DNA from: a virus
Lineage: Duplodnaviria; Caudoviricetes
Virus record (IMG/VR): IMGVR_UViG_3300031688_000022
Span: 1-54,777 of that record
DNA: 54,777 nucleotides
Strand: one strand, 5' to 3'
Part shown: positions 1 to 54,777 of the stretch, in pieces
How the letters are laid out: each line of letters opens with the position of its first letter
How positions within the stretch are numbered: the first letter of the stretch is position 1
Position numbers and translations under genes: made by a program
Notes under the pieces: generated by a model
What the model saw: the letters and a program-made list of their open reading frames with translations, nothing else
Told to the model about the DNA's origin: nothing
The model's database searches: none

Positions 1-152
1 CCTGTATCAAAAGATATTTGACCACTCATATAAAGGGTCAAGTTAGATTGGTTAACCCATCACACTGGAGTGTAGTGTCCATGTTACCAACTGCACAATT
101 TAAGAAATTTAACGTTAACACGGTGTACGCCGACAGCAGGAAACAATTCTAA
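1..152 (+). CDS. gp2: DNA end protector protein, 3' partial
   Basis: Frame 3 reads CIKRYLTTHIKGQVRLVNPSHWSVVSMLPTAQFKK..., resembling the C-terminus of T4-like gp2; stop overlaps next start (TAATG). Confidence 0.7.
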   Translation, partial: CIKRYLTTHIKGQVRLVNPSHWSVVSMLPTAQFKKFNVNTVYADSRKQF

Positions 153-865
153 TGGCAAGTATAGACGAAATCAAATACAATTTTGACACTGGTGCAAGAG
201 CAAATATGTTCTCTGTATCCATTCATTGTCCCAAACTCTTTGGTACAGCCATTGACGCTCTTAGAGTAGAGACATGTTCTTTACCAGGCCGTAAACTCGA
301 AACCCAAGCTTGGTCTGAATATGGAATGACTAGAAATCTTCCAAACGGTGTAGTAACAGACGATGGTGGTGAAATGACAATGTCATTCATTTGTGATACA
401 TCTTTTGCAGATCGGTTCATCATTGAAGCATGGCAGAGTGAGATATACGGTGGTGCTGGAGTAGATGTTGAAAGGGGTAATAGTATACACCCTATTATGA
501 AGTTCTACAACGATTATATTGGAACAGTGCATATCAATACCTTAAGAAAGGATGATAAGACCTCACTGGAGTACACTATACATGAAGCATATCCAGTCTC
601 CTTTGAGAAGATGGAGTTATCTACTGAGTCTGCAGATATATTAAAATTTTCAGTGACATTCAATTTTAGAACATGGGAAAGCAAGTATGTTCCTGCACCT
701 AAGTTGTCTGCACTAAATAAAGGTAGAAGAGTATTAGATGCTCTTCAAGAAGGACTAAAAGTGGGTTCACGATTTAATAAGAAGTCAAAAAAATTCTTAG
801 ATAAGGTGAACAAACTAGACGGTACTGCCACAAGGTTACAAACACTCCTTGGTGGCAATGGTTAA
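152..865 (+). CDS. Tail tube-fold protein (gp54-like baseplate-tube initiator, gp19 family)
   Basis: ARANMF, CSLPGR, EAYPVS and FSVTFNFRTW motifs of the gp19/gp54 family; lies between gp2 and gp26. Confidence 0.75.
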   Translation: MASIDEIKYNFDTGARANMFSVSIHCPKLFGTAIDALRVETCSLPGRKLETQAWSEYGMTRNLPNGVVTDDGGEMTMSFICDTSFADRFIIEAWQSEIYGGAGVDVERGNSIHPIMKFYNDYIGTVHINTLRKDDKTSLEYTIHEAYPVSFEKMELSTESADILKFSVTFNFRTWESKYVPAPKLSALNKGRRVLDALQEGLKVGSRFNKKSKKFLDKVNKLDGTATRLQTLLGGNG

Positions 866-884
866 TTACAATATGGAGTAGATT

Positions 885-1589
885 ATGGGATTACCAATCC
901 AAAAAGCACCTAAGTTTAAGTGCGAATTAAGTGGAGGAAAGGTCGTTGAATACAGGCCATTTCTTGTTAAAGAACAGAAGTATTTATTGATTGCAAAAGA
1001 GAGTGAAGATAACTTAGAAATTCTCGAAGCAATTAAACAGTTGGTTACAGCAGTTACAGACGGAAAAGTAAATTCCGATGAACTACCAATATTTGATTTA
1101 GAGTATTTATTTTTACAGATACGAGCTAAGTCGGTAGGAGAATCGGTTACGATTTCTCTTTACTGCAGAGAGACGGATTGTAATGGAAGTGGTTCAACAA
1201 GTGTAGACTTGAGTACTGTGGAAGTTGCAGAAGCTGTTGTTGTTGATAACAGGTTTGAATTGAATGAGACACTAGGTGTTACTCTTCGATTCCCAACCAC
1301 TCGACAACTTGCTATGGTTGACCAAAAGAAAGATGATGGGGATAAGATAATTGAACTGTTGAAATTCGGAATTGAAAGCATCTATGATGAAGAATCCGTA
1401 TATGAAGCAAACGATATATCTGATACTGAGATAGTGGAGTTTATTGAAAACTTAACACTAGACCAGTTAGAATTGTTAAGTGGGTATTTTGAAAGTATCC
1501 CTACTATTCAAAAAGAAGTAGAGTTTAAATGTGACAGCTGTGGTCAACAACAGTCGTCAATACTGAAAGGACTAGCTAGTTTTTTTTAA
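885..1589 (+). CDS. gp26: Baseplate hub subunit / assembly chaperone
   Basis: YRPFLVKEQKYLL, FDLEYLFLQIRAKSVGE, C-terminal CxxC and LASFF end typical of marine T4-like gp26. Confidence 0.85.
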   Translation: MGLPIQKAPKFKCELSGGKVVEYRPFLVKEQKYLLIAKESEDNLEILEAIKQLVTAVTDGKVNSDELPIFDLEYLFLQIRAKSVGESVTISLYCRETDCNGSGSTSVDLSTVEVAEAVVVDNRFELNETLGVTLRFPTTRQLAMVDQKKDDGDKIIELLKFGIESIYDEESVYEANDISDTEIVEFIENLTLDQLELLSGYFESIPTIQKEVEFKCDSCGQQQSSILKGLASFF

Positions 1590-1609
1590 TAGCTCTTTCC
1601 CATGAAAGC

Positions 1610-1774
1610 TTGGTGAATTATTATAACACCAACTTCCAGTTAATGCAACATCATAAGTATTCATTAACAGAGTTGGATAATATGATGCCTTGGGAAAGAG
1701 AGATATATATGAGTCTTCTCCTACAATGGTTGGAAGAAGAAGCAGAACGACAGAAGGAACGGAATAGAACCTAG
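1610..1774 (+). CDS. gp51: gp51-like baseplate hub assembly protein (not in ORF track; may be made as a frameshift extension of gp26)
   Basis: Translates NYYNTNFQLMQHHKYSLTELDNMMPWEREIYMSLL; only TTG/GTG starts ahead of the conserved block and no clear SD. Confidence 0.8.
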   Translation: MVNYYNTNFQLMQHHKYSLTELDNMMPWEREIYMSLLLQWLEEEAERQKERNRT

Positions 1775-1839
1775 ATTATGTGATACATTATGTTTTCGTG
1801 AAGTGATTTTATTAATTTTATTATATAGAGGATTAGAAA

Positions 1840-2223
1840 ATGACGGAAGAAAAAGAAGACCATTCGAGTAACGAAGTCGAGATAGACTTAGATAAGTACA
1901 TGGCACTTATCGAGAAACTGGATGAACAAGAAGATACAATTAAGGAGATGAAAGAGGATGCTATCAAGGCACGGAATCAGCTTGCTCCCCCTAAACGAAA
2001 GTTTATGGATTTGTTCTTAGACGATAATGACATTAATGAAAAGGCAATCATCGGGTTTATCTCGTTTTTCTTAATGACAGTATTTGGACTAACCGACTTA
2101 ATAACTGCGTTAGCATTTGATATGGACTTAAAGGTATCTGAGACTATCTACACATCATTCGTTGTAGTAACACTAGGTGCATTCGGAATATCAGAAGCTG
2201 GTAAAGCTTTTGGTGGAAAATAA
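1840..2223 (+). CDS. Membrane protein with N-terminal coiled coil and two C-terminal TM helices
   Basis: GAGG SD; hydrophobic segments IIGFISFFLMTVFGL and IYTSFVVVTLGAFGI. Confidence 0.7.
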   Translation: MTEEKEDHSSNEVEIDLDKYMALIEKLDEQEDTIKEMKEDAIKARNQLAPPKRKFMDLFLDDNDINEKAIIGFISFFLMTVFGLTDLITALAFDMDLKVSETIYTSFVVVTLGAFGISEAGKAFGGK

Positions 2224-2236
2224 ATAAGAGAAAGAA

Positions 2237-4321
2237 ATGGCCACTTCGGAAGACAAAAGACTACAAGCTAAACGAGAAGCAGACTCTGCTAAAAATTTAG
2301 CAGCTGCAGCTAAGCAAAGGAAAGCAAACGAAGAAGTTACTGAGGCAACGAAACCCTTATCCAATTCATTAAAAAATCTTGTGGAGAAGATGGGGTCTAC
2401 TGATAAACAACTTCAAGTAACTGTTGCAGGATTGTTAGCAAATGGTAAGGAAAGTTTTAGTAGTGCCTTAGCTGCAAGGAAAGTAACGCAAGCTTGGAAG
2501 GCCATTAATAGTGACGGAGAGATGCAAAAGCAACAAGGTCTTAAAGCTCAAGCCAATGCAGCTATTGAAGCATCATTAGAGGCACAAGAAAAACTACTTC
2601 AAGATCAGAACACGGCCGTGATATCTGCACGTGAGTCTAATGTAGAACTTGCCCGTCTACTTGGAGAGGACAAAGAGATAAGAGATAGGGAACAGAAACT
2701 AGTAGATGGTGGACTCGATGTAGTCGAAGCAAGACTAATAACCGAAAAGGAACTAGGACAGAACCTACAAGAAATAACAACAAAAGAACAATCCATACGA
2801 GACTTGTCCAATAGTGAAATTGAAAAACAAGTTAAAATCACCGAAGAACATACGGCGAATCTAGAAAAAGCAACCGATGCTGAAAACATTAGACGTGAAA
2901 AACTTAATGACGACTTAGTTGAGACCTCCAAAAGTGGGGGGTTCGACAAATTCACAGGAAGTATAAAAACTCTGACTGGTGGACTAATTGATATTGCAAC
3001 TCCCCTTGACGCTGCAACGAAACAGTTTAATGCAATGAAGGATTTAGGTTCATCTATTGCTGATGGGTTCGGAAAACTAAAAGGTGCTACCACTGGTGCG
3101 TTCAACTCTCTTGTTGGTGGTGCTGAAAACCAAGAAGATGCAAATGATTCTCTTGTAGAGTCTACCGATGAATCTACTAAAGGTATGATGAAGAATGCAG
3201 TCATACAGAGTTCAATCGGAGGGAAGTTAACTAAAATGTTAGCTGGTTTAACATTAGGCCTGGTCATGGTAATGGCAGGAATACTCCTACCCCTTATTGC
3301 TATTGGAGCTGCATTCTTTCTCATCAAAGAAGCATTAGAAAGATTTGAATTTGCAGGTGTTGGTGCTGGAATTAAACAGGGTTTTAAATCTATCGGTACA
3401 ATGTTAAAGAGCTCAGGAAAGTTAATCAGTAGTGGTATGGCAACAGTCAGAAAAGGATTGGGACTTAAACCGAAGAATGCAGTACCGAAAGTAACAGACC
3501 CTACAAAACCAAAAGTACAACTACGTCAACCAAAAGGGGCAATAGACCCTAAGACTGGTAAGGCCATTGGCGGTCAGTTTATAAAAGAAGGTGATGGAGT
3601 CATCAAGGAAGTGGCTAAGGTTGCAACCAAATCTTCAGGGTTCTTTGGTGGTCTCAAGGCATTAGCAAAAGGTGTTGTTAAGAAACTTCCTATAATCGGG
3701 GCAGCCGTAGAAACTGGTATGGATGGATTTGATCAGTTTGATAAGATGGGTGACCTAGAAGAAGCTCGTAAAAACGGAACTCTAATGAAGAAGGATGACA
3801 AGACTGGTGAAGAACGTGAGTACACGGATGAAGAGTTCGAAGGATTAAAGAGTGCATTTAAAGCAAACTTAGCTGGTTCAGTTGGTAAAGGTACTGGTGC
3901 ATTAGCAGGTGCAACAACTGGAGCTGCAGCTGGAGCTGCATTGGGTAGTGTTGTCCCAGTTGTTGGAACCTTTATTGGTGGAATACTGGGAGCAGTCATC
4001 GGTGGATATCTAGGTGGAAAAGCAGGAGATGCTATTGCTACTGGGTCAGCTGAAATGATTATGGATGGTGAGGGTAACTCTCAAAAGATTCTAGATGATG
4101 CAGCTGCAAGTATTAAGAAGGTTGACCCCAACTCTGCAAAAGCTCTTGCCGATGGACAAGTTAATCTAGATGATCAGAAGCAGACTGCTACTCAAGTTGC
4201 CATGGCCAACACATCCAACGTGATCTCTCAGGATAGTAATTCGACTGTGATACAAAGTTACTCACAGAAGGCAAGTGATGGTGGTTCAACTGTAAATCTA
4301 TTGAACCCTATTCTTACTTAA
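2237..4321 (+). CDS. Tape measure-like protein (gp29-like)
   Basis: 694 aa, helical, Ala/Gly-rich, central TM segment, glycine-zipper GAAAGAALGSVVPVVGTFIGG; follows gp26/gp51. Confidence 0.65.
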   Translation: MATSEDKRLQAKREADSAKNLAAAAKQRKANEEVTEATKPLSNSLKNLVEKMGSTDKQLQVTVAGLLANGKESFSSALAARKVTQAWKAINSDGEMQKQQGLKAQANAAIEASLEAQEKLLQDQNTAVISARESNVELARLLGEDKEIRDREQKLVDGGLDVVEARLITEKELGQNLQEITTKEQSIRDLSNSEIEKQVKITEEHTANLEKATDAENIRREKLNDDLVETSKSGGFDKFTGSIKTLTGGLIDIATPLDAATKQFNAMKDLGSSIADGFGKLKGATTGAFNSLVGGAENQEDANDSLVESTDESTKGMMKNAVIQSSIGGKLTKMLAGLTLGLVMVMAGILLPLIAIGAAFFLIKEALERFEFAGVGAGIKQGFKSIGTMLKSSGKLISSGMATVRKGLGLKPKNAVPKVTDPTKPKVQLRQPKGAIDPKTGKAIGGQFIKEGDGVIKEVAKVATKSSGFFGGLKALAKGVVKKLPIIGAAVETGMDGFDQFDKMGDLEEARKNGTLMKKDDKTGEEREYTDEEFEGLKSAFKANLAGSVGKGTGALAGATTGAAAGAALGSVVPVVGTFIGGILGAVIGGYLGGKAGDAIATGSAEMIMDGEGNSQKILDDAAASIKKVDPNSAKALADGQVNLDDQKQTATQVAMANTSNVISQDSNSTVIQSYSQKASDGGSTVNLLNPILT

Positions 4322-4533
4322 CAGTCGGTATGTCGTAAGACATCTAACTTAAGACTTGTCTTCCTATCGTATTTTGTTTTGTCCGAATGGACTTGTGATT
4401 TAGAATGAGGTGGAGTCACCTTTCTAGTTTTAACTTCAATTTTTTTGCCAAAGATCGTATCCCAGTTATCTGTATAACCAGTTCCCGATTCGGGTCTCCT
4501 CTTGGAACCCTTTCCACCATGTGTTGAACTCAT
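4318..4533 (-). CDS. Small basic hypothetical protein
   Basis: 71 aa ORF tightly coupled downstream of bS21; GGKGSKRRP and HSDKTKYDRK motifs. Confidence 0.65.
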   Translation of the reverse strand: MSSTHGGKGSKRRPESGTGYTDNWDTIFGKKIEVKTRKVTPPHSKSQVHSDKTKYDRKTSLKLDVLRHTDC

Positions 4534-4535
4534 GA

Positions 4536-4775
4536 TTATCTAGCACCTCTTCTCCGTACTGGTTGCAATCTTTTCTTTGCTTCCAATTTCTTTGTTCTCT
4601 TTAACTGTTGATTCTTTTGATTCTTCACAGCATTAGGTTTATCAAAAAACTGTCGTTCTCTAACCTCTTGAACAATACCTGCGTTGTCACACTCCTTCTT
4701 GAACCTGCGTATAAGTTGATCAAACCCCTCTACGTTTCGATTCTTCGGATTTACTTTTGGTGTTACATTCGGCAT
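4536..4775 (-). CDS. rpsU: 30S ribosomal protein bS21 homologue
   Basis: EGFDQLIRRFKKECDNAGIVQEVRERQFFDKP matches the S21 core; basic C-terminal tail. Confidence 0.9.
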   Translation of the reverse strand: MPNVTPKVNPKNRNVEGFDQLIRRFKKECDNAGIVQEVRERQFFDKPNAVKNQKNQQLKRTKKLEAKKRLQPVRRRGAR

Positions 4776-4802
4776 AATTTTCTACTGGTTAAATTCTTAA
4801 AT

Positions 4803-4962
4803 AAGTGAAGAGTTGCCCCACGCCTTACAGCATTCCCGCTCTCTTCCGACCAATCCGCTAGTTTGCTATTGACCTTTCCCTTACTGAGTACCCCCTTTTT
4901 ATCCACGGTCTCAGTGAATGTCTCAACTATATCAATCTTATTCATAATGTATATTGAGACAT
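4803..4962 (-). ncRNA. Candidate structured RNA between gp32 and bS21
   Basis: Stems 4918-4926/4954-4962, 4883-4888/4910-4915 and 4807-4812/4841-4846, with an inner GUAA-tetraloop hairpin at 4820-4833. Confidence 0.5.
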
Positions 4963-4980
4963 CCCAAACAGAACCTAGTC

Positions 4981-5871
4981 CTAACTTTCGTTAGCTAGGT
5001 TCTTAAAGTAATCCATTGCGTCATCTTCTTCCACTTGGGGAGTAGATTCTGCAGCTTGCATTACTGGTTCACTTGCAACAGTTTCAGTTACAACATTAGC
5101 CCAAGGAACTTCTTCCAAGTCTTCTGCTACACTTTCTGCTGTTGAAGTCGATACACTACCTATAACTCTTTCGAATTTCTCTTTGAGTTCCTCGTAAGTT
5201 TTAAACTCACTAGGGGCAATGACACTCGACAACGAATGCACTTGACTAAACGTACTGTTTAGTTTTGCTTCGTCAGCAAACAATGGTGCTGGATTTTCGA
5301 ACTCTGATTTATCATAGTTCCAGTATCCGTCAACTTTTCTGATCTTAATCTTAAAGTTTGCACCTTCTTCTCTTAGATCAAAAGGGTTGATTGCTTTCTC
5401 GTCTGCAAATGCAGGGGAGATTGCTTCCTTCAGAGCTTCAAAGATTTTTTTACCAAAACGGTATTTAAATACCTTCCCTTCGTTATCGGGGTTCTTAGGG
5501 TCTGATATAACATAGACATTAGAAACATAATGCAGTCTGCGTTTTTGTTTCCTTGCAATCTCTTTGTTTGCTTCAATCCCAGTATTCCACAACGTAGAGT
5601 TGTACTCAGAGACAGGGTCTTGTTTATTAAGAGTCGTTAAAGACTTCTCAATATACCATCCGCCTGGCCCTTGAAAACCGTGGTCGAAGTAAGATACCCA
5701 TGGCATCTCTTCACCCTCGGGGGTCGGTAAGAAACGAACCACTGCATAGCCGTTACCAGTTTTATCTAGTTCGGGTTTCCACAACGTATCGTCATTAAAG
5801 GATTTTTTTTCACCACCTGTTGGTGAAGCAGTTTCCATGGCTGCTCTTAGTTTATCTAAACTACTACTCAT
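4981..5871 (-). CDS. gp32: Single-stranded DNA-binding protein
   Basis: LWKPELDKTGNGYAVVRFLP, HGFQGPGGWYIE, YWNYDKSEF, acidic tail DDAMDYFKNLA. Confidence 0.97.
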   Translation of the reverse strand: MSSSLDKLRAAMETASPTGGEKKSFNDDTLWKPELDKTGNGYAVVRFLPTPEGEEMPWVSYFDHGFQGPGGWYIEKSLTTLNKQDPVSEYNSTLWNTGIEANKEIARKQKRRLHYVSNVYVISDPKNPDNEGKVFKYRFGKKIFEALKEAISPAFADEKAINPFDLREEGANFKIKIRKVDGYWNYDKSEFENPAPLFADEAKLNSTFSQVHSLSSVIAPSEFKTYEELKEKFERVIGSVSTSTAESVAEDLEEVPWANVVTETVASEPVMQAAESTPQVEEDDAMDYFKNLANES

Positions 5872-5920
5872 TGTATTCTCCTATTGTATTAACAATTTTA
5901 TTAACAATTTTATTAAAGAC
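5872..5920 (-). promoter_or_regulatory. AU-rich repeated gp32 leader (putative autogenous translational operator)
   Basis: AATAAAATTGTT-AATAAAATTGTT-AATACAAT-AGGAG-AATACAATG directly before the gp32 start. Confidence 0.5.
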
Positions 5921-5926
5921 TGTTCC

Positions 5927-6649
5927 TTAAAACAATCCATCTTCATCTCCCAGCCAGTCTTGACCGAGAATCCATTCCTTACTACTTTCGTAATAAGGTA
6001 GTTCATTATACTTTATTTCGTCCTCTTTGTCTAGAGGGTTTCTAAAGTATACTGAACCTTTTCCATAGTACCATTCTAATAGTGCTATGAACTGACTCCT
6101 TTGTGCAGTAAGCACTCTAGAGTCGGTATTGTATTTATGCAAATAGTTCTCACTACCTTCATAAGTATTTTCATATGAGTCACCTTCCAGTGCATCAAAT
6201 CCAATTAAATTAATCTTCTCATACCCCTGCATCATTGCATATCCCAAAGCAGACATTCCTGTAAACAGGTTCTTCAGTTCGGGATAGTTGTATGTTACTA
6301 TAAGTTCGGGTCGTGTTAATCCTAAAATTTGTGTTGCACCAATCTCCCCTTGAATGATGAAGTGGGTATCTGACTCCACTTTCGTCACAGTAACATCAGG
6401 CAAAGTCATTGATAACATTTCCATCATCTCCATCGGTATGGGGTCGATGTCTGCAAATGCTACAAGGTTTCCTAAGTAGTAACCCGACTCTACGATCTCT
6501 TGTTGCATTGGCATATCAACTGCAAACAAAATATCACAACACTTAGTGTCACGATACACTGCATTACAACCCCACACTTCATGACCAATCTCCGTGAGAT
6601 CAATGTCTTTTCGTGAAGGGCCGTTTCCTACTATTGTTACTTCGAGCAT
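5927..6649 (-). CDS. Conserved T4-like hypothetical protein, MptE/glycosyltransferase-like Rossmann fold
   Basis: IVGNGPSR, VWGCNAVYRD, LFAVD, INLIGFD motifs. Confidence 0.6.
   Translation of the reverse strand: MLEVTIVGNGPSRKDIDLTEIGHEVWGCNAVYRDTKCCDILFAVDMPMQQEIVESGYYLGNLVAFADIDPIPMEMMEMLSMTLPDVTVTKVESDTHFIIQGEIGATQILGLTRPELIVTYNYPELKNLFTGMSALGYAMMQGYEKINLIGFDALEGDSYENTYEGSENYLHKYNTDSRVLTAQRSQFIALLEWYYGKGSVYFRNPLDKEDEIKYNELPYYESSKEWILGQDWLGDEDGLF
6005..6033 (-). promoter_or_regulatory. sigma70-type promoter for gp32, inside the upstream CDS
   Basis: TAGACA-N17-TATAAT. Confidence 0.65.
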
Positions 6650-7230
6650 AATTCTATAAGTTTCGTTTTAAATTTTAAGTGGTCATAAGATATGAAAGAC
6701 TTGTACTTGTTTATCTTAATGTGTGCTTCGGGGTACACTACCTGTTCCTGTATACGTCCCTTCCAGTCTTTGGTGAACCCAATGATCTCATCCATGATAC
6801 AGATCGTCTCTATAGACACACTCTTTGCAAGATACGACTTAAGTAGGATAGGGTGTTGTCCACCTTTAACCTCTAAGACTTTGTTGATATCTTTCTTTGC
6901 GAGTAAGTCCGACACTTCTGTTTCAAACATATATGTAAGTTTCTGATTCCGTTTCTTCCACTCTTTATATGTCTTGACACACTCATCGTCTAACAGATCA
7001 CCTGCCCAACTATCTTTCTGAGATAGGTTAGCAATGTAAAAATCTTGAAGTTCTTGTTTGTGAATTTTGAACAACTTACCGAAATGGTATTTGTCCTTTC
7101 GTTTTAGAAAAGAGTTGATGTCTGATTTAACCTTACCATTATACTTTACGAAATCGTAATCCTTGGAATAGAAGTGTAACTTAATTCCTAGATACAATGT
7201 GTAAGCATCATAACCTTCTCTACTGGTCAT
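6637..7230 (-). CDS. gp59: Helicase loader
   Basis: YTLYLGIKLHF..YDFVKYNGK, FLKRKDKYHF, HPILLKSYL; start placed at the ATG at 7230. Confidence 0.9.
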   Translation of the reverse strand: MTSREGYDAYTLYLGIKLHFYSKDYDFVKYNGKVKSDINSFLKRKDKYHFGKLFKIHKQELQDFYIANLSQKDSWAGDLLDDECVKTYKEWKKRNQKLTYMFETEVSDLLAKKDINKVLEVKGGQHPILLKSYLAKSVSIETICIMDEIIGFTKDWKGRIQEQVVYPEAHIKINKYKSFISYDHLKFKTKLIELCSK

Positions 7231-7573
7231 CCGTTTCCTTGACGAATACTCCGTCAATCATACGACCTTTACGATCTTTAATATCGTTGTATGCAACCTC
7301 TAAACAATGCTCCATAGATAGACCATTCCTTACTGCAATGTTTATCAGTACTACCATGATGTCTCCGATGTCGTCTGCAATATCTTTGTTCTTGCAAATG
7401 TTATCTGACAACTCACCACATTCCTGTATGAGTTTCATGAACTGATCTTTGTCTGTTGCACCCTCGATCAGATTCCTGTCTTGATGCCACTGACTTACTT
7501 TTGCAATAAGTTGTGGTAGTCTTGAATCGTAATCTGTTGCCCTATGCCCAACTGATAATTTGTCTTTATACAT
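7220..7573 (-). CDS. MazG-like NTP pyrophosphohydrolase
   Basis: QFMKLIQECGEL, DDIGDIMVVL, CLEVAYNDIKDRKG..FVKE. Confidence 0.85.
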   Translation of the reverse strand: MYKDKLSVGHRATDYDSRLPQLIAKVSQWHQDRNLIEGATDKDQFMKLIQECGELSDNICKNKDIADDIGDIMVVLINIAVRNGLSMEHCLEVAYNDIKDRKGRMIDGVFVKETDDQ

Positions 7574-7875
7574 TAAATAATAATCTTCTTTTCAGGTGGG
7601 GTTGCGATTACTGGAGCTCCATTAACTGCTTGGTTATGTGCTTCTGCAACCTGTGGGTTTGTTGGAATAACAAATACATAAGATGCAAATGTTACTTCTG
7701 TTGGATTGAGATCACCTGTTACGGCAATTCCTCTTGCAAATCCCATCCCACCTTCGGGAGTACTTACAATCATTTTTGGGTTGGTAAGTGTAATACTAGT
7801 CGGAGAGATATCTTTATATTCTCCAACGTACTCGCCACTCACTGTTACTACTGATACTATATCACCTTTTTTCAT
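7573..7875 (-). CDS. Hypothetical protein, possible Sm/SH3-like fold
   Basis: GDIVSVVTVSGEYVG beta-rich pattern; translationally coupled. Confidence 0.65.
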   Translation of the reverse strand: MKKGDIVSVVTVSGEYVGEYKDISPTSITLTNPKMIVSTPEGGMGFARGIAVTGDLNPTEVTFASYVFVIPTNPQVAEAHNQAVNGAPVIATPPEKKIII

Positions 7876-7886
7876 AATTTTTCCTG

Positions 7887-8126
7887 TTATTCAAAGAACC
7901 GTGTAATGGTTCCTTTAGTTGTTTTACCTCTATTGACCATGTTGAGACCTTGTGCCTCAGCTTCCAATTTATCTTTAAGGGGTTGAGATATTAACCTCTT
8001 TGCTGATTCGGGTTCCAGTTTATTGTCGTCACATATCTTTACGATTGCACCCATTACATCGGTGCCTCCTCGAATCAATAACTTCTCGACTTGTTCCGTG
8101 AACTCTTTCTTACTTATCATACTCAT
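7887..8126 (-). CDS. gp33: Late transcription coactivator
   Basis: FTEQVEK, AIVKICDDNKLEPESAKRLISQPLKDKLEAEA. Confidence 0.85.
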   Translation of the reverse strand: MSMISKKEFTEQVEKLLIRGGTDVMGAIVKICDDNKLEPESAKRLISQPLKDKLEAEAQGLNMVNRGKTTKGTITRFFE

Positions 8127-8813
8127 TTAAACTCCGTGTAAACTTCCATAACGTTGTCTTAAGGCATATAGCTTATCGACATACTCTCTAGGGTCTGCTT
8201 CAAATACTTGACATCCCCCACCATCAACTGCAACAATCGCTACGATTGTATCCACTACTTCACCAGTAAGTTCCTCTACCATGATTGCATAAGCAGTCAT
8301 TTGGTGGAACCATGGGTCTGCCATGTACTCTTCTTTGTACTTACTACTTGTCTTGAAGTCAATAATACAAAGTTCATTGTCCCAAATACCAACACAATCT
8401 ACTTGTCCTGCCATTTGCAATGAGTCTGAATACATACCTGCTTCTAAAGCAATCGGTATGATATCATCTAAAACTGGTTGTACTGCTCTGAACATAGACT
8501 CGTCTAAGATATTCTCAAAGACAATGTCCTCTTCTGCACGAAGATATTGTTCAAATAACGAATGCATTTTAGTACCACGTTTGGCTGCAGTCGTTGAAAT
8601 TCTATTTGCCTCTTCAGCACCTACTCGTTCTCTCCACAACTTAATGTGATCTCGTGTAAGCAACCCAGTCACAGTCGTGACACTTGGGTATTTTTGACCT
8701 GTTGGTGTTTGGTAGAATCTCTTACCGTTCTCCTGCACACGAGTCATACTGTCTTGTAGTGATTCTAAATCACCTAATGATATAACGTTTAAGTTTTCGT
8801 TTAAGTTTTCCAT
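8127..8813 (-). CDS. PD-(D/E)xK exonuclease (RecB/Cas4-like fold)
   Basis: YPSVTTV, RGTKMH, AGQVDC, IIDFKTS, QMTAYA. Confidence 0.85.
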   Translation of the reverse strand: MENLNENLNVISLGDLESLQDSMTRVQENGKRFYQTPTGQKYPSVTTVTGLLTRDHIKLWRERVGAEEANRISTTAAKRGTKMHSLFEQYLRAEEDIVFENILDESMFRAVQPVLDDIIPIALEAGMYSDSLQMAGQVDCVGIWDNELCIIDFKTSSKYKEEYMADPWFHQMTAYAIMVEELTGEVVDTIVAIVAVDGGGCQVFEADPREYVDKLYALRQRYGSLHGV

Positions 8814-8819
8814 AATGTA

Positions 8820-8848
8820 ATTATACTCTTATTTACCCTGTAGGTCAA
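8820..8848 (-). promoter_or_regulatory. sigma70-type promoter, probably giving a leaderless exonuclease mRNA
   Basis: TTGACC-N17-TATAAT, ATG 6 nt downstream. Confidence 0.65.
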
Positions 8849-9134
8849 GGTGTTTTTTCACGATTGCTCGGGTCTTCACTTCTTTAGTAGTCTTTCTATG
8901 ATATCGTTCACCCATAGGTGAATCGGGATTAGCTGCACCGATACGACTGAACACTTCGTTCATTCCACTATCGGGTTTTACACGATCACCCACTCCACCG
9001 ACATCGCCAGGGGCAGTGAATATTCGTTGTTCAATATGAGGGTTCTCTTTTAAGAAGTCATCTTTACCACTGAAGGAAAGAAACTTTTCTAGACGTTCAC
9101 CAGTGGTGGTGTTTTCAAATTCGTAAATTGGCAT
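8829..9134 (-). CDS. FmdB-like putative regulatory protein
   Basis: MPIYEFENTTTGE..FLKENPHIEQ N-terminus; TAATG coupling at 9134. Confidence 0.65.
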   Translation of the reverse strand: MPIYEFENTTTGERLEKFLSFSGKDDFLKENPHIEQRIFTAPGDVGGVGDRVKPDSGMNEVFSRIGAANPDSPMGERYHRKTTKEVKTRAIVKKHLDLQGK

Positions 9135-9673
9135 TATGCAACTTCCATAAAATAGGGGATAGGTCTTGCCGTCCATTTGGCAATATCTTTCTTATACTTA
9201 GCATAGTATTTATGGTATGCATCAACAGCCGAAATTGATTTGACATCATCTGGCATTGCCTGTGGTGGATATCTCCATGCACATAAATCTATATTGTTTG
9301 GTAGGATGTTCAGACAGTCCCTTAGTTTTGAATCAGTAAGGTGTACCTTCCCATACCTTAGTGTGTACTCGTCACATAACGATGTAAACAAGTCATAAGT
9401 GTATTGATAGTGTACTGCATTTTCTCGTACCCAAATTGCACTGGGGTGATTGACATGTCCTGCTTTGTAAACTACACTCTCCATCTCTGCAGTGGGTAGT
9501 CTCCATCTTTGAATTCTACGACCACTGGAAGAATCTATGTAGTGTTTCCCATCTAACATTCTATGTGCTGTAGACATAAGTTGTGCATACTCTATAATCA
9601 TCTTGACTACATGTTTGTCACAATGCATCTCTGCACAAATGGTTGGGTCTTCATCTAGGTAAAATATATTCAT
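9134..9673 (-). CDS. Pyrimidine dimer DNA glycosylase-like (DenV superfamily) protein
   Basis: MNIFYLDEDP..HCDKHVVKMIIEYAQLMSTAH, HVNHPSAIW, PQAMPD. Confidence 0.75.
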   Translation of the reverse strand: MNIFYLDEDPTICAEMHCDKHVVKMIIEYAQLMSTAHRMLDGKHYIDSSSGRRIQRWRLPTAEMESVVYKAGHVNHPSAIWVRENAVHYQYTYDLFTSLCDEYTLRYGKVHLTDSKLRDCLNILPNNIDLCAWRYPPQAMPDDVKSISAVDAYHKYYAKYKKDIAKWTARPIPYFMEVA

Positions 9674-9897
9674 AGTTTCTTTGCGAACTCTAGTTCTTGT
9701 TTCCAGTTAGTTTTGTTAGTCTCGTAACATGGACTATCTTGTTGGCATACGATGAGTCTTCCACCATCCATATCCAATCTAATACTATCCGTAGTAAATG
9801 TACCACCATGTCTGTCATGTACAATACAATCTATTATACCATTTTTATCTTCTTTGTGCAAGTGATTAACTAGGAACAGTAATTCTTCTTTTTTCAT
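9670..9897 (-). CDS. Hypothetical protein
   Basis: Start at MKKEELL (9897), coupled to neighbours. Confidence 0.6.
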   Translation of the reverse strand: MKKEELLFLVNHLHKEDKNGIIDCIVHDRHGGTFTTDSIRLDMDGGRLIVCQQDSPCYETNKTNWKQELEFAKKL

Positions 9898-9898
9898 G

Positions 9899-11299
9899 TT
9901 ATGCCAAAAGCTCCTTATATAATTTATCGTGTATTTCACAATCGTCTGAAAAGTCACAAGTACAAGTTGGACAATGTTTCTCTTCAACATCAAACATTGG
10001 GGGTACGAAGAGTTCTTCAAACTCTTCCATTGCAGCTCTCCACATTGGAGTATCTTGAATAAAGAAATGCATTCTGTTCATTTCTTTATTGAAGTCTACC
10101 TTTGATAAATCACCACCGTAATCTCTATAAAACTCTTCTAGAGTCATTCCACAAAAGGGTCTCAGTAATCTACCAAATACTTGTAATGCATTTTCTGTAA
10201 TTGCACTTCCATCACCTCTTGTTCTATCTGATTCTTTTAATATACATAATGTTTTTGCAGTGACAACATTCACACCCATTGCAAACTTATCAACACATAA
10301 AAGATACTTCAATGGGTCGTTAATATCATTTAATTTTTCTAAAATCTCATCATCATCTGAAACATAGACATTACCTTCATAGTCATAAATTTTTATTTCT
10401 TCATGAGTTGATATGGCAACATCTCCATATTGAATGAGTGATTTCACCGTTGGTAAAACCTCTTGGGGTACATAAGCATATCCCACTGAATTTGATTTCT
10501 TCTTTTGTTCACACACTATTAGGCAAACATTTTTCATCCCTGTATATTCTTCTTGTCTTTCTGAATGTTTTATTGTATCCTCAATCTGTTCTATTTTGTT
10601 TTTATAGAATGTTCTGTTTCCCATCCATGCAGACCTAGCAGAAAGTTCTGCTGGAAATATCTTTGCATCATTATTTGCAAGTTGGTACTTTAACTCACCA
10701 GTGATATCTAATAGACCTCGAACTTCCCAGTTAGGTGTTGCTGTCATAGCAAATAGATAAGGTGAGTAGGGTGCAAGTTCTTCTAGTCTTGTATACATTC
10801 TTGCAAGGAACTTAGTTGCATCATGTCCCAAATTCTCTCTGTAGTTTACTAGTGAGGAAGTTGACCAAGTGTGAAATTCATCATTAAAGATTGCAAACTT
10901 ACCCCTCTCTTGTAGTAGTTTTGAAAGTTCTGCCCCCTTTTTCTCAACAAAGAACCCTTGATTTGTAGTATAGAGAATAGTTCGTTTTCCCTTCGTAATT
11001 CTTCGGATTGCTTCTTTAACATTAGTTGTCACTACAACTCCTTTGATCTCTGAACCAATATCATTCAGAAGTTCTGTGTTATCTGTCACAATATCTGTCT
11101 TGGGTGCAGTGATAACTACAAAATCGATCAGGCCTGAGTCGAATGCATGAGGAACCCAGCTGGTAATCAAATTATATGTTTTACCAAATCCCATTGGTGC
11201 AACAAATATCTTTACCAAATTATCTGTTTTTTTAAGACCATCAAATGTCATCTTAAAGGAATTGTTATACCTAGTTACTAGTTCTGTATGGCTAATCAT
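9899..11299 (-). CDS. Superfamily 2 DExH helicase-like protein (type III restriction Res-like)
   Basis: Walker A APMGFGKT, DEFH, MTATP, DKFAMGVNV, QVFGRLLR. Confidence 0.75.
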   Translation of the reverse strand: MISHTELVTRYNNSFKMTFDGLKKTDNLVKIFVAPMGFGKTYNLITSWVPHAFDSGLIDFVVITAPKTDIVTDNTELLNDIGSEIKGVVVTTNVKEAIRRITKGKRTILYTTNQGFFVEKKGAELSKLLQERGKFAIFNDEFHTWSTSSLVNYRENLGHDATKFLARMYTRLEELAPYSPYLFAMTATPNWEVRGLLDITGELKYQLANNDAKIFPAELSARSAWMGNRTFYKNKIEQIEDTIKHSERQEEYTGMKNVCLIVCEQKKKSNSVGYAYVPQEVLPTVKSLIQYGDVAISTHEEIKIYDYEGNVYVSDDDEILEKLNDINDPLKYLLCVDKFAMGVNVVTAKTLCILKESDRTRGDGSAITENALQVFGRLLRPFCGMTLEEFYRDYGGDLSKVDFNKEMNRMHFFIQDTPMWRAAMEEFEELFVPPMFDVEEKHCPTCTCDFSDDCEIHDKLYKELLA

Positions 11300-11311
11300 A
11301 ATGTATTTCTT

Positions 11312-11812
11312 CTATTTGTAAAAAATGTGTTGGTCAATCGTGACCACATAGGTTAGTGAGTCTGACCAGTATGGGTCAACACTCGTTGAGTGATAGTGAC
11401 TTGCACCTTCAGTGAGTCCACTGTATTCACCCGATAAAACTTGTCTTGCAATACTCATAGATAACATCCATGTTGCTGAGTCGGTTGGAAGATCGGACTT
11501 GCCGTCACAGTACCAGCTGAACTGACACATGTTACGGACAGGAACTAAATTCCCTTTCCAATTTATTCTCATATGTTTTGATTGATACACTACATCACAC
11601 ACTGTGCTTGGAAACGATGGGTGTTCTACCCTGTTTACTACAACTTCTGCAACTGCAATCTTCCCTGCAAGGGGTTGATTGGCACTCTCAAAATAGATGT
11701 TCTGTGCAAGACAAAAGGTGTCTCCGTTCTCATCGGATGCTTGAAGTGGTGCTGAGAATGTTCCGACTAGGAACCCTAGTAATGCACCACCTATAAACCA
11801 AAGGTATCTCAT
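11312..11812 (-). CDS. SleB-like cell wall hydrolase (Hydrolase_2)
   Basis: CLAQNIYFES, AVAEVVVNRV, CQFSWYCDG, GASHYH, IDQHIFYK; N-terminal signal/TM. Confidence 0.9.
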   Translation of the reverse strand: MRYLWFIGGALLGFLVGTFSAPLQASDENGDTFCLAQNIYFESANQPLAGKIAVAEVVVNRVEHPSFPSTVCDVVYQSKHMRINWKGNLVPVRNMCQFSWYCDGKSDLPTDSATWMLSMSIARQVLSGEYSGLTEGASHYHSTSVDPYWSDSLTYVVTIDQHIFYK

Positions 11813-11814
11813 CT

Positions 11815-12015
11815 TCACGATTTGTTCTCCACGTATTTTGTCCATGCAGTGAACACTGTCATTGCCTGTTCCTTATTGAAACCGAATGAGTCTTGCAACC
11901 ACTTAGGGGCTCCAAACATATTCATCTTACCACTCTCTTGAAGTGCATCCAATTCGGGGAACCACTCTGCTGGTTCAAAGGGGATTTGGTTTTGATTTAG
12001 ACTATCTGAAATCAT
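11815..12015 (-). CDS. Hypothetical protein
   Basis: LDALQESGKMNMFGAP motif seen in small phage proteins. Confidence 0.65.
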   Translation of the reverse strand: MISDSLNQNQIPFEPAEWFPELDALQESGKMNMFGAPKWLQDSFGFNKEQAMTVFTAWTKYVENKS

Positions 12016-12016
12016 C

Positions 12017-12193
12017 TTAGTACCCCGAGGTCATATCTGAGTAAGTTAACTCAAGACCCTTCTTTGGTTCATCGGGTGCCATGTCTTGTGCATTGGTCGT
12101 ACCATACTCACATAGATTCATGACATCGTCTGCCGTTAATTTCCCATCCGTATTTTCTGCAATTAATTTTGCAGTTTCATATGTAATTTTCAT
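12017..12193 (-). CDS. Small hypothetical protein (58 aa, not in track)
   Basis: MKITYETAKLIAE...; GAGGAG SD; fills gap between coupled ORFs. Confidence 0.6.
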   Translation of the reverse strand: MKITYETAKLIAENTDGKLTADDVMNLCEYGTTNAQDMAPDEPKKGLELTYSDMTSGY

Positions 12194-12444
12194 AATTCTT
12201 GTATCTCCTCTAAGATTTTTTCTACCTTTTCTTCCGTAAGATATCCAATGACATCTTGTGTGATGGGGGTGCGGTAGGTAATATCACCCGATTCATCTGT
12301 TACAGCAAGTTCCCATAAACCTTCTTTGTTCCCATAGGAACCATCGTGTTTAATGACACTAGCACCGTAACCGTTTTTAAATTTGTAGTTGAGATGGATA
12401 CCACCATTGTAGTTGTTCTTCTCAACTGGTTTTATATTAATCAT
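12190..12444 (-). CDS. Hypothetical phage protein
   Basis: YKFKNGYGASVIKHDGSYG..GLWELAV motif; start at 12444. Confidence 0.7.
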   Translation of the reverse strand: MINIKPVEKNNYNGGIHLNYKFKNGYGASVIKHDGSYGNKEGLWELAVTDESGDITYRTPITQDVIGYLTEEKVEKILEEIQEL

Positions 12445-12815
12445 GAGTTGTAATTCTCCACTGGGGTAATGTTCCCTTCGACTATTAAGTCCACGATGTC
12501 TTGTGAGTTGTAAGATGTTCCACCAACATGCCACTGACACTCGTTCATTGGGATGTGTCCATCCTTCCAATTGTAGATTGTCACGGTCTCGTAATTGTAA
12601 TCGAGCTCGTCCTCGTAACCATCCTCGTAATATTTGGTATCCAGTACCCACTCGCAGTTCACCTTTGCATAAGGGTCTGCATCTGTGTAAGTTGGTTTAC
12701 CCAACAGTTCCAACAACTTGTCATAAGTCGTTGTGAGATATCCCTTAAGGGAAGTCCCACCAGTAGTCATGTCCATAGACACGACCTCATATTCTTTAAT
12801 TTTTTCAGCTATCAT
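12441..12815 (-). CDS. Hypothetical phage protein
   Basis: TSLKGY..YDKLLELLGKP, KVNCEW, TIYNWK, WHVGG. Confidence 0.7.
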   Translation of the reverse strand: MIAEKIKEYEVVSMDMTTGGTSLKGYLTTTYDKLLELLGKPTYTDADPYAKVNCEWVLDTKYYEDGYEDELDYNYETVTIYNWKDGHIPMNECQWHVGGTSYNSQDIVDLIVEGNITPVENYNS

Positions 12816-12816
12816 T

Positions 12817-13338
12817 TTAAGCCACCTCACTTTCTTTTAATTTGTCGAACCACAAACCGAGTGCTTTCTCACCCACGATTTTGGTTCCGTCTACCATGAC
12901 GAACTCGACATGATACTTTGAAATATCTCTAGACTCTAACTTGTAAGTCCACACTGCAACCTTACTGAGAATCTCATCCCTCATATATCCGTACTCACCA
13001 TTGTCGGTGACTTTTTTAGAAGTCCACAAACCATCGTGGTTCTTCTCAAGAATATAAGGGGTCTCCCACTCTTCGATATGTGAGCTAACGTCATTCTCGT
13101 CAATCAGTTCCCAATCAAGGATGTATTCCATCGCTGCCTCATTCTCATACGAATGAATAATTGCAGTCTCAGCTATGAGAGCCTCAAGGTACTCCGTATT
13201 GATAAAATCAATATCTGTGATAAGATATGATGAACCACCTTTAAACTTCCAGTAGGATTCAGACACACCGTGGACATAGTCCTCATTATGCGCTGCATAG
13301 TTTTCTTTATATTGGGTTTGGATTAGTAGGTTTAACAT
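12817..13338 (-). CDS. Hypothetical early protein
   Basis: TQYKENYAAH..YWKFKGGS motif; directly downstream of an early promoter. Confidence 0.7.
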   Translation of the reverse strand: MLNLLIQTQYKENYAAHNEDYVHGVSESYWKFKGGSSYLITDIDFINTEYLEALIAETAIIHSYENEAAMEYILDWELIDENDVSSHIEEWETPYILEKNHDGLWTSKKVTDNGEYGYMRDEILSKVAVWTYKLESRDISKYHVEFVMVDGTKIVGEKALGLWFDKLKESEVA

Positions 13339-13373
13339 ATTTTATTTCTCTCTTGGTTTCTCATTATATACAT

Positions 13374-13403
13374 AGTATAACATAAAGTGGAAGTCATTGT
13401 CAA
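13374..13403 (-). promoter_or_regulatory. Early sigma70-type promoter (18-bp spacer class)
   Basis: TTGACA-N18-TATACT followed by ATGTATATAATGA. Confidence 0.8.
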
Positions 13404-13408
13404 CCCCT

Positions 13409-13621
13409 CTACCATGTTATATCCACCATGCCTCTTGCTATATCAGCAACATCGTAGTGGTCTAGGTAATCGGGACACAATGAACTTGATTTGTCCATTA
13501 TCACCCTGTCTAAAACTGTATCGTTATATACATCGCCATCAGATAAATTGTTATTAAACCTGATATCCTCATTAACTTCATCGGCTATTGCCTGTGCTAA
13601 TTCTTCGTATGTCATTTTCAT
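13409..13621 (-). CDS. Hypothetical protein
   Basis: 70 aa ORF, ATGA overlap with upstream gene. Confidence 0.6.
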   Translation of the reverse strand: MKMTYEELAQAIADEVNEDIRFNNNLSDGDVYNDTVLDRVIMDKSSSLCPDYLDHYDVADIARGMVDITW

Positions 13622-14019
13622 ATTAAGTAACTAGGGCCGTGTTGACACTGATCTGAAACTGGGTAACCCTTGAAGAGATTTCCTCTTGGGACATTTAATG
13701 CAGGAGTGTTCCATCCCGCAGCCATTAGAATATCACCTTCTTTGAACGTAACATTTTTGACCTCGTTAGTCATCTTCCTAGCTTTAACAAATTCGTTAAG
13801 ATTTACAAAACCCCAAACGGATTGTTGTCCACCTCTTGAATCACCATGAACTGATATGACTTTGATATATTTCTTACCCACTTTATAAGTGTAGTAATCA
13901 TTCACAGCATGTTTGTATTTGTCACGAATCTGTTGTGTAAGACCGTCACATAAGGTCTGAACCAACTCTAGAAGCTGTTGCTCTGAGTTAATTTCTTCGA
14001 CTAGTTCTGATAATTTCAT
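13618..14019 (-). CDS. Hypothetical early protein
   Basis: VGKKYIKV, SVWGFV, GDILMAAGWNTPALNVPRGN; GAGG SD before ATG 14019. Confidence 0.7.
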   Translation of the reverse strand: MKLSELVEEINSEQQLLELVQTLCDGLTQQIRDKYKHAVNDYYTYKVGKKYIKVISVHGDSRGGQQSVWGFVNLNEFVKARKMTNEVKNVTFKEGDILMAAGWNTPALNVPRGNLFKGYPVSDQCQHGPSYLI

Positions 14020-14052
14020 ATTTGTTTCCTCTTGATTTTTCATTATATACAT

Positions 14053-14082
14053 AGTATAACAAAAAGTGAGGGTCACTGTCAA
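14053..14082 (-). promoter_or_regulatory. Early sigma70-type promoter (18-bp spacer class)
   Basis: TTGACAGTGACCCTCACTTTTTGTTATACT. Confidence 0.8.
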
Positions 14083-14087
14083 GTCTT

Positions 14088-14255
14088 TTAGGAAGTATTT
14101 TTCGTGAAACAGTCCATGACTTGCTGGAGTTTATACCAGTTTCCATTAAATATCTGAGTACATTCTTCGGATTCTATCCAGTACCTAGTGTATCCATCTG
14201 GCGATTTTCCTTTAAACAATACCTTTCCGTCTAACACTTGTAACACTTCACGCAT
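14088..14255 (-). CDS. Small hypothetical protein
   Basis: MREVLQVLDGK..., overlaps stop of upstream ORF. Confidence 0.5.
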   Translation of the reverse strand: MREVLQVLDGKVLFKGKSPDGYTRYWIESEECTQIFNGNWYKLQQVMDCFTKNTS

Positions 14256-14508
14256 CTTGATTATCCAAATAGAATGTAACTGCCTTCTTTTCAATGGACG
14301 ATAGTTGTTTGAGTGACTTAAAGTTACTCCACACCATCCCGAAAGTTGTCATCTTGTTTCCTGCTGTAACAGCTGCGTTCCACAGTTCGTAGGACTCGTC
14401 ATCGTTCCCTGCAAACAGTTCGTTGTTTTCACACTTGGTTATAAGGTCTTGTCCAATGCGAACGATTCGCATCACGGATTCCGATTCTTTGTAATATTCT
14501 CCAATCAT
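14248..14508 (-). CDS. Hypothetical early protein
   Basis: AAGGA SD, MIGEYY start, promoter immediately upstream. Confidence 0.65.
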   Translation of the reverse strand: MIGEYYKESESVMRIVRIGQDLITKCENNELFAGNDDESYELWNAAVTAGNKMTTFGMVWSNFKSLKQLSSIEKKAVTFYLDNQDA

Positions 14509-14538
14509 TGTATTTTCCTTTATTTGATTTGAATGTAT

Positions 14539-14568
14539 ATTATACAAAAAAGGTGGGGTCATCGTCAA
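14539..14568 (-). promoter_or_regulatory. Early sigma70-type promoter (18-bp spacer class)
   Basis: TTGACG-N18-TATAAT. Confidence 0.75.
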
Positions 14569-14585
14569 CCCCTTTTTGGAAAAGA

Positions 14586-14831
14586 TTAAAGGTTCTTTTG
14601 AATGTTGTCCAGTTCTAGAATTTTCTCTTGAAGTATCTTAGTTCTGTTAGGCCAGTAGATATACTCCTTGTCGGAATCTTTCATAAGATTCTCTAGGAGA
14701 GGTCTGATAAAGTTGTCCATGTTATTGATCACTTCCGTTGCAGAAGCAGTCTTGGCAACTATAGTTGTGTCAACGGATGCAAGTTCGTCTGCATCCATCG
14801 CGGTAAATCCGAAGTCGTTGTAATTACTCAT
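14586..14831 (-). CDS. Conserved T4-like hypothetical protein
   Basis: DFGFTA..., IRPLLENLMKDSDKEYIYWPNR. Confidence 0.75.
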   Translation of the reverse strand: MSNYNDFGFTAMDADELASVDTTIVAKTASATEVINNMDNFIRPLLENLMKDSDKEYIYWPNRTKILQEKILELDNIQKNL

Positions 14832-14835
14832 ACTC

Positions 14836-15441
14836 TTATTTATGGTATCCTAAATTCTCGAAATCATTAGGGAATGCATCTTGGACAAATTCCTTTGAAT
14901 GATTATTTTTATACTGGGGGAATCCTGTAATGTCAATTGATTCGTATGCGTCTTGCTGTGTCCACTGTGACTCTCTCATGTCTATCTCTAAACCTTCGAT
15001 CTCAAATACAGTACCAGTGACATCTTCCAGTTTGATCTGTACAAGATTATCCAGTCTCATGTTATGGTGAGTCATGTGTTCCCATTGACTAGAAAACAAT
15101 CCTTCTCCGTAATCAACACCAAAGAAATTCCTTGGCCCGAACTTAGAAAGGACAATAGGAACGAATCCCATTTGTGATTCAAACCTTTCATAAGGATGTC
15201 TAGTTATACAGTAGATGGGTAAGTGTCCCCATTGACTCCACAGTACTGGTTGAGTGTTAATGATATGAGAGGGTGTTGTGTGTGTTGACTCATTGACTAG
15301 TGTATGGATTCCAACGTGTTTATGTTTTCGTATCTCAGATACCAACTTCGTTCCAGCACACTTGGGAGGGTGAGCAATAAAAAAAAGATATACTGGTTTC
15401 CCTTCCTGTTGAGATTTCTCTACATCAATAACACCGTACAT
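14836..15441 (-). CDS. Sulfotransferase-like protein
   Basis: PAPS-binding-like HPPKCAGT and RHPYERFES motifs; DFENLGY C-terminus. Confidence 0.65.
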   Translation of the reverse strand: MYGVIDVEKSQQEGKPVYLFFIAHPPKCAGTKLVSEIRKHKHVGIHTLVNESTHTTPSHIINTQPVLWSQWGHLPIYCITRHPYERFESQMGFVPIVLSKFGPRNFFGVDYGEGLFSSQWEHMTHHNMRLDNLVQIKLEDVTGTVFEIEGLEIDMRESQWTQQDAYESIDITGFPQYKNNHSKEFVQDAFPNDFENLGYHK

Positions 15442-16070
15442 TATTTTCTCTTAGATCGTATATCCAAAATTGCAGCGAGAACTTTTGCTTCTCTATATGC
15501 CTCTTTATCATTCTGAACAGATTGATAGTTAGCAGAATGTTGAAAAGTCATCTCAGGAACGTCTACATGTTTAGACCCTGTTAAGTGTCGATATATCCAA
15601 GAGGACACTTCGTTATGAGAGATTGATGGTAGGTCTACATGGTCTAACAGTCCTAGATTCAACGTACTGATTCGACATAGTTTATCTGAGTTGTAATTAA
15701 GGTTATTAGATAGATGATTTAATGCAGCCTTCTGTGCAGCGTACATATATCCCTTTGAAATGTTTGGTTGGGATGCACGAGAAGAAATGTTGATAATTGT
15801 TTTACTGTTATCATCTTTCCATGCTAAGTATCCTGCCATTAACATATCACATTGTGCAAACCCTTGATGAGCACAATTTATAAATGCATCGTATTGACTC
15901 CAATCAAATGCGTCGAAGGTCGTACTGACATTCTTGTTATAGAAGCCAGGCAAGATATCTTCGACACGAACATGTCCCACGATGTTTATCTGTCCAGCTG
16001 TCGGAGTTGATGCAATCACATCTCCGATACATTTTGCTAATCCACTACTTCCTGTTATTGCTACTTTCAT
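15441..16070 (-). CDS. Short-chain dehydrogenase/reductase
   Basis: KVAITGSSGL, FINCA, IINISS, catalytic YxxxK (YAAQK). Confidence 0.85.
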   Translation of the reverse strand: MKVAITGSSGLAKCIGDVIASTPTAGQINIVGHVRVEDILPGFYNKNVSTTFDAFDWSQYDAFINCAHQGFAQCDMLMAGYLAWKDDNSKTIINISSRASQPNISKGYMYAAQKAALNHLSNNLNYNSDKLCRISTLNLGLLDHVDLPSISHNEVSSWIYRHLTGSKHVDVPEMTFQHSANYQSVQNDKEAYREAKVLAAILDIRSKRK

Positions 16071-16986
16071 AATATTCCTTAACGATATCAAATGATTGTT
16101 TACCAAATAGACTTCCGTCTACACTACACTTATTACAAGGTGACATACTTCGGTCACCCTTCATTAGTTTCTTTCTGATCTTGTTCATCGGTTTACTGAA
16201 CCACACATCATGTAATGACATGGTAAGTAAATTTCCGACAACATGTTCTCTACCCCAATCGTTTGAACAGAATAGAACGTCTCCGTTCCAGTCAACAAAC
16301 ATTTTATAGAATGGGTAGTGACATACTTTACCTTGTAAGTTTTCTATGGTGTCGTCTTCTATCCCGACCCAGTCCATCACTCCACTACGATTATTTAGTA
16401 TGAGTCCATGGTTCTCTACTTCACCCCAATGCATTCTGTATTTGTAATTTGACTGAGGAACATCTCTCATGATAACATCGAAGTGATCAGCTTGCTCAAT
16501 ACCATCGTACAAATTAATGTACAACATGTCTAGTCCACTGAACTCGAATAACATATTTGCATATTCATATGTTAACTTATCACCATTAGTGTTACACTCT
16601 AGTGTTGCATGTGGAACTTCTCGTCTAAGGACACCAACGATTTCTTGGAATCTTGGGTTGAGTAAATTCTCTCCGTATCCACTTAACGATATCTTACCTT
16701 GGAACCCATTCTTGTGAAGTTCCTTTCCAATGATCTCAGCACCCTTGGGGGTCATGTGTAGATTTCTATTGGGAAAGACTTCAGGGTTTGCACGAGGACA
16801 GAATGAACATGTCCTGTTACACAACTCTGTAGTGTTCATCTCCACTGTAAGGATAGAACTTAACTCGGTATACTCCATCGGGTGCTTGTTAAATTGGAGA
16901 CCACTCCAATGCTTCTTCTCTTGTTCTCTTCTGTGTTCAAGGAAGTCGTGTTGGTCAACTGCAGTTATTGGGATGTTACGAGACAT
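16045..16986 (-). CDS. Radical SAM protein with SPASM/twitch domain
   Basis: CNRTCSFC triad, GYGENLL, NTNG, C-terminal CHYPF..CSND..GNL..CNKC. Confidence 0.92.
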   Translation of the reverse strand: MSRNIPITAVDQHDFLEHRREQEKKHWSGLQFNKHPMEYTELSSILTVEMNTTELCNRTCSFCPRANPEVFPNRNLHMTPKGAEIIGKELHKNGFQGKISLSGYGENLLNPRFQEIVGVLRREVPHATLECNTNGDKLTYEYANMLFEFSGLDMLYINLYDGIEQADHFDVIMRDVPQSNYKYRMHWGEVENHGLILNNRSGVMDWVGIEDDTIENLQGKVCHYPFYKMFVDWNGDVLFCSNDWGREHVVGNLLTMSLHDVWFSKPMNKIRKKLMKGDRSMSPCNKCSVDGSLFGKQSFDIVKEYYESSNNRK

Positions 16987-17458
16987 GAGTTACCACTAAG
17001 TGTCTCTCGTAGTCTTCAGTTTGATCATGGAAGGTATACACTATTTCATCACCAGCTTTAAAATTATCGGCTAAGTCTTTCGGTATGCAACAGAAAGAAC
17101 CACCATCGTTAGGGGTTATCAGTTTACTCCTAGGGAAACCGTGAGGTTTATATAGGAATGATTTGAGTCGAATACTTTGAAGTGGGTCTTCGTTTAAAGA
17201 TAGTGCAGAGATCAAAAGACTTTTGCCTTTTCTAACTACGTGTATTGGTTGTTCATCGAAAAGGGTTCCTAGACGGAACCCATAATCGACTGGTATATCA
17301 AACCTCAACACATCTTCTGTGATCGGTCTTAACTCTATATCGTACTGAGGTGCGACTTCGTAAATATTAAGTTCTCTTACTACAGAGTTCTTAGAAGTAT
17401 CCGCCGTCTCTTGTATCCGTATCACCATCAGTTTTTGCCTCGTCACTTTCGACTGCAC
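16976..17458 (-). CDS. Hypothetical protein (start uncertain)
   Basis: ORF fills the gap between the long acidic protein and the radical SAM gene. Confidence 0.55.
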   Translation of the reverse strand: MQSKVTRQKLMVIRIQETADTSKNSVVRELNIYEVAPQYDIELRPITEDVLRFDIPVDYGFRLGTLFDEQPIHVVRKGKSLLISALSLNEDPLQSIRLKSFLYKPHGFPRSKLITPNDGGSFCCIPKDLADNFKAGDEIVYTFHDQTEDYERHLVVTHVS

Positions 17459-18902
17459 TTACGAATTCATCACTACCTGTTAATTCTTCAATAAGAACCA
17501 AAGCCTTCTCTTCGAAGGTATCAATCATTTTTGCTTTAGTAGATTTAGTTGAGATTTCAAATCCCAATGTAGTGGACACTGCTTCTATTTCAGACTTAGT
17601 CATCTTCAAGAGATCATCCTTATTAGGGATTGTAATCTCATCGAACTCGTCTTCAGTCTCTTCATAGTTTTCGATGGTTCTGATATTGTCTTGTTTTAAA
17701 ACAACATCATCTTCTCCGACTACTGGTTGTTCGTAACCAATGTCTAGAGTAGATTCATCTTCAGTAAGTTGTGCTTTGATGTTAGGTGCATTACCAATCA
17801 CACCATTTAAGTTTGGTGCATTACCACCTGTTAGAAATGAAGTTGGTGCAACTGGTGTTGGTTCAAGAGTAGACGGTTCTTCACTTACGTTTGGTAGGTC
17901 AAGGATGTTGTCCACTCGTTGCGGTGTTACTGTGTCGTCCCATTCTATCGGATTTAAAGTTTCTTCAGGAAATTCTAGGGCATCAGCCTCTTCAACTTCT
18001 TCTGCAAGTTTAGTTTCTGCAAAGAACGCTTCACTTGTTGTTCCACTGATTATAGCATTAGGATTGTATCCTTCGTCTTCTGTGCTTGAGGTAAACTCAG
18101 CAAAAGATTTCTTTGCTTCTTCGATTGTTGCTACAAACTCAGGGTCGGTAGAAATAGGTTCAAGTTCTTCTTGCATAACTTCAGAAGGGGTTGCTGGATT
18201 CATCATCCTTGCAAGTTTAAATGCAGGGCCTGGTGTTCCAGTAGGTACTACTGGTGCAAGTGTTTCGACTGGAAGTCTAGAATGAACATCATCTGTCATG
18301 ACAGGAGTAAGTTCAACTGGTGTATGGTACGATGTTGGTGCAGGAGTAAGTTCAACTGGTTCTACTGCAGCTCTTGACTGTGCTAACATGTTTGCAACTT
18401 GTTGTTGTTCACTTGTAGTAAGTGTGTCTGCAACTTGTCCTGTAGGTAAACCGATAACACCATCACCATCCAAGTCAATAGATAGACCTTGCTTAGCAAG
18501 TGCAGCTTCCATTTGTACAAGTCTGTTTTCAGATTGCTTACGAAGGACACGCTCATCAGTAAGTAACTGAGTGTCTCTTTCTCTTTGTGTTTGTAAAGCA
18601 ATCTGTTGGTTCTCAGCTTCCTTTGCTTGTAACATTGCAAACTGTTCTTGACCACGTTTCATCTGTGTCTGATATTCGATGATACCTTTGTTGGTCTCTT
18701 CTCTGATTGTGATGATTGCATCTAAGTCGTCTGCTTTAAACATACCTTTCTCTAGACCAAGTTCCATAATTGCTTTGATAGCATTTACAGTGTTGGGTTT
18801 AATCGGGATGGTATAGTTCTCTAGACGTTGAGCTAGTTTCTCAATCTCGGTGGGTTCTACTCGTTCCTGCTGGAAGGTAGAGGGTGTTTCAAATTCTGCC
18901 AT
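17391..18902 (-). CDS. Large acidic low-complexity protein
   Basis: GGAG SD; coiled coil, DLDGDG motif, Pro/Thr/Glu-rich linker, Rho-N-like C-terminal helices. Confidence 0.75.
   Translation of the reverse strand: MAEFETPSTFQQERVEPTEIEKLAQRLENYTIPIKPNTVNAIKAIMELGLEKGMFKADDLDAIITIREETNKGIIEYQTQMKRGQEQFAMLQAKEAENQQIALQTQRERDTQLLTDERVLRKQSENRLVQMEAALAKQGLSIDLDGDGVIGLPTGQVADTLTTSEQQQVANMLAQSRAAVEPVELTPAPTSYHTPVELTPVMTDDVHSRLPVETLAPVVPTGTPGPAFKLARMMNPATPSEVMQEELEPISTDPEFVATIEEAKKSFAEFTSSTEDEGYNPNAIISGTTSEAFFAETKLAEEVEEADALEFPEETLNPIEWDDTVTPQRVDNILDLPNVSEEPSTLEPTPVAPTSFLTGGNAPNLNGVIGNAPNIKAQLTEDESTLDIGYEQPVVGEDDVVLKQDNIRTIENYEETEDEFDEITIPNKDDLLKMTKSEIEAVSTTLGFEISTKSTKAKMIDTFEEKALVLIEELTGSDEFVSAVESDEAKTDGDTDTRDGGYF
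18302..18360. repeat. 20-nt direct repeat, two copies, encoding PVELTP
   Basis: caggagtaagttcaactggt at 18302-18321 and 18341-18360. Confidence 0.85.
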
Positions 18903-19007
18903 TATATATTCTCCATGGAAAGATGTTAGACTAGGTAGTTAAATATTGAAGTTAATTTTTTAACTTCCTTTATAGTATGTATAGTCTCGAATCTCTATTA
19001 TTATTTA

Positions 19008-19526
19008 TTAAATTATGATGTCGGGGAATGCTTTTTGAACAATTTCTTTCGTAATGTTCTTAAAAGGATTCTTTCCATCTTTTATCAGATCAATCATCAT
19101 TGCTTCATTAGCAGGGATACCTTCCAACATACCAATCCACATAGCTTCTCTTTTAACTATGGGTAGTTGGTTTGTTACGAAGTATTTGAATAGTTTGAAT
19201 TCAAATCTTAAACTGGTTTCTGCAAGATCACTTGCGGGTGCATCATTACCCTTGAAAGGAGTTTTCCCTTCAGGCAAAGTAGAACTGATCAAAGGATTAT
19301 GAATCCAATTCAGTATTGCTTTGATTGATGCGTTTCTTTCTGCGAACACTTTTAAACCATGAGCTGCCTTATCGACATCGTCTTGTGCAACTATTTCTGC
19401 TTGACATAATATCTCATATGCGTCTGCGTTGTTTTGCAACTTGGTTCTTTCGGTTATCAGTTTTAACACTGGTTTGTTCGGAGCTCCTTTCGGACGACCC
19501 CTGCCTTTCTTTTTTACTTCTGTCAT
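19008..19526 (-). CDS. Conserved T4-like hypothetical protein with N-terminal AT-hook
   Basis: KKKGRGRPKG; LPEGKTPF and REAMWIGMLEGI motifs; follows RNase H. Confidence 0.75.
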   Translation of the reverse strand: MTEVKKKGRGRPKGAPNKPVLKLITERTKLQNNADAYEILCQAEIVAQDDVDKAAHGLKVFAERNASIKAILNWIHNPLISSTLPEGKTPFKGNDAPASDLAETSLRFEFKLFKYFVTNQLPIVKREAMWIGMLEGIPANEAMMIDLIKDGKNPFKNITKEIVQKAFPDIII

Positions 19527-20359
19527 AATGTAAAGTCCTCTACATGATTTAATAACTGATCAAGTCTATGTGTTCTTAGGTAATCAAATACTTTCCCTCT
19601 TACAGGTGCTGTCTTTGAAAACTCTTCTAAGATCGTGTCCTCAATTTTCTGAGGAATAAACTCTAGATCAATTAAAGTTTGGTTTCTTAAATAGTTCCTA
19701 TAGTATTTATCGTCACTTTGAATGGTCATTCTGAGATAACTATCTACTACAGGTTTTCTTAACGGTGTTTGTCTAATCCCTAAATGGAAACAATCATCAT
19801 TCGATAATATGTTTGGGATTCCATCTGACTTATCACCCCTTAAAATATGTTCCTTAAGGAACGTATCGGGGTCTTCACAATTAATCAGTTTGTTGAGATT
19901 AGGACTCCACTGTTTTACATAGTCATATTTATGTAGTTGTTGAAAGTCTTTATCTCCACTCACAATCATGACTGGTTCTTTTGCATGTTTAACTAGGATA
20001 GCGATGATGTCATCTGCCTCACAAGCCTCGACATACATATAACGGTATGGGAAGTTCTCTTTGATTTCCTGTTTAACTTTGTCTAGTGTAGAGAATAACA
20101 TTCCCCAATCCAAGTCACTTGCATCACGTCCTTTCTTACGGTTTGCTTTGTACAAAGGATAGAATGTCTTTCTCCATGTATGGGGTGCATCGGTGCAAAG
20201 AGTTATCTCTCCGTACTCGGGTGCATATCGTTTTTGGTAGTTACGTACCGAATTAAGAATCATGTGTCGGAGCATATCCTCTGATACCTCTCCATCATTC
20301 ATCTTTAGTTGTGCCATGAGACCTGCTATGATCGTCTGTGTAAAATCTATTAGTACCAT
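19523..20359 (-). CDS. rnh: RNase H / 5'-3' exonuclease
   Basis: LIDF, WRKTFYPLYKANRK, EADDIIA, SGDKDFQQL, GDKSDGIPN. Confidence 0.95.
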   Translation of the reverse strand: MVLIDFTQTIIAGLMAQLKMNDGEVSEDMLRHMILNSVRNYQKRYAPEYGEITLCTDAPHTWRKTFYPLYKANRKKGRDASDLDWGMLFSTLDKVKQEIKENFPYRYMYVEACEADDIIAILVKHAKEPVMIVSGDKDFQQLHKYDYVKQWSPNLNKLINCEDPDTFLKEHILRGDKSDGIPNILSNDDCFHLGIRQTPLRKPVVDSYLRMTIQSDDKYYRNYLRNQTLIDLEFIPQKIEDTILEEFSKTAPVRGKVFDYLRTHRLDQLLNHVEDFTL

Positions 20360-20360
20360 C

Positions 20361-21071
20361 TTATTTAATCACTCTTATTAATAATGTATTTTTGGTCATC
20401 AAATCGTTTCCATCTTTCAATTTCGATCTAGGAATCTCATCCATAAATCTTTTAGCAATTATCATACCACCAGTCTCTATTTTACCAAGAAACTTATGAT
20501 CTGTCAAGGTCTTTTCTGTACATGATTCATATCCAGTTATTCTCGACCCATTGACACTGAGGTTTCCCTCAAAGCAAGTTACCTTTCTACTGCAAGTGTT
20601 ATAGGTGAACAACATCTTTGCACGAGGTATCTCTATTGGATTGATACTAGTATGATTCTCCCACGACTCTAGGTATGGTAATTTCTTGACCATCTGCTCG
20701 GGAGTTTTTAGTTTTACTTTTCTAACTGTCTTGTTGTTAGTGATGTAGGTTGTGATATCATTATCAATGTTTTGCAGGAACTTGACGAACAACTTCTTGT
20801 CGTCTACTGTTAGGAAATTGTATGCTTCCTTTAACTGATCACACTTCTCTTTGTTTTCCACTTCAAGAATAATGTCATCGACTTGTCCTTGCATATACTT
20901 AATGACCATCGGGGAGAATGCAAGTGTGTTCAAATATTGTAGACACCTCCAGTCATTCCCATAAGGAGTCGTTAGAAAGATATCTATCTGACCTTCGATT
21001 TCACCGTAAGCATCTAGTGCCTTGTTCTCGCATCGTTCTTGGATACTAATTTTTTGTTTGTCTTTATTCAT
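20361..21071 (-). CDS. Conserved T4-like hypothetical protein
   Basis: KISIQER start, QLKEAY, SINPIEI, EKTL; upstream of rnh. Confidence 0.7.
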   Translation of the reverse strand: MNKDKQKISIQERCENKALDAYGEIEGQIDIFLTTPYGNDWRCLQYLNTLAFSPMVIKYMQGQVDDIILEVENKEKCDQLKEAYNFLTVDDKKLFVKFLQNIDNDITTYITNNKTVRKVKLKTPEQMVKKLPYLESWENHTSINPIEIPRAKMLFTYNTCSRKVTCFEGNLSVNGSRITGYESCTEKTLTDHKFLGKIETGGMIIAKRFMDEIPRSKLKDGNDLMTKNTLLIRVIK

Positions 21072-21079
21072 AGTTTACT

Positions 21080-21109
21080 AGTATAACAAAAAGTGAGGGA
21101 CACTGTCAA
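21080..21109 (-). promoter_or_regulatory. sigma70-type promoter (18-bp spacer class), near-leaderless
   Basis: TTGACA-N18-TATACT, ATG 8 nt downstream. Confidence 0.75.
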
Positions 21110-21113
21110 GTTG

Positions 21114-22145
21114 TTAAGACCAAATACTTCTATCTCTTAATTTCAATAAAATATTTTTCACTATATCTGTTATCACTTCTTCAATACCATTCAATCCAGG
21201 CGAAGAGTTAACCTCAATAAAAATAGGGTCTCCCTTATCTCTGTCTGTTGCAGGAATAAAGTCTACCCCTACTAGTTGACCGTCTACAACCTTAGCTGCT
21301 CTTATACACTCTTCCTGTTCCTTCTGAGTGCATTCAAATACTTCAGGTTTACTTCCTTGTGCAACATTACTTCTGAAGTCTCCTTCAACTACTGGTCGTT
21401 TCATTGCACCCATGATTTCTCCACCACAAACAATAACTCTGACATCATATTTTGATTCAACATATTCTTGTATTAGAACATCTTCGAATGGGGCAAGTTT
21501 GTTTACCAGTTGTCCTGTTGCCAGAAGTGATTTCATACTGTCGATGAGTAACACTCCAACACCTTGTGAACCTCTGGCAGTTTTCATGATGATTGGAAAG
21601 TCCATACCCAACCTATCGAAAGATTTCTCTTGAAGGTGTTGGTGTGATACTCTTACTGTCTTAGGTGTAACTAGGTTATTGCGTTCAAAATATAATTGGT
21701 TGTTGTCTTTGTCTGAACAAATCTCATGACACTTAACACTATTGATTAGAGTGTAACCCCTGTAAGTCAATTCGTTAGAGACATTTGTGTACGAACCTTT
21801 TGAGGTAACGCCTGGATGTCCTAGACCTCTCAAAAGAATTAAAGTATTCTTAGGGTCAATTTCAATTGGGTCGATATAATCTATGTCGTCTGATTTAAGT
21901 GTGGGGGTGATGACAAGACCTTCCTTGTCCACTGCAAAGGTGTTGATATAATCTTTACCATTCTTGGTCGAAATATAAAGACCATTAAAATCACAGAGAT
22001 GACATTCGATACTCATCTTCTTTGCAACAGCTTTGATTAACACTGCAGTAGTGTTAGGGTCGTCTGAGTCATGAGCAGAAAGAATGATTAACTTGTAATC
22101 ACTGCCGACTGTCTTTACCTCTTGTAGTTCTCTAAATCCTTTCAT
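21114..22145 (-). CDS. rimK: RimK-family ATP-grasp ligase
   Basis: PKT, FPIIMKTARGSQGVGV, IQEYV, DVRV, DFRSNVAQG, GVD, IEVNSSPG. Confidence 0.85.
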   Translation of the reverse strand: MKGFRELQEVKTVGSDYKLIILSAHDSDDPNTTAVLIKAVAKKMSIECHLCDFNGLYISTKNGKDYINTFAVDKEGLVITPTLKSDDIDYIDPIEIDPKNTLILLRGLGHPGVTSKGSYTNVSNELTYRGYTLINSVKCHEICSDKDNNQLYFERNNLVTPKTVRVSHQHLQEKSFDRLGMDFPIIMKTARGSQGVGVLLIDSMKSLLATGQLVNKLAPFEDVLIQEYVESKYDVRVIVCGGEIMGAMKRPVVEGDFRSNVAQGSKPEVFECTQKEQEECIRAAKVVDGQLVGVDFIPATDRDKGDPIFIEVNSSPGLNGIEEVITDIVKNILLKLRDRSIWS

Positions 22146-22525
22146 GCCTTTCCGACTCCGTGTTCTATCACTTGTAATTCCAGTGGAGTTAATTGTTTCT
22201 TATGTAGTGCAACGAAGTGTTCAGCGTCTACCAGTACTAGTGGTTTACTTCTGTTCCTCTTAATCACAACTAAGGGTTCATACCCTTTACAGTTTGTCGA
22301 AGCTTGTTCATATGCTTTCCATACGTTCACTGCTTCTTGGTTCTTACACTCAATGGAGTAGGGGAACTTCTCACGAGACTCTCGTCCCATAATTATATCT
22401 TCACCTTGTGACCCCATCGGTCTAGATTCTAAATCTTCTTCATGTAGGTTAAGTGTCTTAACCATGACTTGGGCAAACCACTGTTGTAGTTTACGACCCT
22501 TTGCTTTCGCTGACGATGTCTTCAT
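22142..22525 (-). CDS. PD-(D/E)xK endonuclease, Holliday junction resolvase-like
   Basis: SAKAKGRKLQQW, GEDI, SIECKNQE, PLVVIKRNR. Confidence 0.75.
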   Translation of the reverse strand: MKTSSAKAKGRKLQQWFAQVMVKTLNLHEEDLESRPMGSQGEDIIMGRESREKFPYSIECKNQEAVNVWKAYEQASTNCKGYEPLVVIKRNRSKPLVLVDAEHFVALHKKQLTPLELQVIEHGVGKA

Positions 22526-22826
22526 TAAATGTAATACTCACTCCACAACCACAACTGGCTTCTTCATTTGGATTCTGAAACGTAAATGTTTCATTCAATC
22601 CTTCTTTAATATAATCTAATGTCATCCCTCTTAAAAAGGGTTGACTCATTGTATCTATTAGAAACTTAAACTTACCGTAATCTATTTCTAGGTCACCGTC
22701 TTTAAATTCGTCCTCAACAAAAACATATTCGTAACCACTACACCCACCACCAGTAACACCCAGTCGAACTGAGTCCACTTTCTTTCTAAGCAGGGTTTCT
22801 ATTGCAATGTCTGTTACTTCTATCAT
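22491..22826 (-). CDS. iscA: A-type Fe-S cluster carrier (IscA/HesB family)
   Basis: RLGVTGGGCSGYEY and FQNPNEEASCGCGVS. Confidence 0.92.
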   Translation of the reverse strand: MIEVTDIAIETLLRKKVDSVRLGVTGGGCSGYEYVFVEDEFKDGDLEIDYGKFKFLIDTMSQPFLRGMTLDYIKEGLNETFTFQNPNEEASCGCGVSITFNEDIVSESKGS

Positions 22827-22837
22827 ACAATTATTTA

Positions 22838-23443
22838 TTAATCTTCGGAGTTAGTGTTCTCTTTAATTTTTAATAATTCATAAGGAATATAAATGTCTTG
22901 GTCTTCGGGAATATAAAGATAATTAATATCTGTACGATTACAAGTGTCGATTGCATCGTAGATAGTTTCCACTAATGCTTCACCACCTAGATTAAAAGAA
23001 GTGTTGAACACTACTGGTACACCATTCTTTTCGTACATGGTTTTAATTAAATTATAATAGTTTTTATTTTGTTCTACTGTGACCGTTTGGATTCTACAGG
23101 TTCCGTCTGCATGAACAATACTAGGAATCTTCTCGTAGGCAATCTCTCGTGCTTGAATAGCAAACGACATCCAAGGGGAGTCGGGTAATTGTTTCATGTC
23201 AAAATAATCATTAGCATGTTCTGCCATGACACTACCTGCGAAGGGACGATAGAATTCTCTCTTCTTAATATTATTAACAATTTGTTTTGCTTCGGGGTTA
23301 GTCGGGTCGAATAAAATACTTCGGTTGCCCAATGCTCTTGGCCCCCACTCACCTTTACCTTGGAACATTCCAACGATTTGTTTCTCGTCAATAATTAAAT
23401 CAACAATCTCATTCACGTCTCTTATTATTTCTGTCTTATGCAT
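22838..23443 (-). CDS. Carbamoyltransferase (NodU/CmcH) C-terminal domain
   Basis: EWGPRALGNRSIL, KKREFYRPFA, HADGTCRIQTV, NTSFNLGGE; start via TAATG at 23443. Confidence 0.92.
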   Translation of the reverse strand: MHKTEIIRDVNEIVDLIIDEKQIVGMFQGKGEWGPRALGNRSILFDPTNPEAKQIVNNIKKREFYRPFAGSVMAEHANDYFDMKQLPDSPWMSFAIQAREIAYEKIPSIVHADGTCRIQTVTVEQNKNYYNLIKTMYEKNGVPVVFNTSFNLGGEALVETIYDAIDTCNRTDINYLYIPEDQDIYIPYELLKIKENTNSED

Positions 23444-24639
23444 TATGCTGTCTCCTTGTCTGACCATATCGACTTCTTCACGTACACTTCTTTTTCAGAA
23501 TCGGGAAGGTTCTCCCAAAACTGAACAGCAGCTCCTAGTGCAGTACCACCATCATGGGGGACTGGGTCAATAAAGAAATTAACATCGGGGAATGCAGATA
23601 GGTACTTGTAGTTGTTTGTACAGTTAAGACTATACCCACCACTCAATATAATATTCTTACACTCGGGGTCTAGGTCTAATGCTTTCTGAATTGTTTTACA
23701 AGATGCCTTAAAGGAATCTATCTCTACTTGTTGTGCAGTTGTAAACTGAGTATGAACATTGTCCATAGGATTACTGTAGGATGCCATTCCCATGACCTTC
23801 CCAGCTGCACGTCCTAGATCGTCTGTACCTAATGCCTGACTCATGTTACTGAAGTTCATACCACTAGATGGGAACGAGGTAAACTCGATCTCAGCACCTG
23901 TCTCTGTGTCTGTCATGAACTCTGATTCCAATGCAGTACAAGACTCCCATAACTCGTTAGGGAAATACTTTGCAGAGAGATCATCTACTGCTCGTGCAGC
24001 TGACAACTTCTGATAGTGTAGAGTGACTTCTTTACCATCTAATTTATAAATGGATTCTATTTCTTGATGCAGGGGGTGAGTGTCAAAATATTTCTTTGCA
24101 CCTCCACCGTCCCATACTATAATGTGTGCAGTTTCATACGGACTAAAATACACGGCTGACCATGCATGATATAAATGATGATCGACTCGGTAATGACTTT
24201 CGGGTTCAACACCACTAGTAGTGTCATCGGCTGAGAACTGTTCCTTACAAATTATATCAACAATCTCTTCGTCATTATTATCCCACTGATCTTTAAAAGT
24301 AAATTCAGGATAAAGAATATGAAGGTCTTCCATGCGTTCACGACTTAATTGTTTTAATCGGACATCCTCTAAAAACTTACGAGACCACAACCTATCAAAT
24401 CCCATCTGACCACTCACCTTAAGATCGGTGTGTCGTCTGTCAAAGGATGCAAAGACCACATGGTCTACATCTTTAAGTTCGGGGTTGGATTCAAGAACCT
24501 GCATACAGGCACTCTCGGGTTTGGGACTCCAGTACTTCTCTCGTCTACATCTTTCTTCTTCGTAGAGGTTGAGTACCTCTCCATCTTGTAATTCACACAC
24601 AGTTGAGTCGTGTGATATATTCACTCCAAGTATTCTCAT
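23443..24639 (-). CDS. Carbamoyltransferase (NodU/CmcH) N-terminal domain
   Basis: ILGVNISHDS, EEER, HHLYHA, DGGG, GKVMGMASY, SGGYSLNC, DGGTALGA. Confidence 0.92.
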   Translation of the reverse strand: MRILGVNISHDSTVCELQDGEVLNLYEEERCRREKYWSPKPESACMQVLESNPELKDVDHVVFASFDRRHTDLKVSGQMGFDRLWSRKFLEDVRLKQLSRERMEDLHILYPEFTFKDQWDNNDEEIVDIICKEQFSADDTTSGVEPESHYRVDHHLYHAWSAVYFSPYETAHIIVWDGGGAKKYFDTHPLHQEIESIYKLDGKEVTLHYQKLSAARAVDDLSAKYFPNELWESCTALESEFMTDTETGAEIEFTSFPSSGMNFSNMSQALGTDDLGRAAGKVMGMASYSNPMDNVHTQFTTAQQVEIDSFKASCKTIQKALDLDPECKNIILSGGYSLNCTNNYKYLSAFPDVNFFIDPVPHDGGTALGAAVQFWENLPDSEKEVYVKKSIWSDKETA

Positions 24640-24651
24640 AATAATTTTATC

Positions 24652-24846
24652 CTATAAAATATCGTCTTGTTCTTTTTGTTCGTTTTTCTTTTTATAATAT
24701 GCAATCAATTGAGGAGCTGAAACTAATTCATCACCCATAAATTGTTCGACCATATCTTTTCGACCTTGCTTGTGGCCACTGTACCATACACTCACTACAA
24801 GTGCAATAATAAATCCAATGTGTATTGCTAATAGTCCACTACTCAT
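24652..24846 (-). CDS. Small membrane protein
   Basis: N-terminal TM helix; coupled ORF. Confidence 0.6.
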   Translation of the reverse strand: MSSGLLAIHIGFIIALVVSVWYSGHKQGRKDMVEQFMGDELVSAPQLIAYYKKKNEQKEQDDIL

Positions 24847-25061
24847 TTCTGTCCTCTTTTCTTAAACCGTTGAACGATACTAGATGATGCGTCATCGTAT
24901 CTATCATCGTACCAGTCACGGATTCGTTGAAAGGGTATCTCTTGAAGTAAACTCCAAACGTATGACCCAAGTAAAAACCAAAAGGTTAAAGACAACCCAT
25001 ACTTCATTACAAAGACACCAATGGTGAAGGGAAGTGTTACTAAAAATATTATTATGTCCAT
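24843..25061 (-). CDS. Small membrane protein
   Basis: Hydrophobic N-terminal half; AAGGA SD. Confidence 0.6.
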   Translation of the reverse strand: MDIIIFLVTLPFTIGVFVMKYGLSLTFWFLLGSYVWSLLQEIPFQRIRDWYDDRYDDASSSIVQRFKKRGQK

Positions 25062-25064
25062 TAC

Positions 25065-25388
25065 TTATTCCTTTATCTTTCTTTTCTTTGATCTAGCACT
25101 AATCTTAGCACGTCTGACTCTTGCCACTTCGTTCCTATGTAATCGGACATCGTCATTCTCTAAAGAGAACCACAGAGATACAATCTGTTCACGAAGAGAA
25201 GCAGGAGTTAGACTCGTACTGTTATTTAGTATTTTAATATGAGAGGGTTTCATTAAATGTGATGTATGAGTCGGATTAACATCGGGTGTTAATTTAAATC
25301 GGTAACCGATTCCCTCGTAGACATACACACCACCACGACCTAGGGTACAATTCCCACCAGCTTCTATTCCTAACTCCATATAAACCAT
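25065..25388 (-). CDS. Hypothetical protein (start uncertain)
   Basis: ORF in a dense - strand run; basic C-terminus. Confidence 0.5.
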   Translation of the reverse strand: MVYMELGIEAGGNCTLGRGGVYVYEGIGYRFKLTPDVNPTHTSHLMKPSHIKILNNSTSLTPASLREQIVSLWFSLENDDVRLHRNEVARVRRAKISARSKKRKIKE

Positions 25389-25460
25389 CCTATACTATAA
25401 CCTAACAGAAACACTGCTTGGTACTGTAATAGTGTTATCACCTTCTCACCACAAAAATAC

Positions 25461-25616
25461 TTACTCATAATTATTTAAATCCTCATCCTGTTTTTTCTTT
25501 CGTTTATCTTGAAACCTTTTTTCTGAATCTCTGATCATGAGTAACGCTCCGTAACTCATTACCATAATAAATATTAATATCATACCAACTCCAAACGTTG
25601 CCATTAAGTCTACCAT
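25461..25616 (-). CDS. Small membrane protein (51 aa, not in track)
   Basis: MVDLMATFGVGMILIFIMVMSYGALL..., fills gap. Confidence 0.5.
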   Translation of the reverse strand: MVDLMATFGVGMILIFIMVMSYGALLMIRDSEKRFQDKRKKKQDEDLNNYE

Positions 25617-25618
25617 GT

Positions 25619-25936
25619 TCATTTGCCTATACACTCCACTTCGTTGCGAGGCACTACCATATAGGCCCCTTTATTATAACTGGGTGCAATGGTATACTGA
25701 GAACTAATCTTAATTCTCTCATCTGTACTCAGTTGTTTGGTATCGTCCACCTTTGGTACACACAACGGTGCGGATGGATAGGATACACTCTCACGCACGA
25801 AGGGCCTAGGAGTCTCTACAGACAACGAGGTAGTCTTCCATACATAATCGTTCATGTTCTTAGTCTTCGTCTTGTACGCACCCTTAGTGTTCCTCTTACG
25901 GCCACATGCAGTGTGAGTCATAGAACCATACATCAT
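25619..25936 (-). CDS. Hypothetical protein
   Basis: YTIAPSYNKGAYMVV motif common in T4-like phages. Confidence 0.7.
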   Translation of the reverse strand: MMYGSMTHTACGRKRNTKGAYKTKTKNMNDYVWKTTSLSVETPRPFVRESVSYPSAPLCVPKVDDTKQLSTDERIKISSQYTIAPSYNKGAYMVVPRNEVECIGK

Positions 25937-26397
25937 ACGAACACAATACTCAAAAAACTTCGGAGTAAGAATAATAATCCAACCCCATTCAATATAATCA
26001 AAGCACGATCATTCCATAAGATCGATACCCATAACCACAAGGATATACCCACCAACGAAAGAGAGAGGTCATACATCTGCAGACCTTCAATCCCCCTCAT
26101 CGACATTGCACACAACACAAAGACGGATGCCACCCACTTAACATACCAGTCTAAGGTATACTTGGGTGTTGCACTCTTAAATATACGAGGTGAAAGGAGT
26201 AACTCTTCTTCGGTGTACTCTTTGTCTCCGTATCCTTCTAGTATTTTATCTCCGATATCTAAATCCTCTTGTGATGGTATAATATCTTCCACTGAATAAC
26301 GTTTGAGTGCTTCTTTGTTTGCATCTATCTTATCAGATAAGTTATCTGACAGTGGGGGTGGTTGTGTGGTGTTCTGATTTGTCATAAGGTTAGACAT
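25933..26397 (-). CDS. Membrane protein
   Basis: DWYVKWVAS, three TM helices, WNDRALIILN. Confidence 0.7.
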   Translation of the reverse strand: MSNLMTNQNTTQPPPLSDNLSDKIDANKEALKRYSVEDIIPSQEDLDIGDKILEGYGDKEYTEEELLLSPRIFKSATPKYTLDWYVKWVASVFVLCAMSMRGIEGLQMYDLSLSLVGISLWLWVSILWNDRALIILNGVGLLFLLRSFLSIVFV

Positions 26398-26671
26398 GAT
26401 TTGCCACCTTACTACTTATGTTAGAAATATCGTCTGTTTCTAACTTGATGGTGAAGTAACGTCTTATAATATACACTCGGCAGTATGCGACTACTGTCAT
26501 GAATGCTGTGATACTTGTTCCAATCATTAATGGGTCTGTCCATTCTAATACGGATAGACATATAAAAAGACAAAACAGATTGAGCGGATAATTAATAATC
26601 AATCCTGTGCCAACTGTCATTGCTGTCTCTCGGTGTATTTGTCGTGATCGTTTACTCATTTTACTTTTCAC
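26390..26671 (-). CDS. Small membrane protein
   Basis: Two TM helices, RVYIIRRYF. Confidence 0.65.
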   Translation of the reverse strand: MKSKMSKRSRQIHRETAMTVGTGLIINYPLNLFCLFICLSVLEWTDPLMIGTSITAFMTVVAYCRVYIIRRYFTIKLETDDISNISSKVANHV

Positions 26672-26846
26672 TCTCTAAAATATCCCAAAAAAAATTCTTG
26701 GGGGTTAAAATTTGGATTCCCTTTGGTTTCCACTCGGAGAACATTAGGGTAGGGGTTTAGGGCAACTCTGAGACTGTCTAGGAGTCCCTCAGCACTGTTT
26801 AAAAGGGTTTTACCTGTCAGTACTAGTCAATTACTCTAAGAGGCCT

Positions 26847-27125
26847 CTAAGAGACTCTACGGAGTTCGACTACGTGACCCTTGGTTTCCCATTCTGTACA
26901 TACTTCGAGTCCTTCGCTTAGGGACACTGGCTCTTCTGTTCTCTTGACGAGACCACTCCCTTCCTCTACTACACTATACACATCAACAGTGTTCCACTTC
27001 ATGGACTCCATTGCTCGTATATGACTGCGTCTACTCATCTCTCTTCTCTTGTTAGTAAGTGGTGGGTCTACTTCCTCCCCTCCTGTATGTTCGGACATAA
27101 CCCTCAGAGACTTCACATGATTCAT
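26847..27125 (-). CDS. Hypothetical protein (start uncertain)
   Basis: ORF downstream of the promoter at 27167-27195. Confidence 0.45.
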   Translation of the reverse strand: MNHVKSLRVMSEHTGGEEVDPPLTNKRREMSRRSHIRAMESMKWNTVDVYSVVEEGSGLVKRTEEPVSLSEGLEVCTEWETKGHVVELRRVS

Positions 27126-27166
27126 ACTATAAAGGTAACTCTCTGATTAACCCTTTGTACACTGTT

Positions 27167-27195
27167 ATTATAACATTAATGAAAGACTCTGTCAA
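27167..27195 (-). promoter_or_regulatory. sigma70-type promoter
   Basis: TTGACA-N17-TATAAT, perfect consensus. Confidence 0.8.
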
Positions 27196-27481
27196 GGTAG
27201 TTATCCGTGATATAGTCTATCTCTATTTGATCTATGATGGTGATGCCTGTTCTCTTCTTGACACTCTCACACATGGACATCCAATCTCTGTTCACATCGA
27301 TGGAGTACTTGGTGTTAGCAAGGGCCATCTCTGCATCCGTTAGACTGATCTCTACTACCTGGCCAGTTGCGAGGTGAGTACCTTTGAGTCCTTGTTTGAT
27401 AGTGTTCATACTAGTGTTAACAATACTGGTAGAAGCATCAGCGCCATTCCTTGCAGAAAGTCTCCGTCTATCAGTCCCCAT
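27176..27481 (-). CDS. Hypothetical early protein
   Basis: Follows the promoter at 27511-27540. Confidence 0.55.
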   Translation of the reverse strand: MGTDRRRLSARNGADASTSIVNTSMNTIKQGLKGTHLATGQVVEISLTDAEMALANTKYSIDVNRDWMSMCESVKKRTGITIIDQIEIDYITDNYLDRVFH

Positions 27482-27510
27482 TTCTTAATTTGTTTTCTCA
27501 TTATATACAT

Positions 27511-27540
27511 AGTATACCAAAATGTGAGGGTCACTGTCAA
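27511..27540 (-). promoter_or_regulatory. Early sigma70-type promoter (18-bp spacer class)
   Basis: TTGACAGTGACCCTCACATTTTGGTATACT followed by ATGTATATAATGA. Confidence 0.8.
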
Positions 27541-27619
27541 GTCTTTTCTCATGTATAACTTTGTATAACTCCGCGCGACCATCTGCGGAAATCGAATACG
27601 AACTCCCCATTATACCTAT

Positions 27620-27649
27620 AGTATAACATAAAGTGAGACCCATTGTCAA
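27620..27649 (-). promoter_or_regulatory. Early sigma70-type promoter (18-bp spacer class)
   Basis: TTGACA-N18-TATACT. Confidence 0.75.
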
Positions 27650-27738
27650 CCCCTCTGAAACCCTTGCCACCACTACGTTTCAGAGGACTACATTTTATCG
27701 TACATAAAAATGCTGTCATGTTACACTTAGTTGCACAT

Positions 27739-27762
27739 AAAAAAACCCTCAATGAAGAGGGT
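27739..27762 (-). terminator. Putative intrinsic terminator
   Basis: ACCCTC/GAGGGT stem followed by a U-run on the - strand. Confidence 0.55.
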
Positions 27763-27768
27763 AAAGAG

Positions 27769-27789
27769 TTATCCACAAAGTTATCCACA
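27769..27789 (+). promoter_or_regulatory. Two tandem consensus DnaA boxes
   Basis: TTATCCACA at 27769-27777 and 27781-27789. Confidence 0.6.
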
Positions 27790-27966
27790 GGCACTATCAG
27801 AAACGTGCAACATATGCCTCATCAGTTTCCATCATAGAACGATTCAATGCAACCTGTAAGTTGATCTTCTCTGCATACTCATGAGCTTCCATCTTACTAG
27901 AGAAGACCTTAGCACATAAGGGACGATTAGTGTGTAGACATAGGAGTCGGTAATAGAATTTCATGA

Positions 27967-28251
27967 TTATTGATTCTCCTGATGGATACGATTGGTCGCA
28001 TAGAACTGCTTGATAAACTCTGCATGCTTCTCATTATCCATTAACAGTTCCATGCATTCCTCTTTGAAGGTAGGAGTAGATGCCTCATACTGGTTGTTAT
28101 GATTGGGGTATAGAACAAGGTTGTTAGTCTCCATAACGTCCTTGTCAGTCCAGTTCTCGGGTAAAGGTTCTCGGGTATCTACCTGTGTCCAGCATGCATC
28201 AACCTCAGCAAGCCTCTCGTCTCGGGTCATTTCATTCCAGTTCTTAGTCAT
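27967..28251 (-). CDS. Hypothetical early protein
   Basis: Downstream of the promoter at 28282-28311. Confidence 0.6.
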   Translation of the reverse strand: MTKNWNEMTRDERLAEVDACWTQVDTREPLPENWTDKDVMETNNLVLYPNHNNQYEASTPTFKEECMELLMDNEKHAEFIKQFYATNRIHQENQ

Positions 28252-28281
28252 CTCTTATCTCTCATCGTTGAATACAGTAGT

Positions 28282-28311
28282 ATTATATCATGGATACATG
28301 GCCAACGTCAA
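28282..28311 (-). promoter_or_regulatory. Early sigma70-type promoter
   Basis: TTGACG-N18-TATAAT. Confidence 0.7.
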
Positions 28312-28786
28312 CACTTATTTCACTTATTCTTAGACCGTTTTGATCTATAGAGAGCCCCTCTTATGCCGAATCTCCCTCCGAATTTCCTCTGAGTTGACTC
28401 CACGCTAAAACTCGTGTTAGGGTCTCCGAACAACACCACCATAACCCACTTTATTCCACATCTCTCCATACCGAGTAAATTTGATTATAATTGCACACTT
28501 CTACACACTCTCCCACACATTATATTAGACACCCCATACACTAGGTGTTCAATTATATTCAAATGCAGTGGTAGTAAGGGTTTGTGGTTGCTGTATTAGC
28601 ATGCTTTGACAGCAGTATTAGATAACCACGTAACATAACAGTAAGATTGATATGAGTACCATCCAATAGTATCTCCTATTCCTTCTATCTATTCTTAGTT
28701 GGGGGTTGGAACAATTCTCTGATTCTCTCCTCAATCCCCTCTCTAGGAATCTATCTATCTCTCTACTGATCTTTCTGACTATCCAA

Positions 28787-29500
28787 CTAAACATCTGATT
28801 GATCTCGTTTGAAGTATATGAATCGTCTTGGTGAGGTATCTCTCTGTTCGTATTGGACATCGTCTCTATGTTCGGATGCATTACAGTAGACATCTAGTGC
28901 CATTGATATTCTTGGAAGGGTGTAGATGTTGTTTCTGACTCCGTGTTCGACTTGGTGTCCTACGATATGCAACTCTCCGTGTATATTGGGAACTCTGACC
29001 GTTTTGTAGTGTGTATAACTAGGTTGTCCTCCCTGTAGGAAGAGATTGAGTGCGTAGAAGTTCTCTAGGTGTGATCGATGTGGGTCTACTCTATTAACCT
29101 CGTATTCGTACTCTTCGGGTGTGAGTTGATCTTTGTATTCTTCTATGAGATCAGGTGCGAAGTAGCCGACCGTTCCGTGGTGGTGTGTGTCCAAGTTTTC
29201 ACCTTGATAGAGGATGTTACCCCATGCTTGGATACCTAACTCGTCTGAGTCTTTGAATTCGGGTAGGTTGAATATCCGTTGAGGTATATTCAGGGGTCTT
29301 ATGTCGGGGTGTCTGAGTAGGTTATAGACAAGAAACTGGGCCGTTAACCCAGTGTATCCTGTCTGTGTGTCGTTTGATAGTTTAAGTATCTTGGATTCGT
29401 CCCGCGTAAGTATGTGTGCAATATGTTGGCACTCGTCTAGGGATAGGAAGTCGGCATGTTTGACATGTAGATAGGGGTTGCAACGTACTATCTCTTCCAT
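28787..29500 (-). CDS. 2OG-Fe(II) oxygenase-like protein
   Basis: AWGNIL..THHH, EHGV, RISMALD pattern. Confidence 0.7.
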   Translation of the reverse strand: MEEIVRCNPYLHVKHADFLSLDECQHIAHILTRDESKILKLSNDTQTGYTGLTAQFLVYNLLRHPDIRPLNIPQRIFNLPEFKDSDELGIQAWGNILYQGENLDTHHHGTVGYFAPDLIEEYKDQLTPEEYEYEVNRVDPHRSHLENFYALNLFLQGGQPSYTHYKTVRVPNIHGELHIVGHQVEHGVRNNIYTLPRISMALDVYCNASEHRDDVQYEQRDTSPRRFIYFKRDQSDV

Positions 29501-29505
29501 TAGAC

Positions 29506-30429
29506 TTACTTACCTATGAACCATGTGCGGAAGTATCTATCTGTACCATCCTTCTCGGGTTGGTTAAGACCATCTGCATAGAGGAATCGTATTTGGGGGG
29601 ACTGGACTCTCCATTCATGGTTATATGATAGGTAGTCTGCGTCCATGTCCTCGGGGTTTTGTTGTTCACTCCATTCTGCTGGGAAGAAACACTCTACGTT
29701 CTCTTTCCATGATGCATTCAGGCCGTCGTTTAGTGTCTTATCGTTGATGTAGTACTTACCAAAATAACCACATCCTGCTGGTATGATTATTCCTTTGAGG
29801 TTGTTCTCTATAAATCCTTGGACGTTTGCACCGTATAATGTTTGGATACCTGCTGGGTCTTCCATGAAGAGGTCTTTTAGGTATGAATGGTCTTTGTCAT
29901 GCCACTCGCAAAACCAATCGGTGTACGTATTAGTATTATCCTCTTCATTCCACCATTTATTAGGCATTGAAATAAACGGTGACTTGTCTTCTTTGATTTT
30001 CTCTAGTGTTTCGGTGTCTAAGAGACCTCTTAATGTTTTAGGTATCTCATCAATTTCTCCTGCAGGGGGGACTGCAGCCAATAAAATCGTCTGACATAGG
30101 TCAAGGGGAATTATATTCGGGTGATAGTATATGCTCTTACCGAATGTGTTTGTTTGTGTCTCTGACCATTCAAATAGGTCTAATCTATACCAGTCATCAT
30201 GTAGAATGTCTTCCCTTGGGGTGCATTCGATCACGTTAATATCGTCTAATAGACCTTCTCCGTCCATGGTATGACAATGATACTTGACATCTAGGATGTC
30301 CATTGCAACAATGCTCAATCGTTTAGCGTTCAATCTGATCACTGCAGAGTTTACATCTTCTGCTGTAGTGGTTCCGAACTTAGGGATGATTATATTAACG
30401 CTGTTGCGTTGAAAGATTTGGTCTGTCAT
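29506..30429 (-). CDS. Hypothetical acidic protein (possible glycosyltransferase-like fold)
   Basis: 307 aa ORF behind a TATAAATA late promoter. Confidence 0.65.
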   Translation of the reverse strand: MTDQIFQRNSVNIIIPKFGTTTAEDVNSAVIRLNAKRLSIVAMDILDVKYHCHTMDGEGLLDDINVIECTPREDILHDDWYRLDLFEWSETQTNTFGKSIYYHPNIIPLDLCQTILLAAVPPAGEIDEIPKTLRGLLDTETLEKIKEDKSPFISMPNKWWNEEDNTNTYTDWFCEWHDKDHSYLKDLFMEDPAGIQTLYGANVQGFIENNLKGIIIPAGCGYFGKYYINDKTLNDGLNASWKENVECFFPAEWSEQQNPEDMDADYLSYNHEWRVQSPQIRFLYADGLNQPEKDGTDRYFRTWFIGK

Positions 30430-30461
30430 GTGGGGTTTCCATTATATAGTTGTTGTATGTG

Positions 30462-30469
30462 TATTTATA
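30462..30469 (-). promoter_or_regulatory. T4-type late promoter
   Basis: Exact TATAAATA; gp33 present in window. Confidence 0.65.
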
Positions 30470-30520
30470 GTTTCCTATGCATCCATTATAAACGAAAACA
30501 TAGGATTCTACAAGGGGGTT

Positions 30521-30631
30521 TTATAAGAAAGTGTTGCACACCTTATTAAATCTCCCACTTTTCATCAATCGATGAAACTTGCCTGCTTGTGTCCTAAGAT
30601 ACGAGGCAGACAATGATGCGTAATATTGCAT
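30521..30631 (-). CDS. 36-aa small protein (not in track)
   Basis: AGGAG SD; MQYYASLSASYLRTQAGKFHRLMKSGRFNKVCNTFL. Confidence 0.6.
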   Translation of the reverse strand: MQYYASLSASYLRTQAGKFHRLMKSGRFNKVCNTFL

Positions 30632-30740
30632 TTTTATCTCCTGTTATGGTTGTGTAACTTTCCGATCTTAGGACTTCGTTAACGTTTGTCACATTAACTA
30701 CTTACTCTTGTCACATATTTGTTACAATTCTATTTAGACA

Positions 30741-30965
30741 TTAAACCGTCTTATCGATTATATTGCCCACTGAATCTATCTCTTTGTGAAACTGCGGTAC
30801 TGGTGTGAAGGTCATCCGACCATTCACCATGGTGACTTTACAATAGTCAACCCATGCACCCCATCCTAGTCTCTCAAATGTTATCTCCTCATCGAGGGAT
30901 AAGTCTTTGTCTTTATTTTGGTAAAGTGTATAGTCTATCCACTTGCGTTCGTTTAATTCACTCAT
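30741..30965 (-). CDS. Hypothetical protein
   Basis: AGGAG SD after the tRNA; start MSELNERKW. Confidence 0.65.
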   Translation of the reverse strand: MSELNERKWIDYTLYQNKDKDLSLDEEITFERLGWGAWVDYCKVTMVNGRMTFTPVPQFHKEIDSVGNIIDKTV

Positions 30966-30988
30966 CGTTGAGCTCCTTGTTACCAATG

Positions 30989-31078
30989 TGGCGGAAGATG
31001 AAGGATTCGAACCTTCGAAAGGTTTGACCCTTTGCTGGTTTTCAAGACCAGTGCATTCAACCGCTCTGCCAATCTTCC
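30989..31078 (-). tRNA. tRNA-Ser (TGA)
   Basis: GGAAGAT/ATCTTCC acceptor stem, TGA anticodon, long variable arm, GGTTCGAATCC, encoded CCA. Confidence 0.97.
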
Positions 31079-31090
31079 CTAAATTAATAC

Positions 31091-31352
31091 TGGTGTCTTG
31101 GGACGGTCTTAAGCAAAGCAAGGTCATGAAGTAATTTCGACATACTTCCCTTGCATCCTGAAATGTGGGGTCTGTAGGGGTTTTATTGTCTACTGGGTAG
31201 ACTAAAACACCTTCTATCCACATATCGTCCTCGCGCACTTCAAACTATCGGTTCCAGTCACCGACCTACTTGGTATCGTATCCCTATTTGAGGTAACTAA
31301 CCCCATTCTCATCATAGAAGGAATAAGTAACTACTAGTGCTGGTTAAGACAC
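31091..31352 (-). ncRNA. Candidate large structured ncRNA of unknown class
   Basis: Terminal stem GTGTCTT/AAGACAC, 3' end reading ACCA, several nested internal hairpins, no credible CDS. Confidence 0.65.
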
Positions 31353-31360
31353 TCGTACTA

Positions 31361-31615
31361 TTAAAGATCAGTTTCTTGAATCTTTGTTTTGTTTTTAACC
31401 TTGGCCTTACGGTAGTTCTTTGTCTTTACTGGTAATGGTACGTCCATTGTGTATTTGACATCGACCTTCTTAGGGGCTCTTTTTTTGTAAACTTTCTTTT
31501 TAGACTCGTCTACATTGGGTGTTGATTTGTCGTCTGCAATGAATCGACCTTTCTCGTCTCTTGCTCTGACCCATTCAAACCCAAAGAAGTCTGTGATGTT
31601 ATTCCACCATCCCAT
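31361..31615 (-). CDS. Small basic hypothetical protein
   Basis: AGGAG SD; RARDEKGRFIADDKSTPNVDE motif. Confidence 0.7.
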   Translation of the reverse strand: MGWWNNITDFFGFEWVRARDEKGRFIADDKSTPNVDESKKKVYKKRAPKKVDVKYTMDVPLPVKTKNYRKAKVKNKTKIQETDL

Positions 31616-31624
31616 GTTATTCTC

Positions 31625-32236
31625 CTAGAATGAATACTCGATTCCAAACGTTAGTGAATCAACTGCAGTATTCTTCAACACGTTCTGACCTACCAACATA
31701 TAGAATGTCGTATCGTTAATTGTCTTAGCACCTCTCAACATAACATATGAGTCCTTACCCTGTTTATCGAATGTTCCATAGATGAACTTTGCGTCCACTA
31801 ATGGGACAAACCATAATTTGTAGGTGAGCTCACCATATGTTTCATGAGTGTCTAAGTCTCCGAATCCAGTAATGGACAATCCACCCACTGAAACTGATGC
31901 GTATACTTCTTCAACTGAATCGTATACACTATCCCACACATATCGAATGTATCCGACATCTAATGAGACATTGTCTGTTATTGATAAGTCATATCCACCG
32001 AAATAGTTCAACTCTCTTGTTGTAGTATCTCCAGTGTAATTGACCTCGGAACCCCATACTCCTACGTATAGACCTTCCGTCTCTGCTTGTAAACCGAATG
32101 ATTTAACAGGTTTGCCTGATTGAGATTTACCTCTAAACACGTAGTCACTTGAGTAACCTACGAACCCACTGACATCGGCAAATGTCGGTGTTGAAAATAG
32201 CATTAATGATAATGCTGTTAATAATAATTTATTCAT
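31625..32236 (-). CDS. Outer membrane beta-barrel (TIGR02001/TorF-like porin)
   Basis: Signal peptide, SDYVFRGKSQ, GLYVGVWGS, LDVGYIRY, C-terminal YSF. Confidence 0.85.
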   Translation of the reverse strand: MNKLLLTALSLMLFSTPTFADVSGFVGYSSDYVFRGKSQSGKPVKSFGLQAETEGLYVGVWGSEVNYTGDTTTRELNYFGGYDLSITDNVSLDVGYIRYVWDSVYDSVEEVYASVSVGGLSITGFGDLDTHETYGELTYKLWFVPLVDAKFIYGTFDKQGKDSYVMLRGAKTINDTTFYMLVGQNVLKNTAVDSLTFGIEYSF

Positions 32237-32258
32237 AATATATCCTTCCTATAGTTAT

Positions 32259-33017
32259 TTATTGTTGTTTAAATCGCACGTTTCCAGCGACACTAATTCG
32301 TTCACCCCCACAATAAAATGGGTAAACTGAATGTCTCAACCAACTAGGAAAAACCAATAGGTCTCCCTCTAGTGGAAAATGAGTGAATGTTGACATGTTC
32401 AAGAATTGTGTCTCTCCGTAATGCAGTTCAATATGTCCTGCAAGTGGGGGGACAACTCCTCCGTTAACAATACCTCCAAGTGGGGCTGTGTTATCCTTGT
32501 CAAATATGTTGTCTATTGCATCTTCGAGTTTTACAGTGTTCTTAGTGTAAAAGACGAATGAGAATAGACCATCATGTGAATGGATTGGATTGAACTCAGC
32601 ATTGTTTGCGATGTTCACCCATAGTCCATTGATTTCTAGTTGTTCTTTAGGTATTCCTATTTGACATTGATCAACCATGGTCATAACATGGTTCATGATA
32701 TGATCTTTTGTCTCATCGGACACTAAGTCCTCTATGAAGATTTGTTCCTCTACTCTTCCTGCAAGTAGTCCACCAACATCGTGGTTTGAAGACCCTCTCC
32801 GTTGCTGTATACAGTCGGTTACATGATCTAATATTTCGGGGTTGACTCCACCATGATATACAGGTGGCCCGAATGGACTGAACATCTGTCCTTGAATTTC
32901 ATTTCTAGGAGGCTCAGGTGCATCAAGGTATATCTCATTATTGGGTGGTGGGTTGTCAAAATCAACTTTGATTCCTACAACGTTATTACCCTTATCAAAT
33001 TGGTCTTCAGTATTCAT
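32259..33017 (-). CDS. 2OG-Fe(II) oxygenase (TIGR02466-like)
   Basis: WVN, NPIHSH, SFVFY, GDLLVFPSWLRHSV, RISVAGN. Confidence 0.88.
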   Translation of the reverse strand: MNTEDQFDKGNNVVGIKVDFDNPPPNNEIYLDAPEPPRNEIQGQMFSPFGPPVYHGGVNPEILDHVTDCIQQRRGSSNHDVGGLLAGRVEEQIFIEDLVSDETKDHIMNHVMTMVDQCQIGIPKEQLEINGLWVNIANNAEFNPIHSHDGLFSFVFYTKNTVKLEDAIDNIFDKDNTAPLGGIVNGGVVPPLAGHIELHYGETQFLNMSTFTHFPLEGDLLVFPSWLRHSVYPFYCGGERISVAGNVRFKQQ

Positions 33018-33032
33018 AATATAGTCTTCCTC

Positions 33033-33251
33033 TTATACTGCCTTAGGCACATACTCAATTTTGACGAGACCCGACTTGGTACGTCTATCCAACTCATTCT
33101 TCACCTTCCGTTTCTGTTTAGGTGTCTTGGGGTCATTGTATGCTTTCAATAGTGTTTCTATTGATTGACATTTCATATACTGGTGAACTGTTGTTTTCTT
33201 GGATGTCCCTCTGGCAACGGTCACTGATGTTGGTGCAAATTTTACTGGCAT
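33033..33251 (-). CDS. Small basic hypothetical protein
   Basis: 72 aa ORF, PKQKRKVKNELDRR. Confidence 0.65.
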   Translation of the reverse strand: MPVKFAPTSVTVARGTSKKTTVHQYMKCQSIETLLKAYNDPKTPKQKRKVKNELDRRTKSGLVKIEYVPKAV

Positions 33252-33273
33252 GTCTTTCCCCTAGATGAACATC

Positions 33274-33480
33274 TCAATCAGTTGTAGTCCTAGACTGATT
33301 GCTGTTATTGTTGTTAAAATCTTTAATATTGTTATTTGTTTTCTCATTATCTTTCCTTTGATGATATGATAAGGAACACTGAGGCCCACAAAATATGTGG
33401 CTTCGATCTTGTGTGTAGTACTTAATCTCTCTTGCAAGAGTCTTCACTTGACACACTGAACACCTCAATAGTGTATCCAT
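33274..33480 (-). CDS. Small zinc-finger (TRASH/MYM-like) protein
   Basis: CSVC..FCGPQC. Confidence 0.6.
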   Translation of the reverse strand: MDTLLRCSVCQVKTLAREIKYYTQDRSHIFCGPQCSLSYHQRKDNEKTNNNIKDFNNNNSNQSRTTTD

Positions 33481-33484
33481 CTTG

Positions 33485-34087
33485 TTATTTTATGACGACC
33501 TTAGTAAATGTAGGGCCATCTGTTAATTCTTCTGTTGGTTGATCATCGAATGCATTGTGATCACTGTCTTCACTTCGGTTTTCACTGAACCAAACACCCA
33601 ACATCCATTTTTCCCCTGCAGTAATAGGTAACACTCCAACACTTCTATAGGAAGGATTGTTAACGATTAGCATATCTCCAACGACATCGTTGATGATACT
33701 TGCATCTACCACCATGTTACCTCCATGGTAACCCTCCGATAGATTGAATAACACTAGTCCAGTGTCTTCTTCTTGGGATGTGTTAAATTCATATGAATCC
33801 ACTGGATAACATATGATCTGTATATGACTAGGTTCTTCAAAGCAGTCACCTTCAGGTAAAAACTCTTCGACCCAATCATAGACCTTTTCGAAGTCTACGG
33901 TTCCCTTTACATCGGGTACAATGTTGTATACCTCGACATCATTATGGTCAACCTTGAACCTAGACGTTCCACCCTCTATTTCAGTCTCGTCCTCGGTAAA
34001 GTCCTGTCGTTGTGCTAATCCTATGATTGTGGCACATTGGTCTTGGTCTAGTACTCGTTCACCGAGTGTTAACATATTATTTTGCAT
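33485..34087 (-). CDS. Degenerate 2OG-Fe(II) oxygenase-fold protein
   Basis: LSEGYHGG and GVLPITAGEKWMLGVWF fit the P4H-like fold but no HxD..H is evident; start at 34087. Confidence 0.6.
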   Translation of the reverse strand: MQNNMLTLGERVLDQDQCATIIGLAQRQDFTEDETEIEGGTSRFKVDHNDVEVYNIVPDVKGTVDFEKVYDWVEEFLPEGDCFEEPSHIQIICYPVDSYEFNTSQEEDTGLVLFNLSEGYHGGNMVVDASIINDVVGDMLIVNNPSYRSVGVLPITAGEKWMLGVWFSENRSEDSDHNAFDDQPTEELTDGPTFTKVVIK

Positions 34088-34781
34088 GATTGTTTCCTGT
34101 TGTTGGGTGGAAGAATTGTACTTGACTAACTCTCCAGTTATCTCCACTATATTTAGTGTAGTCTTCGATATGAGCTCCATGCAACCTATTGCCGGGAAAT
34201 ATAACACATCGGTTAAATTTAGAAGGGATGATGGTATGCAACTCAAAGTCGTCTTGGCATGGATATAGTAATCCGTGGTGTTCATCGTTAGATATCCACT
34301 CACCATTATATACTGCAGTTCCACCACTCTCTTGTTTATCTAAGTAGACAAGCATGTTAAGTGTTGCTAGTTTGTTGGGGGTATCGAATGATGAATCCGT
34401 ATGTGGGTAGTGTTGCATCTTGTTATCAAACTCAGTGATCGTTTGGAACACATTGAATTCGTGAATTATGTCCCAGTCGTATCTACCCTTATGGAAATGC
34501 TTTCTGCATATATCTAACAGTCGTTCCATCTCACCAAAATACTTCCTAGTGGGGTGTCCGACCTTATCAGTAATTCTGCAATCGTTGTATTCAATTCCGT
34601 TGGGGGATTTTCTCTCCGTGGAGTATTTCCACATAGGGAATTGACGAGCCATGACGAAATCATGTATTGCTTCGGGATTCTCATAGAAGTTGTCTATGGT
34701 AATTGTCAACCCATCAAATGTAGGTTCCCACTTCTCAGACATCTTGAATAGTTCATCATGGATATAGGTTTTACCTGTCAT
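34077..34781 (-). CDS. 2OG-Fe(II) oxygenase-like protein
   Basis: IDNFYENP, PHTD, VYL..GGTAVY, FNRCVIFPGNRLHG, RVSQVQF. Confidence 0.85.
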   Translation of the reverse strand: MTGKTYIHDELFKMSEKWEPTFDGLTITIDNFYENPEAIHDFVMARQFPMWKYSTERKSPNGIEYNDCRITDKVGHPTRKYFGEMERLLDICRKHFHKGRYDWDIIHEFNVFQTITEFDNKMQHYPHTDSSFDTPNKLATLNMLVYLDKQESGGTAVYNGEWISNDEHHGLLYPCQDDFELHTIIPSKFNRCVIFPGNRLHGAHIEDYTKYSGDNWRVSQVQFFHPTTGNNHAK

Positions 34782-35754
34782 GGTTTATGTCCTCTTCAAG
34801 AAAATTATAGGACATGTTTCGTCCTGTTTTGTTGTTGTCTAATTCTGTTTTATGCCATAGGTTGAATGATATACTGATACGTTCATATCCTGTCTCTCTA
34901 CCACCAGTTATGGCAGGTACGGCATGTTGTAGGTAAGATGGCCATAACAAGAACTCCCCTGTCTCGGGATATACACTCATTTCTGACTCAATTCCGTTAG
35001 TACCCATGAATTCGATTCTGTCCATACCTTCCCTAGTAACAGGACGATCAACTTGTTGTTGACCCGACAATGCCATTGCTGAAGGTGATGTGAACTTGAT
35101 TGGTTGTGACCCTTCACCTGCCTTGACATAATATGTTCCACTCATTTTACAATTAGTGTGATTATGTGTCTCGTGGGCATGGTTACCAGTGTAAACATTA
35201 ACCCATGCAAATAGGTGTAGGTCATTCCTTGATAGGTGACTTACTGGTATATTCAACATGTTCTGTATGTACGAGATATAGGTGTCTTTGCATATGTCTG
35301 AGAAGTCCTTGAACCAATCTAGTCCATGGGTCTCTTCACGAATGTCTTCATCGAAATAGGTAGTGTAATTTCTTGCTCTATCTTCCCCTGCACGTTCTTT
35401 GACCTTACGCACTAGTAGTCTACAATCAACTGCAATCTCGTCATGAGGTAACTCCATATGACCCCTTAAAAAAGGTGTTGCAAATACTGGTATGATCTCT
35501 CCATCTGCTGGTCGGAATGGTAATTTCGGTTCTACATAGGAATCAACTAAAGGTTCTGTCCATCTAGTATGTTGGATAGGTTGTTCGTACTCTTCTATTG
35601 CAAGTGTATGAGAATCAGCATTCCATTCTTGATCAGGCATACTGACTGTATCACTTCTTTTACTTGCTCCAAGTGGGTCTAATAGAACCCTCTCTCTTCT
35701 TGAAAGTTCTACCTTTGGTTCTTCCTTTGTGGGTGGTGCCGACTTAGGTCTCAC
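34771..35754 (-). CDS. 2OG-Fe(II) oxygenase (TIGR02466-like)
   Basis: AWVN, HETHNH, SGTYY, WPSYLQHAV, RISISFN. Confidence 0.88.
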   Translation of the reverse strand: MRPKSAPPTKEEPKVELSRRERVLLDPLGASKRSDTVSMPDQEWNADSHTLAIEEYEQPIQHTRWTEPLVDSYVEPKLPFRPADGEIIPVFATPFLRGHMELPHDEIAVDCRLLVRKVKERAGEDRARNYTTYFDEDIREETHGLDWFKDFSDICKDTYISYIQNMLNIPVSHLSRNDLHLFAWVNVYTGNHAHETHNHTNCKMSGTYYVKAGEGSQPIKFTSPSAMALSGQQQVDRPVTREGMDRIEFMGTNGIESEMSVYPETGEFLLWPSYLQHAVPAITGGRETGYERISISFNLWHKTELDNNKTGRNMSYNFLEEDINHDR

Positions 35755-35921
35755 AACTCGTCCTCATTTTGAATGAAGTAAAAGAGGAATGCGATAGTGG
35801 CTGCAACTGCAACAGTTGGTGTGTCCAGTGCATATATGAATGACCCTATAAAGTCCCATCCTGTTAACACGGATATTGCTATACATAGTCCAAATAATCC
35901 TGCAAGTAGTTTCCAAATCAT
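35751..35921 (-). CDS. Small two-TM membrane protein (56 aa, not in track)
   Basis: MIWKLLAGLFGLCIAISVLTGW..VAVAATIAFLFYF; 4-nt overlaps at both ends. Confidence 0.55.
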   Translation of the reverse strand: MIWKLLAGLFGLCIAISVLTGWDFIGSFIYALDTPTVAVAATIAFLFYFIQNEDEL

Positions 35922-36400
35922 TTCTTCCTAACCTCTGCAGCGATTGCTGGTTCGTCTTTAATGGTTACATTTCTGTAATATACAATGACCTCACCGACCT
36001 GTTGAATGTATCGTCTGAGTTCTTGGTTGTTCTGAATCATCACCTTGTAGTCACCCACAGTTGTTGCAACAAATACGATGTCACCACTGTTCTGTCTCTT
36101 CATCTCATCGATGAATCGATCTAGGTAGGTATAGCCTGGTGGCCATTCGGGATTCTCCCTCTCTGATAGTTCACATGCCTTTGGTCTTTTGTCTTCTACC
36201 TTCTTACAATTGTTTGCAATTCGAGCTTCGGATACGACAAACCATTTAGGTGCTGTCAAGTCCAAGGGTCTTGGTAATGTAGGTTGGATGATTTCGATTT
36301 CGACAGGCTTACTGACTATCTCAATCGTCTTCGAGTTAAATAACGAGCAACTACTGACCGTTAGTGCTAGTGTCAAGATCGCTAATGTTCTTAGTGTCAT
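35918..36400 (-). CDS. Outer-membrane lipoprotein, o-spanin-like
   Basis: Lipobox VSSC, Pro-rich N-terminal region, overlaps upstream i-spanin-like gene. Confidence 0.65.
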   Translation of the reverse strand: MTLRTLAILTLALTVSSCSLFNSKTIEIVSKPVEIEIIQPTLPRPLDLTAPKWFVVSEARIANNCKKVEDKRPKACELSERENPEWPPGYTYLDRFIDEMKRQNSGDIVFVATTVGDYKVMIQNNQELRRYIQQVGEVIVYYRNVTIKDEPAIAAEVRKK

Positions 36401-36734
36401 TTTCTATTCCCTCCAATACGTCAACAGTTCCTTTGTTGAATCTAAGTTCCATGAGGCCTGGTTTCATTTGTGCCAGTCTCTCAAAATTATGTTTGGATAG
36501 AATTTCTAAGTACTTAGACTTCTCTGCTTCTATCGCATTGTTCCTTCGAGTCATGTTCTGAAGAGATTGAGTCTGAACTGCAAAACTCTCCTGTACCACT
36601 CTAAGTGTTTCTTTCTGTTCTTCAACTGCACCTTCCAGTACAATGTTATTCCCAGCAAGTATTTGGTTCTCAGTATAGAGGTAGTAACTACCCAATCCGA
36701 GAACAAGTATGATTCCAATCAATAACTGATTCAT
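36351..36734 (-). CDS. i-spanin-like inner membrane protein
   Basis: N-terminal TM, coiled coil, KPGLMELRFN motif. Confidence 0.65.
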   Translation of the reverse strand: MNQLLIGIILVLGLGSYYLYTENQILAGNNIVLEGAVEEQKETLRVVQESFAVQTQSLQNMTRRNNAIEAEKSKYLEILSKHNFERLAQMKPGLMELRFNKGTVDVLEGIENDTKNISDLDTSTNGQ

Positions 36735-36735
36735 T

Positions 36736-37011
36736 CTATATCTCCTCTATTTTATAGTCTAGTCCGCCTGATGATCGAATCTCAATCATCTTCTTGGTCT
36801 CCCAATCTCTAAACTTTAAATGTTTTTCTTTTTGTATAATAAGTTTACGTGCAGTGTAAACGGACTTATACATTTGTCCACCCACAGTGCTTGATTCCCT
36901 ATACACGGTTATTTGGTATTCTCCTACGAAGAGGTTGTGTATCCACCCTGCAAATCGTTTGCAGACACCCCATAGACCTTTACCGAAATTCTTTCTACGC
37001 ATTGTAGTCAC
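36736..37011 (-). CDS. Hypothetical protein
   Basis: 91 aa coupled ORF. Confidence 0.6.
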   Translation of the reverse strand: MTTMRRKNFGKGLWGVCKRFAGWIHNLFVGEYQITVYRESSTVGGQMYKSVYTARKLIIQKEKHLKFRDWETKKMIEIRSSGGLDYKIEEI

Positions 37012-37597
37012 TCCATCCTGTCAATATTATTTTCTCTCCACTCAATGGTGGATTTCCCCTATGGACGTGTGTAAAGTGCGCAGGCCACACAAGTAACGTC
37101 CCTTTTGTTGGTTTGAATCTGCATCGTTGGTGAAGGAACTCTGTCTCCCCACCTTCTTCTACATCATTCATATACAACATCCATGCAAGAACACGATGTT
37201 TATTCACATGTGAGTCTTGTTCATAATGCCATATATGATACCCTTCACCCTGCAATGTCTTTTGTATCTTTCCGTCCACTGATAACAAATCGATATCGTT
37301 ACGCATACCATATGCTTTCTTATACATCGGTATAATTTCATCGTTTAGTATATTAAAAAACTCGTTTTGTGCGTCTGCCCGAACAATATCCTTTAGTCCA
37401 TGGGATATTCGTGCAAGTGAAACGGATTCGTCTGATTTTTCTAGGACATCATGAGATAGGTCGTAGTCCTCTCTTCGTGAGGTGTGACCAAGTGACGAGT
37501 AATATTCGAATGTATCCGTAATATCCTGCATCATATTTTCATCTATTGCATCGTGAAACACACCTATGTGATCACTCCGCTTTTCAAACTCTGCCAT
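36995..37597 (-). CDS. 2OG-Fe(II) oxygenase (prolyl 4-hydroxylase-like)
   Basis: GYHIWHYE, RVLAWMLYMNDVEEGGETEF, WPAHFTHVHRGNPP, KIILTGW. Confidence 0.9.
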   Translation of the reverse strand: MAEFEKRSDHIGVFHDAIDENMMQDITDTFEYYSSLGHTSRREDYDLSHDVLEKSDESVSLARISHGLKDIVRADAQNEFFNILNDEIIPMYKKAYGMRNDIDLLSVDGKIQKTLQGEGYHIWHYEQDSHVNKHRVLAWMLYMNDVEEGGETEFLHQRCRFKPTKGTLLVWPAHFTHVHRGNPPLSGEKIILTGWSDYNA

Positions 37598-37661
37598 AAT
37601 TATACCTATATGCAACAATACAGGGACATCTTCCCTGTATTATTATTTAGTGTGTTTTAAC

Positions 37662-38186
37662 TTAACTGTTTCTTAAAGCCTTTAACTGGTTGATTGTATC
37701 TTCTGCACTTACGTGTAGGATACCTATTCCACCATGTTTAACCCATGAATCAAGGTTCTTCTGTCTGTCGTCAATGAGGATACTTCCTTCCATTGCAAAC
37801 ATACCTTTCTGACTACCTGTCATGGTGCAAGTGACAACAACTGTTGGACTTACATATTCTTTAATCCACTCTTGTTTGTCCCAAACTACTAATTCTCTGT
37901 TGACGACACCAGCTGCAGTGAGTATTTCCCACGGTAGGTTAGTGTGTCTAATGTAACCAACTAAGTCCCACATATCGGGCATAGGTGGTAGACTTCTGAA
38001 TAATCTCTTGTTCGTTAACTCTTCTTTTCTCTCATCATAATCATTATGACCTTGGTCTGTATTAGGGAATGCTGTTCCTGTTAAGGTCTCCACTCCAGTA
38101 TTGAAATCTGCCAATACTCCGTCCATGTCTACAAATATTCTTTTCACATTTTCTCCTTTGTTTATCTCTCTCTTTCTCTCACTCAT
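37662..38186 (-). CDS. HAD-family 5'(3')-deoxyribonucleotidase
   Basis: FVDMDGVLADF, ILTA, LIDD, GGIGILH. Confidence 0.88.
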   Translation of the reverse strand: MSERKREINKGENVKRIFVDMDGVLADFNTGVETLTGTAFPNTDQGHNDYDERKEELTNKRLFRSLPPMPDMWDLVGYIRHTNLPWEILTAAGVVNRELVVWDKQEWIKEYVSPTVVVTCTMTGSQKGMFAMEGSILIDDRQKNLDSWVKHGGIGILHVSAEDTINQLKALRNS

Positions 38187-38192
38187 GATACT

Positions 38193-38222
38193 ATTATAAC
38201 ACTAATGGGGCGTCACTGTCAA
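38193..38222 (-). promoter_or_regulatory. sigma70-type promoter (18-bp spacer class)
   Basis: TTGACA-N18-TATAAT. Confidence 0.8.
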
Positions 38223-38230
38223 GTCTTTTC

Positions 38231-39760
38231 TCAAAGATTTGACGAACACTCGTTGAATGCTTCTACTCCTGTAAAGGTCTGTAGTACCACTGAATAGTTA
38301 GAGAAATCTCTCTGTTCACACTCTTCTTGAATTGAATTTGAATGGGGGTTGTACCTGTATCTCCACTGACCATTAGAGGAACTTCCACTCTCTACTATTA
38401 GTACATCTTCGGTATAAAGTAGGTAAAGATTGCCATCAACCCCTGTCATGGTTTTGTCTAACGCGGTGATGTCGGTGTATATCTGTTGTAGATCAGCAGG
38501 GTATCTTGTTGACATGATCAATGGTAAATCTATGTTGAAATATGGGTTGGATACGTTCCTCATTTGCAGTTCAAATCCCTCATATGAGGTTACTGTCTTC
38601 TCAATCCTTTTGACATTTCTTGCACTCTCATCGACTGAGTACTCTAATATAGCACCATCACTATCGGGTAGAAACCTAACAAATGTCTTGTTCCAACTGA
38701 CCCCAGCAACATCTTTGACCTCTTCGATAGAGATGTGAATCTTATGATTGTTGACGATAGATGTGGCATTACCCCATTCTTCATAGTTCTCTGATATCTG
38801 CACTCTAGAGTTGTCCTCTAGGTTCTGTAATGTGATTGATATAGGTAGACTATTTGAATCTAGTAACTGACCTAGTGAATTGCCTCTGAGACCATAAAAA
38901 TGGTGTTGTCTATTATATCGGAAGTGATCATCTTCTACTGTCGAGGTCGTCTCGTTTTGTATATCGAATGTAACGTCTGAAAAGGTATCGTTGTTTAGTA
39001 TTAATGCTATCACATTGTCTTGAAGCATTCCTCGGAATCCCATGTTATAGGTTTCTTTGAGTACCCCTTCGATGTCGTGAAGTGTACCAAGAAAATCAAC
39101 GATCTTCTCACCGATTGCTTGTTGGGTAATGTCATTGGATGCAATGAAATCATCATAGAAATACATCCTATTGATGTCAAAGTTTTGTTCTAGATTATAT
39201 AAGAATGTATTGACTTCAGCTTTGATATCTGAACCCAGTTGATTTGCAATTGTACCACACCCATCTGCAACATTGATATTCGATGTTAATTTATCATTGA
39301 TAGACGATGTCAACATCGTGGTGAATGGGGTTACGTTGGCCTTGGATGCACTGTTCTCATGAGGAAAATACATCATGGTATATGCAGTGTTTACATATCC
39401 TCGGGTTGAGTCAATTGCACCTACTGGTACTTCTGCAACTCTAGGACGATTCATTCCACAAGTCTCGGTGAAACCTGTGATTGCACTAAATCCTGCTGAA
39501 TCAAATTCGTATTCATATGTACTTGAATTGAAGACTCCCGAAGGTTCTCCTGCATCTTGTATCAAATTGAAGTTGAAATCAACGAAGACGTTTGCACCCT
39601 CTACATATCCATCAATGACCAATGTCTTAAACATCGGTGATGTACTAGTAGATACGGGGCTTGGTAATTGTAATTGTGCTAGTTCGGGAGCAATCTCATT
39701 GCCTCCACCACCACACGCGACTAAACCAGTAAGTACTGGAACTATTAGTAAGTTTTTCAT
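38231..39760 (-). CDS. Large lipoprotein
   Basis: Lipobox LVAC-GGGG, IDGYVEGANVFVDFNFN, NVTPFTT; GAGGTG SD. Confidence 0.85.
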   Translation of the reverse strand: MKNLLIVPVLTGLVACGGGGNEIAPELAQLQLPSPVSTSTSPMFKTLVIDGYVEGANVFVDFNFNLIQDAGEPSGVFNSSTYEYEFDSAGFSAITGFTETCGMNRPRVAEVPVGAIDSTRGYVNTAYTMMYFPHENSASKANVTPFTTMLTSSINDKLTSNINVADGCGTIANQLGSDIKAEVNTFLYNLEQNFDINRMYFYDDFIASNDITQQAIGEKIVDFLGTLHDIEGVLKETYNMGFRGMLQDNVIALILNNDTFSDVTFDIQNETTSTVEDDHFRYNRQHHFYGLRGNSLGQLLDSNSLPISITLQNLEDNSRVQISENYEEWGNATSIVNNHKIHISIEEVKDVAGVSWNKTFVRFLPDSDGAILEYSVDESARNVKRIEKTVTSYEGFELQMRNVSNPYFNIDLPLIMSTRYPADLQQIYTDITALDKTMTGVDGNLYLLYTEDVLIVESGSSSNGQWRYRYNPHSNSIQEECEQRDFSNYSVVLQTFTGVEAFNECSSNL

Positions 39761-39784
39761 TTAACACCTCTCATGTATACATCT

Positions 39785-39813
39785 ATTATACACTCTTTAG
39801 AGGGGTTTGTCTA
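39785..39813 (-). promoter_or_regulatory. sigma70-type promoter (TAGACA class)
   Basis: TAGACA-N17-TATAAT. Confidence 0.7.
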
Positions 39814-39820
39814 GGGGGTT

Positions 39821-40126
39821 TTACTCGTTGAGTCGGTATGCAAGGGCCTCTGCTTCGACCTCATCAATGGGTTGGTGCATTATCACTTGTCGGACATGTA
39901 CCATTTCATGAGCCAAGGTTATGTACCTTTCGTCATCAAACTTAACAAACATCTCCATATAGATATTGATGTTTGCCTTATGGGGGTAGTCAAGGAATCC
40001 CTGTCGTTTATCGGGATGGGGTAGTCGGAATATGTTTAGTATAACCTTTGAGTCTTGGATGTCCAGTAGGTTTGCAAACTCTACTGCTCTATCTCTCATT
40101 TTCTCATTGTTACATAAGATATTCAT
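39821..40126 (-). CDS. Small zincin-like metallopeptidase
   Basis: TLAHEMVHVRQ (HExxH) and downstream EVEA. Confidence 0.7.
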   Translation of the reverse strand: MNILCNNEKMRDRAVEFANLLDIQDSKVILNIFRLPHPDKRQGFLDYPHKANINIYMEMFVKFDDERYITLAHEMVHVRQVIMHQPIDEVEAEALAYRLNE

Positions 40127-40132
40127 GGGTGG

Positions 40133-40285
40133 TTAATCCTCGTATTCCTCAAGCTCTTCCATGTTATCCTCATCGACATCTGTTCCACAAAATGGACATA
40201 CATCAATAGAATACTGATATGAATCCATCTCGTGTATGATATCACACTCCGATTTACATGATTCACAAAATAATTTAAATTTCAT
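40133..40285 (-). CDS. Small zinc-ribbon protein (50 aa, not in track)
   Basis: CESC..CPFCG, acidic tail; AGGAG SD. Confidence 0.65.
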   Translation of the reverse strand: MKFKLFCESCKSECDIIHEMDSYQYSIDVCPFCGTDVDEDNMEELEEYED

Positions 40286-40523
40286 CTTGGACTTTATCTC
40301 CTATTATATCTTTCCAAAGGTTCTCATATGATTTAGGCTTACCATCAATTGTTGCATATGGAAGTTTTCTTCCTTCAGTCTCTTCAAGTGTAAAATCCAA
40401 ATGCAGTTCCTTAAACCTAACCTCGTTCAATTGGATATTTAGACTCAATAGCATATGCCTGATTCTATCATCCTCTATCGTCTGTTCGATTTCCTTGTTT
40501 AAGTATGCAATGTACTCACTCAT
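40275..40523 (-). CDS. Hypothetical protein, possibly a degenerate glutaredoxin fold
   Basis: DFTLEE..RKLPYATIDG parallels the adjacent glutaredoxin but has no CxxC. Confidence 0.55.
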   Translation of the reverse strand: MSEYIAYLNKEIEQTIEDDRIRHMLLSLNIQLNEVRFKELHLDFTLEETEGRKLPYATIDGKPKSYENLWKDIIGDKVQDEI

Positions 40524-40744
40524 CTTTCAAATACCCACGTTTCCAATTCTGTAAATCCACCAATGATCTCTCCGTCCATACGGATTTGGGGGAATGTTCT
40601 AGCAGTAGGGAATGACTCCATTAACTCTTCACGAGTAAAGTCTTCACCTAGTTGTTTATATGTATACGAAAGACCTTCTCTCGTACATAGTGCCTTTGCT
40701 TTATCACAAAAAGGACACTGAGGTTTACCAAATATTTCAATCAT
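40520..40744 (-). CDS. nrdC: Glutaredoxin
   Basis: CPFC, RTFPQI, IGGFTEL; next to nrdB. Confidence 0.92.
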   Translation of the reverse strand: MIEIFGKPQCPFCDKAKALCTREGLSYTYKQLGEDFTREELMESFPTARTFPQIRMDGEIIGGFTELETWVFER

Positions 40745-41838
40745 AATTCAAAGTCCGAAAAGGTGTTGTCATCAACATCCTGTTTAATGCCACCAATAAG
40801 ATACGATTCAATCTCGGTCTCTTGGGGTGCGTTTTGTAATCCTCTACTATTAAACCAATGGTTCGTCCATGGTAGAGGGTTGTTAGTTGAAGAGATATCG
40901 AATATCGGTTGCATACCAATTGCACGTAACCTTTTATTGGCAATATACTCCACATAGTTTCCAAGTAGTCCTACCGACAATCCGATCATCGACCCATGTT
41001 TGAATAGGAACTCTGCCCACTCCTTCTCTGAGTCAACTGCATCTTGATACATCTGATACACTTCTTGTTCACAATCTTTCATCACCTTATTCATGACACT
41101 ATTGTTCTCATGTTTTTGATAACACTTAAGTATGTGTTGTGTGATTGCTAGATGTTGTGATTCATCCCTTGCAATCAGTGATATGATCTTTGCACTACCT
41201 TCCATCATCTTCAGTTCTCCGAATCCGAATGAACATGCGAATGATACGAAGAATCTAATCCCTTCTAGGATGTTGACACTTATTAATGCAAGATATAATG
41301 CCTTATATAAGTCGTAATCTTTAATGTCCTGACCTATCAACTTTCGTCTACCTAGATCAATGAACTCATCATACTTTTGTGTTACTGCTTCTGCACGAGC
41401 AACGATCGCTGGTTCGTCCAGTATGGTGTCAAAGATTTCACTTGGGTCACTATAGATATTCTTGATTATGTGAGTGTAACTTCTTGAATGTATTGTCTCC
41501 ATGAAATCCCATGTAATGATACATGATTCCAATTCGGGTATTGTAACGAATGGTAGGAATGCAATTGCGGGAGCTCTACCTTGAACACTATCGAGTAGTG
41601 TTTGGTATCTAAGGTTAGAGGTGAAGATGTGTTTCTGTGCCTCGTTCAATCGGGCATAGTCTGCTCTATCTTTCTGTAAGGATACCTCTTCGGGTCTCCA
41701 AAAGAATGACAACTGAGTCTGAGTCAACTTATCAAATACTGGGTACTTGAATGTATCAAATCTTTGTGTGTTCAATTCCTCTCCAAAGAACATCTTCTCT
41801 TTGGTGAAATCTATATTTTTCTTGTTAAAAACTGTCAT
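40741..41838 (-). CDS. nrdB: Class Ia ribonucleotide reductase beta subunit
   Basis: FFWRPEEV, LDSVQGR, ETIHSRSY, LEGIRFFVSF, RDESQH, APQETEIESY. Confidence 0.98.
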   Translation of the reverse strand: MTVFNKKNIDFTKEKMFFGEELNTQRFDTFKYPVFDKLTQTQLSFFWRPEEVSLQKDRADYARLNEAQKHIFTSNLRYQTLLDSVQGRAPAIAFLPFVTIPELESCIITWDFMETIHSRSYTHIIKNIYSDPSEIFDTILDEPAIVARAEAVTQKYDEFIDLGRRKLIGQDIKDYDLYKALYLALISVNILEGIRFFVSFACSFGFGELKMMEGSAKIISLIARDESQHLAITQHILKCYQKHENNSVMNKVMKDCEQEVYQMYQDAVDSEKEWAEFLFKHGSMIGLSVGLLGNYVEYIANKRLRAIGMQPIFDISSTNNPLPWTNHWFNSRGLQNAPQETEIESYLIGGIKQDVDDNTFSDFEL

Positions 41839-42822
41839 CTATGTTTTTCTCGTTGATGGTGGGGCTAGTGTTAAGTGTTTGTAATTGTTTACGCAATCGG
41901 ATGGTGTAAATCCATCTATCAAATGTCTGTTGTCCCAACTCTCCATAGCCTTGTTATATTCGGGTCTCACACGATCTGTATCTTTTTCCTCTGAGTGATA
42001 TATATCATTATACCCATCGTAACAGTAAACAGGTGCTTTACGAGCATCTGCACCTCGTTTTCCTTCCATTGTTCCGTGAGGCATGTTCTGTAAACTCCCT
42101 GCAATGTTCACAAAGTGAAGGAACATGTGATAACTGTTTTTACCTAGGAATTTGTCTCTGTAGTGAACTGCATTAGGGCCCTGATATAATAACACATCAC
42201 CCACTTCAAGTGAGATACAAGATGCATCACGTTTACGTGATGGAATTGCTTGTGTTAAATTATAAAGGTCTTCGTTAGAACCATCCCAGTCAACCCAGTT
42301 TCGTGAGTTGTCTACCCAAATCTTCCAAGGTTTCCCATCGTCTGATTCATATCCTAAACATATTGTCGTAGATATTTCACAAGATGGTCTGTCGTGATGT
42401 GCTTTGAGGTATGCACCTCTGTCGTATTTCCTAGTGTATGCATAGGTGGGACAAAGTTTGATGTCCAATACGTCATCTAATGCATTATGCATCCAAGCAT
42501 GTAATCCAACTGAAGGTGGAAATTGGTAACATCCATTGGATTTAAATAACGAATCTTTAGGGGAATCTTGAATGATGTCCTCTTCCCTTGCAAAGAATGA
42601 TTCATTCCACCTATCATTCCTCTCAATAGTCTTCCATGTGTCCAGTGTCATCTTAATGATGTCTTTGGGTATGAAGTTCCTAAGAATCACGTATCCATTT
42701 TGCATGAATTCCCATGTCATCTCATTCGTATAACCCTGAACCTTTATTTCATCGGGGTCTATTGCAGATAACTTTACGTTCTTTTTATCATATTGCACAG
42801 GCATCGCAGTCTTCCCCATCAT
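41839..42822 (-). CDS. 2OG-Fe(II) oxygenase-like protein
   Basis: PTYAYTRKY, HHDRPSCEISTT, GDVLLYQG..HYR, FLHFV. Confidence 0.85.
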   Translation of the reverse strand: MMGKTAMPVQYDKKNVKLSAIDPDEIKVQGYTNEMTWEFMQNGYVILRNFIPKDIIKMTLDTWKTIERNDRWNESFFAREEDIIQDSPKDSLFKSNGCYQFPPSVGLHAWMHNALDDVLDIKLCPTYAYTRKYDRGAYLKAHHDRPSCEISTTICLGYESDDGKPWKIWVDNSRNWVDWDGSNEDLYNLTQAIPSRKRDASCISLEVGDVLLYQGPNAVHYRDKFLGKNSYHMFLHFVNIAGSLQNMPHGTMEGKRGADARKAPVYCYDGYNDIYHSEEKDTDRVRPEYNKAMESWDNRHLIDGFTPSDCVNNYKHLTLAPPSTRKT

Positions 42823-45079
42823 CTATAATCTCACCTTGTGGTAAGGGTTCATCTTTAATCACGTCTTCAGTCTTACCATCCATAGTGTTTTGGTAGTAAG
42901 ATGTCTTCCATCCATATTTGTAAGTATTCAATAAGTCTTTTGCCATGACCGATACTGGTACTTCATTGTTATCAAAATTCTCGGGATTGTAACTCCAGTT
43001 ACCACTGATTGCTTGGTCAAAGAACTTCTGCATCACTGCAACTGTTTTAATGTATCCCTCGTTATCAGGCATATCCCATAGTAATGTGTAATTGTTTTTC
43101 AGTATAGAATACTGAGGTACTACTTGTTTAAGTGTTCCTTTTTTGCTCTTCTTGACACTTAGGTAGTCTCTTGGTGGTTCTATTCCGTTTGTTGCATTAG
43201 AGACGACTGAGGACGATTCTGAGGGCATCTGAGCAGTAAGTGTCGAGTGTCGTAATCCGTGTACTTTAATCCGTGTTCTTAGTCTTTCCCAGTCCATTTT
43301 TAGGACATTAGGTACGATTGTATCTACTTCTTTCTTATAATGATCTATTGGTAATTTCCCTTGTGCATACATGGTTCTATCGAACCAATCACATTGACCC
43401 TTCTCGGATGCAATTTGATTAGACGCACATAGTAAATGATACTGAAATTCTTCTGTAAGATCATGCACCAATTGATGTGCTTGGGGGTCATCATACTTGA
43501 CCTTGTTCTTTGCAAGGAAATGTGCAAGACCGATGTAACCAATTCCTAGTGATCGTCTTGCAAGAGTTGATCTCTTTGCAGCTTCTACTGGGTATTCTTG
43601 GTAATCAATTAGTTCTTCTAATCCTCTTACTGCAAGATCACATAGACCTTGTAGTTCATCCATCTTAATGATGCCTACGTTGATTGCACTTAGAATGCAT
43701 AGTGCAATCTCACCTTCACCATCAATATGTGTGATAGGGTCGGTGGGAAGAGTGATCTCTTGACATAGGTTACTCATGTAAACTTTGTCTTGGAAACTAC
43801 TATGGGAATTGCAATGGTCTATATTCATAATATAAATCCTACCTGTCTCAGCTCGTTCTTTCAACATAGCCGTAAACAATTCCCTTGCACTAATCTTCGT
43901 TTTAGGTACTGAAGTTGCTCTCTCATACTTTTCGTAAAGTTCATCAAAGCCGTCAGTTCCAAATGCCTCATACAAGCCTGGCACTTCGTGGGGTGAGAAT
44001 AATGTGATGTCTTCGTTCTTCAAGAATCTCTTATAGAACAGTTCAGATAACTGAATAGAGTAATCTAATTTTCGTACTCTGTTATCTTCGGTTCCTTTGT
44101 TATTCTTTAGGACGATGATATCACCGATCTCTTGGTGCCAGATAGGGAAATGAACTGTTGCACTTCCTCCTCTCACACCATTCTGAGTACAACATCTTAC
44201 TGTCGTCTCGAATTTCTTTAGGAAAGGTATTACACCAGTATGCTGTACCTCTCCACCTCGTATTTTTGAACCAAGTCCTCGTATTCGTCCTGCGTTAATT
44301 CCAATACCAGCTCTTTGTGCAACGTACCTTCCGATGGCCATATCTGAGGAAAATATACTGTCGAGGGAATCTGCAGAGTCAACCAAAACACAACTCGCAA
44401 ATTGTCGTAATGGTGTCCTGACCCCTGCCATAATGGGTGTGGGTATGTTAATTTTGTACGTGGATATTGCATCGTAATACCTTTTGATATATTCTAAACG
44501 GTTGTCTTCGGGATAGTTTCTGAACAATGTCATTGCAATCAACATATACATGAACTGAGGTGTCTCAAACAACGTGTTGTCTGACCTGTCCTGTACTAGA
44601 TACTTGTCTACGATCTGTTGTAGACCAGCATAGGTGAATGTCACATCTCTTGAATGTTTGATCACCCGATCTATTTGTCCTATTTCTTCTTTGGTGTATG
44701 ACTTGAGGATGTCCTTATCATATACACCCTTACTGATATTCCTTTTTATGATATCATAAAGTGGTGGATAGATTGTTGAGTCTTGCCACTTAGTGTTGAA
44801 TACAGATTTCTGTACTCCGAATAGTAATAGCCGTGCAGCAACGAACTGATAATTTGGATGTTCCAAACTAATTAAATCCGATGCTGACTTGACTAATATT
44901 TGTTGAATGTCTTTTGTAGTTATACCATCAAAGAATTGAAGACCACTGTTCATTTCAACCAGTGATTCTGATACTCCTGTAACGTCTCTACATGCTTTCT
45001 CCACCATCTTATGAATCTTATCTAAGTCAATGTCTACCCTGCTTCCGTCTGACTTAAGTACTCTAAATGGTGCGTTCAT
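42788..45079 (-). CDS. nrdA: Class Ia ribonucleotide reductase alpha subunit
   Basis: ATP cone, PTPIMAGVRT, QFASCVL, SNLCQEI, MPSESSS, KTSYY, C-terminal CDAC. Confidence 0.98.
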   Translation of the reverse strand: MNAPFRVLKSDGSRVDIDLDKIHKMVEKACRDVTGVSESLVEMNSGLQFFDGITTKDIQQILVKSASDLISLEHPNYQFVAARLLLFGVQKSVFNTKWQDSTIYPPLYDIIKRNISKGVYDKDILKSYTKEEIGQIDRVIKHSRDVTFTYAGLQQIVDKYLVQDRSDNTLFETPQFMYMLIAMTLFRNYPEDNRLEYIKRYYDAISTYKINIPTPIMAGVRTPLRQFASCVLVDSADSLDSIFSSDMAIGRYVAQRAGIGINAGRIRGLGSKIRGGEVQHTGVIPFLKKFETTVRCCTQNGVRGGSATVHFPIWHQEIGDIIVLKNNKGTEDNRVRKLDYSIQLSELFYKRFLKNEDITLFSPHEVPGLYEAFGTDGFDELYEKYERATSVPKTKISARELFTAMLKERAETGRIYIMNIDHCNSHSSFQDKVYMSNLCQEITLPTDPITHIDGEGEIALCILSAINVGIIKMDELQGLCDLAVRGLEELIDYQEYPVEAAKRSTLARRSLGIGYIGLAHFLAKNKVKYDDPQAHQLVHDLTEEFQYHLLCASNQIASEKGQCDWFDRTMYAQGKLPIDHYKKEVDTIVPNVLKMDWERLRTRIKVHGLRHSTLTAQMPSESSSVVSNATNGIEPPRDYLSVKKSKKGTLKQVVPQYSILKNNYTLLWDMPDNEGYIKTVAVMQKFFDQAISGNWSYNPENFDNNEVPVSVMAKDLLNTYKYGWKTSYYQNTMDGKTEDVIKDEPLPQGEIIDDGEDCDACAI

Positions 45080-46125
45080 ATCTTTTTATATTCCTTAAAA
45101 TTAAGTTTAGCACTTAATCCTGTGTAAGTGCAAGAGTCTATTATAGAACAGATCACGTCACTTGTCAATCCGTTAAGTACCATTTCATTGATATCTTTTA
45201 GATCGGTAACACGTCTGTCATTCCATATGCAAACTTTGTATCCGAGATCAATAACTTCTTCAATTTTTTTGAGAATCTCGAAGTTACGAGGTTCATTATC
45301 GAATACTAGTACTGCCTTATCTTTAATGGTTTGGTCTATCTTCTTAAAATCACTACCACCTACTGCAATTGCATTCGGTAGAAATAGACTGTCTAGTGGC
45401 CCTTCGGTCACATAAATTGTTTTTGTTTTGTCCACTTTATTCAAATTGAAGATCAGTGGTGCATCTTCGTTAAATCTCATCGTTAAATATCTAAGTTTAG
45501 AGTTATTAATTGCTCTCCCACTTAGACCTAATAGTTCTCCCCTCTCCGAATAGAATGGTATTACTATCCTAGGGTCGTTACCCAAAACTCTGTCCTTATA
45601 CTTATCGTCAAGGAATGCAAGGTTCTGTGGTTTATCCGTGAACCATAGATCACTATAGTGATGTGAAGGAACCATTCTTGCCTCTAGATACTCCCTTGCA
45701 ACCGTAACTTCGGAGCAAGGTTTCATTAGAAATTTTAGATTCTCGACTGACATGATATCATCTTTATTTAGTAATTCTTGTTTTGGTTGAAACTTGAAAC
45801 TGTTACTTGACGGCATCTTATGTCCACTTGCATGAACCTTTGGTTTGCGTCCACTTTCCTTCAACCACTCCTTTATATATTCTTTATGAATGACTGGGAA
45901 ATGATCTTTAATGAAGTTTACGGACGATGTACTTTTACCACAATTGTGGCATTTATAGACGAACGATTGCTCCACGGTGAAATGATATCCACGTGCTTTA
46001 AAGGTGTTTTTAGAGGAGTCTCCACAATAGAGACATCGGTGATTTAGGGTGTTGTCACCCTTCCACTTTGCCATGTCCAATGAGGACACGATCATACTCA
46101 AATATTTTCGTTCTAACCATAACAT
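45076..46125 (-). CDS. gp61: DNA primase
   Basis: Zn finger CLYCGDS..CHNC, RIVIPF, TEGPLDSLF, FDNEPRN, KDINEM; start placed at ATG 46125 below the promoter. Confidence 0.95.
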   Translation of the reverse strand: MLWLERKYLSMIVSSLDMAKWKGDNTLNHRCLYCGDSSKNTFKARGYHFTVEQSFVYKCHNCGKSTSSVNFIKDHFPVIHKEYIKEWLKESGRKPKVHASGHKMPSSNSFKFQPKQELLNKDDIMSVENLKFLMKPCSEVTVAREYLEARMVPSHHYSDLWFTDKPQNLAFLDDKYKDRVLGNDPRIVIPFYSERGELLGLSGRAINNSKLRYLTMRFNEDAPLIFNLNKVDKTKTIYVTEGPLDSLFLPNAIAVGGSDFKKIDQTIKDKAVLVFDNEPRNFEILKKIEEVIDLGYKVCIWNDRRVTDLKDINEMVLNGLTSDVICSIIDSCTYTGLSAKLNFKEYKKI

Positions 46126-46132
46126 AAGTACC

Positions 46133-46161
46133 ATTATACATGATACTTGTGCTATTGTCTA
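46133..46161 (-). promoter_or_regulatory. sigma70-type promoter (TAGACA class), probably giving a leaderless primase mRNA
   Basis: TAGACA-N17-TATAAT, ATG 7 nt downstream. Confidence 0.7.
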
Positions 46162-46172
46162 GAGGGTATTAA

Positions 46173-46379
46173 CTATGCGTCAATAATAACTTGGATTTCA
46201 ACAAGGGAAGTATCCCATGATGTCTTACTTGCGTCGTATCCAGTTTTTTGAATATTGTCTGCAGCCATATCGTCATAACCTTCGGGTTTAACTGGTGGGT
46301 TTGCTGTCAAAAACTCTTTAATTTCTGGTGGTGTTAATGTACTTACTACTTCATCTCCGTCTGCCATTTCTTTCTCCAA
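46173..46379 (-). CDS. Small hypothetical protein
   Basis: GGAG SD before MADGD. Confidence 0.55.
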   Translation of the reverse strand: MEKEMADGDEVVSTLTPPEIKEFLTANPPVKPEGYDDMAADNIQKTGYDASKTSWDTSLVEIQVIIDA

Positions 46380-46401
46380 TTGGGGTTTGTAAAATTACTT
46401 A

Positions 46402-47226
46402 TTATTTAGGTTCTTCCATATTTCTAACCCGACTTTTTGGGACTTGTAAAACATATCTTTGCTCAATAACAGGTGGTTTCTTTTCTTCTACTTCTACTTT
46501 TCTAGTCCCTATAAGACCTACACTGGTTATCAGTAGTAGAACTGCAAGAGGGTCGAATACAAAGATGAGTGCAAATATCACCCATCTTACTGCGTTGTCT
46601 AGGTATTCAGTTGCTCTGTCCTGTCCATAGATTACCTCTGCAACATATTTAATAGGGCCGATCTCACCTTCCTGCATGAGTTGTTCCCTTTTAAGTGGCA
46701 TCATCTCTTCGTTATATGCAACCACTTGATCTATTATACCATCCATATCGATTGCGATCAACCCCCTTTCTTCCTTTTGTCTACGATCAATGTAGTTACG
46801 GTCTTTGGGTTGTGCAGTGTTGATGATAGTGTCGAGTCCCTCAAGTCTATTCTCTAGTCTTAGGAGTTTACCCTCTTCACCTGCAATTCGTTTCTCTATG
46901 ATTGATAACTCTAGTGAGAATGAGTCACCCTGTAGTGTTTGTTCGATGTTTGCTTTTGATAGGAATCCAAAGATACCTAATGAGGTGATTAACATTAACA
47001 CTACGACACTAGTAACTAGATACCACTTCTGCCACTTGATCTTATCCCAAAACAAGTGTAAGTATGCAGCCGTTACGAGTTTACCGAACTCTAATACCCC
47101 TGCCATAACCACCACTTCCATGTATGCTCCTGCAAATATAGTTGCAAGACCAATAACTGAGAAATACGCTGCGATGAACGCAATCAATATAGAGGTAGAT
47201 AAGGCGAGGTAATTCAAAAAGTTCAT
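46402..47226 (-). CDS. Conserved T4-like membrane protein with coiled coil
   Basis: AAYFSVIGLATIFAG, LITSLGIFGFLSKA, GPIKYVAE, FVFDPLAVLL. Confidence 0.85.
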   Translation of the reverse strand: MNFLNYLALSTSILIAFIAAYFSVIGLATIFAGAYMEVVVMAGVLEFGKLVTAAYLHLFWDKIKWQKWYLVTSVVVLMLITSLGIFGFLSKANIEQTLQGDSFSLELSIIEKRIAGEEGKLLRLENRLEGLDTIINTAQPKDRNYIDRRQKEERGLIAIDMDGIIDQVVAYNEEMMPLKREQLMQEGEIGPIKYVAEVIYGQDRATEYLDNAVRWVIFALIFVFDPLAVLLLITSVGLIGTRKVEVEEKKPPVIEQRYVLQVPKSRVRNMEEPK

Positions 47227-47229
47227 AAA

Positions 47230-47412
47230 TTATACGTTTGAGTTTCTTTTGATCAAGTCGAAAATCTGAGAAGGTTCGTAAACGTCCTTCCCTTTCTTCT
47301 TCTTCTTGACAATAGGCTCATGGGTAGATGTCGCACTACCTGTCGCGTTCATAGGTGCATCTTCCCACATCTTGAGATTTGCATAGATTTGTTCTTTTTT
47401 AGTATATGTCAT
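47230..47412 (-). CDS. Small hypothetical protein
   Basis: EDAPMNATG..PIVKKKKK motif. Confidence 0.6.
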   Translation of the reverse strand: MTYTKKEQIYANLKMWEDAPMNATGSATSTHEPIVKKKKKGKDVYEPSQIFDLIKRNSNV

Positions 47413-47962
47413 CGCCAGTCACCAGTACCCTATCTTCTCCGATATATCCTATGTACACTAACATTCCAAATATATTAGAATGTTCCTCATGTATATTTAT
47501 AAGCATCTTCTCGGGATAGACAGTTTCGTTTTGTTCTTTTAGGGGTCTTCGAAGTCTGTATGTCTTCTCAATTTCGACTGAAGGGACATCTGCAGCTTCA
47601 GTTAGTTGTTCCATGAACACTAGATCATTGTCTTTGAGGTGTCTGTAGAACTTCTCACACAACTCTTCCATCTGATCTTCGTTTATCTTAGTCTCTTCTT
47701 TCAGTAACAACAATGCAATGGCATAGGATGCGAATGCAGATTTACCGAAAGGAACCTTTTGTATGATTCGTTTGAGGTTGAACACTAGTCTATGTAGTAA
47801 GGTGTAAGACTGTTTATCTTCTGAAGTCTCTATCTCTCTATCATAGAGTCTACCACCCTTCTTATCTATGATACCCAATTTATATGCATCAAAATCTGTC
47901 CACTTGGTAGTGAGCATTTTAAGTGTTCGGAAGACTATAAGTGTATCAATGATTCGGGACAT
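47399..47962 (-). CDS. Conserved T4-like hypothetical (late) protein
   Basis: DAYKLGIIDKKG, LHRLVFNLKR, SYAIALLLLKE; CTAAATA upstream. Confidence 0.8.
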   Translation of the reverse strand: MSRIIDTLIVFRTLKMLTTKWTDFDAYKLGIIDKKGGRLYDREIETSEDKQSYTLLHRLVFNLKRIIQKVPFGKSAFASYAIALLLLKEETKINEDQMEELCEKFYRHLKDNDLVFMEQLTEAADVPSVEIEKTYRLRRPLKEQNETVYPEKMLINIHEEHSNIFGMLVYIGYIGEDRVLVTGDDIY

Positions 47963-48000
47963 ATAGTTATTTAGGTTGTTTTAAACCTCTAAGTTTGAAA

Positions 48001-48076
48001 TGGAGCCCCCAATCTGATTCGAACAGATCACCTACTGCTTACAAAGCAGTTGCTCTACCGAATGAGCTATGGGGGC
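48001..48076 (-). tRNA. tRNA-Thr (TGT)
   Basis: GCCCCCA/TGGGGGC acceptor, TGT anticodon, GTTCGAATC T-loop, encoded CCA. Confidence 0.96.
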
Positions 48077-48081
48077 CGAGA

Positions 48082-48453
48082 TTAAAGTTCTGTTAGTTTT
48101 TGTGTAAGGTGTTTGTCTACTGGGATTTTAGTGTCAAAGTCTAGTGTAACGTAACCTAGGTACAATAACATCGTTTTAATAGATGCCCAATATACATCAT
48201 CCTTTATCTTGAATCTCAACATTCTCATAGATGCATCGAATCCGAATACATTGAGAATAGTTATAACATGGTTTAACATCAAACGTTCTCTCAATTCACC
48301 ACTCTCGTGGTATCTGAAAAGGAGACGTTTTAGATATCGGAACCTACGAAGGTCTTCATAAAAATCCTCAATGTCTTCACATTGAGGGTCATCGTAGTGT
48401 TGTAATGCGAATGCATTAAAATTCTTAATAGTTATCTTGTCAAATAGACCCAT
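48082..48453 (-). CDS. Conserved T4-like hypothetical protein
   Basis: YDDPQC..FYEDLRRFRYLKRL, ERLMLNHVI. Confidence 0.85.
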   Translation of the reverse strand: MGLFDKITIKNFNAFALQHYDDPQCEDIEDFYEDLRRFRYLKRLLFRYHESGELRERLMLNHVITILNVFGFDASMRMLRFKIKDDVYWASIKTMLLYLGYVTLDFDTKIPVDKHLTQKLTEL

Positions 48454-48486
48454 AATATATCATAATGTAATTGGTTTGTCTTTTAT

Positions 48487-48897
48487 TTAGACGAGTGAAC
48501 CATAGACTTTAAAGCATCCTGTTTCTAATTTCTCTATTTTTAGAGATAATGTGTAGGACTCTGAACTAGTGTCAAACTCATCAAATGCAGTATCTACTGT
48601 CTTACCGAATGATTCATTTCTGACGAAACCGATGGAATGAGTTCCACCTTGTGAAAAATCTAGGACTGACTCCATCTCGTGTTCTGCATCAGCTTCAACA
48701 ACTACTCTTGATAGTCCGATTTGAAGTAATTTTGCTTCCATCTGATTGAATGCAGCTTCAGGATTCAAATACTCTGTAGTGGCACAATGACCTAATACGG
48801 CATTAACTCTTGACTTGATAACTGAATCAGTAATATCATATGCTGATTGCTCTGAGATTAGTCCTGATTCTGTTATAAAACTTTTAAATGTTTTCAT
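48487..48897 (-). CDS. Putative virion protein with capsid-targeting-like N-terminus
   Basis: MKTFKSFITE resembles the T4 internal-protein targeting sequence MKTYQEFIAE. Confidence 0.7.
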   Translation of the reverse strand: MKTFKSFITESGLISEQSAYDITDSVIKSRVNAVLGHCATTEYLNPEAAFNQMEAKLLQIGLSRVVVEADAEHEMESVLDFSQGGTHSIGFVRNESFGKTVDTAFDEFDTSSESYTLSLKIEKLETGCFKVYGSLV

Positions 48898-48901
48898 ATT
48901 C

Positions 48902-49165
48902 TTATCCTATTTGTGCAACACCAACACCAAGTACTTCTGCATGAGCAGCGTATACTTCGTCTTTAGGGTTCTTGTTAACTACTTCACTTGAACCTACACC
49001 TAGTGTAAATGTTCCGATTGTTACGTTGGCAACTGTCTCGACAGTTACTACTCGTGCAGAGGCACCACTGTTATGGACTCTAACTGCGGAACTTAATCCG
49101 AAGTTAGAACCATTGGTAGTAGAAGTTCCACATGCAGCTTCTGAACTTAATAATTTAATTTTCAT
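48902..49165 (-). CDS. Small beta-rich putative structural protein
   Basis: 87 aa, Gly/Val/Thr-rich, late cluster. Confidence 0.65.
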   Translation of the reverse strand: MKIKLLSSEAACGTSTTNGSNFGLSSAVRVHNSGASARVVTVETVANVTIGTFTLGVGSSEVVNKNPKDEVYAAHAEVLGVGVAQIG

Positions 49166-49169
49166 CCGA

Positions 49170-49742
49170 TTATGCTACTGCTGTGATTGTACCAGCTGCT
49201 GTGCCGATACCTGCTATTGAAGTAATTGTACTTACTGTTGAAGTACCTTTGTCTTTAATAGTTCCACCAGCCAATGCAAGTGGATTAACACCGACAGTCA
49301 ATACGTCATTTGCAGCGATAGTTGCTGATGCAGCTGACACGACTAATGCGAATGTTAGTTCGTTAGTACCTGTACCAGTTGTGTATACTAATGAATGAGG
49401 GCCTCTTCCTGAACCTGTACCTTGGTTACCGTTAGTAACTGCAAGTGTAGGATTGCCCACAACATCAACTGCTTCGTTGAATATAACTTTCATAGATAGT
49501 GTTGAACCAGCTGACACATCATGTGTAGTAGAAATCCAATCTATATCGGTAATATCAGCAGCACCTAGTGCAGTTGTAAGACCCGATGAAGACCATGCAA
49601 CAAGTGTTTCAGTTCTAACTCTAGAACCTACTGTTGTTGCCAATTCCCAACCATGTGGTTTTGCCTGTGTTTTTGTTTTCTCTGCGTCAGATAACCAATT
49701 AGGTTTAGACTCTGTTCCGCTTGTATGTCCCCATAATGCCAT
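49170..49742 (-). CDS. Putative virion structural protein with Ig-like domain
   Basis: MALWG start, FNEAVDVVGNPTL, YTTGTGTNELTF. Confidence 0.75.
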   Translation of the reverse strand: MALWGHTSGTESKPNWLSDAEKTKTQAKPHGWELATTVGSRVRTETLVAWSSSGLTTALGAADITDIDWISTTHDVSAGSTLSMKVIFNEAVDVVGNPTLAVTNGNQGTGSGRGPHSLVYTTGTGTNELTFALVVSAASATIAANDVLTVGVNPLALAGGTIKDKGTSTVSTITSIAGIGTAAGTITAVA

Positions 49743-49756
49743 TTTACTTCTCCTGT

Positions 49757-50305
49757 TTATCTGTTTGCGACTTTTAGTATCGCATCAAATGTTTTTTTGA
49801 AGGACTTTATATCCTTTTGTAATAATCCTAAGTATTTAGACCTGACTGGGGTCTTAAGACTCATTAATACTGTGTAAACTTTGGATGCATCATCATGCTT
49901 AATCTTAAGCTTTTTCATGTCATCCGTTCTTACTTCCGTATCCTTTTTTGTGTCATCTATACTTGCAAGTTGTGTTAAGACATTTGCATCGGGACGTAAT
50001 TGCATTCCCCTTGCTGTAGATGATAGAGCAGCTATTGCACTATTGACTACATCGTCTTCACTTGCTTCGGCATATTTGCCACCTGCCATCTTAGATATCT
50101 TATCTAACATAGACCTTAATTCTTCTTCAGTCTTTGCCTTTCCGACTGCACGAGCAATCTTCTTGTTACCAGCATCAGACATCATTCCAAAGTCTGCCCG
50201 TTTCTCGGTCATAACCTTGTTGATCTTCTTGGCTTCACCTTTGATGTACCCAAGTCTCTTCAATTTCTCTTTGAAGATTTTATATCTTGCGTCAACTCTA
50301 TCCAT
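49757..50305 (-). CDS. Hypothetical late protein
   Basis: VDARYKIFKE, FGMMSDAGNKKI motifs. Confidence 0.7.
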   Translation of the reverse strand: MDRVDARYKIFKEKLKRLGYIKGEAKKINKVMTEKRADFGMMSDAGNKKIARAVGKAKTEEELRSMLDKISKMAGGKYAEASEDDVVNSAIAALSSTARGMQLRPDANVLTQLASIDDTKKDTEVRTDDMKKLKIKHDDASKVYTVLMSLKTPVRSKYLGLLQKDIKSFKKTFDAILKVANR

Positions 50306-50320
50306 AAGGACTAATCTCGT

Positions 50321-50830
50321 TTACTTAGAGCAGTTGCATGGAGTGTTACCACATCCACAGTCTTCTTTGACTTCTTCACCTTTCTTTTTAGCGATTGCTT
50401 TTTTTAGTGCTGGAGGTAATTCACCTTCTTTGACATCTTCTTTGTCTTCGTCTTCACCTTTCTTTTTAGCAATTGCTTTTTTTAGTGCAGGAGGTAATTC
50501 ACCTTCTTTGACATCTTCTTTGTCTTCAGAATCGTCTTCTTTACCTTTCTTCTTGTCTATGTGTTTTTGAAGAGCAGGTGGAAGTGTTCCTTCTGATTTT
50601 GCACCGTCTTTACCTTCTTCGTCTTCACTATTCCAATTGTCTTCTACGTATGCAAAGAATTCTTTCTTCTTGTCATCTTTCAATTCTGCTGGAGATGTAA
50701 CACCAAATTTCTTTAATGCACCAGCAAAGAACTTCTTATAAGCAGCGGAAGATTCTACAACTTTCTTAGACGCCTCTACTAGTGAGTCTGTTAATCCAAG
50801 TCCGTATCCGTTAAATGCTTTGTTGATCAT
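50321..50830 (-). CDS. Charged repeat protein, putative head internal/core protein
   Basis: YKKFFAGALKKFGV..KKKEFF; repeated EGELPPALKKAIAKKKG. Confidence 0.75.
   Translation of the reverse strand: MINKAFNGYGLGLTDSLVEASKKVVESSAAYKKFFAGALKKFGVTSPAELKDDKKKEFFAYVEDNWNSEDEEGKDGAKSEGTLPPALQKHIDKKKGKEDDSEDKEDVKEGELPPALKKAIAKKKGEDEDKEDVKEGELPPALKKAIAKKKGEEVKEDCGCGNTPCNCSK
50373..50528. repeat. 78-nt tandem repeat, two copies, in frame
   Basis: Near-identical copies encoding KEDVKEGELPPALKKAIAKKKGE; degenerate third copy near 50545-50595. Confidence 0.9.
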
Positions 50831-51159
50831 TGTTCAAGTTCTCCTTTATCGAAGTAATCAAACAATTTTTGTTTGTTATCTTCAGTGAGCTCCATAGACT
50901 TTGCAAGTCTACCAAGCATGTTTTTTTCTGTTAGTTTTTGTACTGTTTGAATTGCTTCATCTTCTGCAACAACTTCTTCAAGTGCAGTTAAGACATCTTC
51001 AGGAGAAGCCTCAACGACTTCTTCAGTGAACCCTTCTAGTAAGGAATCGATCTCGTCCGATAATAACTCATCGTCTGTTTTTTCAACGATAGGTTGCTCT
51101 TTAAGTCCTGTACGAACTTGTTCGAGTATCTCTTTCCAATTTTCTGATTTAAAACTCAT
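50827..51159 (-). CDS. Acidic hypothetical late protein
   Basis: TATAAATA immediately upstream; Glu-rich. Confidence 0.7.
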   Translation of the reverse strand: MSFKSENWKEILEQVRTGLKEQPIVEKTDDELLSDEIDSLLEGFTEEVVEASPEDVLTALEEVVAEDEAIQTVQKLTEKNMLGRLAKSMELTEDNKQKLFDYFDKGELEQ

Positions 51160-51164
51160 ATGTT

Positions 51165-51172
51165 TATTTATA
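51165..51172 (-). promoter_or_regulatory. T4-type late promoter
   Basis: Exact TATAAATA 5 nt from the ATG. Confidence 0.7.
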
Positions 51173-51190
51173 TAATTCGGATTCCCGAAC

Positions 51191-51400
51191 TTATTCTCCT
51201 TCGTTTATATCAAATATTCCTAGAACCCAGTTTTCACCGAGATTTTCTGCAAATATCTCCGAATGGTTATGGCACTTCCGTGTTGCTAACCAATCATTCT
51301 GTTCATGCAAATCTACTTCATACCCTTTTGGGGTCTTAAATACTTCTGCATATCTACCAATACCACGATAAGTATGGCATAATTCTCTTCCTTCCATCAT
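51191..51400 (-). CDS. Small hypothetical protein
   Basis: AGGAG SD; HSEIFAENLGENWVLG motif. Confidence 0.7.
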   Translation of the reverse strand: MMEGRELCHTYRGIGRYAEVFKTPKGYEVDLHEQNDWLATRKCHNHSEIFAENLGENWVLGIFDINEGE

Positions 51401-51432
51401 TCTCTCCTACCCATATATTTAGGTGGTAAAGT

Positions 51433-54006
51433 TTAACCCATATATGGTGAAAGAATAGCTTGCATGGCATCAGAGTCATGTTTCTTCATGATGTAGTAGA
51501 TTTCGTCTCTTACGAATGTGTCCATTCTACCCCAAACTTTGTCCCACGTATCAGAACCCTTCCTACTAATGATTGCTGGTTCCCCATCATCACTCTCTAC
51601 TTCAATGCCCTTTTTAAGTTGTGCTATGATTGCACCAACTTCTTTGTCATTGATGGTCTCTGCCTTCTCTAATTTCTTTAGGTCGGGATAGACTTTTGAA
51701 CTGATTTTTAACGTAGACTTAACAACTTTCTCTAAGATTTCCTCTTCACCCATGTTAAGTTTAGGTTTTTTATACTTTCCTACTGGTGATTTAGCTTTGT
51801 TTCTATCGACTGATTCTTTAAAAGTAAACCCAATCTTAGGTAAGGTGTTCTCACCATAGTTTGCATAGTCTAATGCTTTCTTAACAGATTTGGCCTTTGA
51901 AAGACCCTTCTTAAGTTTCTCAATTTTCTTGATTGCAAAAGACATAGCACCATCGTGATCAAGTGCAATTTTTACTGCTAATTTCTCGAACTGGTCTGTG
52001 ACCTTGTTCTTTCTAAAGTATACAGATATCTCTTGACCTGTTAGTTTACTTCCTGACATAGAAGGTTTTTCAGTTAAGTTCTGAGACTCTTCTTTAATTC
52101 CTTTTCCTACAGCAGTGTCGTATAACTTCTTACCGTCTGCACCTTTTAGAGTCGTTGCATCTGTCGGGTTAGAAACTGCTTTGTATTCTGAACCTTCTTT
52201 CATACCCATAATACGTTGTGCAAGACCTACAAGTTTTTTAACATCGGAGTTTTCCATGTTTGCTTTGTTCTTGTCATTTACCTTTTCGTATGCTTGAGTG
52301 ATAACACTTGCAGTGAACATGTCTACCATGATTCCACCGATTTTCTTTGCACCCTTAGTGTTAACGATTTCTTGAAAAGCAGGTATTAGGTTCTTACCTT
52401 CAGTGAGTACTTCTTCTTCTATAATATCCATGTTTTCTCCTTCAACCGATTCGTTTCTTCTCTTCGGTTTTTGACTGTAATAGTCTTTTAAAAATGATTT
52501 TGCCATTGATAAAGGAATCTTATATTCCTTTGCAAGGTCTTTTGCAGATATTCCATCTTGGATATCTACTAACATATCTGACATCACACCTTCTTCTAGG
52601 AAGATACCATGTTCGATTGCAGATTCCATAACGAATGATTCATCGAAATGAGAACCTTGTCCACTAGTAGATGGGTCTCCGTATGTTGACTTACCTCGGA
52701 CAACACCATCAAGTTTTCTTAGGTTTGATTTAGTTCCATCTAGTTGTACTAGTGTAACACCACCACTACCTTTTGTGAACTTAACTTTCAACTTCATCAA
52801 CTTGGCTGCACTTGTGAATGCATCTGATTCGGGTTTTTGGATACCTTTAACTTGGTATACGATCTTCTCTTCTGAGATAGTTTCTTCTCTTAATCCTTTT
52901 AGGTTACCACGGTATTTTATTTTACCTTCTACGGCTTCGTCTTCACCAATTACTGCACCTTTCAATCTTCGGGAATCTGAAGGAGTTGCTTTATCCCAAC
53001 CACCACCGTGGTCTTCTGCAGTCTTTAGTTTACTTAATGAAACATATAGAGGTTGTAAGTCTACACCATCATCATAATCGGATGTTTTACTGTAAGATTT
53101 GTCAATCATAAGACCGACTTTGTATGCACTTGAACCTTCTTGAGGTGTTGAGTAAACTGGTTTCTGTTTGATTTTATTTGTTCTACAATATGCATCAACC
53201 ATCTTCTTTGCAGTTTCAAAGTCCTTCTTATTCTCTTCTGAAGTGACTCTGTCTCCTTTACCACCTCTGAATTGAATGTAGAAATCTACACATCTAGAAT
53301 ATACTTTATCTGCATAAGGTTTGAAATTCTCAGAAACATCTTCTTTAATTTTACCTTTAACTATATCTTCAAGGTCACGAGACAACCAATCAAAAAACTC
53401 ATCGGGGTTATCAGTCTTAATTTCATTGTTGTCCATTGCCCAAGTTGTTAGGTCATCTTCTGCTTTCTTACCTGCCGACCCTGAGAATGATAAATCACCA
53501 GTTTTGTATGCTTTTGTAAGTTCTCTTTTATGTTTCTTGAAGATATCTTTTATCTTCATTGATTCTTCAACTGATTCTTTCTTGTCCTTGACTGCATTCA
53601 TATAGCCTGGCAATACCGCTGCTTTTGGGTCACCCATGTTCTTTGCACCTTTCTTTAGTGCCTCTGAACTGTTTCGTGCTTTAACTACTACACTACGACC
53701 TTTCTTTAATTTGTTGATGTCTTTGGTTACTGTTACTCTCCAAAAATCCATTCCTTCCATGAATGCTTCGACTTCTTCGTTCACGTCTCTTACCGTGAAA
53801 TCTTCGTTGTAAGGGAATCCCTTTAATGGGTTGTCAAAAACCTGAGAGAAATTCTTTGATCGTTCTTTCTTCTTCTCTAAATTTTTTGCAGCTGAAAGTT
53901 TTAGATACTCATCAACCGTCTGGCCTGGGGTATCACCTTTGTATGCAGCTGCAATATCTTTAGTACCCACTTCATGGACACCGTTGTTTTTCTTATTTCC
54001 TGACAT
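51433..54006 (-). CDS. Large modular Lys/Glu-rich protein, putative virion-internal polyprotein
   Basis: 857 aa; short domains separated by Glu-rich linkers. Confidence 0.75.
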   Translation of the reverse strand: MSGNKKNNGVHEVGTKDIAAAYKGDTPGQTVDEYLKLSAAKNLEKKKERSKNFSQVFDNPLKGFPYNEDFTVRDVNEEVEAFMEGMDFWRVTVTKDINKLKKGRSVVVKARNSSEALKKGAKNMGDPKAAVLPGYMNAVKDKKESVEESMKIKDIFKKHKRELTKAYKTGDLSFSGSAGKKAEDDLTTWAMDNNEIKTDNPDEFFDWLSRDLEDIVKGKIKEDVSENFKPYADKVYSRCVDFYIQFRGGKGDRVTSEENKKDFETAKKMVDAYCRTNKIKQKPVYSTPQEGSSAYKVGLMIDKSYSKTSDYDDGVDLQPLYVSLSKLKTAEDHGGGWDKATPSDSRRLKGAVIGEDEAVEGKIKYRGNLKGLREETISEEKIVYQVKGIQKPESDAFTSAAKLMKLKVKFTKGSGGVTLVQLDGTKSNLRKLDGVVRGKSTYGDPSTSGQGSHFDESFVMESAIEHGIFLEEGVMSDMLVDIQDGISAKDLAKEYKIPLSMAKSFLKDYYSQKPKRRNESVEGENMDIIEEEVLTEGKNLIPAFQEIVNTKGAKKIGGIMVDMFTASVITQAYEKVNDKNKANMENSDVKKLVGLAQRIMGMKEGSEYKAVSNPTDATTLKGADGKKLYDTAVGKGIKEESQNLTEKPSMSGSKLTGQEISVYFRKNKVTDQFEKLAVKIALDHDGAMSFAIKKIEKLKKGLSKAKSVKKALDYANYGENTLPKIGFTFKESVDRNKAKSPVGKYKKPKLNMGEEEILEKVVKSTLKISSKVYPDLKKLEKAETINDKEVGAIIAQLKKGIEVESDDGEPAIISRKGSDTWDKVWGRMDTFVRDEIYYIMKKHDSDAMQAILSPYMG

Positions 54007-54777
54007 TTGGTAATGCTCCCTTTTCTTTTAATTTCTTCATTCTTAGTCTAGGCTCTTTCCTGTTATAGTTTTGAGACACTAGGGATAAGTTATTCTTATC
54101 ATTGTTTAGTGGGTTGTTATCCTTGTGATGCACATCCTTACCATCACCTGCTTTGGCCTTACCCTCTTTTTCCATTTGTCTACGAGCTCTTTTTCTCGCA
54201 GCGTTTCTTTCCATCTGTTCGGGTTTACCAAGGTAGTTTTCCCTTTCTTTCTTGTAATCCCTTCCTTCCGACATGTGGTATCCACTACCATCACAATGAG
54301 TACACTCTTTATCGTCTACTTCACCAGAGCCTTTACATTCGGGACAAGTCACCTTTGATTCTTCTTTAGGCACACAATTTGGAACTTGTTTACCGTTCTT
54401 CTTCTTCATACCCACTTGTTTATGAGAATCCCAGCAAGGGTCTTCCTCATTGATTAGGTCTTCTTCTACTGACTCTCCAAACTTAAGGAATAACTTACCC
54501 TTCTCTTGTGCTTGGTCTGTTACCTTATGACCAACCATTGCACCTATAGTGTTAATCATACCCAATCCTTTTTCAGGATTTTTATTGTATTCTTTGTCTA
54601 ATCGTTCTGCAACTTTCTTAGTGATCAATTTAATGATATCAAAAGCACTTGTTACGAGTTTACCTTCCTCTACTTCAGACTCCTCGTTCTTGTTCTTATT
54701 CTTTGCATCATAGTCTTTGATAGACTTTTTTGCAGACTTCATCATTCTTTTTTGATGGGCCTTTTGTTGAGACTGAT
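53993..54777 (-). CDS. Modular protein with DnaJ-type Zn finger and HNH-like C-terminus, 5' partial
   Basis: Frame open to the window edge; DPCWDSHKQVGMKKKNGKQVPNCVPKE, CPECKGSG..CTHCDGSG, KDVHHKDNNPLNN..NL..NR. Confidence 0.75.
   Translation of the reverse strand, partial: QSQQKAHQKRMMKSAKKSIKDYDAKNKNKNEESEVEEGKLVTSAFDIIKLITKKVAERLDKEYNKNPEKGLGMINTIGAMVGHKVTDQAQEKGKLFLKFGESVEEDLINEEDPCWDSHKQVGMKKKNGKQVPNCVPKEESKVTCPECKGSGEVDDKECTHCDGSGYHMSEGRDYKKERENYLGKPEQMERNAARKRARRQMEKEGKAKAGDGKDVHHKDNNPLNNDKNNLSLVSQNYNRKEPRLRMKKLKEKGALPNVRK

What the first reader, a model, noticed from the sequence alone, without database searches (positions are those of the whole stretch)
1..54777. Hidden sequence rule: CCNGG and GGNCC occur only when they overlap GCC/GGC, suggesting an uncharacterised DNA modification or restriction system
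Seen: Pro-Gly forces CCNGG and Gly-Pro forces GGNCC. Of the 13 Pro-Gly pairs I traced in credible genes (near 283, 5663, 9007, 15946, 18229, 21195, 21811, 34192, 36135, 36457, 43977, 53626, 53924), 12 use the otherwise uncommon Gly codon GGC. The one exception (RimK SPG, tcg-cct-gga) has a G placed in front. All 13 Gly-Pro pairs traced (e.g. near 5667, 6619, 13634, 15134, 23340, 32866, 33383, 33514, 42176, 45398, 46655, 49399) use GGC or GGG and never GGT or GGA, which dominate elsewhere. The only CCGG I noticed (near 34192) is also preceded by G. Established: phages lose restriction sites under selection (Sau96I/AvaII-type GGNCC/GGWCC, ScrFI/EcoRII-type CCNGG), and overlapping cytosine modification can block cutting. 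Inference: the sites are tolerated only where a C in GCC context is modified, or a host or phage nuclease ignores those variants. No methyltransferase is visible in this window, but candidate tailoring enzymes are (2OG oxygenases, carbamoyltransferase). My scan was manual and not exhaustive.
Basis: partly seen in the sequence, partly recalled or inferred. Interest (0 to 1): 0.85.

Follow-up and report, generated by a model that had tools for sequence, protein, structure and literature searches.

The report
Restriction sites survive only beside G
In this marine phage DNA, common restriction-enzyme target sequences have been purged except where a preceding G puts their first C in the context that this phage lineage's own DNA-modifying enzymes decorate, so the pattern looks like the footprint of a working anti-restriction shield.

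Summary
The rule is real. In the window, CCWGG without a 5' G or a 3' C (HCCWGGD) occurs 0 times against 25.3±4.3 in 400 codon-preserving shuffles. GGWCC occurs 0 times against 32.8, and CCGG once against 42.5. After Pro, Gly is GGC in 11 of 12 cases against 49 of 1056 elsewhere. A third, non-palindromic word, CCAGA, obeys the same rule: 7 of its 9 survivors are G-preceded.

The rule is lineage-wide. Across 502 kb of the window, five related contigs and 50 kb of the cultured phage Melnitz, 0 of 149 CCWGG are unflanked. It is absent in three controls.

The window has no methyltransferase. A contig overlapping its right end at 99.9% runs into a DNA-modification island holding a TET-associated glycosyltransferase. 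In 5 of 5 relatives with that gene, a TET dioxygenase lies next to it; the four reaching further upstream also show the C5-methyltransferase. Published work shows this enzyme type methylates G-C-[C/T].

Best reading (about 0.7): cytosine modification in GCC context shields sites that start with CC, and sites that cannot be shielded were purged. The kind of system is known; the footprint appears to be new.

Caveat: relatives with other cassettes in the island, and no MT/TET, obey the same rule.

The parts
1..54777 (.). Whole window. Unshieldable restriction-type words are absent or rare: HCCWGGD 0, GGWCC 0, GGATC/GATCC 0, AGATCT 0, CCGG 1.
   Evidence: Codon-preserving shuffle expectations are 25.3, 32.8, 72.0, 17.3 and 42.5.
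284..288 (.). CCAGG in context A-CCAGG-C. Pro-Gly CCA GGC on the + strand.
3259..3263 (.). CCTGG in context G-CCTGG-T. Not a Pro-Gly (GGC CTG GTC).
5663..5667 (.). CCTGG in context G-CCTGG-C. Pro-Gly CCA GGC on the - strand, inside G-P-G-G.
9007..9011 (.). CCAGG in context G-CCAGG-G. Pro-Gly CCT GGC on the - strand.
15946..15950 (.). CCAGG in context G-CCAGG-C. Pro-Gly CCT GGC on the - strand.
18229..18233 (.). CCTGG in context G-CCTGG-T. Pro-Gly-Pro CCA GGC CCT on the - strand.
21196..21200 (.). CCAGG in context T-CCAGG-C. The one Pro-Gly with GGA (TCG CCT GGA, in the RimK-like gene); the G of TCG supplies the flank.
21811..21815 (.). CCTGG in context G-CCTGG-A. Pro-Gly CCA GGC on the - strand.
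27358..27362 (.). CCTGG in context A-CCTGG-C. Not a Pro-Gly (GGC CAG GTA on the - strand).
34192..34196 (.). CCGGG in context G-CCGGG-A. This is the only CCGG in the window. It reads CCC GGC (Pro-Gly) in ORF 34077-34781 and TTC CCG GCA in ORF 33485-34327.
36135..36139 (.). CCTGG in context G-CCTGG-T. Pro-Gly CCA GGC on the - strand.
36457..36461 (.). CCTGG in context G-CCTGG-T. Pro-Gly CCA GGC on the - strand.
43977..43981 (.). CCTGG in context G-CCTGG-C. Pro-Gly CCA GGC on the - strand, in nrdA.
53606..53610 (.). CCTGG in context G-CCTGG-C. Pro-Gly CCA GGC on the - strand.
53924..53928 (.). CCTGG in context G-CCTGG-G. Pro-Gly CCA GGC on the - strand.
5666..54761 (.). The 21 GGSCC sites, each containing GGCC and therefore GCC. 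They start at 5666, 6618, 13634, 15134, 18226, 23340, 25664, 25802, 27322, 29338, 32866, 33383, 33513, 39844, 42176, 42177, 45398, 46655, 48073, 49399 and 54757. Thirteen of them are Gly-Pro pairs with GGC or GGG.
9249..54328 (.). The 9 surviving CCAGA/TCTGG words (77.5 expected). Seven read GCCAGA: + strand at 21521 and 44138; - strand at 9249, 14197, 21573, 33210 and 53919. Two read ACCAGA: 54324 (+) and 46324 (-).
53070..54777 (+). Right end of the window. It is 99.88% identical over 1708 bp to the start of IMG/VR contig G005 (L110). That contig continues for 12.2 kb through the DNA polymerase B gene into the modification island.

Best explanation
The window is about 30% of the genome of a marine T4-like myovirus. 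It is related to Methylophilales phage Melnitz, and no psbA was found in its relatives.

The lineage carries a hypervariable DNA-modification island between hsp20/redoxin and lysozyme/DNA polymerase B. The island lies about 12-16 kb beyond the window's right end.

In the window's own population the island holds a TET-associated glycosyltransferase and an aminopropyltransferase-like gene. Inferred from synteny, it also holds a TET/JBP dioxygenase and a C5-cytosine methyltransferase just upstream. This enzyme type methylates the C of G-C-[C/T] (G-C-[C/T/G] in the clade with this gene neighbourhood). TET then makes 5hmC, and the glycosyltransferase decorates it.

The consequence is that any nuclease site beginning with CC carries a bulky modified first C whenever a G precedes it. 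This holds on either strand, so GCCWGG and CCWGGC are equivalent. One modified strand appears to be enough.

Under restriction pressure (CCWGG, GGWCC or GGNCC, CCGG, GGATC, AGATCT and CCAGA types), every copy that cannot be shielded has been lost. Shielded copies persist at about chance frequency. Where the protein forces a site (Pro-Gly), the rare codon GGC is used, which puts GCC on the opposite strand. Gly-Pro uses GGS, so the site contains GGCC.

Shown here: the rule, its statistics, its spread across the lineage, the island and its genes.

Inferred: that this phage carries MT/TET, that GCC is modified in its virions, and that the selecting nucleases belong to the host.
For: 1. The rule in the window is far beyond chance.

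2. An independent, asymmetric word behaves the same way. Surviving CCAGA is G-preceded in 7 of 9 window copies, in 24 of 37 copies in G010, and in 17 of 17 in G002. In the class-B relatives, which do not follow the rule, it is 25 of 195.

3. In an unbiased scan of depleted 4-6-mers in six genomes, strong G(-1) enrichment appears only for CC-starting words: CCWGG, CCAGA, CCTGA, CCCGT, CCTCC. P values range from 1e-6 to 1e-21.

4. G-flanked forms sit at roughly expected numbers while H-flanked forms are zero. For example, in G010 GCCWGGD is 43 (37 expected) and HCCWGGD is 0 (78 expected).

5. Words whose Cs can never follow a G (GGWCC, GGATC, AGATCT) are absent outright.

6. GGCC, which always contains GCC, is 1.3-2.05 times its Markov expectation in the seven rule-obeying genomes or fragments compared (2.8 times in the 13.9-kb contig G005). 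It is 0.32-0.66 times expectation in the three controls.

7. Relatives encode adjacent PF00145 and PF12851 genes. 39 of 40 IMG/VR loci carrying this MT have HCCWGGD = 0 and GGWCC = 0.

8. G010 (146 kb, MT/TET-positive) is collinear with the window.

9. The cultured phage Melnitz is MT/TET-positive. Its first 50 kb shows the rule: HCCWGGD 0 (24 expected), G-flanked 18, GGWCC 0 (36 expected).

10. Contig G005 overlaps the window at 99.88% and ends inside a TAGT-like gene. All 5 contigs that carry a homologue of that gene with DNA upstream have TET beside it; the four that reach further upstream (L113, L114, L115, G002) also have the MT before it.

11. Published biochemistry (PMC8256090; passages read, section 5). 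TET-linked phage C5-MTs act on GpC[C/T]. Clade I/A has the same HSP + redoxin + (P-loop kinase or GT) neighbourhood seen here.

12. Controls lack the rule. G007, P-HM1 and S-B43 have HCCWGGD 11, 9 and 62, and GGWCC 23, 22 and 37.
Against: - MT and TET are not in the window. Their presence in this phage rests on synteny.
- The island varies even between contigs whose polymerase gene is 100% identical. L119 has a 424-aa protein, a cytidylyltransferase-like protein and a kinase-like protein where G005 has the TAGT.
- The rule holds equally in relatives whose island lacks MT/TET:
  - PF01555-like methyltransferase cassette: 16 de-duplicated loci, 197 kb, 0 unflanked vs 50 flanked CCWGG.
  - DruA-like + glycosyltransferase cassette: 5 loci, 62 kb, 0 vs 15.
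  - Others: 3 loci, 48 kb, 0 vs 8.
- No PF12851 was found in G003, G011, G012, G013 or G014, and no PF00145 in G003, G006, G011, G012, G013 or G014 (contigs of 31-59 kb). So MT/TET is not necessary for the rule.
- G-flanked CCGG is still strongly depleted: 1 in the window (25 expected zero-order) and 0 in the two other cassette types.
- GCAGCA always carries GCT on the other strand, yet it is avoided (2 vs 33.2).
- Protection by GCT could not be assessed. There is only one weak signal, CTGACG in G010 with 7 of 11 G-preceded.
- S-B43, which is experimentally GC-modified, avoids GGCC (10 vs 31.5).
- P-HM1, which has no TET, shows a mild skew in the same direction (HCCWGGD 9 vs 26 expected; flanked 20 vs 13).
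- No chemical evidence of modification is available here.
Confidence: 0.7

Rival explanations
1. The logic is the same (the C of GCC is modified by the phage), but in this phage the enzyme is not C5-MT/TET. It would be one of the alternative island cassettes, such as the roughly 470-aa PF01555-like methyltransferase with an SPPY motif, or a DruA-like/glycosyltransferase cassette.
For: These cassettes occupy the same site in relatives that obey the rule just as strictly. The island differs between contigs with identical polymerase genes. The contigs carrying them show no PF00145 or PF12851.
Against: The window's overlapping contig G005 carries a TET-associated glycosyltransferase. All 5 homologue-bearing contigs have TET beside that gene, and the four that reach further upstream also have the MT. 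The target context of the alternative enzymes is unknown. The AF2 model of the PF01555-like protein matches only generic class I methyltransferases.
Confidence: 0.15
2. A host-encoded orphan methyltransferase marks GCC (or GGC) on replicating phage DNA, so the shield is not a phage function.
For: The rule does not depend on which cassette the island holds. The Melnitz paper states that its host also encodes a type II DNA methylase (PMC9004378, passage read).
Against: The rule matches the published specificity of the lineage's own MT. Relatives that share a 68%-identical polymerase but have a minimal island (L180, L192) lack the rule: 8 unflanked, 0 flanked. Hosts are unknown.
Confidence: 0.05
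3. No modification is involved. The selecting nucleases themselves do not cut when a G precedes CC, that is, their true specificity is HCC...
For: A homodimeric enzyme recognising HCCWGGD would give the palindromic part of the pattern.
Against: At least five different CC-starting words would all need the same exclusion of G at -1: CCWGG, CCAGA, CCTGA, CCCGT and CCTCC. They are avoided in different combinations in different genomes. I recall no such enzyme specificity; this comes from memory, not from a call.
Confidence: 0.05
4. The pattern is a codon-pair, translational or mutational bias with no link to nucleases.
For: GC-containing words are generally low under the shuffle null.
Against: Two CCWGG in other reading frames obey the rule. 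The rule is strand-symmetric. Absent words include non-coding-neutral Type II-like sites. Related genomes with similar composition lack the rule.
Confidence: 0.02

Closest known systems
Phage C5-methyltransferase / TET (5mYOX) / glycosyltransferase cytosine hypermodification clusters (Burke et al. 2021, PMC8256090; preprint 10.1101/2023.12.21.572611)
   Same: Relatives carry adjacent PF00145 and PF12851 genes. They share the published clade I/A neighbourhood (HSP20, redoxin, then a P-loop kinase or a glycosyltransferase) or the clade II/B neighbourhood (polymerase upstream, as in Melnitz). The published target G-C-[C/T] matches the GCC rule.
   Different: The genes are not in the window. The published work is biochemical, done in E. 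coli. The passages I read do not report a genome-wide footprint, and the preprint doubts that GpC-only modification gives broad protection. Here the genome itself appears recoded around the modification.
Restriction-site avoidance in phage and bacterial genomes (general phenomenon; recalled, and PMC4687349 seen only in a search listing)
   Same: Palindromic and Type IIS-like words are absent far beyond codon-preserving expectation.
   Different: Avoidance here depends on one flanking base. Flanked copies are not avoided at all.
CmoA/CmoX/CmoY 5-carboxymethylcytosine system of Synechococcus phage S-B43 (PMC12783734; abstract and passages read)
   Same: CmoX is the closest solved structure to the lineage's MT (8yf3, E 7.6e-66). 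It also acts at GC.
   Different: It uses carboxy-SAM and an amide ligase, with no TET. A 50-kb piece of S-B43 does not show the rule and avoids GGCC.
M.CviPI GpC methyltransferase of Chlorella virus (named in PMC8256090)
   Same: A viral orphan C5-MT with a 2-3 base GC target.
   Different: It is a eukaryotic-virus enzyme with no TET coupling. It was not compared here.
T-even phage glucosyl-hydroxymethylcytosine (recalled)
   Same: Glycosylated 5hmC acting as an anti-restriction shield. The TAGT homologue hits phrog_842, beta-glucosyl-HMC-alpha-glucosyltransferase.
   Different: T-even phages replace every C before replication. Here only C after G would be modified, after replication, so the rest of the genome has to be kept free of sites.

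Membership tests
Phage C5-MT/TET cytosine hypermodification system | C5-cytosine methyltransferase gene (PF00145) in the genome | tested here: not met
   0 matches in the window. Present in relatives G001, G002, G004, G010, G015 and in Melnitz. The window is only about 30% of a genome, so this fails for the window, not for the phage.
Phage C5-MT/TET cytosine hypermodification system | TET/JBP dioxygenase (PF12851) adjacent and parallel to the MT | tested here: not met
   0 matches in the window and in the overlapping contig G005. Present next to the MT in relatives.
Phage C5-MT/TET cytosine hypermodification system | Tailoring gene (glycosyltransferase or P-loop kinase) downstream of TET | tested here: met
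   G005 overlaps the window at 99.88% and ends in a TAGT-like ORF. Its 81% homologue hits PF20691 at 5e-8, above the cut-off. G010 has the PF18751 kinase.
Phage C5-MT/TET cytosine hypermodification system | Clade I/A neighbourhood: HSP20 and redoxin upstream | tested here: met
   Seen in relatives G010, G001, G002 and in 10 polymerase-centred loci.
Phage C5-MT/TET cytosine hypermodification system | Target context G-C-[C/T] | tested here: inconclusive
   GCC is strongly supported by the footprints. GCT could not be assessed, because few avoided words start with CT. Avoidance of GCAGCA argues against full GCT protection.
Phage C5-MT/TET cytosine hypermodification system | 5mC, 5hmC or glycosyl-5hmC actually present in virion DNA | not testable with these tools
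   No chemistry or signal-level reads are available. No nanopore run was listed.
Restriction-site avoidance | Word counts far below a codon-preserving null | tested here: met
   HCCWGGD 0 vs 25.3, GGWCC 0 vs 32.8, GGATC 0 vs 72.0, CCAGA 9 vs 77.5, CCGG 1 vs 42.5, AGATCT 0 vs 17.3.
Restriction-site avoidance | A cognate nuclease in the host | not testable with these tools
   The host is unknown. No psbA in G010, G001, G002, G003 or G007. The nearest cultured phage with the same cassette infects an OM43 methylotroph.

The most novel reading that the evidence does not exclude
Protection in the GCC context is a conserved 'immunity code' of a whole marine myovirus lineage. At least three unrelated cassettes, swapped at one island, would implement it:
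- C5-MT/TET with a kinase or a glycosyltransferase.
- An uncharacterised PF01555-like methyltransferase family with about 2,900 metagenomic homologues.
- A DruA-like/glycosyltransferase cassette with no MT or TET.

Because the genome has been recoded so that every remaining site sits beside a G, any incoming cassette must hit the same context. Target specificity would therefore be locked in by the genome sequence itself.

A bolder sub-variant: some of the universally avoided words (CCWGG, GGWCC, CCGG, GGATC, AGATCT) are targets of phage-borne nucleases that degrade host DNA, not of host enzymes. Those words are shared with Melnitz, whose host is known, whereas the host of the window's lineage is not.
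Probability: 0.35. Interest if true: 0.8.

Novelty: new variant of a known kind. Interest (0 to 1): 0.66.

Why it matters
The enzymes are known, but their biological role is openly debated. The 2023 preprint from the same field says it is unlikely that GpC-limited, post-replicative modification gives effective genome-wide protection from restriction.

The footprint found here answers this from natural populations:
- Shielded sites persist at chance frequency.
- Unshielded sites are at zero across hundreds of kilobases.
- Synonymous codons are chosen to create the shield.

This implies that the modification blocks several nuclease specificities in vivo, and that modification of one strand at the outer C is enough. 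Partial modification plus site purging would then work as one combined strategy.

The footprint also offers a sequence-only way to read the target context of uncharacterised phage DNA-modifying enzymes. It flags two such cassettes and names a cultured phage, Melnitz, in which all of this can be tested.

Tried and rejected
- Megablast of window 1-20000 against cultured phages found no match. The right third matched only nrdA, at about 70%.
- One statistics script stopped on 3-mers after printing the needed rows.
- The look-up of sequencing runs with the word NANOPORE: none was listed.
- GGCC methylation alone as the shield: rejected. Only some of the flanked sites are GGCC-overlapped, and the -2 base is not G.
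- A single degenerate asymmetric motif (HCCAGR): rejected. ACCAGGC and TCCAGGC exist at 284 and 21196.
- Structure of the DruA-like protein: poor model, pLDDT 44, not searched further.
- PF01555-like methyltransferase: good model, pLDDT 82.7, but Foldseek gave only generic class I methyltransferase matches with TM ≤ 0.30.
- Profile searches of both proteins against PDB sequences found nothing meaningful.
- Test of protection at GCG or GCT through CGACG and CTGACG: too few sites.
- The window lineage as a cyanophage: not supported, no psbA in five related contigs.
- Two paper-reading runs failed on term format and were corrected.
- Supplements of PMC8256090 list the contigs and per-enzyme motifs. 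They were closed, so I could not check whether a contig of this lineage was among the 32 tested.

Full report
**What the window is**

The window is a whole IMG/VR contig of 54,777 bp with 39% G+C, rated about 30% complete. It encodes the replication and nucleotide-metabolism module of a T4-like myovirus. The genes identified are:
- baseplate protein, gp32, gp59 and RNase H;
- a UvsW-like helicase;
- NrdA and NrdB;
- a RimK-like ATP-grasp protein;
- a carbamoyltransferase;
- a radical-SAM/SPASM protein;
- an HNH endonuclease.

Only nrdA matches cultured cyanomyoviruses at the DNA level, at about 70%. Five related contigs have no psbA, including one rated 80% complete. The nearest cultured carrier of the relevant genes is Methylophilales phage Melnitz. 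The host is therefore unknown, and the phage is probably not a cyanophage.

An exhaustive count finds 15 CCNGG, all with G before and/or C after. It finds 21 GGNCC, all GGSCC, and one CCGG.

I called 93 genes covering 94% of the window. I then permuted synonymous codons within each amino-acid class 400 times, which keeps proteins and codon usage fixed. Observed against expected:

| Word | Observed | Expected |
|---|---|---|
| HCCWGGD | 0 | 25.3±4.3 (minimum 12) |
| HCCNGGD | 0 | 33.5 |
| GGWCC | 0 | 32.8±4.8 |
| CCGG | 1 | 42.5 |
| GGSCC | 21 | 11.0 |
| GCCWGGC | 4 | 0.3 |

About 79% of shuffled CCNGG are unflanked. The chance that all 15 observed sites are flanked is therefore about 6e-11.

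At codon level:
- Gly after Pro is GGC in 11 of 12 cases, against 49 of 1056 elsewhere (p = 8e-14).
- Gly before Pro is GGC or GGG in 13 of 13 cases, against 164 of 1057 elsewhere (p = 5e-11).
- 17 of the 60 GGC codons touch a Pro codon.

The site at 34192 is a Pro-Gly (CCC GGC) only if ORF 34077-34781 is the gene there.

**More words are avoided, and one gives an independent test**

Under the same null, these words are also avoided:
- GGATC/GATCC: 0 vs 72.0
- CCAGA/TCTGG: 9 vs 77.5
- CGACG: 3 vs 49.7
- GCAGCA: 2 vs 33.2
- ACGGG/CCCGT: 3 vs 35.8
- AGATCT: 0 vs 17.3

Seven of the nine surviving CCAGA read GCCAGA. This word is not a palindrome and is unrelated to Pro-Gly, so the 'G before CC' rule is not a property of a single site.

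I then scanned all depleted 4-6-mers for excess G at position -1. In the window, G010, G001, G002, G003 and Melnitz, strong signals appear only for words that start with CC: CCWGG, CCAGA, CCTGA, CCCGT and CCTCC, with p values down to 4e-21. Words starting with CT, CA or CG give nothing comparable. Different genomes avoid different subsets of these words, but the protective flank is always the same.

**The rule runs through a lineage and is absent elsewhere**

- Of 36 IMG/VR loci found with the window's 857-aa protein, 24 share HCCWGGD = 0 and GGWCC = 0. The other 12 have 68 and 71 copies respectively.
- In seven genomes or fragments totalling 502 kb (window, G010, G001, G002, G003, G006 and 50 kb of Melnitz), 0 of 149 CCWGG are unflanked. 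GGWCC is 0 while GGSCC is 221.
- Flanked forms occur at about zero-order expectation. In G010, GCCWGGD is 43 (37 expected) and GCCAGA is 24 (37 expected).
- The controls G007, P-HM1 and S-B43 have HCCWGGD 11, 9 and 62, and GGWCC 23, 22 and 37.
- GGCC always contains GCC. It runs at 1.3-2.05 times its Markov expectation in those seven rule-obeying genomes or fragments (2.8 times in the short contig G005), and at 0.32-0.66 times in the controls.

**The enzymes**

The window has no PF00145, PF01555, PF02086 or Tet_JBP match. Its two 2OG oxygenases are PF13640-type.

Relatives G001, G002, G004, G010 and G015 encode a 423-429-aa C5-methyltransferase. It overlaps a 333-349-aa Tet_JBP dioxygenase.

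In G010 the gene order is HSP20, redoxin, MT, TET, a 378-aa protein with no firm family, a PF18751 P-loop nucleotide kinase, lysozyme, then DNA polymerase B. G010 is collinear with the window: window 849-51182 corresponds to G010 7347-56109. That places the cassette beyond the window's right end.

39 of 40 IMG/VR loci carrying this MT obey the rule. L043 is the exception.

**What is published**

Burke et al. 2021 (PMC8256090; passages and section 5 read) report the following:
- Metavirome C5-MTs paired with TET methylate GpC[C/T].
[quoted passage not shown] Two members of that clade methylate GC[C/T/G] but not GCA.
- Their clade II/B has the polymerase gene upstream, as in Melnitz.
- TET then forms 5hmC, and glycosyltransferases extend it.

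Protection from restriction is offered there as a prediction. A later preprint (10.1101/2023.12.21.572611; passages read) considers broad protection unlikely because only GpC is modified.

The closest solved structure to the lineage's MT is CmoX of phage S-B43 (8yf3). CmoX makes 5-carboxymethylcytosine at GC (PMC12783734; abstract and passages read).

**How close this comes to the window's own phage**

Contig G005 matches window 53070-54777 at 99.88% and continues for 12.2 kb. The extension encodes:
- polymerase B;
- lysozyme;
- a 132-aa protein;
- a spermine-synthase-like protein (PF01564);
- at its cut end, a TAGT-like ORF.

Evidence for the TAGT call: the ORF is 28% identical (E 3e-15) to a PF20691 protein. 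Its 81% homologue scores above the TAGT cut-off and hits phrog_842, a glucosyl-HMC glucosyltransferase family.

All five contigs that hold a homologue of this gene with DNA upstream have TET directly upstream (L112, L113, L114, L115, G002). The four that reach further upstream (L113, L114, L115, G002) also have the MT before it; L112 starts too near TET to show it.

The extension itself obeys the rule: 2 CCWGG, both flanked, and GGWCC 0.

**The complication**

80 polymerase-centred loci show that the stretch between HSP20/redoxin and lysozyme/polymerase is a swap site. After removing near-duplicates, the cassette types and their CCWGG counts are:

| Cassette in the island | Loci | Length | Unflanked CCWGG | Flanked CCWGG |
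|---|---|---|---|---|
| MT/TET | 9 | 139 kb | 0 | 38 |
| ~470-aa PF01555-like methyltransferase (SPPY motif) | 16 | 197 kb | 0 | 50 |
| DruA-like + cytidylyltransferase + GT1-like + TAGT | 5 | 62 kb | 0 | 15 |
| Other contents | 3 | 48 kb | 0 | 8 |
| DruA-like protein alone | 2 | 20 kb | 8 | 0 |

GGWCC is 0 in the first four types and 5 in the last.

Further points:
- The contigs with the alternative cassettes show no PF12851 (G003, G006, G011, G012, G013, G014) and no PF00145 (G003, G006, G011, G012, G013, G014) in 31-59 kb.
- L119 has a polymerase identical to G005's but different genes upstream of the spermine-synthase-like gene.
- The PF01555-like family has 2,938 unnamed relatives. Its model is confident (pLDDT 82.7) but matches only generic class I methyltransferases.

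**Reading**

The most economical account is a phage-encoded modification of the C that follows G. It explains five things at once:
- why only CC-starting words show a protective flank;
- why flanked copies are not depleted;
- why GGWCC, GGATC and AGATCT are simply absent;
- why GGCC is tolerated;
- why Pro-Gly is written CCW GGC.

For the window's phage, the TAGT at the end of G005 makes the MT/TET/glycosyltransferase route the likeliest (about 0.6). The modification reading as a whole stands at about 0.8.

That other cassettes give the same footprint means one of two things. Either they hit the same context, which is the more novel reading. Or a shared cause has not yet been found. Both remain open.

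Not everything fits:
- G-flanked CCGG is still rare.
- GCAGCA is avoided although its complement carries GCT.
- S-B43 is GC-modified yet avoids GGCC.

Whether the selecting nucleases belong to the hosts or to the phages is also untested.

**Prior reports**

Four full-text searches found no paper describing this flank-dependent avoidance:
- phage, TET, 5-hydroxymethylcytosine, methyltransferase, GpC;
- restriction site avoidance, phage, hydroxymethylcytosine, methyltransferase;
- CCWGG, GGWCC, phage, avoidance;
- 5mYOX, phage, restriction, underrepresented.

The passages of the Melnitz paper that my term search returned mention only that its methylase might protect against restriction; 'dioxygenase' occurs nowhere in its main text. 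Supplements were closed.

**Verdict**

The system belongs to a known kind. The genome-wide, flank-conditional footprint and its persistence across swapped cassettes appear to be new, and they can be tested in a cultured phage.

Noticed in passing
window 1-54777: Other strongly avoided words under the codon-preserving null: GGATC 0 vs 72.0, CGACG 3 vs 49.7, GCAGCA 2 vs 33.2 (while GCAGC is 57 vs 59.0), ACGGG/CCCGT 3 vs 35.8, AGATCT 0 vs 17.3, CCTCC 21 vs 80.2. TGCA is over-represented at 429 vs 272.
   Followed up: partly
window vs G010, G001, G003, G006, Melnitz: GATC is common in the window (127) and in G002 (136). It is almost absent in G010 (0), G001 (0), G003 (2), G006 (1) and Melnitz 50 kb (4), although all obey the GCC rule. 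This points to a separate GATC restriction or Dam difference within the lineage.
   Followed up: no
L054 (G010), L100 (G003), L106 (G006), L110 (G005), L119; loci L116-L193: There is a swap site between hsp20/redoxin and lysozyme/DNA polymerase B. It holds at least four alternative cassettes: MT/TET with kinase or TAGT; a PF01555-like methyltransferase; DruA-like + cytidylyltransferase + GT1-like + TAGT; and a sugar kinase-like + cytidylyltransferase + 424-aa protein.
   Followed up: partly
L128:1238-2659 and relatives: The PF01555-like methyltransferase of the island belongs to a very large unnamed family: 2,938 proteins at E ≤ 1e-5. It has invariant D-x-x-x-G-W-G and T-S-P-P-Y-F motifs.
   Followed up: partly
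L180, L192, L181: Relatives with a 68%-identical polymerase and only a DruA-like gene in the island do not follow the rule: 8 unflanked and 0 flanked CCWGG, and GGWCC 5 in 20 kb.
   Followed up: no
L043: This is the only one of 40 MT-carrying loci with unflanked CCWGG (3) and GGWCC (2). It may be a chimeric or recombinant contig.
   Followed up: no
L108 (P-HM1 100001-150000): P-HM1 has no TET homologue among the tblastn hits. It still shows fewer unflanked CCWGG (9, 26 expected) and more flanked ones (20, 13 expected), and it avoids GGCC (6) and CCGG (0).
   Followed up: no
L054 4460-8509 (G010) and homologues in G001, G002, G003, G006: A FecR-domain protein and a CHASE2-adenylate/guanylate cyclase are conserved just upstream of hsp20 in these phages.
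   Followed up: no
window 53993-54745 (-): A 250-aa protein with an HNH_3 endonuclease domain and a zinc-finger-like CXXC stretch lies directly upstream of the 857-aa gene.
   Followed up: no
window 51433-54006 (-), 38231-39760 (-), 17391-18902 (-), 2237-4321 (+): Four large conserved proteins (857, 509, 503 and 694 aa) have no Pfam family at E ≤ 0.001.
   Followed up: no

Follow-up and report, generated by a model that had tools for sequence, protein, structure and literature searches.

Introduction

For some fifty years the tRNA region of bacteriophage T4 has been known to give rise to two stable RNAs whose role is unknown. These are the species 1 and species 2 RNAs, or RNAC and RNAD, with lengths of 139 and 119 nt, respectively. 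Complex-folded RNAs carried by phages and equally lacking a known role, such as GOLLD and ROOL, often lie next to tRNA genes and are several-fold larger than the RNA described here. In marine metagenomes and T4-like cyanophages, the structured RNAs manA, wcaG and PhotoRC-II (RF01745, RF01761 and RF01717) have been reported (PMC2864571). As for RNAC and RNAD, the statements made on them in PMC3014915 and PMC9697503 call their roles unknown.

The locus analysed here lies in a 54,777-nt stretch of viral DNA (IMG/VR record IMGVR_UViG_3300031688_000022, hereafter the window). A first-pass annotation, made from its letters alone, had proposed that positions 31091 to 31352 encode on the minus strand a multi-domain RNA with paired ends and a 3' CCA, located directly upstream of a tRNA-Ser gene. 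The flagged stretch is a genuine folded non-coding RNA, which belongs to a small family of marine T4-like phages. In this regard, the proposal of a multi-domain non-coding RNA in a phage tRNA cluster is supported by the family, whereas the acceptor-like architecture of paired ends and 3' CCA is not.

Genomic setting

The 54.8-kb window corresponds to a T4-like myovirus, with an estimated completeness of the record of ~30%, and its NrdA shows ~72% identity with those of Synechococcus phages. It encodes two 2OG-Fe(II) oxygenases and a Nol-like carbamoyltransferase, which are usual auxiliary genes in marine T4-like phages. The RNA element is contained in a 282-nt gap of the minus strand between an 84-aa ORF and tRNA-Ser(UGA), with the following genes around it:

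23443-24639, minus strand: Nol-like carbamoyltransferase
30989-31078, minus strand: tRNA-Ser(UGA), called by ARAGORN and Rfam, 11-12 nt 3' of the RNA element
31361-31615, minus strand: 84-aa ORF upstream of the RNA, its stop codon 4 nt before the RNA
32259-33017, minus strand: 2OG-Fe(II) oxygenase
34771-35754, minus strand: 2OG-Fe(II) oxygenase

The 12-nt spacer to tRNA-Ser was as originally described. ARAGORN detected only tRNA-Ser and a tRNA-Thr in the whole window, tRNA-Ala being absent. Between positions 30600 and 31900, three promoter-like sites were counted on both strands together (3.4 expected from shuffles), two of them on the opposite strand, and the single site on the strand of the element (30665-30692) lies ~300 nt downstream of tRNA-Ser. 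The same interval showed no terminator-like site.

The 84-aa ORF has no Pfam or PHROG family. Its homologues (those of loci L004-L017 together with that of the window) keep a conserved N-terminal part, ..FEWVRARDEKGRF.ADDKSTP..DESKKKVYK, followed by a lysine-rich C-terminus of variable length. ORFs of the outer-membrane type Gcw_chp (PF09694) recur near the tRNA region, as in the window (31625-32236, minus strand), L016 (2673-3305) and L017 (2776-3393), and in some relatives such an insertion separates the 84-aa ORF homologue from the tRNAs.

A family of five forms

When the 84-aa ORF was used as bait, the homologue search returned 32 loci. Two of them (L004 and L005, with 3 differences between them in 4 kb) contain the element at 85% identity, whereas 12 (L006-L017) carry a tRNA-Ala(UGC) after the ORF homologue instead of the RNA, directly in 11 of them and behind the Gcw_chp ORF in L016. 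In the window and in L004/L005, the RNA stands in the tRNA-Ala slot of their relatives (window 31079-31360). The other 18 bait loci are weak matches without tRNAs. Among L006-L017, the tRNA-Ala(UGC) is often followed by a tRNA-Ser (e.g., L007:2669-2839). Between these two tRNAs, L012 (2780-3397) and L014 (2786-3403) carry a 205-aa ORF with matches to GIY-YIG (17.1 bits) and NUMOD3 (16.6 bits), both below the Pfam cut-offs, which recalls the SegB homing endonuclease inside the tRNA cluster of T4.

More distant members came from pattern scans. A scan of metagenomes yielded eight true loci plus one chance hit (L039), and scans of viral sequences uncovered shorter relatives. Of 41 stretches picked up by one pattern scan, 26 were new, among which L081 alone was a member and the rest were chance matches in coding DNA. 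Two exact-pattern scans recovered L004/L005 only, a further later scan gave no new member, a flanking 203-aa ORF used as bait led only to the two close contigs, and L087, from a scan of genome contigs, was discarded as a chance hit without model match. Altogether, a covariance model of the conserved 5' domain (R1) matches 24 times in 57 sources, the window included, with E <= 1.8e-15 and nothing else credible. Applied to five whole records, R1 found one copy in each of two and none in another two; its 16.6-bit hit in the fifth falls inside a 127-aa ORF and was rejected.

All copies of the family reside in marine T4-like myovirus contigs, always on the same strand as the neighbouring tRNA genes, and they can be sorted into five forms of ~177-267 nt:

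Form A, 267 nt: the window, L041 and L038; upstream of tRNA-Ser
Form B, 267 nt: L004, L005 and L042-L044, with only the 3' half in L040
Form C, 3' end lying outside the locus: L045 and L046; 5' part like form E, 3' part like form B
Form D, 177 nt: 11 contigs; between tRNA-Ala and tRNA-Asn in a Thr-Ala-[RNA]-Asn-Asp-...-Tyr-Ser cluster
Form E, 198-199 nt: L049, L050 and L057; inside tRNA clusters

The contigs with forms D and E are also T4-like, as indicated by UvsX, a DnaB-like helicase and a carbamoyltransferase. The form D RNA occupies the 188-nt gap between tRNA-Ala and tRNA-Asn, with its conserved block starting 1-2 nt after tRNA-Ala. A second gap of the form D cluster, the 140 nt between tRNA-Asp and tRNA-Tyr (L047:5621-5760), holds an ORF of ~38 codons with a hydrophobic stretch and no second RNA. 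Form C looks recombinant, since its first ~115 nt match form E (L049) and the remainder is identical to form B (L004).

Every form begins with ACGAGU and finishes with CACCAG. Between these ends we find a 131-nt 5' domain composed of helices P1 to P4 and a kissing contact, followed by P5, a variable insert, the tail helix P8 and the invariant CACCAG.

Boundaries and parts of the RNA in the window

Conservation across the family places the best bounds of the element 4 nt upstream of the start first proposed (31356) and at the CACCAG end (31090), so that the original limits of 31091-31352 had to be slightly extended. R1 matches the window at 31227-31356 with 143.9 bits. The parts of the form A RNA, all on the minus strand, are as follows:

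31090-31356: whole RNA, 267 nt, delimited by family conservation, with conserved ACGAGU start and CACCAG end
31226-31356: conserved 5' domain, 131 nt, common to all five forms (alignment, covariance model R1, pair counts)
31333-31356: P1 hairpin, ACGAGU-GU...GC-ACUAGU, 8 pairs, 3 of them changed on both sides, 96.6% of cells paired
31343-31346: kissing strand UAAC within the P1 loop UUAACC, paired with the P3 loop
31279-31325: P2 region, UAUUCCU (31319-31325) with AGGGAUA (31279-31285), 7 pairs, 2 compensatory
31301-31304 and 31290-31293: P3, GGGG with CCUC, 4 pairs, 100% paired
31294-31297: P3 loop GUUA, partner of UAAC in the kissing contact PK1, 4 pairs, 2 compensatory (A-U to G-C and C-G to U-A), 100% paired
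31248-31264: P4 hairpin, UCGGU-GACUGGA-ACCGA, 4 invariant core pairs
31254-31257: invariant CUGG in the P4 loop
31226-31230 and 31101-31105: P5, GGACG with CGUCC, closing the variable 3' domain
31163-31223: hairpin AUGUGG...CCACAU with a CCA loop on its inner stem, forms A, B and C only
31118-31154: hairpin GCAAGG-GAAGUA...UACUUC-CCUUGC, forms A, B and C only
31242-31245 and 31095-31098: putative P8, GUUU with AGAC of the 3' tail, by homology with forms D and E
31090-31099: 3' tail, AAGACACCAG, with the terminal CCAG at 31090-31093

Within P2 lie P3 and an invariant strand, UCUAUGAUGAGAAU. In forms C, D and E, P4 has lost its outer pair and gained an inner one. P5 closes a 3' domain of variable size, which holds two long hairpins in the 267-nt form but a short one in the form of 177 nt. 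P8 would be limited in form A to four pairs, which were read from the sequence and imposed as constraints on folding. A second pseudoknot, PK2, may form between the terminal CCAG and CUGG in the P4 loop.

Fold and covariation

The free energy of the element taken alone is not exceptional: RNAfold on 31091-31352 gives z = -1.66 relative to dinucleotide shuffles, 12 of 200 of which reach a fold just as stable. One sequence by itself is thus no proof of a structure, and it is the comparative evidence that lifts the element above chance. For the 5' domain, 29 pairs were evaluated on 11 distinct sequences, with partners slid by 1-3 columns as a control. Standard pairs are formed in 94.6% of 314 cells (31-47% when slid), seven pairs have changed on both sides (0-1 when slid), and the covariation score reaches 0.262 (0.03-0.09 when slid). 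None of 500 shuffles attained the observed pairing percentage or score, while as a control for changes on both sides shuffling is weak, since 59 of 500 reached seven in the 5' domain and 24 of 500 reached the value of the set of forms D and E. The latter comprises six distinct full-length sequences with 45 pairs in eight helices, of which 96.2% are paired (36-52% when slid) with five changes on both sides (0-1 when slid), and it adds P5, P8 and PK2 to the helices of the 5' domain.

Compensatory changes were observed in five helices. P1, in which ACGAGU plus 3 nt faces 3 nt plus ACUAGU, owes three covarying pairs to them. The kissing contact reads UAAC/GUUA in forms A, B, C and E, and two compensatory pairs turn it into UGAU/AUCA in form D. 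P8 joins in forms D and E the segment after P4 with the 3' tail by 10 pairs, two of them compensatory and 94.9% paired. P5 follows the consensus GAC+N/N+GUC, and among the 10 rows with both strands its innermost pair is G-C in three (form A), C-G in three (form E) and U-G in four (form D); form B lacks the 3' strand of this helix. The four pairs of PK2 (CUGG/CCAG) are selected by alifold and remain invariant in all six D and E sequences, so that covariation neither supports nor contradicts this contact. Only about three diverged lineages (A/B, D and E) carry the covariation, and the number of independent events is accordingly small. Three further candidate pairings were rejected: UCUCC/GGAGA, a lengthening of P2 through UUACU/AGUAG (intact in forms A, B and D but disrupted in C and E), and pairings of J24 with the tail, which are not maintained across forms.

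These data allow a closer look at the first-pass annotation. All the strings named in it, namely GUGUCUU (31346-31352), AAGACAC (31093-31099) and those of the stems and hairpins, occur at the minus-strand positions given, and the helices listed are reproduced by the single-sequence minimum free energy (MFE) fold. Two of them, GGACG/CGUCC and UCGGU/ACCGA, turned out to be the family helices P5 and P4, backed by comparative evidence. The two long hairpins are an insert inside P5 that only forms A, B and C possess. In the one at 31163-31223, the inner stem has been fully exchanged between form A and L004 (GUCUAC-CCA-GUAGAC for GUAUAAC-CCA-GUUAUAC) with conservation of pairing and loop, whereas the one at 31118-31154 is identical across the three forms and so offers no covariation. 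Two elements of the original picture were abandoned. The terminal stem GUGUCUU/AAGACAC is not a feature of the family: 30 of 300 shuffled tails match it, its 5' strand takes part in the covarying P1, and form D has no complementarity between its 5' and 3' ends (-6.0 kcal/mol, a value that 175 of 300 shuffles attain). In its place, GUGUC belongs to P1, and by homology the AGAC of the tail would pair with GUUU and its closing CCAG with the loop of P4. The alternative pairing AGUUACC/GGUGACU was also dropped, because form D alters the first strand and leaves the second unchanged. Nevertheless, the RNA of the window with the family helices enforced reaches -61.5 kcal/mol against -70.6 kcal/mol for the MFE fold, pseudoknots not being counted, and for this reason the terminal stem may exist in form A as a competing conformer.

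Coding potential, conservation and RNA libraries

A reading frame of 33 aa in form A and 35 aa in form D starts at AUGAUGAGAAUG. In forms B, C and E, a 1-nt insertion cuts it to ~10 codons, with the downstream nucleotides still conserved, and the coding interpretation was therefore rejected given the frameshift in three of the five forms.

On the other side, the RNA is as conserved as the neighbouring tRNAs and more so than the flanking genes. Compared with L052, the form D RNA is identical over 177 of 177 positions in five of eight comparisons, with 99.4% identity in one and 98.3% in two, while the 2 kb downstream show 93.3-99.8% identity in seven of the eight and 73.7% over 335 nt in L058, and the DNA upstream of the form D tRNAs is unrelated to L052 in five of the eight. 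Such conservation amid swapped flanks indicates a tRNA-plus-RNA cassette kept intact in a mosaic neighbourhood.

The locus is also represented in marine RNA libraries. From 20 listed runs, 18 are recorded as RNA (11 studies), and the listed runs contain 30-77% of the sampled words of 30900-31700, in the form of contigs, which do not show strand, ends or level and may derive from DNA carry-over. Run X13 gave a 232-nt contig at depth 27 covering exactly 31090-31321, next to flanking ORF contigs with depths of 2.6-3.7, and run X1 a 714-nt contig at depth 38.8 covering 31089-31802. The contigs of these two studies stop at the predicted 3' end (31090 and 31089, respectively), which could equally result from assembly breaks where strains diverge after the conserved block. 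In three of the four runs examined (X1, X2 and X3) the contig of the element does not surpass its neighbours in depth, and other contigs run from the element into tRNA-Ser or cross both of its borders. The presence of the locus in these libraries is a weak hint of transcription.

Relation to catalogued RNA classes

At gathering scores, Rfam 15 recognises in the whole window the two tRNAs and nothing on the element. A permissive scan (E <= 10) of 30900-31500 gave again nothing on the element and a tRNA match only at 30992-31078; its sX4 and plastid hits fall on tRNA-Ser and were discarded. Nor did the loci of forms D and E match any family at permissive thresholds. A distant blastn search of form A against 50,697 GenBank phage records gave no match, and form D is likewise absent from GenBank phages. 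No description of this RNA was found in the article texts searched, and the Additional Files of PMC2864571 could list more marine motifs.

The signatures of known classes reported missing at first reading, those of a T-loop, tmRNA and RNase P, were not found by ARAGORN and Rfam either. Neither program found a cloverleaf, T-arm/T-loop or acceptor stem of a tRNA (RF00005) in the element, and there is neither an ARAGORN call nor an Rfam match for tmRNA. In forms A and D, no Rfam model of RNase P RNA matches at E <= 10, no ribozyme family does so either, and no Y-RNA-type family (YrlA) is found among the matches to the element. A tRNA-Ala split by an intron was rejected as no tRNA half was found.

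The hammerhead core is formed by CUGAUGA, stem II, GAAA and stem III. In the marine phage RNA, the corresponding strand reads UCUA(U/C)GAUGAGAAU, then P3, then AAAU: the forms have U or C before GAUGA, four extra nucleotides (GAAU) precede P3, and AAAU instead of GAAA follows it, so that the assignment to this class, which has no Rfam match, was rejected. C/D-box RNAs combine a C box (RUGAUGA) with a D box (CUGA). Only a C-box-like string is present here, with 13.3 bits for sR24 (gathering score, 36); in forms C and E it reads CGAUGA. No CUGA partner strand was seen on reading the sequences by eye, and a C/D-box or kink-turn was rejected too.

Proposed origin and alternative explanations

A conserved, covarying, non-coding fold exists in the tRNA clusters of these phages. 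Our preferred explanation, to which we assign a probability of about 60%, is that the element is a structured non-coding RNA gene of a small uncatalogued family, located in or at the edge of T4-like tRNA clusters, whose product would be released and act in trans. Co-transcription with the neighbouring genes is proposed because no promoter-like or terminator-like site lies next to the element on its strand. The RNA would then be excised as host enzymes mature the flanking tRNAs, by RNase P cleavage where the downstream tRNA begins, together with endonuclease action or trimming 3' of the upstream tRNA or ORF. Pairing of CCAG with CUGG would produce a compact double-pseudoknot fold, and exonucleases might be halted at this protected body. 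The stable folded RNA could subsequently be active in trans, for example as a protein-binding scaffold or as a decoy.

The same absence of an upstream promoter-like site on its own strand and of a terminator-like site would be expected from a folded spacer or leader of the tRNA transcript, acting in cis to guide or time its processing or to protect or insulate tRNA folding, and degraded afterwards. This possibility, which we consider rather unlikely, agrees with the short distance, 8-12 nt in most cases, between the RNA and the tRNA that follows it (forms A, B and D, and L057 of form E), and with the RNA-library contigs that join the element and tRNA-Ser. However, the next downstream feature in L049 and L050 is a small ORF and not a tRNA, the RNA replaces a tRNA in the lineage of the window rather than accompanying one, and a spacer would need neither such extended invariant single strands nor two contacts of a tertiary kind. 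More speculative, and somewhat less probable in our opinion, is a novel class of RNA acting on tRNA metabolism, either by capturing the CCA ends of tRNAs or their precursors with the UGG of the P4 loop, for which its own CCAG would compete, or as a ribozyme cutting the phage tRNA transcript. Self-cleavage or another catalysis at one of the borders of the RNA itself, for instance immediately behind the CCA with which the upstream tRNA of form D ends, seems quite improbable. A complex fold with a kissing contact, a likely second pseudoknot and many invariant unpaired nucleotides would suit a ribozyme, as would the start of the form D block right behind tRNA-Ala and the string UGAUGAG, which we take to recall the hammerhead core; but no Rfam ribozyme matches at E <= 10, the hammerhead arrangement is not reproduced, and RNA-library contigs span both borders.

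The tRNA-like RNA suggested by the first reading, with ends paired in an acceptor-like stem and a 3' CCA, matured and perhaps used like a tRNA, is very unlikely. It is true that in forms A and B the strands GUGUCUU and AAGACAC complement each other perfectly and are used by the MFE fold, that all forms end in CACCAG and that the lineage of the window has the RNA in a tRNA-Ala slot. Yet the lack of end complementarity in form D, the frequency of equivalent duplexes among shuffled tails and the engagement of the 5' strand in P1 speak against such a stem, and neither a T-arm nor any tRNA or tmRNA call accompanies it. Moreover, alanine tRNAs are marked by a G-U third pair, and the third pair of the putative stem would be G-C. 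Finally, a non-functional element (a decaying gene, or mobile DNA left behind in a tRNA region prone to recombination) or a gene for a small protein is scarcely credible. The region is mosaic, with flanks swapped between contigs, relatives have a weak GIY-YIG/NUMOD3 ORF between their tRNAs, and forms A and D keep a frame of 33-35 codons; against this stand the compensatory changes in five helices, a frame that is broken in forms B, C and E, and a conservation comparable to that of the neighbouring tRNAs and above that of the flanking genes.

Comparison with known systems

The closest analogy to this RNA is offered by RNAC and RNAD of T4, which are the nearest known system in terms of niche: small non-coding RNAs of a T4-type myovirus, encoded within its tRNA cluster, adjacent to tRNA genes and on their strand. 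By location, the analogy drawn in the first-pass annotation was right. The likeness does not extend to the molecules, since R1 finds nothing in the T4 tRNA region (L056, T4 69000-75000) at E <= 10 and no similarity is apparent by eye. RNAC has a T-arm sequence of the tRNA type, which is missing from the marine phage RNA, and the latter is larger than both T4 RNAs and has a kissing-loop fold of its own. With tRNAs and tRNA-like RNAs it shares the placement among tRNAs, the ...ACCAG end and, in the lineage of the window, the tRNA-Ala slot, but it differs from tRNA, tmRNA and YrlA in lacking cloverleaf, T-loop and acceptor stem and any Rfam match at E <= 10. In contrast to GOLLD and ROOL, it matches no Rfam family of any kind. 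The motifs manA, wcaG and PhotoRC-II are in Rfam and probably lie in 5' UTRs of protein genes, whereas the marine phage RNA has no match to any of the three and is located among tRNA genes.

In uncultured marine T4-like phages, the niche of the stable T4 RNAs is filled by a larger RNA that is unrelated to them and clearly structured. This suggests that large phages repeatedly take RNAs other than tRNAs into their tRNA clusters. The covariation of the family, whose search and test in marine homologues had been proposed at the outset and which supports the family fold, is sufficient to design probing, processing and binding experiments, and an uncatalogued RNA family is added for the annotation of marine viromes and metatranscriptomes. 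The window contributes to it the expanded 267-nt form, the placement in a tRNA-Ala slot, and a tail helix and kissing contact tested across forms.
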